NCBI RefSeq assembly: GCF_044704955.1
Contig: NC_091977.1
Coordinates: 333,250,001 to 333,314,000, forward strand
DNA from: Pristiophorus japonicus
Taxonomy: Eukaryota
Direction: 5' to 3'
DNA: 64,000 nucleotides
Under the pieces are notes generated by a model. It had not been told where the DNA came from. It made no database searches and worked only from the letters and a program-made list of their open reading frames with translations. Of this stretch, positions 1 to 64,000 are shown one piece after another (the stretch's first letter is position 1; every line of letters begins with the position of its first letter). The position numbers and the translations under genes were made by a program.

Positions 1-2672
1 GCTGGTTAAAGAGGAAATTAATGCAATAGTAAGGAGGGACATTAGCCTGGATGATGTGGAATCGGTATGGGTGGAGCTGCGGAATACTAAAGGGCAGAAA
101 ACGCTAGTGGGAGTTGTGTACAGACCACCAAACAGTAGCAGTGAGGTTGAGGACAGCATCAAACAAAAAATAAGGGATGTGTGCAATAAAGGTACAGCAG
201 TTATCATGGGCGACTTTAATCTACATATTGATTGGGCTAACCAAACTGGTAGCAATGCGGTGGAGGAGGAGTGTATTAGGGATGGTTTTCTAGACCAATA
301 TGTCGAGGAACCAACTAGGGAGCTGGCCTTCCTAGACTGGGTGATGTGTAATGAGAAGGGACTAATTAGCAATCTTGTTGTGCGAGGCCCCTTGGGAAGA
401 GTGGCCATAATATGGTAGAATTCTTTATTAAGATGGAGTGTGACACAGTTAATTTGGAAACTAGGGTCCTGAACTTAAGGAAAGGTAACTTCGACGATAT
501 GAGATGTGAATTGGCTAGAATAGACTGGCAAAGGATACTTAAAGGGTTGATGGTGAATAAACAATGGCAAACATTTAAAGATCACATGGATGAACTTCAG
601 CAATTGTACATCCCTGTCTGGAGTAAAAATAAAACGGGGAAGGTGGCTCAACCGTGGCTAACAAGGGAAATTAAGGATAAAACCAAGGAAGAGGCATATA
701 AACTGGCTAGAAAAAGCAACAAATCTGAGGACTGGGAGAAATTTAGAATTCAACAGAGGAGGACTAAGGGTTTAATTAAGAGGGGGAAAATAGAATACGA
801 GAGGAAGCTTGCAGGGAACATAAAAACTAACTGCAAAAGCTTCTATAAATATGTGAAGAGAAAAAGATTAGTGAAGACAAACGTAGGTCCCTTGCAGTCG
901 AATTCAGGTGAATTTATAATGGGGAACAAAGAAATGGCAGACCAATTGAACAAATACTTCGGTTCTGTCTTCATGAGTGAAGACACAAATAACCTTCCGA
1001 ATGTACTAGGGGACAGTGGGTCTAGTGACAAGGAGGAACTGAAGGATATCCTTATTAGGCGGGAAATTGTGTTAGGGAAATTGATGTGATTGAAGACCGA
1101 TAAATCCCCGGGGCCTGATAGTCTGCATCCCACAGTACTTAAGGAAGTGGCCCTAGAAATAGTGGATGCATTGGTGATCATTTTCCAACAGTCTATCGAC
1201 TCTAGATCAGTTCCTATGAACTGGAGGGTAGCTAATGTAACACCACATTTTAAAAAAGGGAGAGAGAAAACAGGTAATTATAGACCAGTTAGCCTGACAT
1301 CAGTAGTGGGGAAAATGTTGGAATCAATCATTAAGGATGTAATAGCAACGCATTTGGAAAGCAGTAACGGGTTCGGTCCAAGTCAGCATGGATTTATGAA
1401 AAGAAAATCATGTTTGACGAATCTGCTGGAATTTTTTGAGAATGTAACAAGCAGAGTGGACAAGGGAGAACCAGTGGATGTGGTGTATTTGGACTTTCAA
1501 AGGGCTTTTGACAAGGCCCGTACAAGAGATCGGTGTGCAAAATCAAAGTGCATGGTATTGGGGGTAATGTACTGACGTGGATAGAGAACTGATTGGCAGA
1601 CAGGAAGCAGAGAGTCGGGATAAACTTGTCCTTTCCAGAATGGCAGACAGTGACTAGTGGAATGCCGCGTGGCTCAGTGCTGGAACCCCAGCTCTTTACA
1701 ATATACATTAATGATTTAGATGACGGAATTGAGTGTAATATCTCCAAGTTTGCATTTGACATTAAACTGGGTGGCAGAGTGAGCTGTAAGGAGGATGCTA
1801 AGAAGCTGCAGGGTGACTTGGACAGGTTAGGTGAGTGAGCAAATGCATGGCAGAAACAGTATAATCTGGATAAATGTGAGGTTATCCATTTTGGGGGCAA
1901 AAACACAAAAGCAGATTATCTGAATGGTGGCAGATTAGGAAAAGGGGAGGTGCAACGAGACCTGGGTGTCATGGTTCATCAGTCATTGCAAGTTGGCTTG
2001 CAGGTACAGCAGGCAATGAAGAAGACAAATGGTATGTTGGCCTTCATAGCTAGGGGATTTGAGTATGGGAGCAGGGAGGTCTTATTGCAGTTGTACAGGG
2101 CCTTGGTGAGACCTCACCTGGAATATTGTGTTCAGTTTTGGTCTCCTAATCTGAGGAAGGACGTTCTTGCTATTGAGGGAGTGCGGCGAAGGTTCACCAG
2201 ACTGATTCCAGGGATGGCTGGGCTGTCATATGAGGAGAGACTAGATCAACTGGGCCTTTATTCACTGGAGTTTGGAAGGATGAGAGGGGATCTCATACAA
2301 ACGTATAAGATTCTGACGGGACTGGAAAGGTTAGATGCGGGAAGAATGTTCCCGATGTTGAGGAAGTCCAGAACCAGGGGAAATAGTCTTCGGATAAGGG
2401 GTAGGCCATTTAGGACTGAGATGAGGAGAAACTTCTTCACTCAGAGTTGTTAACCTGTGGAATTCCCTGCCGCAGAGAGTTGTTGATGCCAGTTCATTGG
2501 ATATATTCAAGAGGGAGTTAGCTATAGCCCTTAAGGCTAAGGGGATCAAGGGGAATGGAGAGAAAGCAGGAAAGGGGTACTGAGGGAGTGATCAGCCATG
2601 ATCTTATTGAATGGTGGTGCAGGCTCGAAGAGCCGAATGGCCTACTCCTGGATCTATTTTCTATATTTCTAT
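1..2672 (+). mobile_element. CR1-clade LINE, degenerate ORF2 (APE endonuclease C-terminal half + RT) and 3' tail; runs off window start
   Basis: Frameshifted ORFs 56..418 (VGVVYRPP, MGDFN), 412..1089, 1090..1575 (KSPGPD, NYRPVSLTS, YLDFQRAFD), 1593..1838, 1950..2453 (LVRPHLEYCVQFWSP, SRTRG); 3' tail ...ctattttctatatttct. Confidence 0.93.
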
Positions 2673-3900
2673 ATCCTCCGCCTGCTCCACGACAACATGC
2701 AGGCTATGATCCTTACCGATGAATCCATTACAGACCCAATCCACATCCGGACCTGGGTCAAGCAGGGCCGCGTCATCGCCTCAATCTTCTCAATCTTCCT
2801 CGCTGCCATGCTCCACCTCACAGTCGATAATCTCCCTGCTGGAGTAGAACTAAACTACAGAACCAGTGGGAATCTGTTCAACCTTCACCGAATCCAGGCC
2901 AGTTCCAAGACCACCCAACCTCTGTCGTCGAGCTATAGTACACGGACGACGTCTGCGTTTGTGCACATACAGACGCTGAACTCTAGGACAAAGTCAACGT
3001 ATTTACTGAGGCATACGAAAGCATGGGCCTTACACTAAACATCAGCAAGACAAAGGTCGTCCACCAGCCTGTCCTTACCACACAACACTGTCCCCCAGTC
3101 ATCAAGATCCACGGCGCGGCCTTGTACAAGGTTGGCCACTTCTCATATCTCGGGAGCCTTTGATCAACAAGAGCAGGCATCGACAACGAGATCCAACACC
3201 ACCTCCAGTGCAGCCTTTGGCCGCCTGAGGAAAAGAGTGCTTGAAGAACAGGCCCTCAAAACTGCCACCAAGCTCATGGCTGTAGTAATACCCGCCCTCC
3301 TGTATGGCTCAGAGGCATGGACCATGTACATTAGACACCTCAAGTCACTGGAGAAATACCACCAAAGATGTCGCCGCAAGATCCTACAAATTCCCTAGGA
3401 GGACAGACGCACCAACATTAGCATCCTTGACCAGGCCAACATCCCCAGCATTGAAGCACTGACCACACTTGATCAGCTCTGCTGGGCAGGCCACATAGTT
3501 CGCATGCCAGACACGAGACTCCCAAAGCAAGCGCTCTACTCGGAACGGCAAACGAGACAAAGGTGGGCAATGGAAACGTTACAAAGACACCCTCAAAGCC
3601 TCCCTGATAAAGTGCAACTGACAGCTGGGAGACCCAAAGTGGAGGAAACGCATCCGGGAGGGCGCTGAGCACCTCGAGTCTCGTCGCCAAGAGCGTGCAG
3701 AAATCAAGCGCGCAGAAATCAAGCGCAGGCAGCGGAAAGAACATGCGGCAAACCAGTCCCAACCACCCCTTCCCTCAACGACTATCTACCCCACTGTGAC
3801 AGGGACTGTGGTTCTCGTTTGGACTGTACAGCCACCGAAGGACTCATGTTAAGAGTGGAAACAAGTCTTCCTCAACTCAGAGGGACTGCCTATGATGATG
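2673..3900 (+). mobile_element. RTE-clade (BovB-like) LINE 3' fragment, degenerate RT
   Basis: Peptides LRLLHDNM..VKQG..GVELNYRTSGNLFNL and AFGRLRKRV..VIPALLYGSEAWT..LEKYHQRCRRKILQI; 3' end gggactgcctatgatgatg with short (ATG)n tail. Confidence 0.85.
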
Positions 3901-3923
3901 AGTATTGGAGGAGACGATTCGCA

Positions 3924-3932
3924 TCATTTCCT
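3924..3932 (+). promoter_or_regulatory. Conserved V-promoter motif TCATTTCCT (V1)
   Basis: Same motif at equivalent distance (59-70 nt) from the ATG of all five V genes. Confidence 0.6.
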
Positions 3933-3990
3933 GTAGGAATGTATTTCATCAACTCAGCAAACCCACTCAGTTCCGCGGCAAACCGGAGAC

Positions 3991-4425
3991 ATGAAGATCC
4001 ATGTAGTGGTCCTATTTGTGGCATCTTTCTCCTGTGAGTACTTTAGGATTGATTCATTTGAAAGTGCAACATATTATTCCACAATAAGTAACGGTCATGT
4101 TCTTTTAAACAGGTGGTGGTCTTGCTCTATCCGTGACTCAGCCCACGAGATCCGTCACCAGGACCTTGAGAAAAACGGCCCGTTTTCGGTGTGTGTTTGA
4201 GGGTGCGGATTTCGTGAGTGTTACGGTTCACTGGTACCGACACACACCGAGCCGAGACTTCCATCGCATTCTCCACGTTAAGACAGACGCCCGTGCAGTC
4301 TACGACGACAATTTCGACAACAGATTCACGGCCGAAAACTTGGAACAAGAAAAGATGAGTCGACTAGACATAAGAGACATCGCGGAGAGCGATGCTGGAG
4401 TTTATTACTGCGCCTTCTGGGCCAG
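3991..4425 (+). CDS. TRGV: T-cell receptor gamma variable gene segment V1 (leader exon 3991..4033, intron 4034..4112, V exon 4113..4425)
   Basis: Leader MKIHVVVLFVASFS, donor GTGAGT, acceptor aacAG, phase 1. V exon is open: ...SVTQPTRSVTR..RFRC..VHWYR..DAGVYYCAFWA, followed directly by a 23-RSS. Confidence 0.9.
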
Positions 4426-4464
4426 CACAGTGACAGGATATTGTGGGGGGCCCTTACAAATACC
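4426..4464 (+). other. V(D)J recombination signal, 23-bp spacer (V1)
   Basis: CACAGTG + acaggatattgtggggggccctt (23 nt) + ACAAATACC (one mismatch to ACAAAAACC). Confidence 0.95.
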
Positions 4465-4867
4465 AATCACCCAACCACCTCTCCGATGGGCTGTGGAGCG
4501 TGTGAACACATTACCCACTGCACAGAATTCAATTTAGAATCGACGAGCAATTACTGTCCAGAGTTAGGTTAAACCGACAATCAGAAGATCGTATCTCAAT
4601 TCTCTAATCCTTTCACCAATTGGAAAGAGCTTGAAATACCCAGATACAGGAGAATAATAGTACTTATACCGCATATCGGGACCAAGTGAGCCGATATTAA
4701 TCCTGTGAACTGTTCACAGACCCAAAGATCTCACGCTGTGAGGATACGCGAGATAAGAGCAACAGACCCGAGGGTTTGGTTTTAAAACCTCGGTTTAATG
4801 CAGTGCTTAAAAGACAGACACTTGTGTATATTTAGCGACAAAACGTACGCGGTTTAAAAAGTCTACA

Positions 4868-6128
4868 ACTCTTTTGGTTGGATAAAATAAAACAGTTACG
4901 TCAAGTGCCCCCCAATTTGGGAGACACTCCAAACATTTTTCAAGGCCCTTTTTTCCTTTTTTTGTTTTTTGTGGGGTTTTTTGTGCACTAAAATCATACA
5001 TTTTACAAGTGCCCCCTATAAAAGGGGAGGGGGACACTAAAACCTGGCAGTTAAAACAAATTAAACTTTAAAACATATAAAATCAAATTAAAATTTGGTT
5101 GCCGGAGGTAATAATGCACTCCAGTCCCTTCGGTGCCCACCTCTCACAGAAGGCCGTGAGCGTACCGATGGACACCACGTGCTCCATCTCCAAGGACACC
5201 CTGGCCCGGATGTAAGCACGGAAGAGAAGCAGGCAGTCGGGTTGAACGACCCCCTCGACCGCCCGCTGCCTGGACCGGCTGATGGCACCCTTGGCCGTGC
5301 CCAGGAGCAGTCCTACGAGGAGGCCCTCGGACCTACCCGCTCCCCTCCGCACAGGATGCCCAAAGATCAGGAGTGTGGGACTGAAGTGCAACCAGAATTT
5401 GAGGAGCAGCCCCTTTAAATAATGGAACAGGGGCTGCAACCTCGCATACTCCATAAAAACATGGAACACGGACTCTTCCAGACCGCAGAAATTGCAGGCG
5501 GCCTGGGAGCCCATGAACCGGCTTAAAAATTTACTGCACGGGACTGCTCCATGCACCACCCTCCAGGCCAAGTCCCTGGTAAATAGTGGGAGGACACCCG
5601 CATAGAGTGCACTCCATTGGGGACCCCCGCCTCCTCCGGACGGCAAGATGGTACGCCATGGCGTGTCCGGACGCAGACGAGGATGGCAAGGTTGAGAGGT
5701 GCAGGAGCAGCCCGTACAGGAAACCCCTCCGCGCAGAACTGAAAGGCACGGAGGGGATTTCCCCGAGGTGGCTCAAGTTGTGAGGCGCCGGCTCCCGAGG
5801 GAGGTTTCGGGGTTTGGCGCTGATGAGGAATTCCGTCCAGACGGGGATCAGTTCGGACAGGATCTCCCCCATGTGCTTGAGCATCCTTGACACACCTAAC
5901 CGAGTCAGGGCCCAGAGCTGTTTTTAGCGACTCGATGGCATCGGCTGCGCAGCGGACGTCGGCCGAATTTAGGTGCTGTGCCAGCACGTCTGCGCCATCC
6001 AGCCCTCTCCTCCGCCATCGAGCAGGTCCCTGACCTTGGTCACCTCGCCAGCCACAGCCCTCTCGTCCGCCTGCCACCTAAAACCTCGGTCGTGGAGATA
6101 CGGATTCCTGAGCAGCAGCTCCTGCAGG
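4868..6128 (-). mobile_element. Tx1-like (L1-clade) non-LTR retrotransposon, 5'-truncated, with 9-bp TSD
   Basis: ORF 5083..5646(-): DLAWRVVHGAVP..CNFCGLEESVFHVF is a C-terminal zinc-knuckle region typical of L1/Tx1 ORF2; AAGTCTACA flanks it at 4859..4867 and 6129..6137. Confidence 0.75.
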
Positions 6129-7776
6129 AAGTCTACAGACCTAAAGGCAATTCCAATATCACATCAATAAATTAATGATTCCCCCCACCCCCCCACACAC
6201 ACACGGAGGAGTGTCGAGAATATAACTAAGTTACATAACGGGATAACTGCAGTGACCTGGGGTAACTGGTGTATTTTCACCCAGAGGGTGGTGGGGGTCT
6301 GGAAAGGGTGGTGGGGGTCTGGAAAGGGTGGTAGAGACAGAACTCCTCATTTCAATTAAAAAATACAGGAAGTGCTGTAACCTACAAGGCTACGGACCAA
6401 GAGCTGGAAAGTGGGATTAGGCTGGGTAGCTCATTTTCGGAATGACGGAAATGGCTTCCTGTGCCGTAAATTTCTATGAACTTTTGGTGTAATTTGCTCA
6501 GACTCGGCCTCTGCTCCGAAAGCTCATGTTTTTTTTTCAATTTCTAAACTCAATTGTTCCGCTGTCGCAGTTGATGACCTCCCCTCCATCATCTCCAATC
6601 TGTCCCGAACACCGTCCCGACCTCTTCCCACCATCCTTACGACCCAACACTGGCTCCCTGACCCCAACTCAGCACATTTTAAATCATTTCCATCTTTAAA
6701 TCTCTTGATGGCTTCACTCTGTTCCATCTCTGCAACGTCCTCTAGGGTTTCGCCATCCGACAGTCCTGGAACTCCCGCCCCTTCTTTCCTCCACCTTTCG
6801 CTGCACAAACCCACTGCCTGCAACTCTGCCTAAACCCTCCACCTCTCTCAATAAAACCCTTAGCAAAAGCGATCTTTTTCAACAGCTGCCGATAACACAT
6901 CCCACTCTCTCCCTGTAGGGGTTGATGTCTGACCCCCAGATTTCAAAGTGTCTCCGGTGTTTCCTACATTAAATGTTAATATTTAATTGCAACTTGCCGT
7001 GTTCGCTGAGCTGTTTGCCAATTCTCTTGCACTTTGGATTATCTATTGAGTTCGGATGCATTTGCACTAATGCAAATCGGAGCAGCCAGTTTGATGATCT
7101 GCAATAATAGTTTTGCTTCCTACGGGCACGGAGGTTGTAAATTAAACGAAGAGTCTGGGCCCTGCTTAAATGTAGAGACAAGTTGTGACGCCGCCAGGAG
7201 GAGCCAGTCTTGCGCCGCTAAAATTCGATAGTACTTAGGAAGTAAATCCAACTGAGTTTAAAAAGTGTCCATTTAAAGCTTATACATTTAACTCAAAGTC
7301 GGTTTAAAAAGTGTGGAGATTGTTCCCACTCTCTCGTATCAAATAAGTAAAATGTAACTGCTGGTAGGAGCCGTACAAATGGACAAAACATTCTCCGGAG
7401 CAGAGTTGGAGCCAAGCTGCATAAACAGGTCAATGTCTGATGAAACTAACATTGCAGCTGAAACCAGTAATTACAATGTAACATTAATCACCCGTCAACA
7501 TGTCAGGGTTACCAATCGTACACTGAGCAAATGTGAAGATCAATGGAGGCCACGAGGTACAGAAACAACACGTTTAGGTTGAATTAATATCCTGGATTAG
7601 TCGGTAGTGGAAAGACCTTTCCCGGTGTAAAAGGCATCCAACCAATCAGAATGAGTCCAGCGGACTTTAAAGTCAAAGGGGTCAACGTGGTTTCTTATTG
7701 GTTGCGCGTTTATTTCCAACACCAGATTTCTGATTGGTCACATTGGAGGACAAGACACACCCAGCAGTTTATCCGG

Positions 7777-9046
7777 AACATAAAAAATAGGAGCAGGAGT
7801 AGACCATTTGGCCCCTCGAGCCTGCCCCACCATTTAATAAGATCATGGCTGATCTGATCATGGATTCAGGTCCACTTCCCTGCCAACTCCCCATAACCCT
7901 TTATTCCTTATCGCTCAAAAATCTGTCTGTCTCCACCTTAAATATATTCAATGAGCCAGCCTCCATAGCTCCCTGGGGTAGAGAATTCCACAGATTTACA
8001 ACTCTCAGAGAAGAAATTCCTCCTCATCTCAGTTTTAAATGGGCAGCCCCTTATTCTGAGACTATGCCCCCTAGTTCATGTTTCCCCTATGAATGGAAAT
8101 ATACTCTCTGCATCCACCTTGTCAAGGCCCCTCATTCTCTTATATGTTTCGATAAGATCACCTCTCATTCTTCTGGACTCCAATGAGTAGAGGCCCAACC
8201 TATTCAACCTATCTTCAAAAGTCAACCCCCTCATCTTCAGAATCAACCTAGTGAACCTTCTCTGAACTGCCTCCAGTGCAAGTATATCCTTCCTTAAATA
8301 CGGAGACCAAAACTGAATGCAGTACTATAGGTGTGGCCTCACCAATACCCTGTACAGTTGTAGCACAACTTCCCTGCTTTTATATTCCATCCCCCTTGCA
8401 ATAAAGGCCAACATTCCATTTGCCTTCCTGATTACTTGCTGTACCTGCATACTAACTTTTTGTGTTTCATGCACAAGGACCCCCAGGTCCCTCTGTACTG
8501 CAACACTTTGCAACTTTTCTCCATTTAAATTATAATTTGCTTTTCTATTTTTTCTACCAAAGTGGATAAGCTCACATTTTCCCACATTATACTCCATCTG
8601 CCAAATGTTTGCCCACTCACTTAGCCTGTCTATATCCCTTTGCAGATTTTTTGTGTCCTCCTCACAATTTGCTTCCCCCCCAATCTTTGTACTATCAGTA
8701 AACTTGACTACATTACACTTGGTCCCCTCATCCAAGTCATTAATATAGATTGTAAATAGTTAAGACCCCAGCACCGATCCCTGCGGCACCCCACTAGTTA
8801 CTGTTTGCCAACCGAAAGTGACCCATTTATCCCGACTCTCTGTTTTCTGTTTGTTAGCCAATCCTCTATCCATGCTAATATATTGCCCTCAACCCTGTGA
8901 ACTTTTATCTTGTGCAGTAACCTTTTATGTGGCACCATTTTGAATGCCTTCTGGAAATCCAAATACACCACATCCACTGGTTCCCCCTTATCCACCCTGC
9001 TTGTTACATTCTCAAAGAACTCCAGCAAATTTGCCAAACATGATTT
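7777..9046 (-). mobile_element. CR1 LINE 3' fragment (RT)
   Basis: ORFs 8798..9037(-) YLDFQKAF and 8325..8735(-) KFTDSTKIGG..YRVLVRPHL; CR1 3' tail near 7780. Confidence 0.9.
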
Positions 9047-9214
9047 GTAATTAGATCTTACCTGCCTAAGTAATCAATTATTTTGCCAAGTCTAATTCGA
9101 GCCATTCTCACTGCCAGACTCTAAACAGAACAGATCTGACACAGAACCTTGCCGGTTAAGACCTTCTCCCACCCCAAAAACAAGTTACTGGCCCCACCCC
9201 TACCAAGTTCCTAA

Positions 9215-9325
9215 CCTTTCTACATTACAACAGCGACTACACACCACTTCATTGGCTGTAAAGCACTTTGAGACATCCGGTGGTCGTGAAAGGCGCTACA
9301 TAAATCCAAGTCTTTATTTTTCTTC
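9215..9325 (+). mobile_element. DeuSINE-like SINE 3' fragment
   Basis: tacattacaacagcgactac..cattggctgtaaagcactttg..gtgaaaggcgctacataaatccaagt, matching the reverse complement of the longer copy at 23050..23455. Confidence 0.65.
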
Positions 9326-9789
9326 TTTCCTGCCACTGCAGGTTCCTGACCTTCTCCCTCCACCCCCCATCTCCCCCCACCACCAATCCTCTCCGTCCCC
9401 ACCCCCCACCACCATCGATGAGTCATTGTGTGTGGGTCACAGATTGTTAACAGGTTTATTGGGTATTATGTGAATAATGACAGTGTCAAGAATTCTGGAT
9501 TTCATCCAGTCCAATCATGTCACTTGCCATACACGCACCGAGCTATCTGAGATATCAACCAGGTCTAGGGGCAGGAGAGGGAGAACATGGTGTGGGTGTA
9601 AAGGGGGTGGGGTTGGAAGAATGTGATCCATCTTGCCATCTGGATCATGTTCTCGCTCTCAACCTCCCTCCTTTAGTCCTGGATCACATTCTTCCCCCAT
9701 CCCCACTGTGCTCTCTGTATTCTTTACCCCCTCCCTCCTGAGTTCCTGGTCTTAGCTCCGTTCCCCTCCAATCCTCCACTTTCCCCCTT

Positions 9790-10746
9790 CAATTGTCTCT
9801 CTCCCTTTGAAGCTCATTCTCTCTCCCCTCCTCCTCTCTCTCTCCCCCTCCTCTCTCTCTTTCCCCTTCTCTCTCTCCCCCCTCCTCTCTCTCCCCTCCT
9901 CTCTCTCCCCCTCCTCCATCTCCCCTCCTCTCTCTCTCTCTCCATCCTCTCTCTCCCTCCTCTCTCTCCCTCCCTCCTCTCTTTCCCCTCCTCTGTCTCA
10001 CCCTCTGTCTCTCCCCTCCAATCCCCTCTCTTTCTCCCCCTCCAATCGTCTCTCTCTCCCCGAATCCCTCTCTTCTCCCCTCCTCTCTCTCTCTCTCCCC
10101 ATCACCCTCTATCTCTCCCCCTCCAATCCCCTCTCTCTCTGCCGTCCGATATCCTCTCTATTCATCCACTGATCCCCGCTCTCCTACCTCTCTGATCACT
10201 TTATTGCCCACCTCTGAGCCCCTCTCTCTTCCATCTCCAATTCCCTCCTCACCCTCCTCTTTCTCCCCATCCTCTCTCTCCCATCTCCTCTCTCTCTCTC
10301 CCCTCCGATTTCCTCTGATTCATTATCTCTTGCCCCTCCAATCTCTTCTCTCCTTTCCTTGATCCACTCCCTCTCCCCTCCTCTCTCTCTCCCTCCTCTC
10401 TGCCCCTCTCTCTCCCTCCCTCCTTTCTTCCACTCCTCCCTTTCCCCTCCCCTTCTCTCTCCCCTTCGACTCTCTCTCCCCCCTCTCTCTCTCCCCCTCC
10501 TCTCTCCCCTCCTCCCCTCTCTCCCCCTCTTTCTCTCTCATTCCTCTCTCTCCCCCTCTGTCCCTCTCTCTCTCTTCCCCCTCCTTTCTCTCTCCCCCTC
10601 TCTCTCGCCACCTCTATCTCCCCTCCTTTCTTGCTCCCTCCTCTCTCCCCCCTCCTCTGATTCTCTTTCTCTCTTCCCACTCTGATTTCCTCTCTCTCTC
10701 TCCCCTTTTCATCCTCTGTCTTCTCTCCTTTCCTGTGTCCCCCCCT
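9790..10746. repeat. C/T-rich polypyrimidine low-complexity tract (~950 bp)
   Basis: Almost exclusively C and T on the + strand; the overlapping S/P/L-rich and E/R/G-rich ORFs are artefacts. Confidence 0.95.
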
Positions 10747-12730
10747 TGTTATATATGTGAAATTGTATTTACTCTGTACAGCCACCAGAGGGCTCATCCC
10801 CTGGATCCCATAATCCCTTAGGAGCACAGGTATTTAAGGAGGCCTCACAGGTTGGAGAGGCACTCTGGAGATTTTTTCGTACTTGGCATTGACAACGAAT
10901 CCATACTTCGCAAACTTTTGACTGTAGAGACCCCAACCTTGAGCAAGGCCATAGCAATAGCCCAGGCATTCATTGCCACCAGTGACAATACGAAGCAAAT
11001 CTCCCAGCATTCAAGTGCTGCTACAAGTACTGTGAACAAAGTGATGTTGTTTTCAAATCGTCATATACAGGGCAGGTCACACATACCTGCAGCTGCACAT
11101 CTGCAGATGTCTTAGAGTCCACCATCAAGGGTGATGAATGCAAGGCCATTAACACCTTGTTGGCGCTGTGGGGGTGATCATCGTTTCCATTCATGCCGAT
11201 TCAAAGGGTACATTTGCAAGGGCTGTGGAACAATGGGATACCTCCAACGAGTGTGCAGGTGAGCTGCTAATCTTGTTAAACCTGCAAACCATCATGTTGC
11301 AGAGAAGGACAGATCTACGGAGGATCACAATGAACCAGAGCCTCAGACCGAGGAAGTAGAGGTACATGGAGTGCACACATTCACCTTGAATTGTCCCCCA
11401 ATAATGCTGAATGTTGAACTAAATGGACTCTCGGTGTCAATGGAGCTGGACACAGGTGCATGCCAGTCCATCATGGGCAAAAAGACTTTCAAAAAATTGT
11501 GCTGCAACAAGGCTTCAGGCCAGTCTTAACTCCAGTTTGCACGAAATTAAGAACATACACAAAAGAACTGATTCCTGTAATTGGCAGTGCTACCGTAAAG
11601 GTCTCCTACGATGGAGCGGTGCACAAGCTACCATTCTGGGTGGTACCGGGTGATGGTCCCACATTGCTTGGCAAGAGCTGGCCTGGAAAGATATGCTGGA
11701 ACTGGGACGACATCTGAGCACTATCGCCCGCTGATGAACTTCGTGTGCCCAGGTCTTAAACAAATTTCCTTCGATGTTCGAACCAGGCATTGGGAAATTC
11801 CAAGGAGCAAAAGTGCAGATCCACCTAATTCCGGGGGCGCGACCCATTCATCACAATGCGAGAGCAGTACTGTACATGATGAGAGAAAGGGTAGAGATCG
11901 AGCTTGACCGGCTGCAAAGAGAGGGCATAATTTTACCGATCGAGTTCAACAAGTGGGCCAGTCCGATCCTTCCTGTCCTCAAGGGAGATGGCACCTTCAG
12001 AATCTGTGGCGATTACAAAGTAATTATCAATCGTTTCTCCCTGCAGGACCAATACTCACTACCAAAGGCCGATGACCTCTTTGCAACGCTGGCGGGAGGA
12101 AAGACATTCACGAAGCTGGAGCTGACTTCAGCCAACATGACGCAGGAACTGGAGGAATCATCGAAGGCCTTCACCTGCATCAACATGCACAAAGGTCTTT
12201 TTGTTTATAACAGATGCCCGTTTGGAATTCGATCAGCGGCGGCAATATTCCAGAGAAACATGGAAAGCTTACTGAAGTCGGTCCTGCACCCCGTGGTCTT
12301 CCAGGATGACATCTTGGTCACAGGTCAGAACACAGTCGAGCATCTGCAGCACCTGGAGGAGGTTCTTAGTCGACTCAAATGCGTAGGGCTCAGGTTAAAA
12401 CGCTCAAAGTGCGTTTTCCTGGTGCCTGATGCAGAGTTCTTGGGAAGGAGGATTGTGGCAGACGTCATCAGGCCCACCAACATGAAAACGGAGGCAATGG
12501 AGAACGCACCAAGGCAGAACGTGATGGAGCTACGGTCGTTTCTGGGGCTCCTGAACTTCTTTGGTAACTTCTTACCGGGTCTTAGCACACTGTTAGAACC
12601 ACTGCATGAATGGGTTTGGGGCAAAAGGTAAGAAAATGCCTTTGTAAAAGCAAGAAAATTGTTGTGCTCAAACAAGTTGTTGTGTTGTATGATCCATGTA
12701 AGCGTTTGGTACTAACATGTGATGCGTCGT

Positions 12731-13380
12731 CATGTTGGCCTTCATAGCGAGGGGATTTGAGCACAGGGGCAGGGAGGTGTTACTACAGTTGTACAGGGCC
12801 TTGGTGAGGCCACTCTGGAGTATTGTGTTCAGTTTTGGTCTCCTAACTTGAGGAAGGACATTCTTGCTATTGAGGGAGTGCAGCAAAGGTTCACCAGACT
12901 GATTCCCGGGATGGCGGGACTGACATATCAAGAAAGACTGGATCAACTGGGCTTGTATTCACTGGAGTTCAGAAGAATGAGAGGGGATCTCATCGAAACG
13001 TTTAAAATTCTGACGGGTTTAGACAGGTTAGATGCAGGAAGAATGTTCCCAATGTTGGGGAAATCCAGAACCAGGGGTCACAGTCTAAGGATAAGGGGTA
13101 AGCCATTTAGGACCGAGATGAGGAGAAACTTCTTCACCCAGAGAGTGGTGAACCTGTGGAATTCTCTATCACAGAAAGTTGTTGAGACCAATTCACTAAA
13201 TATATTCAAAAAGGAGTTAGATGTAGTCCTTACTACTAGGGGGATCAAGGGGTATGGCGAGAAAGCAGGAATGGGGTACTGAGGTTACATGTTCAGCCAT
13301 GAACTCGTTGAATGGCGGTGCAGGCTCGAAGGGCCGAATGGCCTACTCCTGCACCTATTTTCTATGTTTCTATGTTTCTA
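12731..13380 (+). mobile_element. CR1 3' fragment nested in Gypsy RNase H
   Basis: Splits the Gypsy sequence gatgcgtcgtcat|atggcgtc; ORF 12848..13282 is CR1 C-terminus; (ctatgttt)n tail. Confidence 0.9.
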
Positions 13381-14537
13381 TATGGCGTCGGGTTTGTATT
13401 GCAACAAACTAATGATTCTGGGAAACTGCAACCGGTTGCTTATGCATCCAGGAGTCTGTCAAAGGCTGAGAGAGCCTACAGCATGATTGAGAAAGAAGCG
13501 TTAGTGTGTTTATGGGGTAAAGAAAATGCATCAATACCTGTTTGGGCTAAAATTCGAATTGGAAATTGACCATAAGCCACTAATATCCTTGTTTTCCGAG
13601 AGTAAAGGGATAAATACCAATGCATCGGCCCGCATCCAGAGATGGGCGCTCACGTTGTCCGCATACAACTACGCCATCCACCACAGGCCAGGCACAGAAA
13701 ACTGTGCCGATGCTCTCCGTAGGCTACTATTGCCCAACACGGGGGTGGAAATGGCGCAGCCCGCTGATCTAACCATGGTTATGGAAGCATTTGAGAGTGA
13801 GCAATCACCTGTCACTGCCCGGCAGATCAAAACCTGGACAAGCCAGGACCCCTTATTATCTCTCGTCAAAAGCTGTGTGCTTCACGGGAGCTGGTCTAGT
13901 GTCCCAGTGGAAATGCAGGAAGAAATTAAGCCGTTCCAGCGTCGCGAAGATGAAATGTCTATACAAGCAGACTGCCTACTGTGGGGCAATCGAGTAATGG
14001 TCCCCAAGAAGGGCAGAGACACCTCATCAATGACCTCCACAGTACCCACCCAGGCATTGTAATGATGAAAGCGATAGCCAGATCCCACATGTGGTGGCCC
14101 GGTATCGATGCGGACTTAGAGTTCTGCATTCACAGATATAATACATGCTCGCAGTTAAGCAATGTACCCAGGGAGGCACCCTAAGTTTATGGTATTGGCC
14201 CTCCAAACCGTGGTTTAGTGTACAGGTCGACTATGCAGGCCCGTTCTTGGGTAAAATGTTCCTTGTGGTTGTAGACGTGTATTCCAAGTGGATTGAATGT
14301 GAGATAATGTTGGCTAGCATGTCCGCTGCCACTACTGAAAGCCTGCGGGCCATTGTTTGCCACTCACGGCTTACCCGATGTCCTGGTGAACGACAACGGG
14401 CCATATTTTACCAGTGCTGAGTTCAAAGAATTCATGACCCGTAACGGGATCAAACATGTCACATCTGCCCCATTTAAACCAGTGTCCAATGGTCACGCAG
14501 AGAGAGCAGTGCAAACCATCAAGCAAGGGTTGAAGAG

Positions 14538-15084
14538 ATCACCTTACTTAAGGAAGGATATACTAGCTTTGGAGGGGGTACAGAGACGATTCACTCAGCT
14601 GATTCCGGAGATGAGGGGGTTACCTTATGATGATAGATTGAGTAGACTGTGTCTTTACTAGTTGGCGTTCAGAAGGATGAGGGGTGATCTTATAGAAACA
14701 TTTAAAATAATGAAAGGGATAGACAAGATAGAGGCAGAGAGGTTGTTTCCACTGGTCGGGGTGACTAGAACTAGGGGGCACAGCCTCAAAATAAGGGGGA
14801 GCCAATTTAAAACCAAGTTGAGAAGGAATGCCTTCTCCCAGAGGATTGTGAATCTGTAGAACTCTCTGCCCAAGGAAGCAGTTGAGGCTAGCTCATTGAA
14901 TGTATTCAAGTCACAGATAGATAGATTTTTAACCAATAAGGGAATTAAGGGTTATGGGGAGCGGGCGAGTAAGTGGAACTGAGTCCACGGCCAGATCAGC
15001 CATGATCTTGTTGAATGGCGGAGCAGGCTCGAGGGGTTAGATGGCCTACTCCTGTTTCTAATTCTTATGTTCTTATGTTGTTAT
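14538..15084 (+). mobile_element. CR1 3' fragment nested in Gypsy integrase
   Basis: ORF 14353..14661 switches from integrase (AERAVQTIKQGLKR) to CR1 (SPYLRKDILALEGVQRRF); (ttcttatg)n tail, then Gypsy resumes at gtaactgaagg. Confidence 0.9.
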
Positions 15085-16989
15085 GTAACTGAAGGCTCGC
15101 TGTAGACTCGCCTATCCCAAGTCCTGTTTCGCTACCGCACGAGACCCCACTCGCTCACTGGGATCCCAACTGCTGAACTGCTCATAAGACAAGGCTCTTG
15201 TTAGTTCACCCTGATTTCCATGAACAGGTAGAGAGTAGGCGGTTTCAACAAAGTACATACCATGATAACGCAAATGTGTCACGCGAGATTGAAATCAATG
15301 ATCCTGTATTTGTATTGAATTATGGACAAGGTCCCAAGTGGCTTCCCGGCACTGTCGTGGCCAAAGAGGGGAGCAGGGTGTTTCGGGTCAAACTTTCAAA
15401 TGGACTCATTCACCGGAAACACTTGGACCAAATCAAACTCAGATTTACAGACTATCCTGAGCAACCCACCTTGGACCCTACCTTTTTTGATCCTCCAACA
15501 TACACACCAGTGACAACGGGCACCACGGTTGACCACGAAACAGAACCCATCATCCACAGCAGCCCAGAAAGGCCCAACACACCAGACAGCCCAGCAAGGT
15601 CAGCTGCACAGCAGCCCAGTGAGGGCCCAACAAATGATTCAACAATACCAGCTTTCACATCAAGATGAAGGGCCCCAGATCGACTCACACTATAAATAGC
15701 TACACTATTGACGTTGGGGATGGGGGGGGAGTGTTGTTATCTATGTGAACTTGTATTTACTCTGTACAGCCACCAGAGGGCTCATCCCCTGGAGTCCCAA
15801 GGGATCCCATAATCCCTTGGGAGTACAGGTATTTAAGGAGACCTCACAGGTTGGAGACCTGCAATAAAAGACGAAGGTCACACTTTACTTTACTTTGAGT
15901 CTGACTCTCTCTACATAGACAACACCCTTCCCCCCCCCCCCCCCCCGCCGCCCCCACCACCACCATGCAGGGGCCTTCTCCGCATGGAGCCAAGAAAAGC
16001 ATGGCCCATGGTGGAGGCTGCAACTGTTGGATACTGCGCATGTGCAGAAGGCTGCAAAAATGTTTGTGTAGATAGTCACTGTGTTTCTTAATCGTCTGCA
16101 CGTGCACAGGTTTAATCTGACCTGATACCCAGAGATTTTGCTAACCCCTCCTCTAAGGAGGAGAATCATTCATTTTCATTAGACTGCTGATAAGTAGAGA
16201 TGTGAGCCCTTATTGGATAGAAAACAGGTACCAGGAACTGCTTCCAAACAGCACAGCAAGTAGATAAACTCACCATAAAATATGAGTGCATTGCCAGCAT
16301 CCTGTACAGTAACTTCCTTAAACCATCATAATACCCTATCAATGTCATTCCACAGCTGGAGATGCAAGAACTGCTGGTCCCTTGGCAACCAGCTAAGTGA
16401 AGCATTGAATCACGGATATAGAGTATGTGTTTACACACGGGGCATTATTAATTCCTTCCACCAGCTTTCAAGACTCAAAGTTTCCTCCAGCTATATGGTG
16501 GACATCTTTCTTCAACAAAGTGGAAGGTTGCAGTATGCCAGTCACTTGATTATCTAAAATATCCAAAATCCAATGGCATGCACCAGTTTTACTCCTTGCC
16601 AATGGTTTAATCCATAGGAGGCTTTGTCAAAAAGGCCTGCCCATCTTCGACATGACTCCCCTCAAAGGTGTTGAGTGACAGAGGTCTTCTCTCTCAGAAA
16701 CCATTCCTCCTTTTGCCATTAACCACCTCACAGCTTGACCCTGGATCTTGCATGCTGACTAAAGGAAACCCTTCCATTGCATACGTAGGAGTTTTGCATC
16801 ATAAAGAACTGTTTGGACACATATCTTATATTTTGTAAGGTTAGTCTGCATTGAGGCTTTGCAGTCACTGAAGAAAAAACCATCTCAGCAAAGTCACAAA
16901 AAGTGTGTCTATGCTAAAGTTGGCCAAAACTTCCAGGTGCTGATTGCAGAGAATCTTTCAATCCTCCTTAGATATGGGAGTGATGCGAA

Positions 16990-18437
16990 AGAACTGGAGG
17001 ATTCCAAATGTTACATCACTGTTCAAAAAAGGGGAGAGGGATAAACCTGGCAACTACAGGCCAGTCATCCTAACATTTGTGGTGGGGAAACGTCCAGTGA
17101 CACTAATCTGGGACAAAGTTTAATGACACTGGAAATATATGGGCGAATAAATGAGAATCACAGCACAATTTGTTAAAGGCAATTTGTGTGTAACTAACTT
17201 GATTGAGTTTCTTGATGAAGTAACATAGAGGGTTGACAAGGGTAGTACTGGTGATGTTGTATATATGGGCTTTTAAAAGGCATTTGTTTGCAAAATTGAA
17301 GCTCGTGAGATGAAAGGGATAGTGGCTGCGTGGATAAGAAATTGGCTGAGGGACAGAAAGCAATGGTGAATGAAAACAGAAAATGTTGGAAATATTCAGC
17401 AGGTCAGGCATCATCTGTGGAGAGAGAAACAGTGTTAATGTTTCAGTTTGATGACCTTTCGTCAGAACTGATGGTGAATGGTTGTTTTTCCAACTGGAGG
17501 GAAGTATGCAGTGGTGTTCTCCAGGGGTCAGTATTAGGACCATTGATATTTTTGATACATATTAATGACCTGAATCATACCATAATTTCAAAGTTTTCAG
17601 ATGACACAAAACTCTGAAATGTAGTAAACAGTGAGGAGGATAGTAACAGACTTCAGGAGGATATAAACAGACTGGTGAAATGGGTAGACACAAGACAGAT
17701 GAAATTTAGCGCAGAGAAGAGTAAAGTGATTCATTTTGGTAGGAAGAATGAGGAGAGGCAATATGAAATAAATGGTACAATTTTAAAGGGGGGGGGGGCA
17801 GACAAAGACCTGGGGTGTATGTACACATTTCTTTGAAGGTGGTAGGACAAGTTAAGAAGAGTACAACAGGAGATACATTATGCTAAAGATTTATAAATCA
17901 CAGCATAGGCCCCAGATTATTGTGGCCAATTCTAGGCACTATACTTTAGAAAGGATGTCAAGACCTTCTAGAGGGTGCAAAGGAGATTTACGAGAATGGT
18001 ACCAGGGGTCAGGGACTTCAGTTATGTAGAGAAACTGGGGCAGCTGGGCTGTTCTCCTTAGATCAGAGAAGGTTAAGGGAGATTTAATAGATATGTTCAA
18101 AATCATGAAGGGTTTTGATAGAGTAAATAAGAAGAAATTGTTTCCAGTGGCAGAAGGGTCCATAACCAGAGGACACAGATTTAAGGTAATTTCCAGAAGA
18201 ACCAGACACGAGGAAAAAAAGTACACAACATATTATTATGATCTGGAATGCATTGCCTGGTGGAAGTAGTGGAAGCAGATTCCATAATTTTGAAAATTGA
18301 ATTGGATCATTACTTGAAGGGGAACAATTTACAGGGCTATAGCGAACGGCCAGGGGAGTGGAACCAATTGGCTCTTTCAAAGAGCTGGCACAGTCATGAT
18401 GGGCCAAATGACACCCATAAGATTCTATGATTCTATG
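16990..18437 (+). mobile_element. Old CR1 LINE fragment (RT and 3' tail)
   Basis: Degenerate NYRPV, QGSVLGPLIFLIHINDL, KFSDDTKL; (attctatg)n tail at ~18420. Confidence 0.8.
17373..17470 (-). mobile_element. 98-bp Penelope-type fragment with degenerate type I hammerhead ribozyme; 10-bp TSD
   Basis: Minus strand CAGTT-CTGACGA-A-AGGTC-ATC-AAACT-GAAAC-ATT-AAC; ATGGTGAATG duplicated at 17363..17372 and 17471..17480; second copy at 48635..48736. Confidence 0.7.
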
Positions 18438-19912
18438 ATGCATCAACAACTGGAACAGATGCATCTTGCATATTTCAATCAACGTCTTTGAGATCTCTTC
18501 TTGAGTTTTGCAGAGTCACAGTAGCACACAGTGGGTATTCACCACAGCTTCCACTAGTTTCAAGACTATTTTCAAGACAGTGAGTAGCTCTGGATCAGCA
18601 GGTAAATCTGTGGGACATTATATGGGGCAAAATAAACTTTATTTTGGAAAGGCATAGGTTAATCAAGCATGGAGTTAAAGATAAATCATGTCTGACTAAC
18701 TTGATTGAATTATTTGATGAGGTAACAGAGACGGTTGATCAAGTAGATATGGTGTATATGGACTTTTGCAAGGCTTTCCCTTTTGCTCACACCTGGTGCA
18801 GAGCCTCACCAGTTGGGAGCTCATATCTAGAAATCCTGTCTGCGTTGCCCATGGTTTTCCATCTATCAAAACGAATGGAAATGCAAACAGGAAGTTACCT
18901 TCAAATGTTTAGAAAGTGTCACGTGTCCAAATACCGATCAAAAACAACAACAACTCGCATTTATATTGCTCCTTTAGCAGTAAAAACACCCCAAGTTGCT
19001 TCACAGGAGCGTTGTCATACACCTGCCAGTCTTAATCAATTAGACAACAACATTGCCCATTGGTGTGGTATCTTGACTTCTCCCTCTGCAATTCCCATTA
19101 ACTCTCTCTCCCCATCCACAAGGGCTTTCCCTCCCGTTAACCATCTCTCCCCCAACTGTTCAGAGGACACACTCGCCTTGACCACGTTTCTTGGTGGGGT
19201 TCCACGCCATAGTTCAGCGAGATCAAAGTGGTCACTTTCTGCAGCGTTTCATGCCCAGAGCAGCAGGATCTCAGAGCGGGGAGGATGGGCGGGGCGATGC
19301 AGTAGCACAGATCGGGAGCGGGAACTTACAGCGACCAGGTTGTTAAGACGTAAAGCCACAAACACCGTGCCCAAGAACATGGAATGGGAGCTCGGGCAGG
19401 AGTTACCGACCTTAACAGGCCCTGCCCAGCTTAGCGGGACCTCCCCACACACACAGCTTTTACACTGGCGCGCTGTGGAGTATGTGGGAAAGTAAAAATC
19501 ACAGAAAATACCTTTAATTCAGGCATATGCGGATTCAGAGCATCTATTTCTTTATCAAATGTAAATTCAAATATGTGAAGGATCTAACACAGGGGATAGT
19601 GAAAGAAATTCACTGTAAAGTTTGATTGTCAGCAAGTTTTTCCTCCACTCCCCTGTCTGACTGCACACATTTCCCAGCTCGTTCAACCAAACAGGATCAA
19701 TTCATTACTTTTTTTAAAGTGAGCAATCCTAAATCGAACTTTGAATTCACAATATCTGCGAGCGTAAAACCAATGGAAATAAATGTACGAGGTGACTATC
19801 GCACAGAGAGGAACCGGTCTCACATTTTATAATAAAGAGGGAACTGTAAATTGGGCGGGTTTTATGCCGACAGGAAATTCGCACACTCAGCCTGATAGGG
19901 GAGGGGGGACTC

Positions 19913-19933
19913 GAGTCCTTTCCATTTCTAACC
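19913..19933 (+). promoter_or_regulatory. Conserved V-promoter motif (V2 variant GAGTCCTTTCCA..TCTAACC)
   Basis: Aligns with GAGTCATTTCCT..TCTAACC upstream of V3 and V4. Confidence 0.6.
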
Positions 19934-19974
19934 GTGGGGATTAACTGAGTACCGAGCGGCTCAGGCACTGCACG

Positions 19975-20393
19975 ATGTTCTGGGTGATTGTGGTGCTATT
20001 TTTACCCTGTATGTGTTTCTATTTATTTGTTATATATGTCCATCATTGTTCATCAAATGTTCATCATTTTCAAGTCAAGGCATTTTGTACATTTTTTCCA
20101 GGTGGGTGTTTTGCCGAGACTTTGAAACAGACTCCAATGTCGATTACAAAGTCGCCCAATAAAAGTGCCAGGTTTAAGTGTACGATCAGCGGAGGGAGCA
20201 GCGTGATCCACTGGTACCAGCAGAGACCGGGTCAGGCGCTCGCCAGAATACTCTATTATGAAACCAGCACCGTTCGGGATCCGGAATTCAGCAGCAGGTT
20301 CAAAGCAGAGAAGAACGACAATGTGTGCGTTTTAATAGTTAATGAAATCGCGGAAAGTGACACTGCCACTTATTACTGTGCCTATTGGGATAG
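19975..20393 (+). CDS. TRGV: T-cell receptor gamma variable gene segment V2 (leader 19975..20008, intron 20009..20101, V exon 20102..20393)
   Basis: Leader MFWVIVVLFLP, GTATGT..ttccAG; V exon ETLKQTPMSITK..RFKC..IHWYQQRPG..DTATYYCAYWD; 23-RSS follows. Confidence 0.92.
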
Positions 20394-20432
20394 CACAGCG
20401 CTCAATAGAGGCAGAAAGCCTTGACAAAAACC
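20394..20432 (+). other. 23-RSS (V2)
   Basis: CACAGCG + ctcaatagaggcagaaagccttg (23 nt) + ACAAAAACC. Confidence 0.95.
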
Positions 20433-20639
20433 CAGCGCTTTAGCTCTTTCATTTACCACACAGAAAAACTAGCACTACTTGCATTTAAATAGCGCCCCTA
20501 ACGTAGTAAAACGTCCCAACGCGCTTCACAAGAGCGATTATCAAACAAAATTTGACACCGAGCTAAACTTAAATCAGTCTTTTTATATTTGAAATGTAAA
20601 AAAAAATTCTGGCAGAGTTTTATCTTTGTCCAGGGCTTA

Positions 20640-21015
20640 AAGCGTTAACATATGAGGACAAGTTGCGTAAAGTTGGCTTGCATTCCCGAGTTTAGGAGGT
20701 TGAGAGGTGACCGAATCGAGGTATTTTGGGATTAAAAGATTGAATAGGATAGATAGAGAGAAACGATTTCCTCTGGCACTTGAGTCCAGAACACAGGGGC
20801 ATAACCTTAAAATTAGAGCTGTGCTATTCAGGGGTGATGTCAGGAAACACTTCTTCACACAAAGGGTAGTGGAAATCTAGAACTCTCCCTTTCAAGACTG
20901 AGATGATATAATTTTGTAAACTAAGGGTATCAAGCGATATGGAGCAATGGCGAGTAATCAGATTGAATGGCGGAACGGGCTCGAAGGGCTGAATGGCCCC
21001 CTCCTGTTCCTATGA
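20640..21015 (+). mobile_element. CR1 3' end fragment
   Basis: Degenerate LEFRRLRGD..SRTRGH..FFTQRVV coding remnant and gggctgaatggcc..ctcctgttcctatg tail. Confidence 0.75.
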
Positions 21016-21257
21016 CCCACAAGAAATTGTTTCGGCTAATCTCACCTTTTTACTTTCTCTACTGGAATGAAAGTTTGACCTCAAGAAGAGACAAGCATCT
21101 GCGTGACGGACCACGGGCACCTTCACTCCCCCAGGAATAAAAGGGCGTCCAACAGATTATTGACAATAATCGATCCGGGTAACTAGAACGGAGAAAACGG
21201 AAAGACGGGGCGTGTCCAACACCGACAGCAACATCTCACTGATGGGGTGCAGAGAAA

Positions 21258-21284
21258 TGAGTCATTTCCTTTTAGTTTCTAACC
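21258..21284 (+). promoter_or_regulatory. Conserved V-promoter motif TGAGTCATTTCCT..TCTAACC (V3); perfect AP-1 site abutting an ETS/NFAT-type core
   Basis: TGAGTCA followed by TTTCCT (reverse strand AGGAAA); the TCATTTCC core starts 63 nt upstream of the ATG. Confidence 0.65.
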
Positions 21285-21324
21285 GGTTGGTTGAGTGAAT
21301 GGTCCCTGATCCAGAGGAGTGAAC

Positions 21325-21761
21325 ATGTGGCTGCATTACTGGGTCATTGTGGTGACCGTTTTGCCCTGTATGTGTTTCTGATGGTTAATTCATATGTTGC
21401 TCTTCAGTCTCCTTTATCACGCCGTTCAGTTATTCGTATGTATTCTTTTTGCAGGCGGATGTTTTGCTCAAACCGTGACACAGATAAAGCTATCGGTTAC
21501 CAAACCTGTTGGTAAAACCGGTAGATTCCAATGTCAAGTAAAAGATGTATCGATCAACAACGATAATCCCATTCACTGGTACCAGCACAAAACCGGCCAG
21601 CCGCCCACCAGAATACTCTATTATGGGAGCAAAGTATCGCGGGATCCGGGATTCGAAGCGACGTTTAAAGCTGGGAAGAGTACCGACACTGAATTCTACC
21701 TGACGATCGATAATCTGAAGGCAGAAGATGCGGCCACTTATTACTGTGCGTACTGGGTTCA
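21325..21761 (+). CDS. TRGV: T-cell receptor gamma variable gene segment V3 (leader 21325..21367, intron 21368..21454, V exon 21455..21761)
   Basis: Leader MWLHYWVIVVTVLP, GTATGT..ttgcAG; V exon QTVTQIKLSVTK..RFQC..IHWYQHK..EDAATYYCAYWV; 23-RSS follows. Confidence 0.92.
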
Positions 21762-21800
21762 CACAGTGCGGAACAGAAACACAGACTCTGAACAAAAACC
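21762..21800 (+). other. 23-RSS (V3), full consensus
   Basis: CACAGTG + cggaacagaaacacagactctga (23 nt) + ACAAAAACC. Confidence 0.97.
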
Positions 21801-22149
21801 CTGAATCACTCAAGGTTTACCTATCAGAGAAACCCACAGACTCCTCGCCTGAGCGGGCAAAACAGCAGCGACACCCCAGCTGGATTTGCAGCTTAACTTT
21901 TTCTGCCTAAACCCATGAAATGCCAAGTGATGCGATGCGAGCCAAGTCTCTGTCACTTTAATCCATTTGCTTCTTCTGAAGTGCTCGACATGGAGTTTAA
22001 AACACCGAAAGCTACCTTAGCAGGGAGTTTGCGGCCCCTGGTAAAGATGGACCTGCTCTGTTGGCGTTGCATTGAGGTTCACCTGGGGGTTTTAACTGCA
22101 GAGATGGTCCGTCAGAGACCGGCTCCCAGAGTGTCAGCCAAACCAGTGT

Positions 22150-22860
22150 TTTATAAAGGTTCATCATCATTCCCTTGCTTTTGTACTCTATGCCTCTATT
22201 TATAAAGCCCAGGATCCTTTAAGCTTTTTTAATTGCTTTCTCAACCTGTCCTACCACCTTCAATGATTTGTGCACATATACCCTCAGGTCTCTCTGTTCT
22301 TGCACCCCTTTAGAATTGTACTCTTTAGTTTATTTTGCCTCTCAATGTTCTTTTTATCAAAATGTACCCACTTCTCACTTTTCTGTGTTAAATTTCATCT
22401 GTCACATGTCTGCCCATTTCACTAGCCTGTCCACGTCCTCTTGAAGTATATCACTATCCTCCTCACTGTTCACTATACTTCCTAGTTTTGTGTCATCTAC
22501 AAATTTTGAAATAGTGCCTTTATGCCCAAGTCCAAGTCATTAATATATATCAAGAAAAGTAGTGGTCATAGTACCGACCCATAGAGAACATCACTGTACA
22601 CCTTTCTCCAGTCCAAAAAACAACTGTTCATCAATATTCTCTGTTTCCTGTCACTTGGCCAGTTTCAGATCAATGCTACCACTGTCCCTTTTATTCTTCA
22701 CCTTTGCTGGCAAGCCTATTATGTGGCACTTTATCAAACGCCTTTTGGAAGTCCATGTACGCCACATCAACTGCATCACCCTAATCAACCCTCTCTGTTA
22801 CCTCATCAAAATACTCAATCAAGATAGTTAAACACGATTTGCCTTTAACAAATCCGTGCT
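22150..22860 (-). mobile_element. Old CR1 RT fragment
   Basis: Reverse-strand remnants of YMDFQKAFDKVPH, LIYINDL, KFVDDTKL. Confidence 0.75.
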
Positions 22861-23049
22861 GAAGGAAACCCCATTAGCTTGCACTCTTGAGATCCAGGTT
22901 GTGAGGCAAAAGTAGCTGGAGACCCAGGCCTGATCTTGACCCATGAGTCCACATAGGTACATCTGCTGGGATTCACAAAGATGACACCCAGGGACACCCA
23001 CATGTTGCCCAGATTGTGGCGAGCAAAGGGCTCAGCCTCCTGGAGATAA

Positions 23050-23455
23050 AGAAGAAATAACTTGCATTTATATAGTGCCTCAGAATGTCCCAAAGTGCTT
23101 TACAGCCAATCAAGTGCCTTTGGAAGTGTAGTCACTGTTGTAATGTAGGAAACGCGGCAGCCAATTTGCGCACAGCAAGCTCCCACAGACAACAATATGA
23201 TAATGACCAGATAATCTAATTAATGATGTTGGTTGAGGGATAAATATTGGTCAGGGCACGGGGGAGAACTCTCCTGCTCTTCTTTGAAATAGTGCAGTGG
23301 GATCTTTTACCTGAGGGAGCAGACGGGGGTCTCGGTTTAACGTCTCATCTGAAATATGGCACCTCCGGCAGTGCAGCACTCCCTCAGTACTGCACTGGGA
23401 GTATCAACCTAGATTATGTGCCGAAGTCTCTGGAGAGGGTCTTGAACACACGAGA
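23050..23455 (-). mobile_element. DeuSINE-family SINE (SacSINE1/AmnSINE1-like), near full length
   Basis: Reverse complement contains a Deu-like core gctgccgcgtttcctacattacaacagtgactacacttc and an L2-type tail ..ggcactatataaatgcaag; family assigned from recall, not from a search. Confidence 0.7.
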
Positions 23456-24007
23456 TCTGAACATACGTTTCCATATTTCTTGGCTCTCCCCGAATTCCCA
23501 ACGGGAATATGGATAAACACCTCGAGATTTCTGAGCTGTCGATTATTGGAACTTCCAGAAACTGTGAAAATAATCGCGGAGTTTCTCTAAAGTGGTAGAG
23601 ATAGGGTTGCAAGAAGATATGAAGGATGGAAAGTGAGAAAAGAGACAGAGGCAGAGAAAGTGCGTCAGGGGAAAATGACAGGTAAAATACAGTCAAAAGG
23701 GCAACACAGTAATAGCCCCAGTCACCCAGAGAAAACAAAGAGATTAAAAACAAAATGTTAGAGCAATATTGATTACAAAACTGCATTCATGGGAGTAAAA
23801 ACACAGCAAGAGCGAAGCAGTAGTTTATTTATTTCAATCCTTTTGAGATGATAAAGTTTGCACCATCTACAGTTTACAATAGGCTTGAACCACTGCGCCT
23901 CCCACCTCCTACACATCAATGAAAAAACACTCAACCTTTGTGTAAAGAGCGATGAAGCAATGATCCAGAATGTGAACAGATCGCGGTACCGCCAGGATCC
24001 GAGATGC

Positions 24008-24034
24008 GAGTCATTTCCTCTTTAACCTCTAACC
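24008..24034 (+). promoter_or_regulatory. Conserved V-promoter motif GAGTCATTTCCT..TCTAACC (V4)
   Basis: TCATTTCC core starts 70 nt upstream of the ATG; matches V2 and V3. Confidence 0.65.
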
Positions 24035-24080
24035 ATCTCGTTAAACGGAGCGAGTGTATCCTAATCTTCACTGCTGCACC

Positions 24081-24492
24081 ATGTCGTTCAATTGTCTAGT
24101 TGTGGGGCTGATACTTTCTTCCAGTAAGTGTGTCAGGAATCAGTTTGTGATTTTTGCCTATCGTTCTAAACCATTTGGCTTTGCTGTGTTTTCTTTGCAG
24201 GTGGGTATTTTGCCGAGGTCTTGAAGCAGTTTCCGATATCGATCACCAAGCCTAAGACTGCCACGGTCAAAATACAATGCGTGACACAGAACACAGAAAT
24301 TATCCACTGGTACCAACACCGACCTAACGAGGCGCCGAGAAGAATAATCCATTCTAGCAAGAGCCGAACGGTGCTAGAGTCGGGAACCCCAGCCAAGTTC
24401 TCAGCTGAGAAGAGTGACTCTTCATTCTTTCTTGTAATTGATAACATTGAACTATCGGATTCTGCCATGTATTATTGTGCCTACTGGTTCTC
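24081..24492 (+). CDS. TRGV: T-cell receptor gamma variable gene segment V4 (leader 24081..24123, intron 24124..24200, V exon 24201..24492)
   Basis: Leader MSFNCLVVGLILSS, GTAAGT..ttgcAG; V exon EVLKQFPISITK..KIQC..IHWYQHRP..DSAMYYCAYWF; 23-RSS follows. Confidence 0.92.
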
Positions 24493-24531
24493 CACAGTGC
24501 GAAACAACTATAGAAACCCATTACAAAAACC
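24493..24531 (+). other. 23-RSS (V4), full consensus
   Basis: CACAGTG + cgaaacaactatagaaacccatt (23 nt) + ACAAAAACC. Confidence 0.97.
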
Positions 24532-24877
24532 TCCAGGGCTCCCCGCTGCTCACAAGTTCACATGACAAGAGGTGAATCTTTTTGCTTGGAGTTCCAAATT
24601 ACTTTCCCCGATTGTTAATGACAGCTATTTTTTTTCTGAGTATAATCTCCATATATTTTACAATGAAATAAATGCACAAAGTGAAAGGAGTGATATTGTT
24701 CATTATTTTCAACTCTCTTTGGAAAGTCCTGCATTAAAAAGAAAATGCAACCTATAATTGATTCACGGTATTTTCTCCTGTTTATTCAGTTCTCAAAAAT
24801 GTACGTTCATATATACATTTTATGAAGCAGTGCATTACATATACATTGTATAAGGTCCACGTTCACACATATTTTAT

Positions 24878-25995
24878 AGAATCATAGAATGGTTACAGCA
24901 CGGAAGAAGGCTATTCGGCCCATCAAGCCCATGCCGTCTCTTAGCTATTCCCACTCCCCCGCCCTTCCCCAAAGCCCTGCAATTTTTTTCTTTCAGATAC
25001 TTATCCCATTCCCCATTGAAAGATAAAATAGAACCTGCTTTCACCACCCTTTCAGGCAGTGCATTCCAGATCTTTACCATTCGCTGCATACATTTTTTTT
25101 CTTAAGTTGCTTTTGGTTCTTCTGCCAATCACCTTAAATCTGTGTCCTGTCGTTCTCAACCCTTCTGCGAATGGGAACAGTTTCTCTCTGTCTACTCTGT
25201 CCGGATCCCTCATGTTTTGAACACCTCTTTCAAATCTCCTTTCAATCTTCTCTGTGCCAAGGAGAACAACCCCAGCTTCTCCAGTCTATGAACACAACTG
25301 AAGTCCCTCATTCCTTTGCAGGAATTCTCATTCTCATAAATCTTTTCTGCACCTCCTAAAGTGTGCTGCCCAGAATTGGACACAATGCTCCAGTTGCAGC
25401 CGAACCAATGTTTTATACAGGATCATCATAATTTCCACACTTTTGTACTCTATATCTCTATTTAAGAAACCCAGGATCCTATAAGCCTTTTTAACTGCTT
25501 TCTCAACCTGCCTTGCCACCTTCAATGATTTATGCACATATACCCCTAGGTCTCTATGTTCGTGCACCCACTTTAGGATTGTACCATTTAGTTTATATGT
25601 TCTCTCCTCATTCTTTCTACCAAAATGCATCACTTGACACCTTCCTGCATTAAATTTCATCTGTCATATGTCCACACATTTCACCAGCTTGTCTATGTCT
25701 TCCTGAAGTCTATCACTATCCTCCTCACTGTTCATCATACTTCCAAGTTTTGTGTCATCTACAAATTTTGAAATTGTGCACTGTACATCCACGTTCATGT
25801 CATTGATATATATCAAGAAAAGCAGTGGTCCTGGAACTGAGGAACACCACTGTATACCTTCCTCCAGTCCAAAAAACAAACATTCATCGCTACTTTCCGT
25901 TTTCTGTCACTTAGCCAATTTTGTCTCCAGGCTGCCACTGTCCCTTTTATTCCATGGGCTTCAATTTTTCAGGCAGGCCTATTATGTGGCACTTT
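24878..25995 (-). mobile_element. CR1 3' fragment
   Basis: ORFs 25664..25879(-) KFVDDTKLG and 25334..25660(-) YKTLVRLQLEHCVQFW; (atagaatc)n tail. Confidence 0.85.
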
Positions 25996-26696
25996 GCTTG
26001 TGGAATTTACAATCAAGTGTGCATTTTGTGACCCCAGAACACATTCCAAGTTGCCTGGGGCATGTGGAGGTAATGAGCGACTCATTCCAATGTGAGTTCA
26101 CACTGCCAGCGATACTTGTCCAAGGGTTGGGGAAGATTGCTTGCCCTTAGTTTCTGGAGATTAGTCAGACCTGTGTGCAATGGAAGGACTCTCCATCCTA
26201 GTAGTGATGTTGGTTGGGGTGATTACACCATAGTTGCTGGGTGAATTACTGTGCTGGAGGGGGAGGGGAGGGGAGGCTTGATGCACCATGATTCCCGCCA
26301 AACTTGCACCCCAGGCTATCTGACACATTTCCTGTTCCAGGAGTAGGCCAAATATCGTTCATTCTGGTTGGAATTTAACCCAGGTTGTTCACTTAACCTT
26401 CTGTGAAGGGAATGACTGATGTGATAGAGAGTCTGTTGCATCAGTCATTGTACCACTCCCATCTGAAAATGGGATTAGCCTACAAGTGGGTGAGACAAAC
26501 CAGTGAGACGGGCGTCACGGCAATTGTGGGATTTGGACCAGGTATACAAGGGCAACATAATCCATTCTAAAAATGATTGTGGGGAAGGCAACCGTCCCCC
26601 ATCACGCATCAATGGTTGTGCAGATGGGCGTGTAGCAGCTGTGTTACACTGTATGTCATTATTTTGTAATTGTACACATTATCCTGGTAATGAATC

Positions 26697-26901
26697 TATT
26701 ATGTATGTAACTATGTAATACTTGCCACCAGAGGGCGCGACAGTTGGAGTCCTAATGGTCAACTGCACACACGTGCAGGGCCAGTATAAAAGATTGGCTG
26801 CCATGTTGTTTAGGCACTCTGGAGTTGTAATAAAGAAGACTAAGGTCACACTAAGTTTAGCTCACAGTACTCAGCCTCGTGGAGTTCTTCTATACACAAC
26901 A
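26697..26901 (+). mobile_element. Solo LTR of a related Gypsy family
   Basis: Shares gccaccagaggg, TATAAA, AATAAA, aagactaaggtcacact and ..atacacaaca with the other LTRs; flanked by GAATC/GGATC (5-bp TSD, one mismatch). Confidence 0.75.
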
Positions 26902-27127
26902 GGATCGGAGTAAAGATTAAAATTAGATGCATAAACACGTATGGAGATGAGCAGCTTCAGTTTGGAACCTGTGAGTGCGAGTTTGGAGACGAGCCTGCTG
27001 TCAAAATGGCCGAGATTGACAGCAAGGTGGGATCCCACTCTGAACCTGCTTCCTTGTCAGTTTCCCAAGTGTCGGTTCTGTCATTTCTGAACAGACGCAA
27101 CACCAAGTGGCGGGTCAGCCAATTTAA

Positions 27128-28190
27128 TAAGAACATAAGAAATAGGACCAGGAGTAGGCCATATGGCCCCTAGAGTCTGCTCCGCCATTTAATACGATCA
27201 TGGCTGATCCGATCATGGACTCAGGTCCACTTCCCTGCCTACTCCCCATAACCCCTTATTGTTTAAGAAACTGTCTATTTCTGTCTTAAATGTATTCAAT
27301 GTCCCAGCTTCTATAGCTCTCTGAGGCAGCGAATTCCACAGGTTTACCACCCTCTGAGAGAAGAAATTTCTCCTCATCTCAGTTTTAAATGGGCAGCCCT
27401 TTATTCTAAGATTATGCCCTCTAGTTCTAGCCCATCCTCTTTGCATCCACCTTGTCAAGCCCCCTCATAATCTGATATGTTTTGATAAGATCACCTCTCA
27501 TTCTTCTGAATTCCAATGAGTAGAGGCCCAACCTACTCAACCTTACCTCATAAGTCAACCCTCTCATCCCCAGAATCAACCTAGTGAACCTTCTCTGAAC
27601 TGCCTCCAAAGCAAGTATATACTTTCGTAAATATGGAAACCAAAACTGCACGCAGTATTCCAGATGTGGCTCACCGATACCATGTATAAGTGTAGCAAGA
27701 CTTCCCTGCTTTTATACTCCATCCCCTTTGCAATAAAGGCCAAGATTCCATTGGCCTTCCTGATCACTTGCTGTACCTGCATACTATCCTTTTGTGTTTC
27801 ATGCACAAGTAGTCCCAGGTCCTGCTGTACTGCAGCACTTTGCAATCTTTCTCCATTTAAATAATAACTTGCTCTTTGATTTTTTTCTGCCAAAGTTCAT
27901 GACCTTACACTTTCCAACATTATACCCCATCTGCCAAATTTTTGCCCACTCACTTAGCCTGTCTATGTTCTTTTGCAGATTTTTTGTGTCCTCCTCGCAC
28001 ATTGCTTTTCCTCACAGCTTTGTATCATCAGCAAACTTAGCTACGTTACACTCAGTCCCTTCTTCCAAATCGTTAATATAGATTGTAAATAGTTGGGGTC
28101 CCAGTACTGATCCCTGCGGCACCCCACTAGTTACTGATTACCCACCTGAGAATGAACCATTTATCTTGACTCTCTGTTTTCTGTTAGTTA
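27128..28190 (-). mobile_element. CR1 3' fragment
   Basis: ORFs 27427..27651(-), 27576..27893(-) and 27213..27458(-) are CR1 C-terminus; (aagaacat)n tail. Confidence 0.88.
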
Positions 28191-28199
28191 GTTAAAAGC

Positions 28200-29680
28200 T
28201 TGCTAAAAGGTAGTTAAGCAGGATTTTACCATTTTACCAGGTTTTAAATGAGTTTCCTGAGTGCAGTTATCATGTCAGATAAGTAAGTCGGATATTGTGT
28301 CAGCTGCAAATGGTCTATGAAAGTTCCCATTTCATATGTCTTCACTTTCCAAGGTTAGAAGCAGTTGCTGACCGCATTTAGAAGACAGATTGTCCTTTAT
28401 GCAGCTAGCAAGTGTTTGCAGCAAACCTCTCTCACCATTGACAGATCGCTTCTGCCACTACAACCTCACCTGCCATCTATTCCATCAGCATCGGTGCCTT
28501 TGAAAAAATCTCAACTTGGTTCTCAAATTCCCAATATAATCAACCCCAACACCAGGATCACCGGAAACTCTAGCAGCACTAACATTCACATCAACCTTCT
28601 CTGCAATCAACTGATGCTGCACTGGACACAGGGCATCATCATCCATGCACATTGCTGCCCAGGACACCAGTGATGGCCTCACCATGTTCAGATTTGCTTC
28701 ACTTAACACAGTACACCCTGGTCACCACATGATATGCCCGATTGGCACTACCCCATACCAGCATCATAAAACATCCCTACAATGTTCAAGCCATTCCTTT
28801 CACACTCATTACCATTGGAGCAGGGTGGAGGGGAGGGCGCTATACCTTACCATTCACTGGAACTTACTGAGACACTTTCAAAATGCACACAGATCTGTCT
28901 AAGAAGGCCAAGTGGTGAAAATAAAGATTTCAATGCTTGACAATACATTAACAAAAAATTCGCTAAAGCACCCAAGTGTCTACCCTTGTGTGCTGTTAGT
29001 TTGAATAATTGGACAAGGATGTGGGTGAGTGTGCAGGGTGGCTAGTGAGATGGGGAAATGATAATGTAGATAGAGAAGTATGGGTGGAGGTGTAAGGTAA
29101 GTTGGTGTGAGTATGGATGTTCAGGAGTAGGATAGGGAAGGCAGAGTGAGACGGATGTAATGAGTGCCACAGGAGGATGAGGTTGAGTGTGGCTTTGCAG
29201 TAACATTTCATGATCTACTGAGATAATTGAAAGGTTTGAACCACTGTAGCCAGGTCCTCCTGATGACATGCCTGCTTGTGCCCCCCTGTGCAATGTGCAA
29301 TCAAACTGTGTTAATCTCCTGGGGAGATCTCTTCTGCCCATTGGAAGGGAAGAGAGCCTCTGTGCATGCTGTGACTCCCTCCATAAGCATATGGATGATG
29401 TCATGGGAGAGCCTGAGTGCAGCCGTGCTTCCTTGTGCAGTGTTTGTCAGTGTTTGCAGCAGCTCAATGCTGTAGAACACTGATAGCACAACTGTTAAAA
29501 TGAATGTGGACTTGGCCCCTTTAAGGAAACCGGCCGATGAGGGAGGGTAGTCTTAACAAGCCCCATCATTGCAAAATCACTTGGAGGAGGTGGGATGAAG
29601 ACGGGAACGGGTTTTAAGGCTGCTGTCTTCTCCGGCCACACTGGGCTCGCCACGGCTGGCAAAATCATGGCCATGGTTTC
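28200..29680 (-). mobile_element. PIF/Harbinger DNA transposon remnant (Myb/SANT-like accessory ORF)
   Basis: ORF 29301..29489(-) ..ALRLSHDIIHMLMEGV..EALFPSNGQK.. continues past a stop into LHIA..RRTWLQWFKPFNYL, a decayed Myb/SANT-like domain; boundaries uncertain. Confidence 0.55.
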
Positions 29681-29984
29681 TGAGCTGCTAGACCAAGAAA
29701 TGTAATGGGTCAGAGATGAACAACATAGGATCCAAGGCAGGTAGGTTTCCTGCAGTTTTACTTAATTTATCTTTGGTGACCAAGGTGAAACTTTGTAGAA
29801 CCTTTCCTCAGCAGGTTGTATATGGTTTTGTGAAGGATCAGGCTTCATGGGCCAGATGGGCTATACTTCTGTTCACAGATGTGAGCCTGATTCATTTATG
29901 ACTTCGAAGCTCATTAGATATCTGGTCAGTTTCACTTGTGGAACTGCAAACTATATTGTATGGCTAGACATTAAAGGATAGAAA

Positions 29985-30280
29985 GAAGAAAGAACTTGCA
30001 TGTGCATAGCACCTTCAATGAACTCGGAATTTTCCAACGTGTTTCACAATTAATGAAGTGTTGTCATTTTTGTAATGCATGGATATGGAGCAGCCAATTT
30101 GCACTCAACAAGGTCCCTCATACAGCAATGAGCTAAATGCAAAAAATTATCTGTTTTAGTGACATTGGTTGAGGGATAAATATTGGTAGAACACCAGGAG
30201 AACACCCCTGCTTTCTTTGAATAGTGCCATGGATTGTTTTACATCCACCTAAGAGGGCTGATAGGACCTCAGTTTGAAAC
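29985..30280 (-). mobile_element. DeuSINE-like SINE fragment
   Basis: Shares gcagccaatttgc, ttggttgagggataaatattgg and aatagtgc..gggat blocks with 23050..23455. Confidence 0.65.
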
Positions 30281-30284
30281 AAAT

Positions 30285-30930
30285 AAAGAGAGAAAGAAAG
30301 TAGAGGTGAAAAATAAAGGAGAGGAGAGCAGAGAAAGAGTGAGAAATGGAGAGAAAGAAAGAGAAAGTCACAGAGAAATAAACAGGAAGCAAAAGAGAGA
30401 GTAGGAGTGAGAAAAAGAGAAAGCGGGAGAGAGTAGGAGAGAGAAAGTGAGAAAGACAGAGAAAGAGAGAAAGAGAGAAGAGGAAGAAAGAGAGAATACG
30501 AGAGAGAAAGACAGAAAGAGAAAGAGAGAGAAAGAAAGAGAGAGAGGAGAGGTAAAAGAGAGAGATAGAGAGAAAGAAAGAGAAAGTGCGAGAAAGTGAG
30601 AGAGAGCAAGAGAGAAAGAGAGAGAGAGAGACAGAGCAAAATACAGGGAGACAGAGAGAAATAGAGAGAAAGAGGAGAGAGAGTGAGAAAGGGAGCAAGA
30701 AAGGGAGAGCGAACGAGAACGAGCAGGAGAGAATGTGTGGGAGAAAGAGCGAGGGAGAGAGAATGGGAGTGAGTGAGCAGGAGAGTCAGAAAGGCAAAGT
30801 GAAAGAGAGAAAGAAAGATAGAGAAAGCGAGAGAGGTAAGGATGAATGAGGGAGAGAAAGAGAAAGAGAGAGAAAGGGGGGTGTGGGTGGGGGTGACAGA
30901 GAGAGAACGAGAGGGAGAAAGAGAAATAAG
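30285..30930. repeat. G/A-rich polypurine low-complexity tract (~650 bp)
   Basis: Degenerate (GA)n/(GAAA)n; overlapping ORFs are artefacts. Confidence 0.95.
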
Positions 30931-31642
30931 TAAAAAGTAAGATTAAGATAAAGAGCTGCACATATGAAGTAAAGATAGGTGACACATTTACTGTATGAAT
31001 GGCTTTGAAATAGCCCAGGATGAAGTTGAGAGAGACCCTGGAGTCTCAGTAGATGCAGAGCATCAATCAACTAAGACAATAGAATGTTGAGCTCCAATGG
31101 CCCAAACTGTGACTATGTCAAAGGAGGTAATGGTCAAACTGTACAGTGCTCTGGTCAGACCACATCGAGCACTGTCTCCAGCTCCAGACAGACACACAGG
31201 AGACATTGAACTGCTGGAGGCAGTGCAGGGAGGAATCAAAAGGCTGTTCCTACTATCAGGCGTTTGAGTTGTGAGCAAAGATTGAAGAAATTTAGGCTCT
31301 TGGTTCTTGCCAAGAGGCGTCTGAGCGATGTTCTTAGAGGTGTGTAAGATTGTTACTGGAATGGAAAAGGTAGATCTGTAAAAAATGCCTCTCTGAATTA
31401 ATGCCTCTCGGAATAGGACAAGGGAACGTAGGACAATAGAAGGAAACTCTCGGAAGCTATCAGGAGGCTGACCACCACTAGGGAGCAACACATGGGATGC
31501 ACTTCCAGGGCAGCGTGGTTGAGCTGAAAGCCTGCTAAAACCCGATCACAGTGAATATCAAGGTGGAACGTCACAGCCACCAAATGCAAACGCCATCATT
31601 CAGGCTACTTGGAGAGCCAACACTGGGTAAGATCGATTGACA

Positions 31643-31650
31643 TCATTTCC
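31643..31650 (+). promoter_or_regulatory. Conserved V-promoter motif TCATTTCC (V5)
   Basis: Starts 63 nt upstream of the ATG, context TGACATCATTTCCG. Confidence 0.6.
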
Positions 31651-31705
31651 GCTATCACAGCAGCCCAGCAACAGGTATTTGTGAAGCTTGGTGTTAGATA
31701 CAAAC

Positions 31706-32147
31706 ATGATGGACCGCATCATTGTGATTTTACTGACCTTCCTCGGTCAGTATTTTAGGTTCCAACTGATCATTTTCATCAATCTCTAGCGTCCGCATTG
31801 CGAAATAATTTGATTAATTTGTATTCTTTTGTCCTGCAGGAAAATCTGTTGCTCAAACCTTGACACAGTCTCCATTATCGATGACCAGAGCTCCGATGAA
31901 AACGGTACGGTTTTACTGTAAGGTTGAAGGGACAGTGTTCGAGGATATTACCATACACTGGTACCGGCAGACCCCGGCTCAAGGGCTGCAACGCATGATG
32001 TATTTTAGGAATCCATCCGATACGAACAAGGATATGTACAACAAACTAATATCTGCTGAAAAAGTACCTGCAACCAATTCCTGCAATCTGCTTATGAGGG
32101 AGATCCAGAAGGACGATGCCGGCATCTATTACTGTGCTTATTGGAAA
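31706..32147 (+). CDS. TRGV: T-cell receptor gamma variable gene segment V5 (leader 31706..31745, intron 31746..31839, V exon 31840..32147)
   Basis: Leader MMDRIIVILLTFL, GTCAGT..ctgcAG; V exon QTLTQSPLSMTR..RFYC..IHWYRQTP..DDAGIYYCAYWK; 23-RSS follows. Confidence 0.92.
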
Positions 32148-32186
32148 CACAGTGACTGAAAGCGATGGGAAATCCATACAAAAACC
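32148..32186 (+). other. 23-RSS (V5), full consensus
   Basis: CACAGTG + actgaaagcgatgggaaatccat (23 nt) + ACAAAAACC. Confidence 0.97.
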
Positions 32187-33538
32187 AAACTTGCACGAAC
32201 ACAATCATGTTAATTTTGTGCAAATACACAAACCACAGGTGTAGCGTTCGGAGATTTCAACTAACATCTGCTTTTAACTCCACTGTGAGCTGGATAGATA
32301 GTTCGTTATTTTCACTATGTTATTTGCATATTATTTTTGAACTGGGACGAATAAAATTGCTTTGTTAAATGCGTGCGATATAATTATCACAGATCTCTCT
32401 CTCTATATATATATTCCATAAATTGATACAACAGATCACTTACTATTTAAACTAACAGCTCGGTTCTCTTCATCACATTCCAAAACCCCCCCATGATAAG
32501 TTTCAAAGCTTCCCGCAGTCACACGGCCATCACTGAATATGCCACCTAAACTGTTGTGTATGGAGAAAGAGTCAGACTGAACACTGAGCTCAAAGTAAAG
32601 TGTGACCTTAGTCTTTTATTGCAGGTCTCCAGAGTGACTCTCCAACCTGTGAAGCCTCCTAAAATACCTGTGCTCCCAAGGGATTATGGGATCCCTTGGG
32701 ATTCCAGGGGATGAGCCCTCTGGTGGCTGTACAGAGTAAATATAAGTCCACATATATAACAACACTCCGCCCCCCCTCCCCGCCCCCAAAAAGTCAATAG
32801 TGTAACTATTTACAATGTGAGTCGATCTGGGGCCATTCTTGCCCTGGCTGATCGTCTCGGTGTAAAAGCTGGTGTTGTTGAATCATTTGTTGGTCCCTCG
32901 CTGGGCTGCTGTGCAGATGACCTTGCTGGGCTGCCTGGTGTGTTGGGCCCTGCAGGGCTACTGTGGATGATGGGTTCTGCTTCATGGTCAACCATGGTGC
33001 CGGTTGCCACTGGTGTGTATGTTGGGGGATCAAAAAAGGTAGGGTCCAAGGTGGGTTGCTCAGGATAGTCCGTGAATCTAAGTTTGATTTGGTCCAAGTG
33101 TTTCCGGTGAATGAAAGTTTGACCCGAAACACCCTGCTCCCCTCTTTGGCCACGACAGTGCCGGGAAGTCACTTGGGACCTTGTCCATAATTCAATACAA
33201 ATACAGGATCATTGATTTCAATCTCGCGTGACACATTTGCGCTATCATGGTATGCACTTTGTTGAAGCCGCCTGCTCTCTACCTGTTCATGTAGATCAGG
33301 GTGAACTAACGAGCGCCTTGTCTTGAGTGCTCTTTTCATGAGCAATTCAGCAGGTGGGATCCCAGTGAGTGAGTGGGTCTCATGCGGTAGCTAAGCAGGA
33401 CTCGGGATAGGCAAGTCAGCAGTGAGCCTTCAGTGACCCTCTTCAAGCCTTGCTGGATGGTTTGCACTGCTCTCTCTGCCTGACCATTGGGCGCTGGTTT
33501 TAACGAGGCAGATGTGACATGTTTGATCTCATTACAGG

Positions 33539-36500
33539 TCATAGAAACATAGAAAATAGGTGCAGGATTAGGCCATTCGGCCCTTCGAGCCTGCACTACC
33601 ATTCAATAAGATCATGGCTGATCATTCACCTCAGTACCCCTTTCCTGTTTTCTCTCCATACCCCTTAAGGGCCTAACTCCCCCTTGAATATATCCAATGA
33701 ACTGGCATCAACAACTCTCATGCGGTAGCTAAGCAGGACTCGGGATAGGCGAGTCAGCAGTGAGCCTTCAGTGACCCTCTTCAAGCCTTGCTGGATGGTT
33801 TGCACTGCTCTCTCTGCCTGACCATTGGGCGCTGGTTTTAACGAGGCAGATGTGACATGTTTGATCTCATTACAGGTCATAGAAACATAGAAAATAGGTG
33901 CAGGATTAGGCCATTCGGCCCTTCGAGCCTGCACTACCATTCAATAAGATCATGGCTGATCATTCACCTCAGTACCCCTTTCCTGTTTTCTCTCTGAGGT
34001 AGGGAATTCCACAGGTTAACAACTCTCTGAGTGAAGAAGTTTCTCCTCATCTCAGTCCTAAATGGCTTACCCCTTACCCTTCGACTATGTCCCCTGGTTC
34101 TGGACTTCCCCAACATCGGGAACATTCTTCCTGATCTAACCTGTCCAGTGGTCTGCCATGCATTTGCCCACTCACCTAACCTGTCCAAGTCACCCTGCAG
34201 CCTCTTAACATCCTCCTCACAGCTCACACCTCCACCCAGCTTAGTGTCATCTGGAAACTTGGAGATATTACACTGAATTCCTTCATCTAAATCATTGATG
34301 TATATTGTAAATAGCTAGGTCCCAGCACTGAGCCCTGTGGCACACCACTATTCACTGCCTGCCATTCTGAAAAGGACCCGTTTATCCCGGCTCTCTGCTT
34401 CCTGTCTGCCAACCAGTTCTCTATCCACGTCAGTACATTAGCCCCAATACCACGTGCTTTAATTTTGCACACCAATCTCTTGTGTGGGACCTTATCAAAA
34501 GCCTTTTGTAAGTCCAAATACACCACATCCACTGGTTCTCCCATGTCCACTCTACCCGTTACATCCTCAAAAAATTCTAGAAGATTTGTCAAGCAGGATT
34601 TCCATTTCATAAATCCATGCTGACTTAGGCCGATCCTGTCACTGCTTTCCAAATGTGCTGCTCTTTCGTCTTTAATAATTGATTCCAACATTTTCCCCAC
34701 TACTGATGTCAGGCTAACCGGTCTATAATTATCTATTTTCTCTCTCCCTCCTTTCTTAAAAAGTGATGTTACATTAGCTAACCTCCGTCCATAGGAACCA
34801 ATCCACAGTCGATAGACTGTTGGAAAATGATCACCAATGCATCCACTATTACTAGGACCACTTCCTTATGTACTCTGGATGCAGACTATCAGACCCCGGG
34901 GATTTATCGGCCTTTAATCCCATCAATTTCCCTAACACCATATCCCGCCTAATAAGGATTTCCTTCAGTTCTTCCTTCTTACTAGACCCTCGGTCCCCTA
35001 GTATTTCCGGAAGGTTATTTGTGTCTTCCTTTGTGAAGACAGAACCAAAGTACTTGTTTAACTGGTCCACCATTTCTTTGTTCCCCATTATAAATTCACT
35101 TGAATCTGATTGCAATGGACCTACGTTTGTTTTCACTAATCTTTTTCTTTTCACCTATCTATAGAAGCTTTTGCAGTCAGTTTTTATGTTCCCAGCAAGC
35201 TTCCTCTCAAACTCTATTTTCCCCCTCCTAATTAAACCCTTTGTCCTCCTCTGCTGTATTACGAAATTCTCCCAGTCCTCAGGTCTGTTGCTTTTTCTGG
35301 CCAATTTCTATGCCTCTTCCTTGGATTTAACACTATCCTTAATTTCCCCTGTTAGCCACGGTTGAGCAACTTTCCCCGTTTTATTTTTACTCCAGACAGG
35401 GATGTACGATTGTTGAAGTTCATCCATGTGATCTTTAAATGTTTGCCATTGCCTATCCACCGTCAATCCTTTAAGTATCACTCGCCAGTGTATTCTAGCC
35501 AATTCACGTTTCATACCATCGGAATTACCTTTCCTTAAGTTCAGGACCCTGGTCTCTAAATTAACTGTGTCACTCTCCATCTTAATAAAGAATTCTATGA
35601 TATTCTGGTCACTCTTCCCCAAGGGGCCTTGCACAACAGGATTGCTAATAGTCCTTTCTCATTACTCATCAACCAGTCTAGGATGGCCAGCTCTCTAGTT
35701 GGTTCCTCGACATATTGGTCTAGAAAACCATCCCTTATACACTCCAGGAAATCCTCCTCCACCGTATTGCTACCAGTTTAGTTAGTCCAATCAATATGTA
35801 GATTAAAGTCACCCATGATAACTGCTGTACCTTTATTGAACGCATCCCTAATTTCTTATTTGATGCTGTCCCCAACCTCACTACTACTGTTTGGTGGTCT
35901 GTACACAACTCCCACTATCGTTTTCTGCCATTTGGAATTCCGTAGCTCCACCCATACAGATTCCACATCATTGAAGCTAATGTCCTTCCTTACTATTGCA
36001 CTAATTTCCTCTTTAACCAGCAACGCCACACTACCTCCTTTTCCTTTCTGTCTATCCTTCCTAAATGTTGAATACCCCTGGATGTTGAGTTCCCAGCCTT
36101 GGTCACCATGGAGCCATGTCTCCTTGATGCCAATTACATCATATCCGTTAACTGCTATCTGCACAGTTAATTCATCCACCTTATTCTGAATACTCCTCGC
36201 AATGAGGCACAGAGCCTTCAGGCTTGTTGTTTTAACACACTTTGCCCCTTTAGAATTTTGCTGTAATGTGGTTCTTTTTGGTTTTTGCCTTGGGTTTCTC
36301 TGCCTTCCACTTTTACTTTTCTTTTTTCTATCTCTTGCTTCTGTCCACATTCTACTTCCCTCTGTCTCCCTGCATAGGTTCCCATCCCCCTGCCATATTA
36401 CTTTAACTCTTCCCCAACAGCACTAGCAAACACTCCCCCTAGGACATTGGTTCTGGTCCTGCCCAAGTGCAGACCGTCCGGTTTGTTCTGATCCCACCTC

Positions 36501-36590
36501 CCCCAGAACTGGTTCCAATGTCCCAGGAATTTGAATCCCTCCCTTCTGCATCACTCCTCAAGTCACGTATTCATCTGAGCTATCCTGTGA
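33539..36590 (-). mobile_element. CR1 LINE (end of ORF1, APE, RT with internal deletions) nested in Gypsy integrase
   Basis: ORFs 35856..36350(-) (ALCLIARSIQNK, IKETWL), 35308..35634, 34852..35154, 34287..34700; TCAT at both junctions. Confidence 0.9.
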
Positions 36591-39500
36591 TCATGAATTC
36601 TTTGAACTCAGCACTGGAAAAACATGGCCCATTGTCGCGCACCAGAACATCGGGTAAGCTGTTTGTGGCAAACATGGCCTGCATGCTTTCAGTAGTGGCA
36701 GCGGACATGCTAGCCGACATTATCTCACATTCAATCCACTACAACCACAAGGAACATTTTACTCAAGAACGGGCCTGCATAGTCGACGTGTACCCTTGAC
36801 CACGGTTTTGAGGGCCAAGACCATAAACTTAGCGGCGCCTCCCTGGGTACATTGCTTAACTGCGAGCATGTATTACATTTGTGAATGCAGGACTCTAAGT
36901 CCGCATTGATACCGGGCCACCACACATGGGATCTGGCTATCGCTTTCATCATTACGATGCCTGGGTAGGTACTGTGGAGGTCATTGATGAAGGTGTCTCT
37001 GCCCTTCTTGAGGACCACTACTCGATTGCCCCACAGAAGGCAGTCTGCCTGGATAGACATTTCATCTTTGCGCCGCTGGAACTGCTTTATCTCTTCCTGC
37101 ATTTCCACTGGGATACTGGACCAGCTCCCATGAAGCACTCAGCTTTTGACTAGAGATAATAAGGGTTCCTGGATTGTCCAGGTTTTGAACTGCTGGGCAG
37201 TGATGGGCGATTGCTTACTCTCAAATGCTTCCATAACCATGGCTAGATCTGTGGCTGCGCCATTTCCTCCCCCGTGGTGGGCAATGGCAACCTACTGAGA
37301 GCATCGGCGCAGTTTCCTGTGCCTGGCCTGTGGTGGATGGCATAGTTGTATGCAGACAGCGTGAGCGCCCATCTCTGGATGCGGTCCGATGCATTGGTAT
37401 TTATCCATTTACTCTCGGAAAACCGGGATTATAAGTGGCTTATGATCAGTTTCCAATTTGAATTTTAGCCCAAACAGGTATTTATGCATTCTCTTTACCC
37501 CATAGACACACGCTAATGCTTCTTTTTCAATCATGCTGTCGGCTCTCTCAGCTTCAGACAGACTCCTGGATGCATAAGCAATCGGTAGCAGTTCCCTAAA
37601 ATCATTAGCTTGTTGCAATACACACCTAATGCCACATGACAACGCATCACATGCTAGTACCAAACGCTTACATTGATCATACAATTTGTTTGAGCATAAC
37701 AATTTTCTCGCTTTTACAAAGGCATTTTCTTGGCTTTTGCCCCAAACCCATTCGCCTCCTTTATCGTAGTAAGACATGTAGTGGTTCTAGCAGTGTGCTG
37801 CGACCCGGTAAGAAGTTATCAAAGTAATTCAAGAGTCCCAGAAACGACTGCAGCTCCGTCACATTCTGTGGCCTCGGTGCATACTCGATTTCCTCCGTCT
37901 TCGTGTTGGTGGGTCTGATGCCGTCCGCCACAATCCTCCTTCCCAAGAGCTCCACTTCAGGTGCCAGGAAAATACACTTCGAGCATTTTAACCTGAGCCC
38001 CAGGCAGTTGAGTCGACTAAGAACCTCCTCCAGGTTCTGCAGGTGCTTGACTGTGTTTCGGCCTGTGACCAAGATGTCATCCTGGAAGACCACAATGTGC
38101 GGGACCGACTTCACTAAACTTTCCATGTTTCTCTGGAATATCGCTGCCGCTGATCGGATTCCAAATGGACATCTGTTATAAACAAAGAGACCTTTGTGCG
38201 TGTTGATACAGGTGAGGGCCTTCGATGATTCCTCCAGTTCCTGCGTCATGTAGGCTGAAGTCAGATTCAGCTTCGTGAACGTCTTTCCTCCCGCCAGCGT
38301 TGCAAAGAGGTCGTCGGCTTTTGGTAGTGGGTATTGGTCCTGCAGGGAGAAACGATTGAAAGTTACTTTGTAATCGCCACAGATTCTGACAGTGCCATCT
38401 CCCTTGAGGACTGGGACAATAGGACTGGCCCACTCGCTGAACTCGATTGGTAAAATGATGCCCTCTTGTTGCAGCCAGTCTCGCTCGATCTCTACCCTTT
38501 CTCTCATCATGTACGGTGCTTCTCTCGCCTTGTGATGGATGGGTTGCGCCCCCGGAATTCGGTGGATCTGCACTTTTGCTCCTTGGAATTTCCTAATGCC
38601 TGGTTCGAACAGCGAAGGAAATTTGTTTAAGACCTGGGCACACGAAGTGTCGTCAGCGGGTGATAGCGCTCGGATGTCGCCCCAATTCCAGCATATCTTT
38701 CCCAGCCAGCTCCTGCCGAGCAGCATGGGACCATCGCCCGGTACCACCCAGAGTGGTAGCTTGTGCACTGCTCCATCATAGGAGACCTTTGCGGTAGCAC
38801 TGCCGTGTAAGTTCTTAGTTTCGTGAGAACTGGAGTTAGGACTGGCCTTGAGGTTTGTTGCACCAGAACTTTTTGAAAGTCTTTTTGCCGATGATGGACT
38901 GGCTTCATTGACACCGGGAGTCCACTTAGTTCAACATTCAGCTTTATCGGGGGACAGTTCGTGGTGAATGTGTGCACCCCATGTACCTCTGCCTCCTCGG
39001 TCTGAGGCTCTGGTTCATTGTGATCCTCCATGGATCTGTCCTCCTCTGCAACATAGTGGTTTGCAGGTTTACCAGGCTTTGCAGCTTGCCTGCACACTCG
39101 TTGGAGGTGTCCCATTGTTCCACAGCCCTTGCAAATGTACTCTTTGAATCAGCATGAATGGAAACAATGATCACCCCCGCAGCGCAAACAAGGTGTTAAT
39201 GGCCTTGCATTCATCTGCCTTGATGGTGGACCCTGAGTCATCTGCGGACATGCTGCTGAAGGTATGTGTGACCTGCCCTGCATGTTACGATTTGAAAACA
39301 ACATCACTTTGTTCACAGTACTTGTAGCAGCACTTGTGTGCTGAGAGATTTGCTTCGTATTGTCACTGGTAGCAATGAACGCCTGGGCTATCGCTATGGC
39401 CTTACTCAAGGTTGGGGTCTTTGCAGTCAAAAGTTTGCGAAGTATGGTTTCGTGGCCAATGCCAAGTACGAAAAAGTCTCTGAGCATGTGCTCCAAATGT

Positions 39501-39735
39501 CCTTCAAATTCGCAATGTCCTGCAAGGCGTCTCAGCTCGGCGACATAACTCGCTACTTCCTGGCCTTCAGCCCTTTTGTAGGTGTAGAATCGGTACCTCG
39601 CCATCAGAACGCTTTCCTTTGGGTTCAAATGCTCTCGGACCAGTTTGCACCAATCGTTGTACGATTTCTCCGTGGGTTTCGCTGGAGAGAGCAGATTCTT
39701 CATGAGGCCATACGTTGGTGCCCCACAGATGGTGA

Positions 39736-41099
39736 AACATAGAAACATAGAAACATAGAAAATAGGTGCAGGAGCAGGCCATTCAGCCCTTCTAGCCTTC
39801 ACCGCCATTTAATGAGTTCATGGCTGAACATGAAACTTCAGTACCCCCTTCCTGCTTTCTCGCCATAACCCTTGATCCCCCGAGTAGTAAGGACTTCATC
39901 TAACTCCCTTTTGAATATATTTAGTGAATTGGCCTCAACTACTTTCTGTGGTAGAGAATTCCACAGGTTCACCACTCTCTGGGTGAAGAAGTTTCTCCTC
40001 ATCTCGGTCCTAAATGGCTTACCCCTTATCCTCAGACTATGACCCCTGATTCTGGACTTCCCCAACATTGGGAACATTCTTTCTGCATCTAACCTGTCTA
40101 AACCCGTCAGAATTTTAAACGTTTCTATGAGGTCCCCTCTCATTCTTCTGAACTCCAGTGAATACAAGCCCAGTTGATCCAATCTTTCTTGATAGGTCAG
40201 TCCCGCCATCCCAGGAATCAGTCTGGTGAACCTTCGCTGCACTCCCTCAATAGCAAGAATGTCCTTCCTCAAGTTAGGAGACCAAAACTGTACACAATAC
40301 TCCAGGTGTGGCCTCACCAAGGCCCTGTACAACTGTAGCAACACCTCCCTGCCCCTGTATTCAAATCCCCTCGCTATGAAGGCCAACATGCCATTTGCTT
40401 TCTTAACCGCCTGCTGTACCTGCATGCTAACCTTCAATGACTGATGTACCATGACACCCAGGTCTCGTTGCACCTTCCCTTTTCCTAATCTGTCACCATT
40501 CAGATAATAGTCTGTCTCTCTGTTTTTACCACCAAAGTGGATAACCTCACATTTATCCACATTATACTTCATCTGCCATGCATTTGCCCACTCACCTAAC
40601 TTATCCAAGTCACTCTGCAGCCTAATAGCATCCTCCTCGCAGCTCACACTGCCACCCAACTTAGTATCATCCGCAAATTTGGAGATACTACATTTAATCC
40701 CCTCGTCTAAATCATTAATGTACAATGTAAACAGCTGGGGCCCCAGCACAGAACCTTGCGGCACTCCACTAGTCACTGCCTGCCATTCTGAAAAGTACCC
40801 GTTTACTCCTACTCTTTGCTTCCTGTCTGACAACCAGTTCTCAATCCACGTCAGCACACTACCCCCAATCCCATGTGCTTTAACTTTGCACATTAATCTC
40901 TTGTGTGGGACCTTGTCGAAAGCCTTCTGAAAGTCCAAATATACCACATCAACTGGTTCTCCTTTGTCCACTTTACTGGAAACATCCTCAAAAAAGTCCA
41001 GAAGATTTGTCAAGCATGATTTCCCTTTCACAAATCCATGCTGACTTGGACCTATCATGTCACCATTTTCCAGATGCACTGCTATGACATCCTTAATAA
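39736..41099 (-). mobile_element. Young 5'-truncated CR1 with uninterrupted RT reading frame, nested in Gypsy gag
   Basis: ORF 39838..41142(-), 434 aa: [28 protein letters not shown] to the natural stop; repeated AGAAACAT tail; GTGA at 39732..39735 and 41100..41103. Confidence 0.93.
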
Positions 41100-41699
41100 G
41101 TGAGGAGGATTGCCCTTCATTTGGCAGTGTTCTCTTCCCCATTTAGTTCATTGGCCATGAAGTATTGGTCGAGTCGCTGCACGAAAGTTTCCCAATCATC
41201 TCCCTCCGAGAATTTCTCCAGGATGCCCACTGTTCTCTGCATCTTTGGGTTAACTATCTGTATCTCATTGGCAGTTGTTGTGAATGGAGAAAGAGTCAGA
41301 CTGAGCACTGTGAGCTCAAAGTAAAGTGTGACCGTAATCTCCAGTTCTCCATTCACAACAACTGCCAATGAGATACAGATAGTTAACCCAACGATGCAGA
41401 GAACAGTGGGCATCCTGGAGAAATTCTCGGAGGGAGATGATTGGGAAACTTTTGTGCAGCGACTCGACCAATACTTCGTGGCCAATGAACTAGATGGGGA
41501 AGAGAACACTACCAAATGAAGGGCAATCCTCCTCACCATCTGTGGGGCACCAACGTATGGCCTCATGAAGGGATTATGGGATCCCTTGGGACTCCAGGGG
41601 ATGAGCCCTCTGGTGGCTGTACAGAGTAAATACAAGTTCACATATATAACGCAAACCATCAAGCCAACTCCGTTGGTACTTTCAGTCATTGTTCTGTCG

Positions 41700-44600
41700 T
41701 AGGAACGGAGGAGGCCATTCAGCTTTTTGAGCTAGCTCCGCCTTTTAATGAGATAATGGTTGATCTGTATCTGAACTTCATCTAGCCGTCTGGGCTCGAA
41801 ATCCTTTTATACTCTTGGCTAGCAAAAATGTATCGATCTCGGATTAAAGATTGTTAATTGAGCTAGTAGCTACCTCTTTTTGTGGGAGAGAGTTCCACAC
41901 CTCTGCCATCCTTTGCATGAAGAGATGTTTTCTTACTTCTCTCCTGAATGGCCTGGCTCTGATTTAAAGGTCCCAGACTCTCCATCGACCCGCCCCTCCC
42001 CCCAGCCCCCAGCAAAAGGTTCTCCTACATTATCAGTTCCTTTCAAGATCCTAAAAACTTCTATTAAATCACCCCTTAACCTAATATATTCCAGAGAATA
42101 CAAGCCTAGTTTATGTAATCGCTCCTCATAATCCAACCCTTGGAACCCTGGCAACATTCTCGTGAATCTGGGCTGTACTTCTTCCAAGGCCAATATATCC
42201 TTTCTAAGGTGAAATGCCCAGAACTGTACACAGTACTCCAGATGTTTCTAACTAGGGCTGTTTAGCTGTAGCAAAACATCCTCCCCTTTATATTGTAGCC
42301 CTCTAATTATAAAGGTTAACATTTCATAGCTGTTACGTCTCAAATAAAGCAATGTGACTGAGTACTGTAGACTTGACTAAGTGTGATCTTAGTCTCTTTA
42401 TTCTGACTCCAGAATGCTGGCACAGCATGGGTGGCCTGCTTATATGCAGTGCTCCCAAGGGATGCTGGGATCCCTTGGAATTCCAAATGATGTGCCCTCT
42501 GATGGCAGTAGAATGCTGGTTACAAAGTGTTGCATACATATCACTCCCCCCCAAAGTCAATAGTACATTTATTTACAGGATGAGACGATCTGGGGCTTTC
42601 CGCTCCCTAGTCGATCGTGTCGGTACAAACACAGGTGCAGGTGAGTTGGTTGAGCCTTCGCTGGGCTGCTGCACAGCCGGCCTTGCACGGCTGCTGAGGA
42701 TGATGAGTTCAACTTCGTGGTCAACCGTGATGTCGGTTGCCACTTGTGTGTGTATCGGAGGGTCGAAGTTGGTGATGTCCTCTTCAGATTGCTCATGGCT
42801 GCCTGTGAATCACAGTTTGGTTAGGTCCAAATGCATTCTGCAAGTTAGTCCATTTGCAAGTTTGACATTAAACACCCTACTCCCTTCTTTGGCTACGACA
42901 GTGCCAGCAAGTCATTTGGGACCATATCTATAGCTGAGTAAAATACAGGGTCATTGACTTCAATATCGTGTGACAAATTTGCGCGGTCATGATACATGCT
43001 TTGTTGATGCCGCCTGCCCTCGACATGATCATGGGGATCAGGGTGGACTAGAGAGAGCCTTGTTTTGAGTGCCCTTTTCATGAGCAGCTCGGCTGGGGGA
43101 ACCCCGGTGAGCGAGTGGGGTCTTGTGCGGTAGCTGATCAGATTTCAGGACAGGCGGGTCTGCAGGGAGCCTTCCGACACGCGTTTCAAGCTTTACTTGA
43201 TGCTTTGGACTGCTCGTTCTGCCTGGCCGTTAGATGCGGGCTTGAACGGGGCAGATGTGATGGACTTGATCCCATTGCGGGTCATGAATTACTTGAATTC
43301 AGCGCTCATGAAGCACGGCCCATTGTCGCTGACAAGGACATCAGGCAGGCCGTGCGTGACAAACATGGCTCATAGGCTTTTGATGGTGGCAGTGGACATG
43401 CTTACAGACATTATTACACACTCAATCCATTTTGAATAAGCACCCACAAAAACCAAAAATATTTTGCCTAGAAACGGGCCAGCGAAGTCAACGTGGATCC
43501 TGGACCACGGTTTGGAGGGCCATGACCACAAACTTAGCGGTAACTCCCTGGGTGCATTGCTCGGTTGAGAGCAAGTGTTGCATTGCCGCATGCAAGACCC
43601 CAAGTCTGAGTCGATGCCGGGCCATCACACATGGGATCTGGCTATAGCTTTCATCATTAATATGCCTGGGTGGGTACTGTGTAGGTCGCGTATGAACGTT
43701 TCCCTGCCTTTCTTAGGCAAAATCACGCGATTACCTCACAAAAGACAGTCCGCCTGTATGGACATTTCGACTTTGCGGCGCTGGGACGGCTTGATCTCTT
43801 CATGCATCATCGCTGGGACACTGGACCAGCTCCAATGGAGGACACAGTTTTTTTTACAAAGGACAGTAAAGGATCCTGGCTGGTCCAGGTCCTGATCTGG
43901 CGGGCTGTAACGGGTGACTTTTCGTTTTCAAATGCATCCATCACCAAGAGCAAGTCTGCAGGCTGTGCCATTTCTACCCCGGTGGTGTGCAATGGTAGCC
44001 GACTGAGAGCATCAGCGCAGTTCTCTATGCCTGGCCTGTGGCAAATTACATAGTTATATGCAGACAGCATGAGTGCCCATCTTTGGATGTGAGCAGAGGC
44101 ATTGGTATTACTACCTTTGCTCTCTGTGAGTAGCGATATGGGCGGCTTATGGTCAGTTTCTAACTTGAACTTAAGCCCAAACAGATACTGGTGCATTTTT
44201 TTCACCCCATAAATGCATGCCAGAGCTTCTTTTTCAATAATGCTGTTGGCCCTTTTGGCCTTAGACAAACTCCTGGATGCATAAACGACTGGTTGCAATG
44301 TTCCCGATTCATTTGCTTGTTGTAACACAGACCCGACCCCGTATGAAGACGCATCGCAAGCTAGCACTAAACGTTAACATGGGTCATACAGAACAAGCAG
44401 TTTGTTTGATCATAACAGATTTCTAACTTTCTCAAAAGCAGCCTCTTGTGATTTCCCCCATACCCAGTCATCTCCCTTGCATAGCAACACATGTAGAGGT
44501 TCTAGCAAGGTGCTTAACCCGGGTAAGAAATTACCAAAATAATTGAGGTGTCCCAGGAACGACCGCAGCTCCGTCATGTTTTGTGGTCTCGGCGCGTTCT

Positions 44601-47600
44601 TGATGGCCTCCTTCTTGGCGTCGGTGGGTCTGATGCCATCTGCCACGATTCTTCTCCCTAAGAACTCAACCTCTGGCGCCAGGAAAACACACTTCGAGCA
44701 TTTCAACCTGAGTCCCACACGATCTAGCTGACTTAGAACCTCTTCCAGGTTCTGCAAGTGTTCGATGGTGTCCCGACCTGTGACCAATATGTCGTCCTGG
44801 AAAACCACAGTGCGCGGAACCAACTTTAGCAGACTCTCCATGTTCCTTTGAAAAACAGCCTCAGCCGATCAAATCCCAAACAGGCATCTATTGTAGATGA
44901 ACAGACCTTTGTGTGTGTTGATGCAGGTGAGGCCTTTCGAAGATTCCTCCAGCACCTGCGTCATGTAGGCCGAGGTCAGGTCCAACTTGGCGAACGCCTT
45001 TCCTCCAGCCAGCGTCGCAAATAAGTCATCTGCCTTGGGTAGCGGGTACTGGTCCTGCAGCGAAAAATGGTTAATCGTTACTTTATAGTCCCCACAATTT
45101 CTGACCATGCCATTGCCCTTGAGAACCGGAACAATCGGACTGGCCCACTCGTTGAACTCCACCGGCGCGATGATGCTCTCTCATTGCAGCCTGTCCAGCT
45201 CGATCTCCACTTTCTCTCACATCATGTATGCCACCGCCCGTGCCTTTTGGTGGATGGGTCATGTACCGGGATTCAAGTGGATCTGCACCTTCGCCCCAGA
45301 GAAATTTCTCAAACAACGATGGGAACTTGCTCAAAACTTGCTCAAAACCTGGGCACATGAGGCGCCGTCGACGGACGAAAGCGCTTGGAAGTCGCCCCAG
45401 TTCCAGCAGATTTTTCCCAGCCAGCTTCTGCTGAACAGTGTGGGGCCATCTCCTGGTTCAATCCATAATTGTAATTCATACACCGCTCCATCATAGGAGA
45501 CTTTTACTGCTGCACTGCCAATTACAGGAATCAGCTCTTTAGTTTAAGTTCTCAGTTTGGTATGAATAGGGCTCAGCTTGGGCCTTTGTGCTTTGTTGCA
45601 CCACAGCCTCTCGAAGGCCTTTTTGCTCCTGATAGACTGACTCGCACCCGTGTCCAATCCCATGGATACTGGAATTCCGTTCAGTTCAACTTTTAACATG
45701 ACCGGTGGACATTTCGTGGTGAAGGTGTGTACCCCGTAAATTTCTGCCTCCTCGGTTCGAGTCTCGAGTTTGATCCGCCATGGATCGGTTTCCCTCTGCA
45801 ACATGGTGGTTTGCAGGGTTTGCAGCTCGTCTGCACATTCGCTGGAGGTGTCCCATTGTTTCACAGCCTTTGCACGCATAGTGTTTGAAGCGGCATTGAT
45901 GGGTTCGATGATCACCTCCGCAGCTCCAACAAGGTGTTAGTTGCCTCACATTCACACTTGATGGCGCACTCTGAATCATCTGAGGTTGTGCAGCTGCAGG
46001 TGTGTACATTCTGCCATATGCATTCCTGCCTGAAAACGATGTTACTTTGTGCACAGTATTTGCCGATGCATCTTTATGCTGCGAAATTTGTTTGGTGTTA
46101 TCGCTGGTGGACATAGATGCCTGGGCTATCGTTACGGCTTTGCTCAGATTCGGTGTTTCAACAGTCAATAGTTTGTGAAGGATAACCTCATGGCCAATGC
46201 CAAGCACAAAATAGTCTCTTAGCATTTCCTCCAGGAATCCACCGAATTCGCAATGTCCTGCAAGGCGCCTTAAGTTCAATGACGTAGCTCACCAGTTCCT
46301 GGCCTACAGACCGTTGACATGTATAAAATCGATACTTTGCCATCAGAACGCTTTTCTTCGGATTTAGGTGCTCCTGGACCAGCGTACACAATTCTTCATA
46401 TGATTTGATTGTTGGTTTCACCGGAGCAAGAAGATTCTTCATGAGGCCATAGGTTGTTGCCCCACAGACAGTAATGAGGATCGCCCTTTGTTTGGCAGCG
46501 TTCTCATTCCTTTCCAGCTCATTGGCCACGAAGTATTGGTCGAGTCGCTCCATGAAGGCTTCCCAACTGTCACCTTCTGAGAATTTCTACAGAATACCAA
46601 CAGTTCTCTGCATTTTCGCATGATGGTTCATTATCTATTACACGTCGCCAGTTGTTATGTCTCAAATAAGGCAATGTGACTGAGTACTGTAGACTTGAGT
46701 AAGTGTAACCTTAGTCTCTTTATTCTGACTCCAGAGTGCTGGCACAGCATGGGAGGCCTGCTTATATGCAGTGCTGCCAAGGGATGCTGGGATCCCTTGG
46801 GATTCCAACAGATGCGCCCTCTCGTGGCGGTAGAATGCTGGTTACAAGGTGTTGCATACATAACAATAACCTTTTAGATTATTTTTTGTACCTGACCATT
46901 ACATTTTAGTGATTTGAATACATGGACTCCTAATTCTCTTTGGACCTCTACCATTCCTAGCTTTTCACCATTTTTAATAATACTCGGATTTATCTTTTTT
47001 TAGTCCAAAAGAAATGATCTCACACTTAGCTATGTTGAAATCCATTTGCAACAGTTTTGCCCACTCACTTAATCTACCATTGTCTCTTTGTAATATTATG
47101 CTCCCGTCTACTCTACTTACTATACCCCCAATCTTTGTGTCATCAGCAAACTTGGATATATGGCTCCGTATTGTGTTATCTAAGTCATTCATAAATATAG
47201 TGAATAGTTGAGGCTCCAGCACAGAACCTTGTGGGACCATCAGTCACTTCCTTCCAATTTGACTACATATCCATTATCCCTACTCCCTGTCTTCTATCAC
47301 CTAACCAATCACCTAACCAGGTCAATAATTTACCTTCAATTACAGGCGCTTTAATTTTAGCTAATAGTGTCTTATGTGGAACCCTATTGAACCCTTCTGG
47401 AAGTCCATATAAATGACATCCATAGACATTGCCCTGTCTACTACCCGAGTTACTTCTTCAAAACATTCAATTAGTTTTGTTAGGCATGATCTACACTTTA
47501 CAAATCCATGTTGGGTCTCTCTAATCAGTTCAAATTTTTCCAATTGCTCAGTCTCTCTGTGCTTAATTATAGATTCCAATCACAGGTCTATAATTTCCTG

Positions 47601-47800
47601 GTTTCTCTCCCTCAGCTTTCTTAGATATTGGATTTGCATTAGCAATTTTCCAATTTAAAGGGACAATTCCTGAATCGAGAGAACTTTGGAAGATTATGGC
47701 TAAAGCTGCAATTTCCTCACCTACTTCCTTTAAAACCCATCAGGCCTGAGGATTTGTGCACCTTTAGTGTGATTATTTTTTTCTAATATATTTTCCTGCT
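41700..47800 (-). mobile_element. Old CR1 split by the Gypsy at 42331..46865 (pieces ~41700..42330 and ~46866..47800)
   Basis: ORFs 41933..42193(-), 46974..47240(-) (KFADDTKIGG) and 47361..47579(-) are collinear CR1 RT pieces. Confidence 0.75.
42331..46865 (-). mobile_element. Gypsy (Mag-type) element of a second family, both LTRs present (42331..42543, 46653..46865), degenerate
   Basis: Paired LTRs TGTTA..CA; primer-binding site (PBS) TGGCGACG; gag 46188..46553(-), protease LDTGA, RT, RNase H, integrase in Gypsy order; flanks ATAGC/ATAAC. Confidence 0.93.
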
Positions 47801-47804
47801 GATA

Positions 47805-48625
47805 GAATCATAGAATCATACAATAGTACAGCACATCAAGTCTTTCAAAGAGCAATCCAGTTAGTCCGAATCCCCCTGCTCCTTCCCCATATCCTTATAA
47901 TTTTTTCTCCTTCAAGTATTTATCCAATTCCCTTTTGAAGGCTACTATTTGATACAATTGAATTTGTTTCCACCGCCATATCAGGCAATGCATTTGAAAT
48001 CCTAACCACTCATGTAAAAAAGTTTTCCCTTATGTCGCCTCTGATTCTTATGCCAATCATCTTAAATCTGTGTCCTCTCATTATCGACCCTTCAGCCAGT
48101 GGGAACAGTTTCTCTTTATTTACTCTATCTAAATCCTTCATGATTTTAAACACCTCAATCAAATCTCCTCTTAGTCTTCTCTGCTTCAAGGAGAACAATC
48201 CCATCTTCTCTAGTCTATCCACATAACAGTATTCCCTCATCCCTGGAATCATTCTAGTAAATCTCTTCTGTACCCTCTTCAACGCATTCACGTCCCTCCT
48301 AAAGTGTGGTGCCCAGAATTGGACACAATACTCCAGCTGGGGCCGAACTAATGCTTTATTTCAGTTTAGCCTAACTTCCTGGCTTTGGTATCCTATGCCT
48401 CTATTTATAAAGCCCAGGATCCCACATGCTTTATTAACTGCTTTGGTAACCTGTCCTGCCACTTTCAAAGATCTGTGCACAAGCACTCCTAGGTCTTATG
48501 TTCTTGCACTCCCTTTCAAATTGTACTATTTATTGTGTATGGTTTCTCCTCATTCCTACCAAAACATATCACTTTACATTTTTATGCATTGAATTTCATC
48601 TGCCCATTCAACCAGCCTATCTATA
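47805..48625 (-). mobile_element. CR1 3' fragment
   Basis: ORF 48010..48291(-) VQKRFTRMIPG..RRLRGDLIEVFK; (atagaatc)n tail. Confidence 0.85.
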
Positions 48626-48634
48626 TTATATTTA

Positions 48635-48736
48635 ATAAAAACAGAAAATGTTGGAAATACTCAGCAGGTCAGGCAGCATCTGTGGAGAGAGAAACAGAGT
48701 TAACGTTTTAGGTTGATGACCTTTCATTAGAACTCT
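48635..48736 (-). mobile_element. Second Penelope-type hammerhead-bearing fragment
   Basis: Closely similar to 17373..17470; minus strand AGAGTT-CTAATGA-A-AGGTC-ATC-AACCT-AAAAC-GTT-AACTCT. Confidence 0.7.
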
Positions 48737-49084
48737 ACCTATTAGTGAGATTGATCCTTTATTATCCTTTATTATCATTTATCTCTATCTACATGGATGC
48801 TATTTCTGTCTTGCCAACTGGATTTAAATCCTCCCTTTCCAAATTCCTCTCCAGCTGCCTCAAGATATTCCTTACTTTGGCACCCGGTAGGCATCACACC
48901 CTGTGGTTTTCTCGTTCTTGGCTGCAGAGGACGCTATATATTCCCCTAATTATAGAATCCCCCATCACTACTACATAGCAGGGAAGTGGAGCTGAGTCCA
49001 TGATCAGACCAGCCATGATCTTACTGAATGGCAGAGCAGGTTCCAGGGACCATATGACCTACTCCTGCTCCAATTTCTTATGCA

Positions 49085-52000
49085 GCCAGCGGGAGTTCGA
49101 GCAGCGGCCCATAAAAGGGCGCTACCATCGGGGATTGGCCACAGGAATCGCCAGTGGGAGTTCGAGGAGGCAGCTGGTGCAGGGGCAGGGCAGAAGGTAA
49201 ACAAAGAAGTAAAAAGAAATCGAAGTGTGACATCACAGCCAAGCTGGTAAATGATTGGCTAGTGGATTGGTGAATATTTGATCTTTTTCTTCTTTTCTTA
49301 TCAGTAGGAAACCTTTGGCATTGTTGCCAAATTAAGATAATCTAAGGGTTAAGTCATGGCAGGAGAGCCCAGATCCATATCATGCTCCTCCTGTGCTATG
49401 TGGGGAATCAGGGATGCTACCAGTGTCCCTGACTACTATGTGTGCAGGAAGTGTGTCCAGCTGCAGCTCCTGACAGACCGCATTGCGGCACTGCAGCTGC
49501 GCATGGACTCACTCTGGAGCATCCGCGATACTGAGGATGTCGTGAATAGCATGTTTAGTGAGCTGGTCACACCACAGATAAAGGTTACTCAGGCAGAAAG
49601 AGAATGGGTGACCATCAGGCAGAACAGTGGAAGAAAGGAAGTGCAGGGATCCCCTGCAGTCATCTCCCCCAAAACAGATACACCACCTTGGATACTGTTG
49701 GGGTAGATGACTCATCAGGGGAAGGCAGCAGCAGCCAAGTTCATGGCACCATGGGTGGCTCTGCTGCACAGGAGGGTACGAAAAAGGGTGGGAGAGCTAT
49801 AGTGATAGGGGATTCTATTGTAAGGGGAACAGATAGGCGTTTCTGTGGCCGCAAACGAGACTCCAGGATGGTATGTTGCCTCCCTGGTGCAAGGGTCAAG
49901 GATGTCGCGGAGTAGCTGCAGGGCATTCTGGAGGGGGAGGGGGAACAGCCAGCTGTCGTGGTGCATATAGGTACCAACGATATAGGTAAAAAATGGGATG
50001 AGGTCCTGCAAGCTGAATTTAGGGAGCTAGGAGCTAAATTAAAAAGTAGGACCTCAAAGCTAGTAATCCCAAGATTGCTACCAGGGCCACGAGCTAGTCA
50101 GAGTCGGAATTGCAGGATAGTTCAGATGAATACATGGGTTGAGAAATGGTGCAAAGAGGAGGGATTCAAATTCCTGGGACATTGGAACCGGTTCCGGGGA
50201 AGGTGGGACCAATACAAATCGGATGGTCTGCACCTGGGCATGACCGGAACCAATGTCCTAGGCAGAGTGTTTGTTAGTGCTGTTGGGGAGGGGTTAAACA
50301 AATATGCAGGCGGATGGCAACCTCTGCAGGGAGGCAGAGAGAAGTAAAAAGGGACAGAAGCAAAAGGTAGGAAGGAGAAAAACAAGAGTGGAGGACAGAG
50401 AAATCAAGGGCAAAAATCAAAAAGGGCCACATTACAACATAATTGTAAAAGGACAAAGAGTGTTAAAAAAAACAAGTCTGAAGGCTCTGAGTCTCAATGC
50501 GAGGAGCATTCGTAATAAGGTGGAGGAATTAATTGCGCAGACAGCTGTTAACTGATATGATGTAATTGGGATTACGGAGACATGGCTTCAGGGTAACCAA
50601 GGGTGGAAACTCAACATCCAGGGGTATTCAATATTCAGGAAGGATAGACAGGAAGGAAAAGGAGGTGGGGTAGCGTTGCTGGTTAAAGAAGGAAGGACAT
50701 TAGCTTGGATGATGTGGAATCTATATGGGTAGAGCTGCAAAACACCAAAGGGCAGAAAACGTTAGTGGGAGTTGTGTACAGACCACCAAACAATAGTAGG
50801 GAGTTTGGGGATGGCATCAAACAGGAAATTAGGTACGCGTGCAATAAGAGTACATCAGTTAACATGGGTGACTTTAACCTACATATTATTGGGCTAACCA
50901 AACTGGTAGCAATACTGTGGAGGAGGATTTCCTGGAGTGTATAAGGGATGATTTTCTAGACCAATATGTCGAGGAACCAACTAGAGAGCAGGTCATCCTA
51001 AACTGGGACTTGTGCAATGAGAGAGGCTTAATTAGCAATCTGGTCATGCCTGGCCCCTTGGGGAAGAGTGACCATAATATGGTAGATTTCTTTATTAAGA
51101 TGGAGAGTGACACAGTTAATTCAGAGACTTGAGTCCTGAACTTAAAGAAAGGAAACTTCGATGTTATGAGGCGTGATTTGGCTAGGATAGATTGGAGAAT
51201 GATAATTAAATTGTTGACGATGGATAGGCAATGGCAGACATTTAAAGATCACATAGATGAATTACAACTATTGTACATCCCTGTCTGGCGTAAAAATAAA
51301 ACAGGAAAGGTGGCTCAACCGTAGCTAACAAGGGAAATTAGGGATACTCTTAAATCAAAGGAAGAGGCATAAAATTGGTCATAAAAAGCAGGAAACCTGA
51401 GGACTGGGAGAAATTTAGAATTCAGCTGAGGAGGACTAAGGGTTTAATTAGGAGGGGGAAAATAGAGTATGAGAGTAAGCTTGCAGGGAACATAAAAACT
51501 GACTGCAAAAGCTTCTATAGATATGTGAAGAGAAAAAGATTAGTGAAGACGAATGTAGGTCTCTTGCAGTCAGAATCAGGTGAATGCATAATGGGGAACA
51601 ACTAAATAGCAGACCAATTGAACTAATACTTTGGTTCTGTCTTCAGGAAGAATAACCTCCCGAAAATATTAGGGGACCGAGGGTCTAGTGGGAAGGAGGA
51701 ACTGAGGAAAATCCTTATTAGTCAGGAAATGGTGTTAGGGAAACTGATGGGACTGAAGGTCGATAAATCCCCAGGGTTTGATAGTCTGCACCCAGAGTAC
51801 TTAAGGAAGTGGCCCTTGATATAGTAGATGCATTGGTGGTCATTTTCCAAAATTCCATGGACTCTGGATCAGTACCTATGAATTGGAGGGTTGATAATGT
51901 AACCCGACTTTGTAAAAAAGGAGGGAGAGAGAAAACAGGGAATTATAGACCGGTTAGCCTGACATCGGTGGCGGGGAAAATGCTGGAATCAATTATTAAA

Positions 52001-53285
52001 GATGCAATAGCAGCGCATTTGGAAAACAGTGACAGGATCGGTCCAAGTCAGCATGGATTTATGAAAGGGAAATCATGCTTGACAAATCTTCTAGAGTTTT
52101 TTGAGGATGTAACTAGTAGAGTGGATAAGGGAGAACCAGTGGATGTGGTGTATTTGGACTTTCAAAAGGCTTTTGACAAGGTCCCATACAAGAGGTCAGT
52201 GTGCAAAAATAAGGCACATGCTATTGGAGGTAATGTATTGATGTGGATAGAGAACTGGTTGGCAGACAGGAAGCAAAGAGTGGGAATAAACGGGTCCTTT
52301 TCAGAATGATAGGCACTGACTAGTGGGGTACCATAAGGTTCAGTGCTGGGGCCACAGCTATTCACAATATACATTAATGATTGAGACGAAGGAATTGAAT
52401 GTAATATCTCCAAGTTTGCAGATGACACTAAGCTGGGTGGCAGTGTGAGCTGTGAGGAGGATGCTAAGAGGCTGCCGGGTGACTTGGACAGGTTAGGTGA
52501 ATGGGCAAATGCATGGCAGATGTAGTATAATGTGGTGGCAAAAACAGGAGGGCAGATTATTATCTAAATGGTGAAAGATTATTCAAAGGGGAGGTGCATC
52601 GAGACCTGGGTGTCATGGTACATCAGTCACTGAAGGTAGGCATGCAGGTACAGCAGGCGGTGAAGGCGGCAAAAAGCATGCTGGCCTCCATAGCGAGAGG
52701 ATTTAAGTATAGGAGCAGGGAGTTGTAAAGGGCCTTAGTAAGACCACACCTTGAGTGTTGTGTGCAGTTTTGGTCTCCTAATCTGAGGAAGGACGTGCTT
52801 GCTATTGAGGGTATGCAGCGAAGGTTCACCAGACTGATTCCCGTGATGGCAAGACTGACATATGAAGAAAGACTGGATCGGCTAGGCTTATACTCACTGG
52901 AATTTAGAAGAATGAGAGGGGATCTCATAGAAACAAATAAAATTATGACGGGATTGGACAGGTTAGATGCAGGAAGAATGTTCCCGATGTTGGGGAAGTC
53001 CAGAACCAGGGGTCACAGTCTAAGGATAAGGGGTAAGCCATATAAGACCGAGATGAGGAGATTCCATAGGTTCACCCAGAGAGTCCAGTTTGTTGGATAT
53101 ATTACAGAGGGAGTTACATGTGGCCCTTACGGCTAAAGGGATCAAGGGGTATGGAGAGAAGGCGGGAGTGGGGTACTGAAGTTGCATGATCAGCCATAAT
53201 CATATTGAATGGCAGTGCAGGCTCGAAGGTCCGAATGGCCTGCTCCTGCACCTATTTTCTATGTTTCTATGCTCTTATGTTCTTA
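49085..53285 (+). mobile_element. Near full-length degenerate CR1 LINE: 5' UTR, ORF1 (Zn finger/leucine zipper + SGNH esterase), ORF2 (APE + RT), 3' tail
   Basis: 49356.. CSSC..CRKCVQLQLL; IVIGDSIVRG, CCLPGARVKDV, HIGTNDI, DGLHL (SGNH blocks); LSLNARSIRNK (APE); RT motifs; many stops and frameshifts. Confidence 0.92.
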
Positions 53286-53289
53286 TATT

Positions 53290-53760
53290 ATATTATTCTG
53301 CTCTCCGCACCCCCCCACCCCCACTCCCCTTGAGCAGCCTTCTGAGCCATGGTGCTTATTCTGCATTGTGGCTGTCCTCCCCACAGTGTTTCTCCTTGTT
53401 GTTACATCATACCTATTGGATAGGAGCAGTGTCGGTGGGTCCTCCTTCTCAACCTCTCCTAAGGCCCTGCTACCCAGCTCCCTAACAGTCATATTTTCCC
53501 CTTCCTGAACCTGTGCTTTCCTCTGGGGTGGGACTGTACTCTGGATAAAACTGTCCAGAAATTCATCCCACTCCATTATGTTTCGAGTGTCTCTAACTCA
53601 CACTCCAGCTCAATGACTCTGAGTCAGTGACTGAGGGTAGCGACATTTCTTGCAGATGTGGTAATCTAAGACAGTCTCGCTGTCCACATACTCTCACATA
53701 TTACAGTCCCGACACATAGACTGCCCTGCCACCTCTAGACATTTTTATTTATTTATTTGC
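53290..53760 (-). mobile_element. CR1 ORF1 fragment on the minus strand; likely continuous with the esterase piece at ~48860..48975 and the 5' UTR piece at ~59560..59860
   Basis: ORF 53283..53576(-) ..LLLSNRYDV.. parallels PQNRYTTL of the plus-strand ORF1; 48860..48975(-) reads VVMGDSIIRG..CLPGAKV. Confidence 0.6.
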
Positions 53761-53986
53761 TCATTAAAACCTGAACGAATTTAATTATTTGAAGTTTTTA
53801 TTCAAATGATTATTTATCTTATGTTAGAAAATGGTGTAGTGCCAGAGGACTGGCAGATAGCTAACGTAATACCTATATTTAAGAAAGGGAATAGAACATG
53901 TCCGGTGAATTATAGACCAGTCAGCTTAACATCAGTGGAAGGAAACATAATGGAATCCCTACGAAAAGAGAAAATAGAAGAACATC

Positions 53987-56900
53987 TGTTATATATGTGA
54001 ACGTGTATTTACTCTGTACAGCCACCAGAGGGCTCATCCCCTGGAGTCCCAAGGGATCCCATAATCCCTTGGGAGCACAGATATTTAAGGAGGCTTCACA
54101 GGTTGGAGAGGCACTCTGGAGACCTGCAATAAAAGACTACGGTCACACTTTACTTTGAGCTCATACTGTTCAGTCTGACTTTCTCCATACACAATAACTG
54201 GCGAGATACAGATAGCGAAGCCAAAGATGCAGAGAACAGTGGGCATCCTGGAGAAATTTTCGGAGGGAGATGATTGGGAAACTTTTGTGGAGCGACTCAA
54301 CCAATACTTCGTGGCCAACGAGCTAGATGGGGAAGAGAGTACTGCCAAATGAAGGGCGATCCTCCTCACCGTCTGTGGGGCACCAACGTATGGCCTCATG
54401 AAGAATCTACTCACTCCAGCGAAACCCACGGAGAAATTGTACGATGATTTGTGCACAGTGGTCCGAAAGCATTTGAACCCGAAAGAAAGCATTCTGATGG
54501 CGAGGTACCGATTCTACACCTACAAAAGGTCTGAAGGCCAGGAAGTGGCGAGTTATGTCGCTGAGCTAAGACGCCTTGCAGGACATTGCGAATTTGAAGG
54601 ACATTTGGAGCACATGCTCAGAGAACTTTGCGTACTTGGCATTGGCCATGAAACCATACTTCGCAAACTTTTGACTGTAGAGACACCAACCTTGAGTAAG
54701 CGCATAGCGATAGCCCAGGTGTTCATTGCCACCAGTGACAATACAAAGCAAATCTCCCAGCACACAAGTGCTGCTACAAGTACTGTGAACAAAGTGATGT
54801 TGTTTTTGAATTGTAACGTACAGAGCAGTTCATACATACCTGCAGCTGCACGTCCGCAGATGTCTCAGAGTCCATCATCAAGGGTGATGAATGCAAGGCC
54901 ATTAACACCTTGTTGCATTGAGGTGGCGATCATCGTTTCCATTCATGCTGATTCAAAGACTACATTTACAAGGGCTGTGGAACAATGGGACACTTCCAAC
55001 GAGTGTGCAGACGAGCTGCAAAGACTGTTCAACCTGCAAACCACCATGTTACAGAGGAGGACTGATCCATGGAGGTCCACGACGAACCAGAGCATCAGAT
55101 TGAGGAGGCAGAGGTACATGGGGTGCACATATTCATCACAAATTGTCCCCCGATAAAGCAGAATGTTGAACTAAATGGACTTCCGGTGTCAATGGAGCTG
55201 GACACGGGCGTGAGCCAGTCCATCATGGACAAAAAGACCTTTGTGCATGTTGATGCAGGTGAGGGCCTTCTATGATTCCTCCAGTTTCTGCATCATGTAG
55301 GCTGAAGTCAGATCCAGCTTCGTGAACGGTTTTTCTCCCGCCAGCGTTGCAAAGAGGTCAGCGGCCTTTGGCAGTGGGTATTGGTCCTGCGGTGCCCAAG
55401 CTACCACTCTGGGTGGTACCAGGCGATGGTCCCAATTGTTCAGCAGGAGCTGGCTGGGAAAGATACGCTGGAACTGGGATGACGTCCGAGCGCTATCGCC
55501 CACTGCTGACACTTCGTGTGGCCAGGTCTTAAACAAATTTCCTTCGTTGTTTGAACCAGGCATCGGGAAATTCTAAGGAGCAGAAGTGAAGATCCATCTA
55601 ATTCCAGGGGCCCGACCCATCCATCACAAGGCAAGAGCAGTATCGTACGTGATGAGAGAAAGGGTAGCGATCGAGCTAGACCAGCTGCAAAGAGAAGGCA
55701 TCATTTCACCAATTGAGTTCAGCGAGTAGGCCAGTCCTATTGTCCCAGTTCTCAAGGGAGACAGCACCGTCAGAATCTGTGGCGATTACAAAGTAACTAC
55801 CAATCGTTTCTCCCTGCAGGACCAATATCCATTACCAAAGACCGACGACCTCTTTGCGACTCTGGTGGGAGGAAAGACATTCACGAAGCTGGATCTGACT
55901 TCAGCCTACATGACGCAGGAACTGGAGGAATCATCGAAGGCCCTCACCTGCATCAACATGCACAAAGGTCTTTTTGTTTATAGCAGATGCCCGTTTGGAA
56001 TCCGATCAGTGGTGGCGATATTCCAGAGAAACATGGAAAGTTTGCTGAAGTCAGTCCCGCACACCGTGGTCTTCCAGAACGACATCTTGGTCACAGGTCG
56101 GAACATAGTCGAGCACCTGCAGAACCAGGAGGAGGTTCTTGTCAACTCAACTGCGTGGGGCTCAGTTTAAAACGCTTGAAGTGCATTTTCCTGGCGCCTG
56201 AAGTGGAGTTCTTGGGAAGGAGGATTGCGGCGGACGGCATCAGGCCCACCAACGTGAAGACGGAGGCAATCGAGAACACACCGAGGCCACAGAACATGAT
56301 GGAGCTGCGATCATTTCTGGGACTCCTGAACTACTTTGGTAACTTCTTACCGGGTCACAGCACACTGCTAGAACCACTACATGTCTTACTATGAAAAGGG
56401 GGTGAATGGGTTCAGGGCAAATGCCAAGAAAATGCCTTTGTAAAAGCGAGAAAATTATTATGCTCAAACAAATTGCTTGTATTGTATGATCCACGTAAGC
56501 GTTTGGTACTAGCATGTGGTGCGTCATCATGTGGCGTCAGGTGTGTATTGCAACAAGCTTATGATTTCGGGAAACTGCAACCGGTTGCTTATGCATCCAG
56601 GATTCTGTCTAAGGCTGAGAGAGCCTACAGCATGATTGAGAAAGAAGTGTTAGTATGTGTCTATGGGGTAAAGAAAATGCATCAATACCTGTTTGGGCTA
56701 AAATTCGAATTGGAAACTGACCATAAGCCATTTATATCCCTGTTTTCCGAGAGTTAAGGGATAAGTACCAACTATGCCATTTGCCATAGGCCAGGCACAG
56801 AAAACTGCGCTGATGCTCTCAGTAGGCTGCCATTGCCCACCACAAGGGTGGAAATGGCACAGCCTGCAGATCTAGCCTTGGTTATGGAAGCATTTGAGAG

Positions 56901-57709
56901 TGAGCAATCACCCGTCACTGTCCGACAAGCCAGGACCCTTTATTATCTCTAGTCAAAAGCTGTGTGCTTCACGGGAGCTAGTCCAATGTCCCAGTGGAAA
57001 TATAGGAAGAGATAAAGCCGTTACAGCGGCGCAAAAACGAAATGTCTATACAGACAGACTGCCTTCTGTGGGGCAATCGAGTAGTGGTCCCCAAGAAGGG
57101 CAGAGGCACCTTCATCAATTACCTCCACAGTACCCACCCAGGCATCGTAATGATGAAAGCGATAGCCAGATCCCACATGTGGTGGCCCGGTATCGATGCG
57201 GACTTAGAGTCCTGCATTCACAGATGTAATACATGCTCGCAGTTAAGCAATGTACCCAGGGAGGCATCGCTAAGTTTATGGTCTTGGCCCTCCAAACCGT
57301 GGTCTAGGGTACACGTCGACTATGCAGGGGTCATCACATCAGGCAGCCCAGCAAGGCCAGCTGCACAGCAGCCCAACGAGGGCACAACAAATGATTCAAC
57401 AACACCAGCTTTCATACTGAGACGATCAACCAGGGCAAGAAGGGCCCCAGATCGACTCACATTGTAAATAGTTACACTATTGACTTTGTGGGGCAGTGTT
57501 GTTATATATGTGGACTTGTATTTACTCTGTACAGCCACTAGAGGGCTTATCCCCTGGAGTCCCAAGGGATCCCATAATCCCTTGGGAGCACAGGTATTTA
57601 AGGAGGCTTAACAGGTTGGAGAGGCACTCTGGAGACCTGCAATAAAAGACTAAGGTCACACTTTACTTTGAGCTCACAGTGTTCAGTCTAACTCTTTCTC
57701 CATACAAAA
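53987..57709 (+). mobile_element. Gypsy (Mag-type) element, first family; LTRs 53987..~54195 and 57500..~57709; integrase core deleted
   Basis: Paired LTRs, PBS TGGCGA, gag 54398..55156, RT and RNase H; ORF 57042..57467 jumps from VHVDYAG to the C-terminal tail; ACATC flanks both ends. Confidence 0.93.
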
Positions 57710-58486
57710 CATCAAAAACCAAAAATATAGTAATGAATAGTCAGCATGGATTTCAAAAGGGAAATTCTGGTTTGACCAACCTCATTTAATTTTTTGAAGA
57801 GCTATCAGAGAGGGTAGGCAATGCATTGTCTACGTAGATGTAATTTATCTAGATTTTTAAAAGGCCTTTGATAAGCTAGACTGATGAACAAGGTCAGAGA
57901 ATGCGGAGTCAGGGGATAAGTAGCAGAATGGATAGCTAGCTGGCTTCAAGACAGAAAGCAGAGAGTAGGGATAAAAGGTAGCCAATCACAGTGGCAGCAG
58001 ATGGGCAGTGGTGTTCCACAAAGATCAGTGCAGGGAGCACTGTTGTTCACAATTTATAATTACGATTTAGACTTTGGAATCAAAACCACAATTTACACTA
58101 TTTCTAAATTTACAGATGACACCAAATTGGGAGGGTGGGGGGGATAGTCAATACTGAGGAGGGCTGCAAAAAATTACAGGAGGACATTAATAAACTTGCA
58201 GAATGGGCATATAATTGGCAAATGAAGTTCAGCACAGATAAATGTGAGGTATTACATTTTGTTAGGAAGATTAGGGAGGTCACTTATTACTTGGAGGGTG
58301 CGAGGTAGGGTAGAGGAACAAAAGGATTTTGGAGGACAAATACACAAATCACTAAAAGTTGTGACACAAGTTAGCAAGGCTATAAAAATAGCAAACCAAG
58401 CACGAGGGTTTATTTATATAGGTATAGAATTGAAAAATAGGGAAGTTATGTTAAACCTGTATCGAACCTTGGTTAGACCACACTTA

Positions 58487-59002
58487 GGGATAGAAATTTG
58501 CTTTTCAACGAAAACGTTATTTTAACGCCAAAATTACCGTTTTCGCTTTGCTACTGTTAGTAGGCCTGATTTTTAGTCTTTAATTTGCGCAGCGGTAAAA
58601 ATCGACATTGCACGAGGATTCGTGGCGCAAACTGCAAATTTCGGCAACTTTAGTCCGGGGCACTGCGAGAGAGGCCTTGGGAGGGGGAAAAACAACAAAA
58701 CAAAAATTGAAAAAATTAACATTATCAAAACATTCACAAAACCCTTACCTACTAAATCACTGAAAAATAATTTTAAAATAAAAACTTTAATTTACCTTTT
58801 TTGCAAGTCTTCTTACTTACCGCTGCTGGCTGGGCTGCAATGCAGGTTTTTCCCTGTCAGTATTCTGGACACAGAATACGGGCTCGGTGTGAGCCAAATA
58901 TCGGTCAAAAATGCTATTTCGGGTGTTGCACGTTGGCGCTCCTCTCCCCAGCGTGAAATTCTGCCAAAAAGCCCGGTCTCAAAGTCGGGGAAATTCTAAC
59001 CC
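58487..59002. mobile_element. PIF/Harbinger-type MITE (516 bp) with terminal inverted repeats and TTA TSD
   Basis: Starts GGGATAGAAATTT, ends AAATTCTAACCC; TTA at 58484..58486 and 59003..59005; interrupts CR1 coding sequence. Confidence 0.8.
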
Positions 59003-59879
59003 TTAGAGTAGTGCATACAGTTCTGGTCGCCATATTATAAAAAGGATATAGTGGCACTGAAGAGGGTACAGAGAAGATTTACAAGAATGGTACCAGAAAT
59101 GCGAGGGTATACCTATCAGGAAAAGATGAAGAAAGAAGGTTCAGAGAAGGGCTGCAATAAATTAATAGAGGTCTTTAAAATTATGAAAGGTTTTGATTGA
59201 GTAGATACAAAGCGAATGTTTCCACTTGTGGGGAAGAGCATAACTAGAGGTCATCAATATAAGATAGTCATCAAGAAATCCAATAGGGAATTCAATAGAA
59301 AATTCTTACCAAAGTGTGGTGAAAATGTGGAACTCACTACCACAGGGAGTGGTTGAAGCGAATAGTATAGATGCATTTAAGGGGAGGCTAGACAAGCATA
59401 AGATGAAGGAGAGAATAGAGGGTTATGCTGATAGATTTAGATGAGGAAAGATGGGAGGAGGCTCAAGTGGAGCATAAACGCCGGCATGGACTGGTTGGGC
59501 CGAATGACCTGTTCCTGTGTCGTATATCCTATATAATCCTATTTATATTAATGAATTAGCTTATCTAGTTAAGTTATTATTTTAATAAAGTAAGTTATAG
59601 TTCCCCATTTTTTAGTTTAAACCACTGCCTATCTTAGAGTAAGAAAGCTGTAATACTCATCAACCAATCACCTACCTGCTGACCTGTGATATCACTCCTT
59701 GAATTTTTTTGCTCTCTAGCTCCATTCCTTTTTCTCTGATCTGCCACCACCACTGTTTAAATCTCCTCAGGCCTCTCCCATGTCGTTCCGCATTGAGATG
59801 AAGACATGAGCAGAGCAGTAGTTCAAAACAACTACTAGATAGGGTGTGCTGCTCACTTCTCAAGCAAGGTGCTGAAAGA

Positions 59880-60350
59880 CGTTCCGGGATGTGGGCATTT
59901 ATTGTGCACCCCTAATTGCCCTTGAGAAGGTAGTGGTGAGCCGCCTTCTTGAACCGCTGCAGTCCATATGGTGGAGGTACTCCCACAGTGCTGTTAGGGA
60001 GGAAGTTCCAGGATTTTGACCCAGCGACAATGAAAGAATGGTGATATACTTTCAAGTCAGGATGGTGTGTAACTTGATGGGGAACTTGCACATGATGGTG
60101 CTCCCATACACCTGCTGCCTTTGTCCTTTCTAGGTGGTAGAGGTTGTGGGTTTGGGAGGTGCTGCCGAAGAAGTATTGACGAGTTTCTGCAGTGCATCTT
60201 GTAGATGGTACACACTGGAGACATGGTACGCCGGTGGTGGAGGGAGTGAATGTTCAAGGTGGTGGATGGGTTACCAATCCACCGAACTGCTTTGTCCTGG
60301 ATGGTGTCGAGCTTCTTGAGTGTTGTAGGAGCTGCACACATCTAGGCGAG
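59880..60350 (-). mobile_element. Non-LTR retrotransposon 3' fragment (clade uncertain)
   Basis: ORF 60057..60341(-) LKKLDTIQDKAVR..IHSLHHRR..YKMH is an RT C-terminal region. Confidence 0.65.
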
Positions 60351-60807
60351 TGGATCTCCAGACCCTGAAATTCCATGCAGAGAGTTGTGAAGATTTGCGC
60401 CAATTTGACAGGAATTTCAGCCACAGATGCTCCACAGGGCTGAATCTGGGAAAATTTACTCCGTCAGCTCATTTACATAGCCATCACAGGTTGTCCAACA
60501 CAAATGCGGTGAAAATAGGCGTAAGGTGCTGAGGGTTCTTGTAAATTAGAATGCAGCCTTTAAAAAGCCAAGTCCGGTTGAATATTTCAACAGCAACACA
60601 CTTCACCCTCTAAAATTAACAGCTGTACAACTAACCCTGACACTGTACTCAGGTTCAGTGGGCACTAAGTCAGTATGAGTCACCATCTCACCTAACAGCA
60701 ATACATAACCTAAAAGCCCCTTCCTGCACCGAATGATATCACCACATCTTCCATCAGCTGCCTGATGCGAATCAGACCTCAGTTGCCTCGATGCCTGAAA
60801 TGAGAAG

Positions 60808-63800
60808 CGTCATGTATCTCACACTACTGTACATAACTGTATCTTACCATGCTATACATGACTGTAACTAGAGATGACCAGTAACCACTAGCTTACCTTA
60901 CCACCAGGGTGCACTTGCAGGAGACACTGGATGCCGATCCCAGACAGGTACATAAGGACAGGTCTCAAGCAAGTGTGGCATTCGAGAGCTATGTAATAAA
61001 GGTGCAGGTCCTGAGTGACCTTGACTTCAGAATGTGCCTCGTATGAATCTGTACTGCAGGGACAGGACTTTACAGTGGCGACGAGTTACGGGATTACAGA
61101 ATCCACAGAATGGCGACCAACGGCTCAGATGAAAAATACAATGCTGGAGATAATTGGGAGGACTTTATAGAAAGGCTCCAGCAAAGCTTCATAACCAAAG
61201 GCTGATTAGACGATGATAAGGCAGACAAGAGAAGAGCCCATCTCTTGACCAGCTGTGGCTCGAAAACATATGCCTTAATGAAGGACCTGCTGGCACCCGA
61301 GAAACCAGCAAGCAAGTCGTTTGAAGTGTTGAGCACACTGGTAAGAGACCACCTTAGGCAGCGAGCAACCTACACATGGAAAGACACAGATTCTACAACT
61401 GCAGACGCAGTGTGGGCCAGAGCATACCTGACTTCGTGGCGGAACTTCGGAGGTTGGCTAGCTTATGTGAGTTCTCCGATGAATTAAGGAGAGAAGTACT
61501 GAGAGACTTTTTTATTGAGGGAATAGGCCACGCAGGCATATTCCGAAAGCTTGACCAAGAACTTGACCCGAGAGGCAGCAGCACTGGTTGCACAGACATT
61601 CTTGTCAGGAGAAGAAGAAACAAGGTTGATCTACACTGCGGGTACGACAACTAACGAAACATTGGAACAAGGGGTTCACAGCGTGAAACAAGCCGCTACC
61701 CCCACACACAGACAAAGGCAGGAGAGCAGGCCCTCAACAGCAGGCAGTGGTGCCAGAAGCCATCAAGGGCCACATGAATGGTCGTTCACACCTCATCAAC
61801 CCACAATGCAAGCAATCAACCACAAATTGAGAGAAGCTCAAGAGAGATCAGCCAGACGCAGCTCATCATTTGGAAACAATGGAAGCGGTCTGTGCTGGAG
61901 ATGTGGGGGAAGGCACTCATCAAGGGGGTGTCGATTTCAGCATGCTGTTTGCAGAAACTGCGTCTATACAGGGCATCTGACCCGCATGTGCAGAAAAATG
62001 GCAGCTCCATTGGTATACGAATCGGAAGGGTCGGAAAGCAGACCAGAAGACGGTGGGGACAGTACCCGGGACACCGAGGTACAGCGGGTCAACACGATCA
62101 ATGGCCACTGCTCTTACAACAAGACGCCTCCAATAATGATGACGGTCCTACTCAATGGGATACCTGTCAACATGGAGCTGGATACGGGAGCGAGTCAATC
62201 TCTCATGAGCACTCAACAATTTGAACAGCTGTGGCCACACAAAAGAGACAGACCAAAGCTCACAAGGGTCGACACCAAACTAAGGACCTATACCAAAGAA
62301 ATCGTCCCAGTCCTTGGCAGTGCTATGCTCTCAGTCACACACAAAGGGACAGTGAACCGACTTCCCCTGTGGATTGTCCCCGAAGATCTCCCAGCACTGC
62401 TGGGGAGAAGCTGGCTGGCTAAACTAAACTGGAAATGGGATGATGTTCACGCCATGTCGTCAGAGGAACGGACCTCCTGCTCAACAGTTCTAAGTCGATT
62501 TGAACATCTTTCAGCCAGGTGTGGGCACCTTCAAAGGGGCTAAAATCAAAATCTACATCACACAGGATGCTAGACCGGTCCATCACAAGGCTAGAGCCTA
62601 TGTGATGAGGGAAAAGATTGAACATGAACTGGACAGGCTTCTGCGGGAAGGCATTATCTCACCCATGGAATTTAGTGACTGGGAAAGTCCTATCGTCGCA
62701 GTCATGAAGCCTGATGGATCCGTACGAATCTGTGGGGACTACAAATCTACCATAAACAGAGTCTCCCTACAGGACCAATACCCGCTGCCCAGAGTGGAGG
62801 ACTTATTTGCCACATTGGCTGGAGGAAAACTTTTCTCGAAACCAGATCTCACATCTGCGTATATGACGCAAGAATTGACCGACGAGTCTAAGCTACTCAC
62901 CACCATCAACACACATTGAGGCCTTTTTATGTACAATCGATGCCCATTTGGCATCAGGTCGGCAGCTGCTATATTCCAGCGCAACATGGAGAGTCTGCTC
63001 AAGTCCATCCCGGGGACGGTTGTATTTCAAGACGACATACTTATCATCATGGGCAGGGACACCAACTCCCATCTCCACAATTTGGAGGAAGTACTAAAGC
63101 GGTTGGATCGGATAGGCCTAAGAGTTAAGAAATCCAAGTGTCTGTTTCTCGCGCCCGAGGTTGAATTTTTGGTCTGAAGGATTGCCGTTGATGGAATCCG
63201 CCCAACAGAGTCCAAAACCGAAGCAATTCGCCTGGCACCCAGGCCCCGGAATGTCTCAGAACTGCGCGCCTTTCTCGGGCTACTCAATTACTTTGGGAAC
63301 TTTAAGCAGAACTTAAGCACGCTGCTGGAGCCTCTCCACGTGCTACTCAGAAAGGGGTGCGATTGGTTTTGGGGGGACACTCAGGAACGCGCCTTCAATA
63401 AGGCACGCAACCTTCTGTGTTCCAACAGTGTTTTGGCTTTCTTTGATCCAGGTAAAAAGCTAGTTCTTACATGTGATGCGTCAGCGTACGGGGTCAGTTG
63501 CGTTTTACAACATGTCAATAGTGCGGGTAAATTACAGCCTATAGCTTATGCCTCCAGGTCACATTCGCGGGCGGAGCGCGGGTACGTAATGGTGGAGAAG
63601 GATGCGCTCGCGTGCGTGTACGGTGTCAAAAAGATGCATCAATAACTTTTCGGGGCCAAGTTCGCATTAGAAACTGACCACAAGCCCCTCACGTCCCTAC
63701 TATCCAAGAGCAAGACAATAAACGCCAATGCCTCGGCGCGCATTCAACGGTGGGCACTCATGCTGGCCTCTTACAATTACACCATAAGGCACAGACCAGG

Positions 63801-64000
63801 CACAGACAACTGTGCCGACGTGCTTAGCAGGCTACCCCTGGCGACCACGGAAGGGTCTGACGAACAGGACTGTGAGATAGTCATGGCAATCAATGCCTTT
63901 GAGTCCACAGGTTCGCCCATGACGGTGCGCCAAATCAGAGCCTGTACGGCCAGCGACCCCACATTATCCCTAGTAAAAAGATGTGTCTTAACCGGTGACT
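60808..64000 (+). mobile_element. Gypsy (Mag-type) element of a third family: 5' LTR 60808..61074, PBS, gag-pro-RT-RH; runs off window end
   Basis: LTR with AATAAA ending ..TTTACA; PBS TGGCGACGAG at 61076 (complementary to the tRNA-Ser(GCU) 3' end, from recall); CWRCGGRH/CRNC..GH knuckles, ELDTGASQS, CGDYK, VFQDDI. Confidence 0.92.

What the first reader, a model, noticed from the sequence alone, without database searches (positions are those of the whole stretch)
3924..31650. Shared promoter element TCATTTCC 59-70 nt upstream of all five V ATGs (AP-1 plus ETS/NFAT-like composite)
Seen: V1 gcaTCATTTCCT (3924), V2 gagTCCTTTCCA (19916), V3 tgagTCATTTCCT (21262), V4 cgagTCATTTCCT (24011), V5 gacaTCATTTCCG (31643), starting 67, 59, 63, 70 and 63 nt before the ATG. 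The flanks are otherwise largely unalignable; V2-V4 also share a downstream TCTAACC. Reverse-complemented, V3 reads AGGAAATGACTCA, an ETS/NFAT core fused to a perfect AP-1 site. I saw no Ig-type octamer at these positions. Inference: a lineage-specific core element of shark V-gamma promoters, analogous to the Ig octamer or the V-beta decamer. I do not recall it being described.
Basis: partly seen in the sequence, partly recalled or inferred. Interest (0 to 1): 0.75.

Follow-up and report, generated by a model that had tools for sequence, protein, structure and literature searches.

The report
Shark TCR-gamma V promoter motif
All five T-cell-receptor gamma V genes in this stretch of likely shark DNA carry the same short sequence 59-70 bases before their start codon, and it likely acts as an overlapping docking site for ETS and AP-1/CREB-family transcription factors, a known kind of promoter switch.

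Summary
TCATTTCC (TCCTTTCC in V2) starts 67, 59, 63, 70 and 63 nt before the ATG of five intact TRGV genes. None of 2,796 null sets in each of four tests did as well. The element is longer than reported: GA-N6-TC(A/C)TTTCC-N2-T is invariant in all five.

[quoted passage not shown] NFAT:AP-1 spacing is not met. The ETS half is nearly constant, while the bZIP half differs per gene: AP-1 in V3, methyl-CpG-type meAP-1 in V4, CRE-like in V5, poor in V1 and V2.

- Only V3 has a perfect AP-1 site.
- V2, V3 and V4 share ancestry in their flanks.
- In one related species the V2 copy has lost its GGAA core.

Rivals not excluded are an initiator (TCATTTC fits YYANWYY) and a BATF-IRF AICE2 site. No binding or start-site data exist. 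I did not find it described for shark TRGV, but the main locus paper was unreadable. Verdict: real, new member of a known kind.

The parts
3916..3934 (-). V1 extended element; minus strand ACAGGAAATGA is a 10/10 ETS-AP1 half site; bZIP half poor (TGATGCGA)
   Evidence: motif definition
3991..4464 (+). TRGV V1: leader 3991-4033, intron, V exon 4113-4425, 23-spacer RSS 4426-4464
19853..19883 (+). V2 upstream block: GC box (19853-19859) and a second, forward ETS-type site ACAGGAAAT (19870-19878); no listed change in organism B
19908..19926 (-). V2 extended element, the most degenerate copy (TCCTTTCC); GGAA core lost in organism B
19927..19933 (+). V2 TCTAACC; 4 of 7 positions changed in organism B
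19975..20432 (+). TRGV V2: leader 19975-20008, V exon 20102-20393, RSS 20394-20432; exon-only contig cover in run X10
21254..21272 (-). V3 extended element: perfect AP-1 (21258-21264) overlapping the ETS core; 21254-21268 is a 15-bp palindrome GAAATGAGTCATTTC (AICE2 on both strands)
21278..21284 (+). V3 TCTAACC
21325..21800 (+). TRGV V3: leader 21325-21367, V exon 21455-21761, RSS 21762-21800
24003..24021 (-). V4 extended element; bZIP half is TGACTCG (24007-24013), the published meAP-1 consensus
24028..24034 (+). V4 TCTAACC
24081..24531 (+). TRGV V4: leader 24081-24123, V exon 24201-24492, RSS 24493-24531
31635..31653 (-). V5 extended element; minus strand GCGGAAATGATGTCA is 13/15 to the ETS-CRE motif; CRE-like half 31638-31645
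31706..32186 (+). TRGV V5: leader 31706-31745, V exon 31840-32147, RSS 32148-32186

Best explanation
The five V genes share a fixed-position upstream element that is likely a proximal-promoter ETS site, read on the minus strand as A-N-N-GGAA-A-TG, overlapping a bZIP (AP-1/CRE-family) half-site in the known ETS-AP1/ETS-CRE geometry. Shown: the sequence, its position, its excess over chance and its fit to the published spacing. Inferred: an ETS factor (ETS1/FLI1/ERG or GABP type) binds the constant half and a bZIP dimer the variable half; the pair would drive transcription from a TATA-less start some 20-40 nt downstream, both germline V transcription and, after V-J joining, the gamma chain. Each paralogue would tune this through its own bZIP half. 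V2 would rely more on a second ETS site and GC box further upstream.
For: Positional excess over four nulls. Published motif CAGGAA(A/G)TGA (bioRxiv 10.1101/318048, passages): 0, 1, 1, 2 and 3 mismatches of 10 in V1, V3, V4, V5 and V2. ETS-AP1 12-mer is perfect in V3 and has 1 mismatch in V4; ETS-CRE 15-mer has 2 mismatches in V5. V5 starts GCGGAAA, the variant whose GABPA binding CREB1 raised 16-fold (PMC4555227 section 13). The DNA in an ETS1 crystal structure contains CCGGAAATG (PMC3464117). An ETS pattern ANMGGAART (flank preference recalled) fits 4 of 5 copies with 0 mismatches and accounts for the invariant T at +10. No TATA box on the sense strand within 300 nt in any of the five. Introns and most flanks are unalignable, so neutral survival is unlikely. 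The RNA-like V2 contig of run X10 begins 23-28 nt before the ATG, downstream of the motif (weak, since contigs cannot show a start). A CRE-like decamer is required in a mouse V-beta promoter (title in a reference list only).
Against: No binding, footprint, start-site or reporter data. In organism B the V2 copy differs at 19914, 19921 and 19922, which removes the GGAA core; 2 of 8 core positions changed against 35 differences over 314 nt, so no constraint is visible there (one contig, depth 32). The organism E contig also does not align across 19884-19963. The invariant GA at -8/-7 and G at -16 are not explained by ETS or bZIP. The bZIP half is 3 mismatches from AP-1 and from CRE in V1 and 2 from AP-1 in V2. 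ELF1 and EHF bind such tight sites anticooperatively with JUN-FOS, and ETV5 and CREB exclude each other, so geometry does not prove co-binding. All factor data are mammalian.
Confidence: 0.55

Rival explanations
1. The motif is the initiator itself: transcription would start at the A of TCATTTCC, giving 57-68 nt leaders, and V2's TCCTTTCC would be the TCT-type variant. This can coexist with ETS binding.
For: YYANWYY (recalled) is met exactly in 4 of 5; BBCABW exactly in 2 of 5 and with one mismatch in 3; V2 meets the human TCT consensus YCTYTYY exactly (consensus from PMC5580651 passages). Sense-strand orientation is fixed and there is no TATA box. In V5 it is the only YYANWYY from 40 nt upstream of the motif to the ATG.
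Against: A degenerate initiator does not require identical letters: four independent YYANWYY draws from this window are identical with probability about 2e-6, and the +7 C and +10 T lie outside the consensus. V1 and V3 would carry out-of-frame upstream ATGs at -52 and -26. YYANWYY occurs about once per 95 nt. In V1 a decayed LINE appears to end only about 22 nt upstream of the motif (by eye).
Confidence: 0.2
2. It is an AP-1-IRF composite (AICE2, GAAA/TGASTCA) for BATF-JUN with IRF4 or IRF8, originally double-sided, with the invariant upstream GA as the remnant of a second IRF half-site.
For: V3 is a perfect AICE2 on both strands (15-bp palindrome) and V4 has 1 mismatch (definition in PMC10630337 passages). 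The invariant GA at -8/-7 mirrors the invariant TC at +5/+6 about the AP-1 centre; no other model explains this.
Against: 2, 3 and 4 mismatches of 11 in V2, V1 and V5. The -4 T usually needed for wild-type IRF4 complexes is A in 5 of 5 and C on V3's other side; the paper tested T to C, not T to A. The invariant second G of GGAA is not needed by AICE2.
Confidence: 0.12
3. It is an NFAT site cooperating with AP-1.
For: WGGAAA is met in 4 of 5.
Against: The composite needs about three bases between GGAAA and TGA (example GGGAAACACTGAGCAG; mis-arranged sites fail to cooperate; PMC5632840 passages). Here the gap is zero, and the pattern has 4-6 mismatches of 13. V5 has CGGAAA.
Confidence: 0.05
4. 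It is a neutral leftover of V-gene duplication or short gene conversion, with no function.
For: V2, V3 and V4 share alignable flanks. The V2 copy is not conserved in organism B.
Against: V1 and V5 share the motif although their exons are only 55-64% identical to the others and their introns and flanks do not align. Nulls.
Confidence: 0.08

Closest known systems
[quoted passage not shown]
   Same: Identical core and spacing; V1 10/10, V3 full ETS-AP1 12/12, V4 11/12.
   Different: Described at mammalian, mostly tissue-specific enhancers; here it sits at a fixed place in all five paralogous V promoters, with extra invariant GA (-8/-7) and a bZIP half that differs per gene.
ETS-CRE overlap motif SCGGAAGTGACGTCA (PMC3464117, PMC4555227; passages and one section read)
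   Same: Same overlap geometry and proximal-promoter location; V5 13/15, with the GCGGAAA variant known to be CREB1-enhanced.
   Different: Only V5 fits (others 5-7 mismatches); the central CpG of the CRE is absent; the mammalian motif marks housekeeping-type promoters.
TCR V-beta CRE-like decamer (Anderson 1989: title seen in a reference list; consensus AGTGAYRTCA recalled)
   Same: A short bZIP-type element shared by TCR V promoters; V5 matches 9 of 10.
   Different: V1-V4 have 3-5 mismatches at that place; the shared part here is the ETS core. One-mismatch decamers occur 17 times in the window on both strands, so the V5 match alone is weak.
AICE2 (BATF-JUN-IRF4/8), PMC10630337 (passages read)
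   Same: V3 is a perfect AICE2 on both strands.
   Different: The -4 T is missing in all five; V1, V2 and V5 deviate by 2-4 bases.
meAP-1 site TGACTCG (PMC3950711; passages read)
   Same: V4's bZIP half is exactly TGACTCG.
   Different: Methylation state is unknown; V2-V4 promoters are CpG-retaining (o/e 0.79-0.91 vs 0.46 window-wide), which suggests they are unmethylated in the germline.
Sandbar shark TRG locus, five TRGV, three J, one C (as summarised in PMC7349638; passages read)
   Same: Five V genes in tandem in the same orientation.
   Different: No J or C within the 32 kb after V5 here; promoter motifs are not mentioned in the passages read; the original paper could not be read.

Membership tests
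TRGV genes | Leader exon, intron, V-set exon, 23-spacer RSS, open frame | tested here: met
   5 of 5
TRGV genes | Closest relatives are gamma chains | tested here: met
   Top V2 hits are shark proteins (53-55%) and bird gamma-locus proteins, many auto-named IGK/IGL. Shark hit P0009 matches human TCR gamma over residues 8-297 and bird TRGC proteins. Its leader MSLYYWL equals the nurse shark gamma-V1 primer entry in PMC5931798.
TRGV genes | Linked J-gamma and C-gamma | tested here: inconclusive
   None in the window; no genome held
ETS-AP1 / ETS-CRE composite | GGAA core followed by R-TGA with no gap | tested here: met
   4 of 5 exact (V1, V3, V4, V5); V2 has GGAAAGGA
ETS-AP1 / ETS-CRE composite | Complete AP-1 or CRE site | tested here: inconclusive
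   Perfect in V3, one mismatch in V4 (AP-1) and V5 (CRE), poor in V1 and V2
ETS-AP1 / ETS-CRE composite | Joint binding of an ETS factor and a bZIP dimer | not testable with these tools
   Needs EMSA or ChIP
NFAT:AP-1 composite | About 3 nt between GGAAA and TGA | tested here: not met
   Gap 0; 4-6 mismatches of 13
AICE2 | GAAA abutting TGASTCA | tested here: inconclusive
   0, 1, 2, 3, 4 mismatches in V3, V4, V2, V1, V5
AICE2 | T at -4 from GAAA | tested here: not met
   A in 5 of 5
EICE (ETS-IRF, GGAANNGAAA, recalled) | GAAA two bases after GGAA | tested here: not met
   Last two A's missing in 5 of 5
Initiator (Inr/TCT) | Consensus match on the sense strand | tested here: met
   YYANWYY 4 of 5; TCT in V2; BBCABW exact in 2 of 5
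Initiator (Inr/TCT) | Transcription starts inside the motif | tested here: inconclusive
   Only contigs available; V2 contig of X10 begins at -28 to -23
V-beta decamer | AGTGAYRTCA (recalled) in each V promoter | tested here: not met
   1 mismatch in V5 only; best match 3 mismatches within 300 nt in V1-V4
Ig octamer | ATTTGCAT (recalled) at a fixed place | tested here: not met
   No exact match; one-mismatch copies at -74, -202 and -122 in 3 of 5

The most novel reading that the evidence does not exclude
Shark V-gamma genes carry a 19-27 bp promoter signature older than their split into families: a fixed ETS half plus a bZIP half recoded per gene (AP-1 in V3, methyl-CpG-gated meAP-1 in V4, CRE/V-beta-decamer type in V5), flanked by an unexplained invariant GA. 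This would give each V its own signal dependence, bias V usage, and link the mammalian V-beta decamer to an ancestral ETS-bZIP module.
Probability: 0.15. Interest if true: 0.7.

Novelty: new member of a known kind. Interest (0 to 1): 0.4.

Why it matters
My searches found no description of V-gamma promoters in cartilaginous fish. A single element shared by all five V genes gives a precise target for asking which factors open the oldest known gamma-chain locus, one that also hypermutates. It also allows a test of whether V usage depends on the bZIP half. The site class itself is known, and nothing here shows function, so the interest is moderate.

Tried and rejected
Genome context: no whole genome is held, so TRA, TRB, TRD and Ig V promoters of this species could not serve as controls.

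Literature: eight answered paper searches plus (0 papers; 3 unrelated papers) showed no description of this motif in shark TRGV; most hits were seen as listings only. The sandbar shark locus paper is not held, so prior description is not excluded. Supplements of PMC10322711: 11 of 19 files searched, no hit. Supplements of PMC5931798 were listed, not read.

Sequencing runs: no RNA holder listed; 4 of the 24 listed runs were laid. V3 promoter contigs of organisms B and E align across the motif, but their letter rows were among 464 not shown. The V4 promoter had almost no cover in the other species. V1 and V5 were outside the laid stretch.

Metagenome scan: 1 of 76 candidate stretches confirmed, a bird TRGV (L001; 98% to P0021). 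Its best match in 200 nt has 2 mismatches (CCCTTTCC at -51) with no TCA, GA or +10 T; a TTTCC falls in such a 30-nt window 5-8% of the time, so it is uninformative beyond absence of the full motif.

Other: Rfam 0 matches. PDB search of V3 alone returned antibodies and did not separate gamma from light chain. Cluster look-up could not be made. Four look-ups of earlier findings returned one unrelated note. EICE, AICE1, octamer, decamer and NFAT:AP-1 were tested and rejected as general explanations.
Full report
The locus. The window holds five V genes on the + strand, each with a leader exon, an intron, an open V-set exon and a 23-spacer RSS. A search with V2 found 62 longer proteins among 85 candidates, led by shark proteins at 53-55% identity and bird gamma-locus proteins. 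The shark hit P0009 matches human TCR gamma along residues 8-297, and its leader equals the nurse shark gamma-V1 primer entry in PMC5931798 (passages). The genes are therefore TRGV of a cartilaginous fish, probably a shark. The homologues' first residues agree with the ATGs chosen for V2 and V3. No J or C lies in the window. About 61% of the window is repeated within itself, largely retroelements with reverse-transcriptase frames.

The observation. All coordinates and offsets are exact. TCATTTCC is the best shared 8-mer of the five 200-nt upstream regions, with one mismatch in total; 0 of 2,796 sets reached this in each of four nulls. It is not enriched window-wide. The five copies are not fully independent: V2-V3 align upstream and V2, V3 and V4 align downstream, which accounts for TCTAACC. 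V1 and V5 share only the motif, with exons 55-64% identical to the others and unalignable introns. Anchoring on the motif without gaps shows four more invariant columns (-16 G, -8 G, -7 A, +10 T). The excess holds when V2 or V3 is dropped (P 0.012, 0.0005) but not for V1, V3 and V5 alone (0.087). The pattern GA-N6-TC(A/C)TTTCC-N2-T occurs five times in the window, only at these promoters; it was derived from them, so this count is not a test.

What it resembles. [quoted passage not shown] PMC3464117 and PMC4555227 describe the ETS-CRE and ETS-AP1 overlaps and show that GABPA and CREB prefer exactly this spacing (passages and one section). V1 matches the half site 10 of 10, V3 the full ETS-AP1 12 of 12, V4 11 of 12, and V5 the ETS-CRE 13 of 15. 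V5 begins with GCGGAAA, a variant enhanced 16-fold by CREB1. V4's bZIP half is TGACTCG, which JUN-FOS binds almost only when the CpG is methylated (PMC3950711, passages). The ETS half is thus nearly constant and the bZIP half variable. NFAT:AP-1 spacing is not met, nor EICE, AICE1, the octamer or, outside V5, the V-beta decamer (several of these consensus strings are recalled).

Rivals. The sense strand fits an initiator: YYANWYY in four of five, and the TCT consensus in V2. A degenerate initiator does not explain why the letters are identical (about 2e-6 for four independent draws), but the motif could be both an ETS site and the start. V3 is a 15-bp palindrome that is AICE2 on both strands, and the invariant upstream GA mirrors the TC of TTTC. 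This is the only model that explains that GA, but the -4 T usually needed by IRF4 (PMC10630337, passages) is A in all five.

Other species and RNA. Four of 24 listed runs were laid on 19700-24600. One organism B contig (depth 32) spans the V2 promoter with 35 differences in 314 nt, 30 of them listed. Two fall in the 8-mer and remove the GGAA core, and four fall in TCTAACC. None is listed in the 32-nt block holding a GC box and a second, forward ETS site; five unlisted differences could lie anywhere. An organism E contig also breaks across this segment. So the V2 copy, already the weakest, is not conserved; whether V2 is functional in B is unknown. Run X10, of unrecorded kind, covers exons and not introns (90 nt computed against 90 nt of V2 exon in one bin; a V4 contig begins on the first exon base), so it behaves as RNA. 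Its V2 contig starts 23-28 nt before the ATG, which is only a lower bound on the leader. One bird TRGV promoter lacks the full motif.

Mechanism. I commit to an ETS site overlapping a bZIP half-site acting as the proximal element of TATA-less V-gamma promoters (0.55), ahead of initiator (0.2), AICE2 (0.12), neutral remnant (0.08) and NFAT (0.05). Sequence, position, statistics and geometry are shown; factor identity, start site and function are inferred from mammalian data.

Novelty. The composite is a known class, and a shared bZIP-type element in TCR V promoters has a mammalian precedent (title only). Ten searches showed no description for shark TRGV, but the library lacks most subscription papers, including the sandbar shark locus paper and its supplement. 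Passages of PMC7349638, PMC8872565 and PMC9134016 named no such V-gamma element. Verdict: real, new member of a known kind, interest 0.4.

Noticed in passing
window 2690-3901: Decayed LINE-like reading frames end in a short (ATG)n run about 90 nt before the V1 ATG, so V1 seems to keep only about 22 nt of native sequence upstream of the motif. Read by eye; Pfam gave no hit for 2592-3035.
   Followed up: partly
window 32187-64000: No J or C segment in 32 kb after V5; the stretch is mostly LINE and Gypsy-type LTR retrotransposon fragments, so the locus is spread out by insertions.
   Followed up: partly
window 19853-19903 and 21208-21250: V2 and V3 share an upstream block (GC box, CCGACAG, CTGAT); in V2 it includes a forward ETS-type site with no listed change in organism B.
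   Followed up: partly
window 21299-21322: A 7-codon upstream ORF ends two bases before the V3 ATG; V1 has an out-of-frame ATG at -52 whose frame overlaps the leader.
   Followed up: partly
window 33378-33994: 338-bp tandem repeat, 1.8 copies at 99% identity inside a retroelement; recent duplication or assembly artefact.
   Followed up: no
window 3924-3940: In V1 the motif is one arm of a near-palindrome, CATTTCC-TGTA-GGAATG.
   Followed up: no
window 19775-24080, promoters of V2-V4: CpG o/e 0.79-0.91 in the 200 nt before V2, V3 and V4, against 0.51-0.58 for V1 and V5 and 0.46 window-wide.
   Followed up: no
L001 838-1350: A metagenome contig holds bird host DNA with an intact-looking TRGV gene whose RSS heptamer deviates from consensus.
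   Followed up: partly
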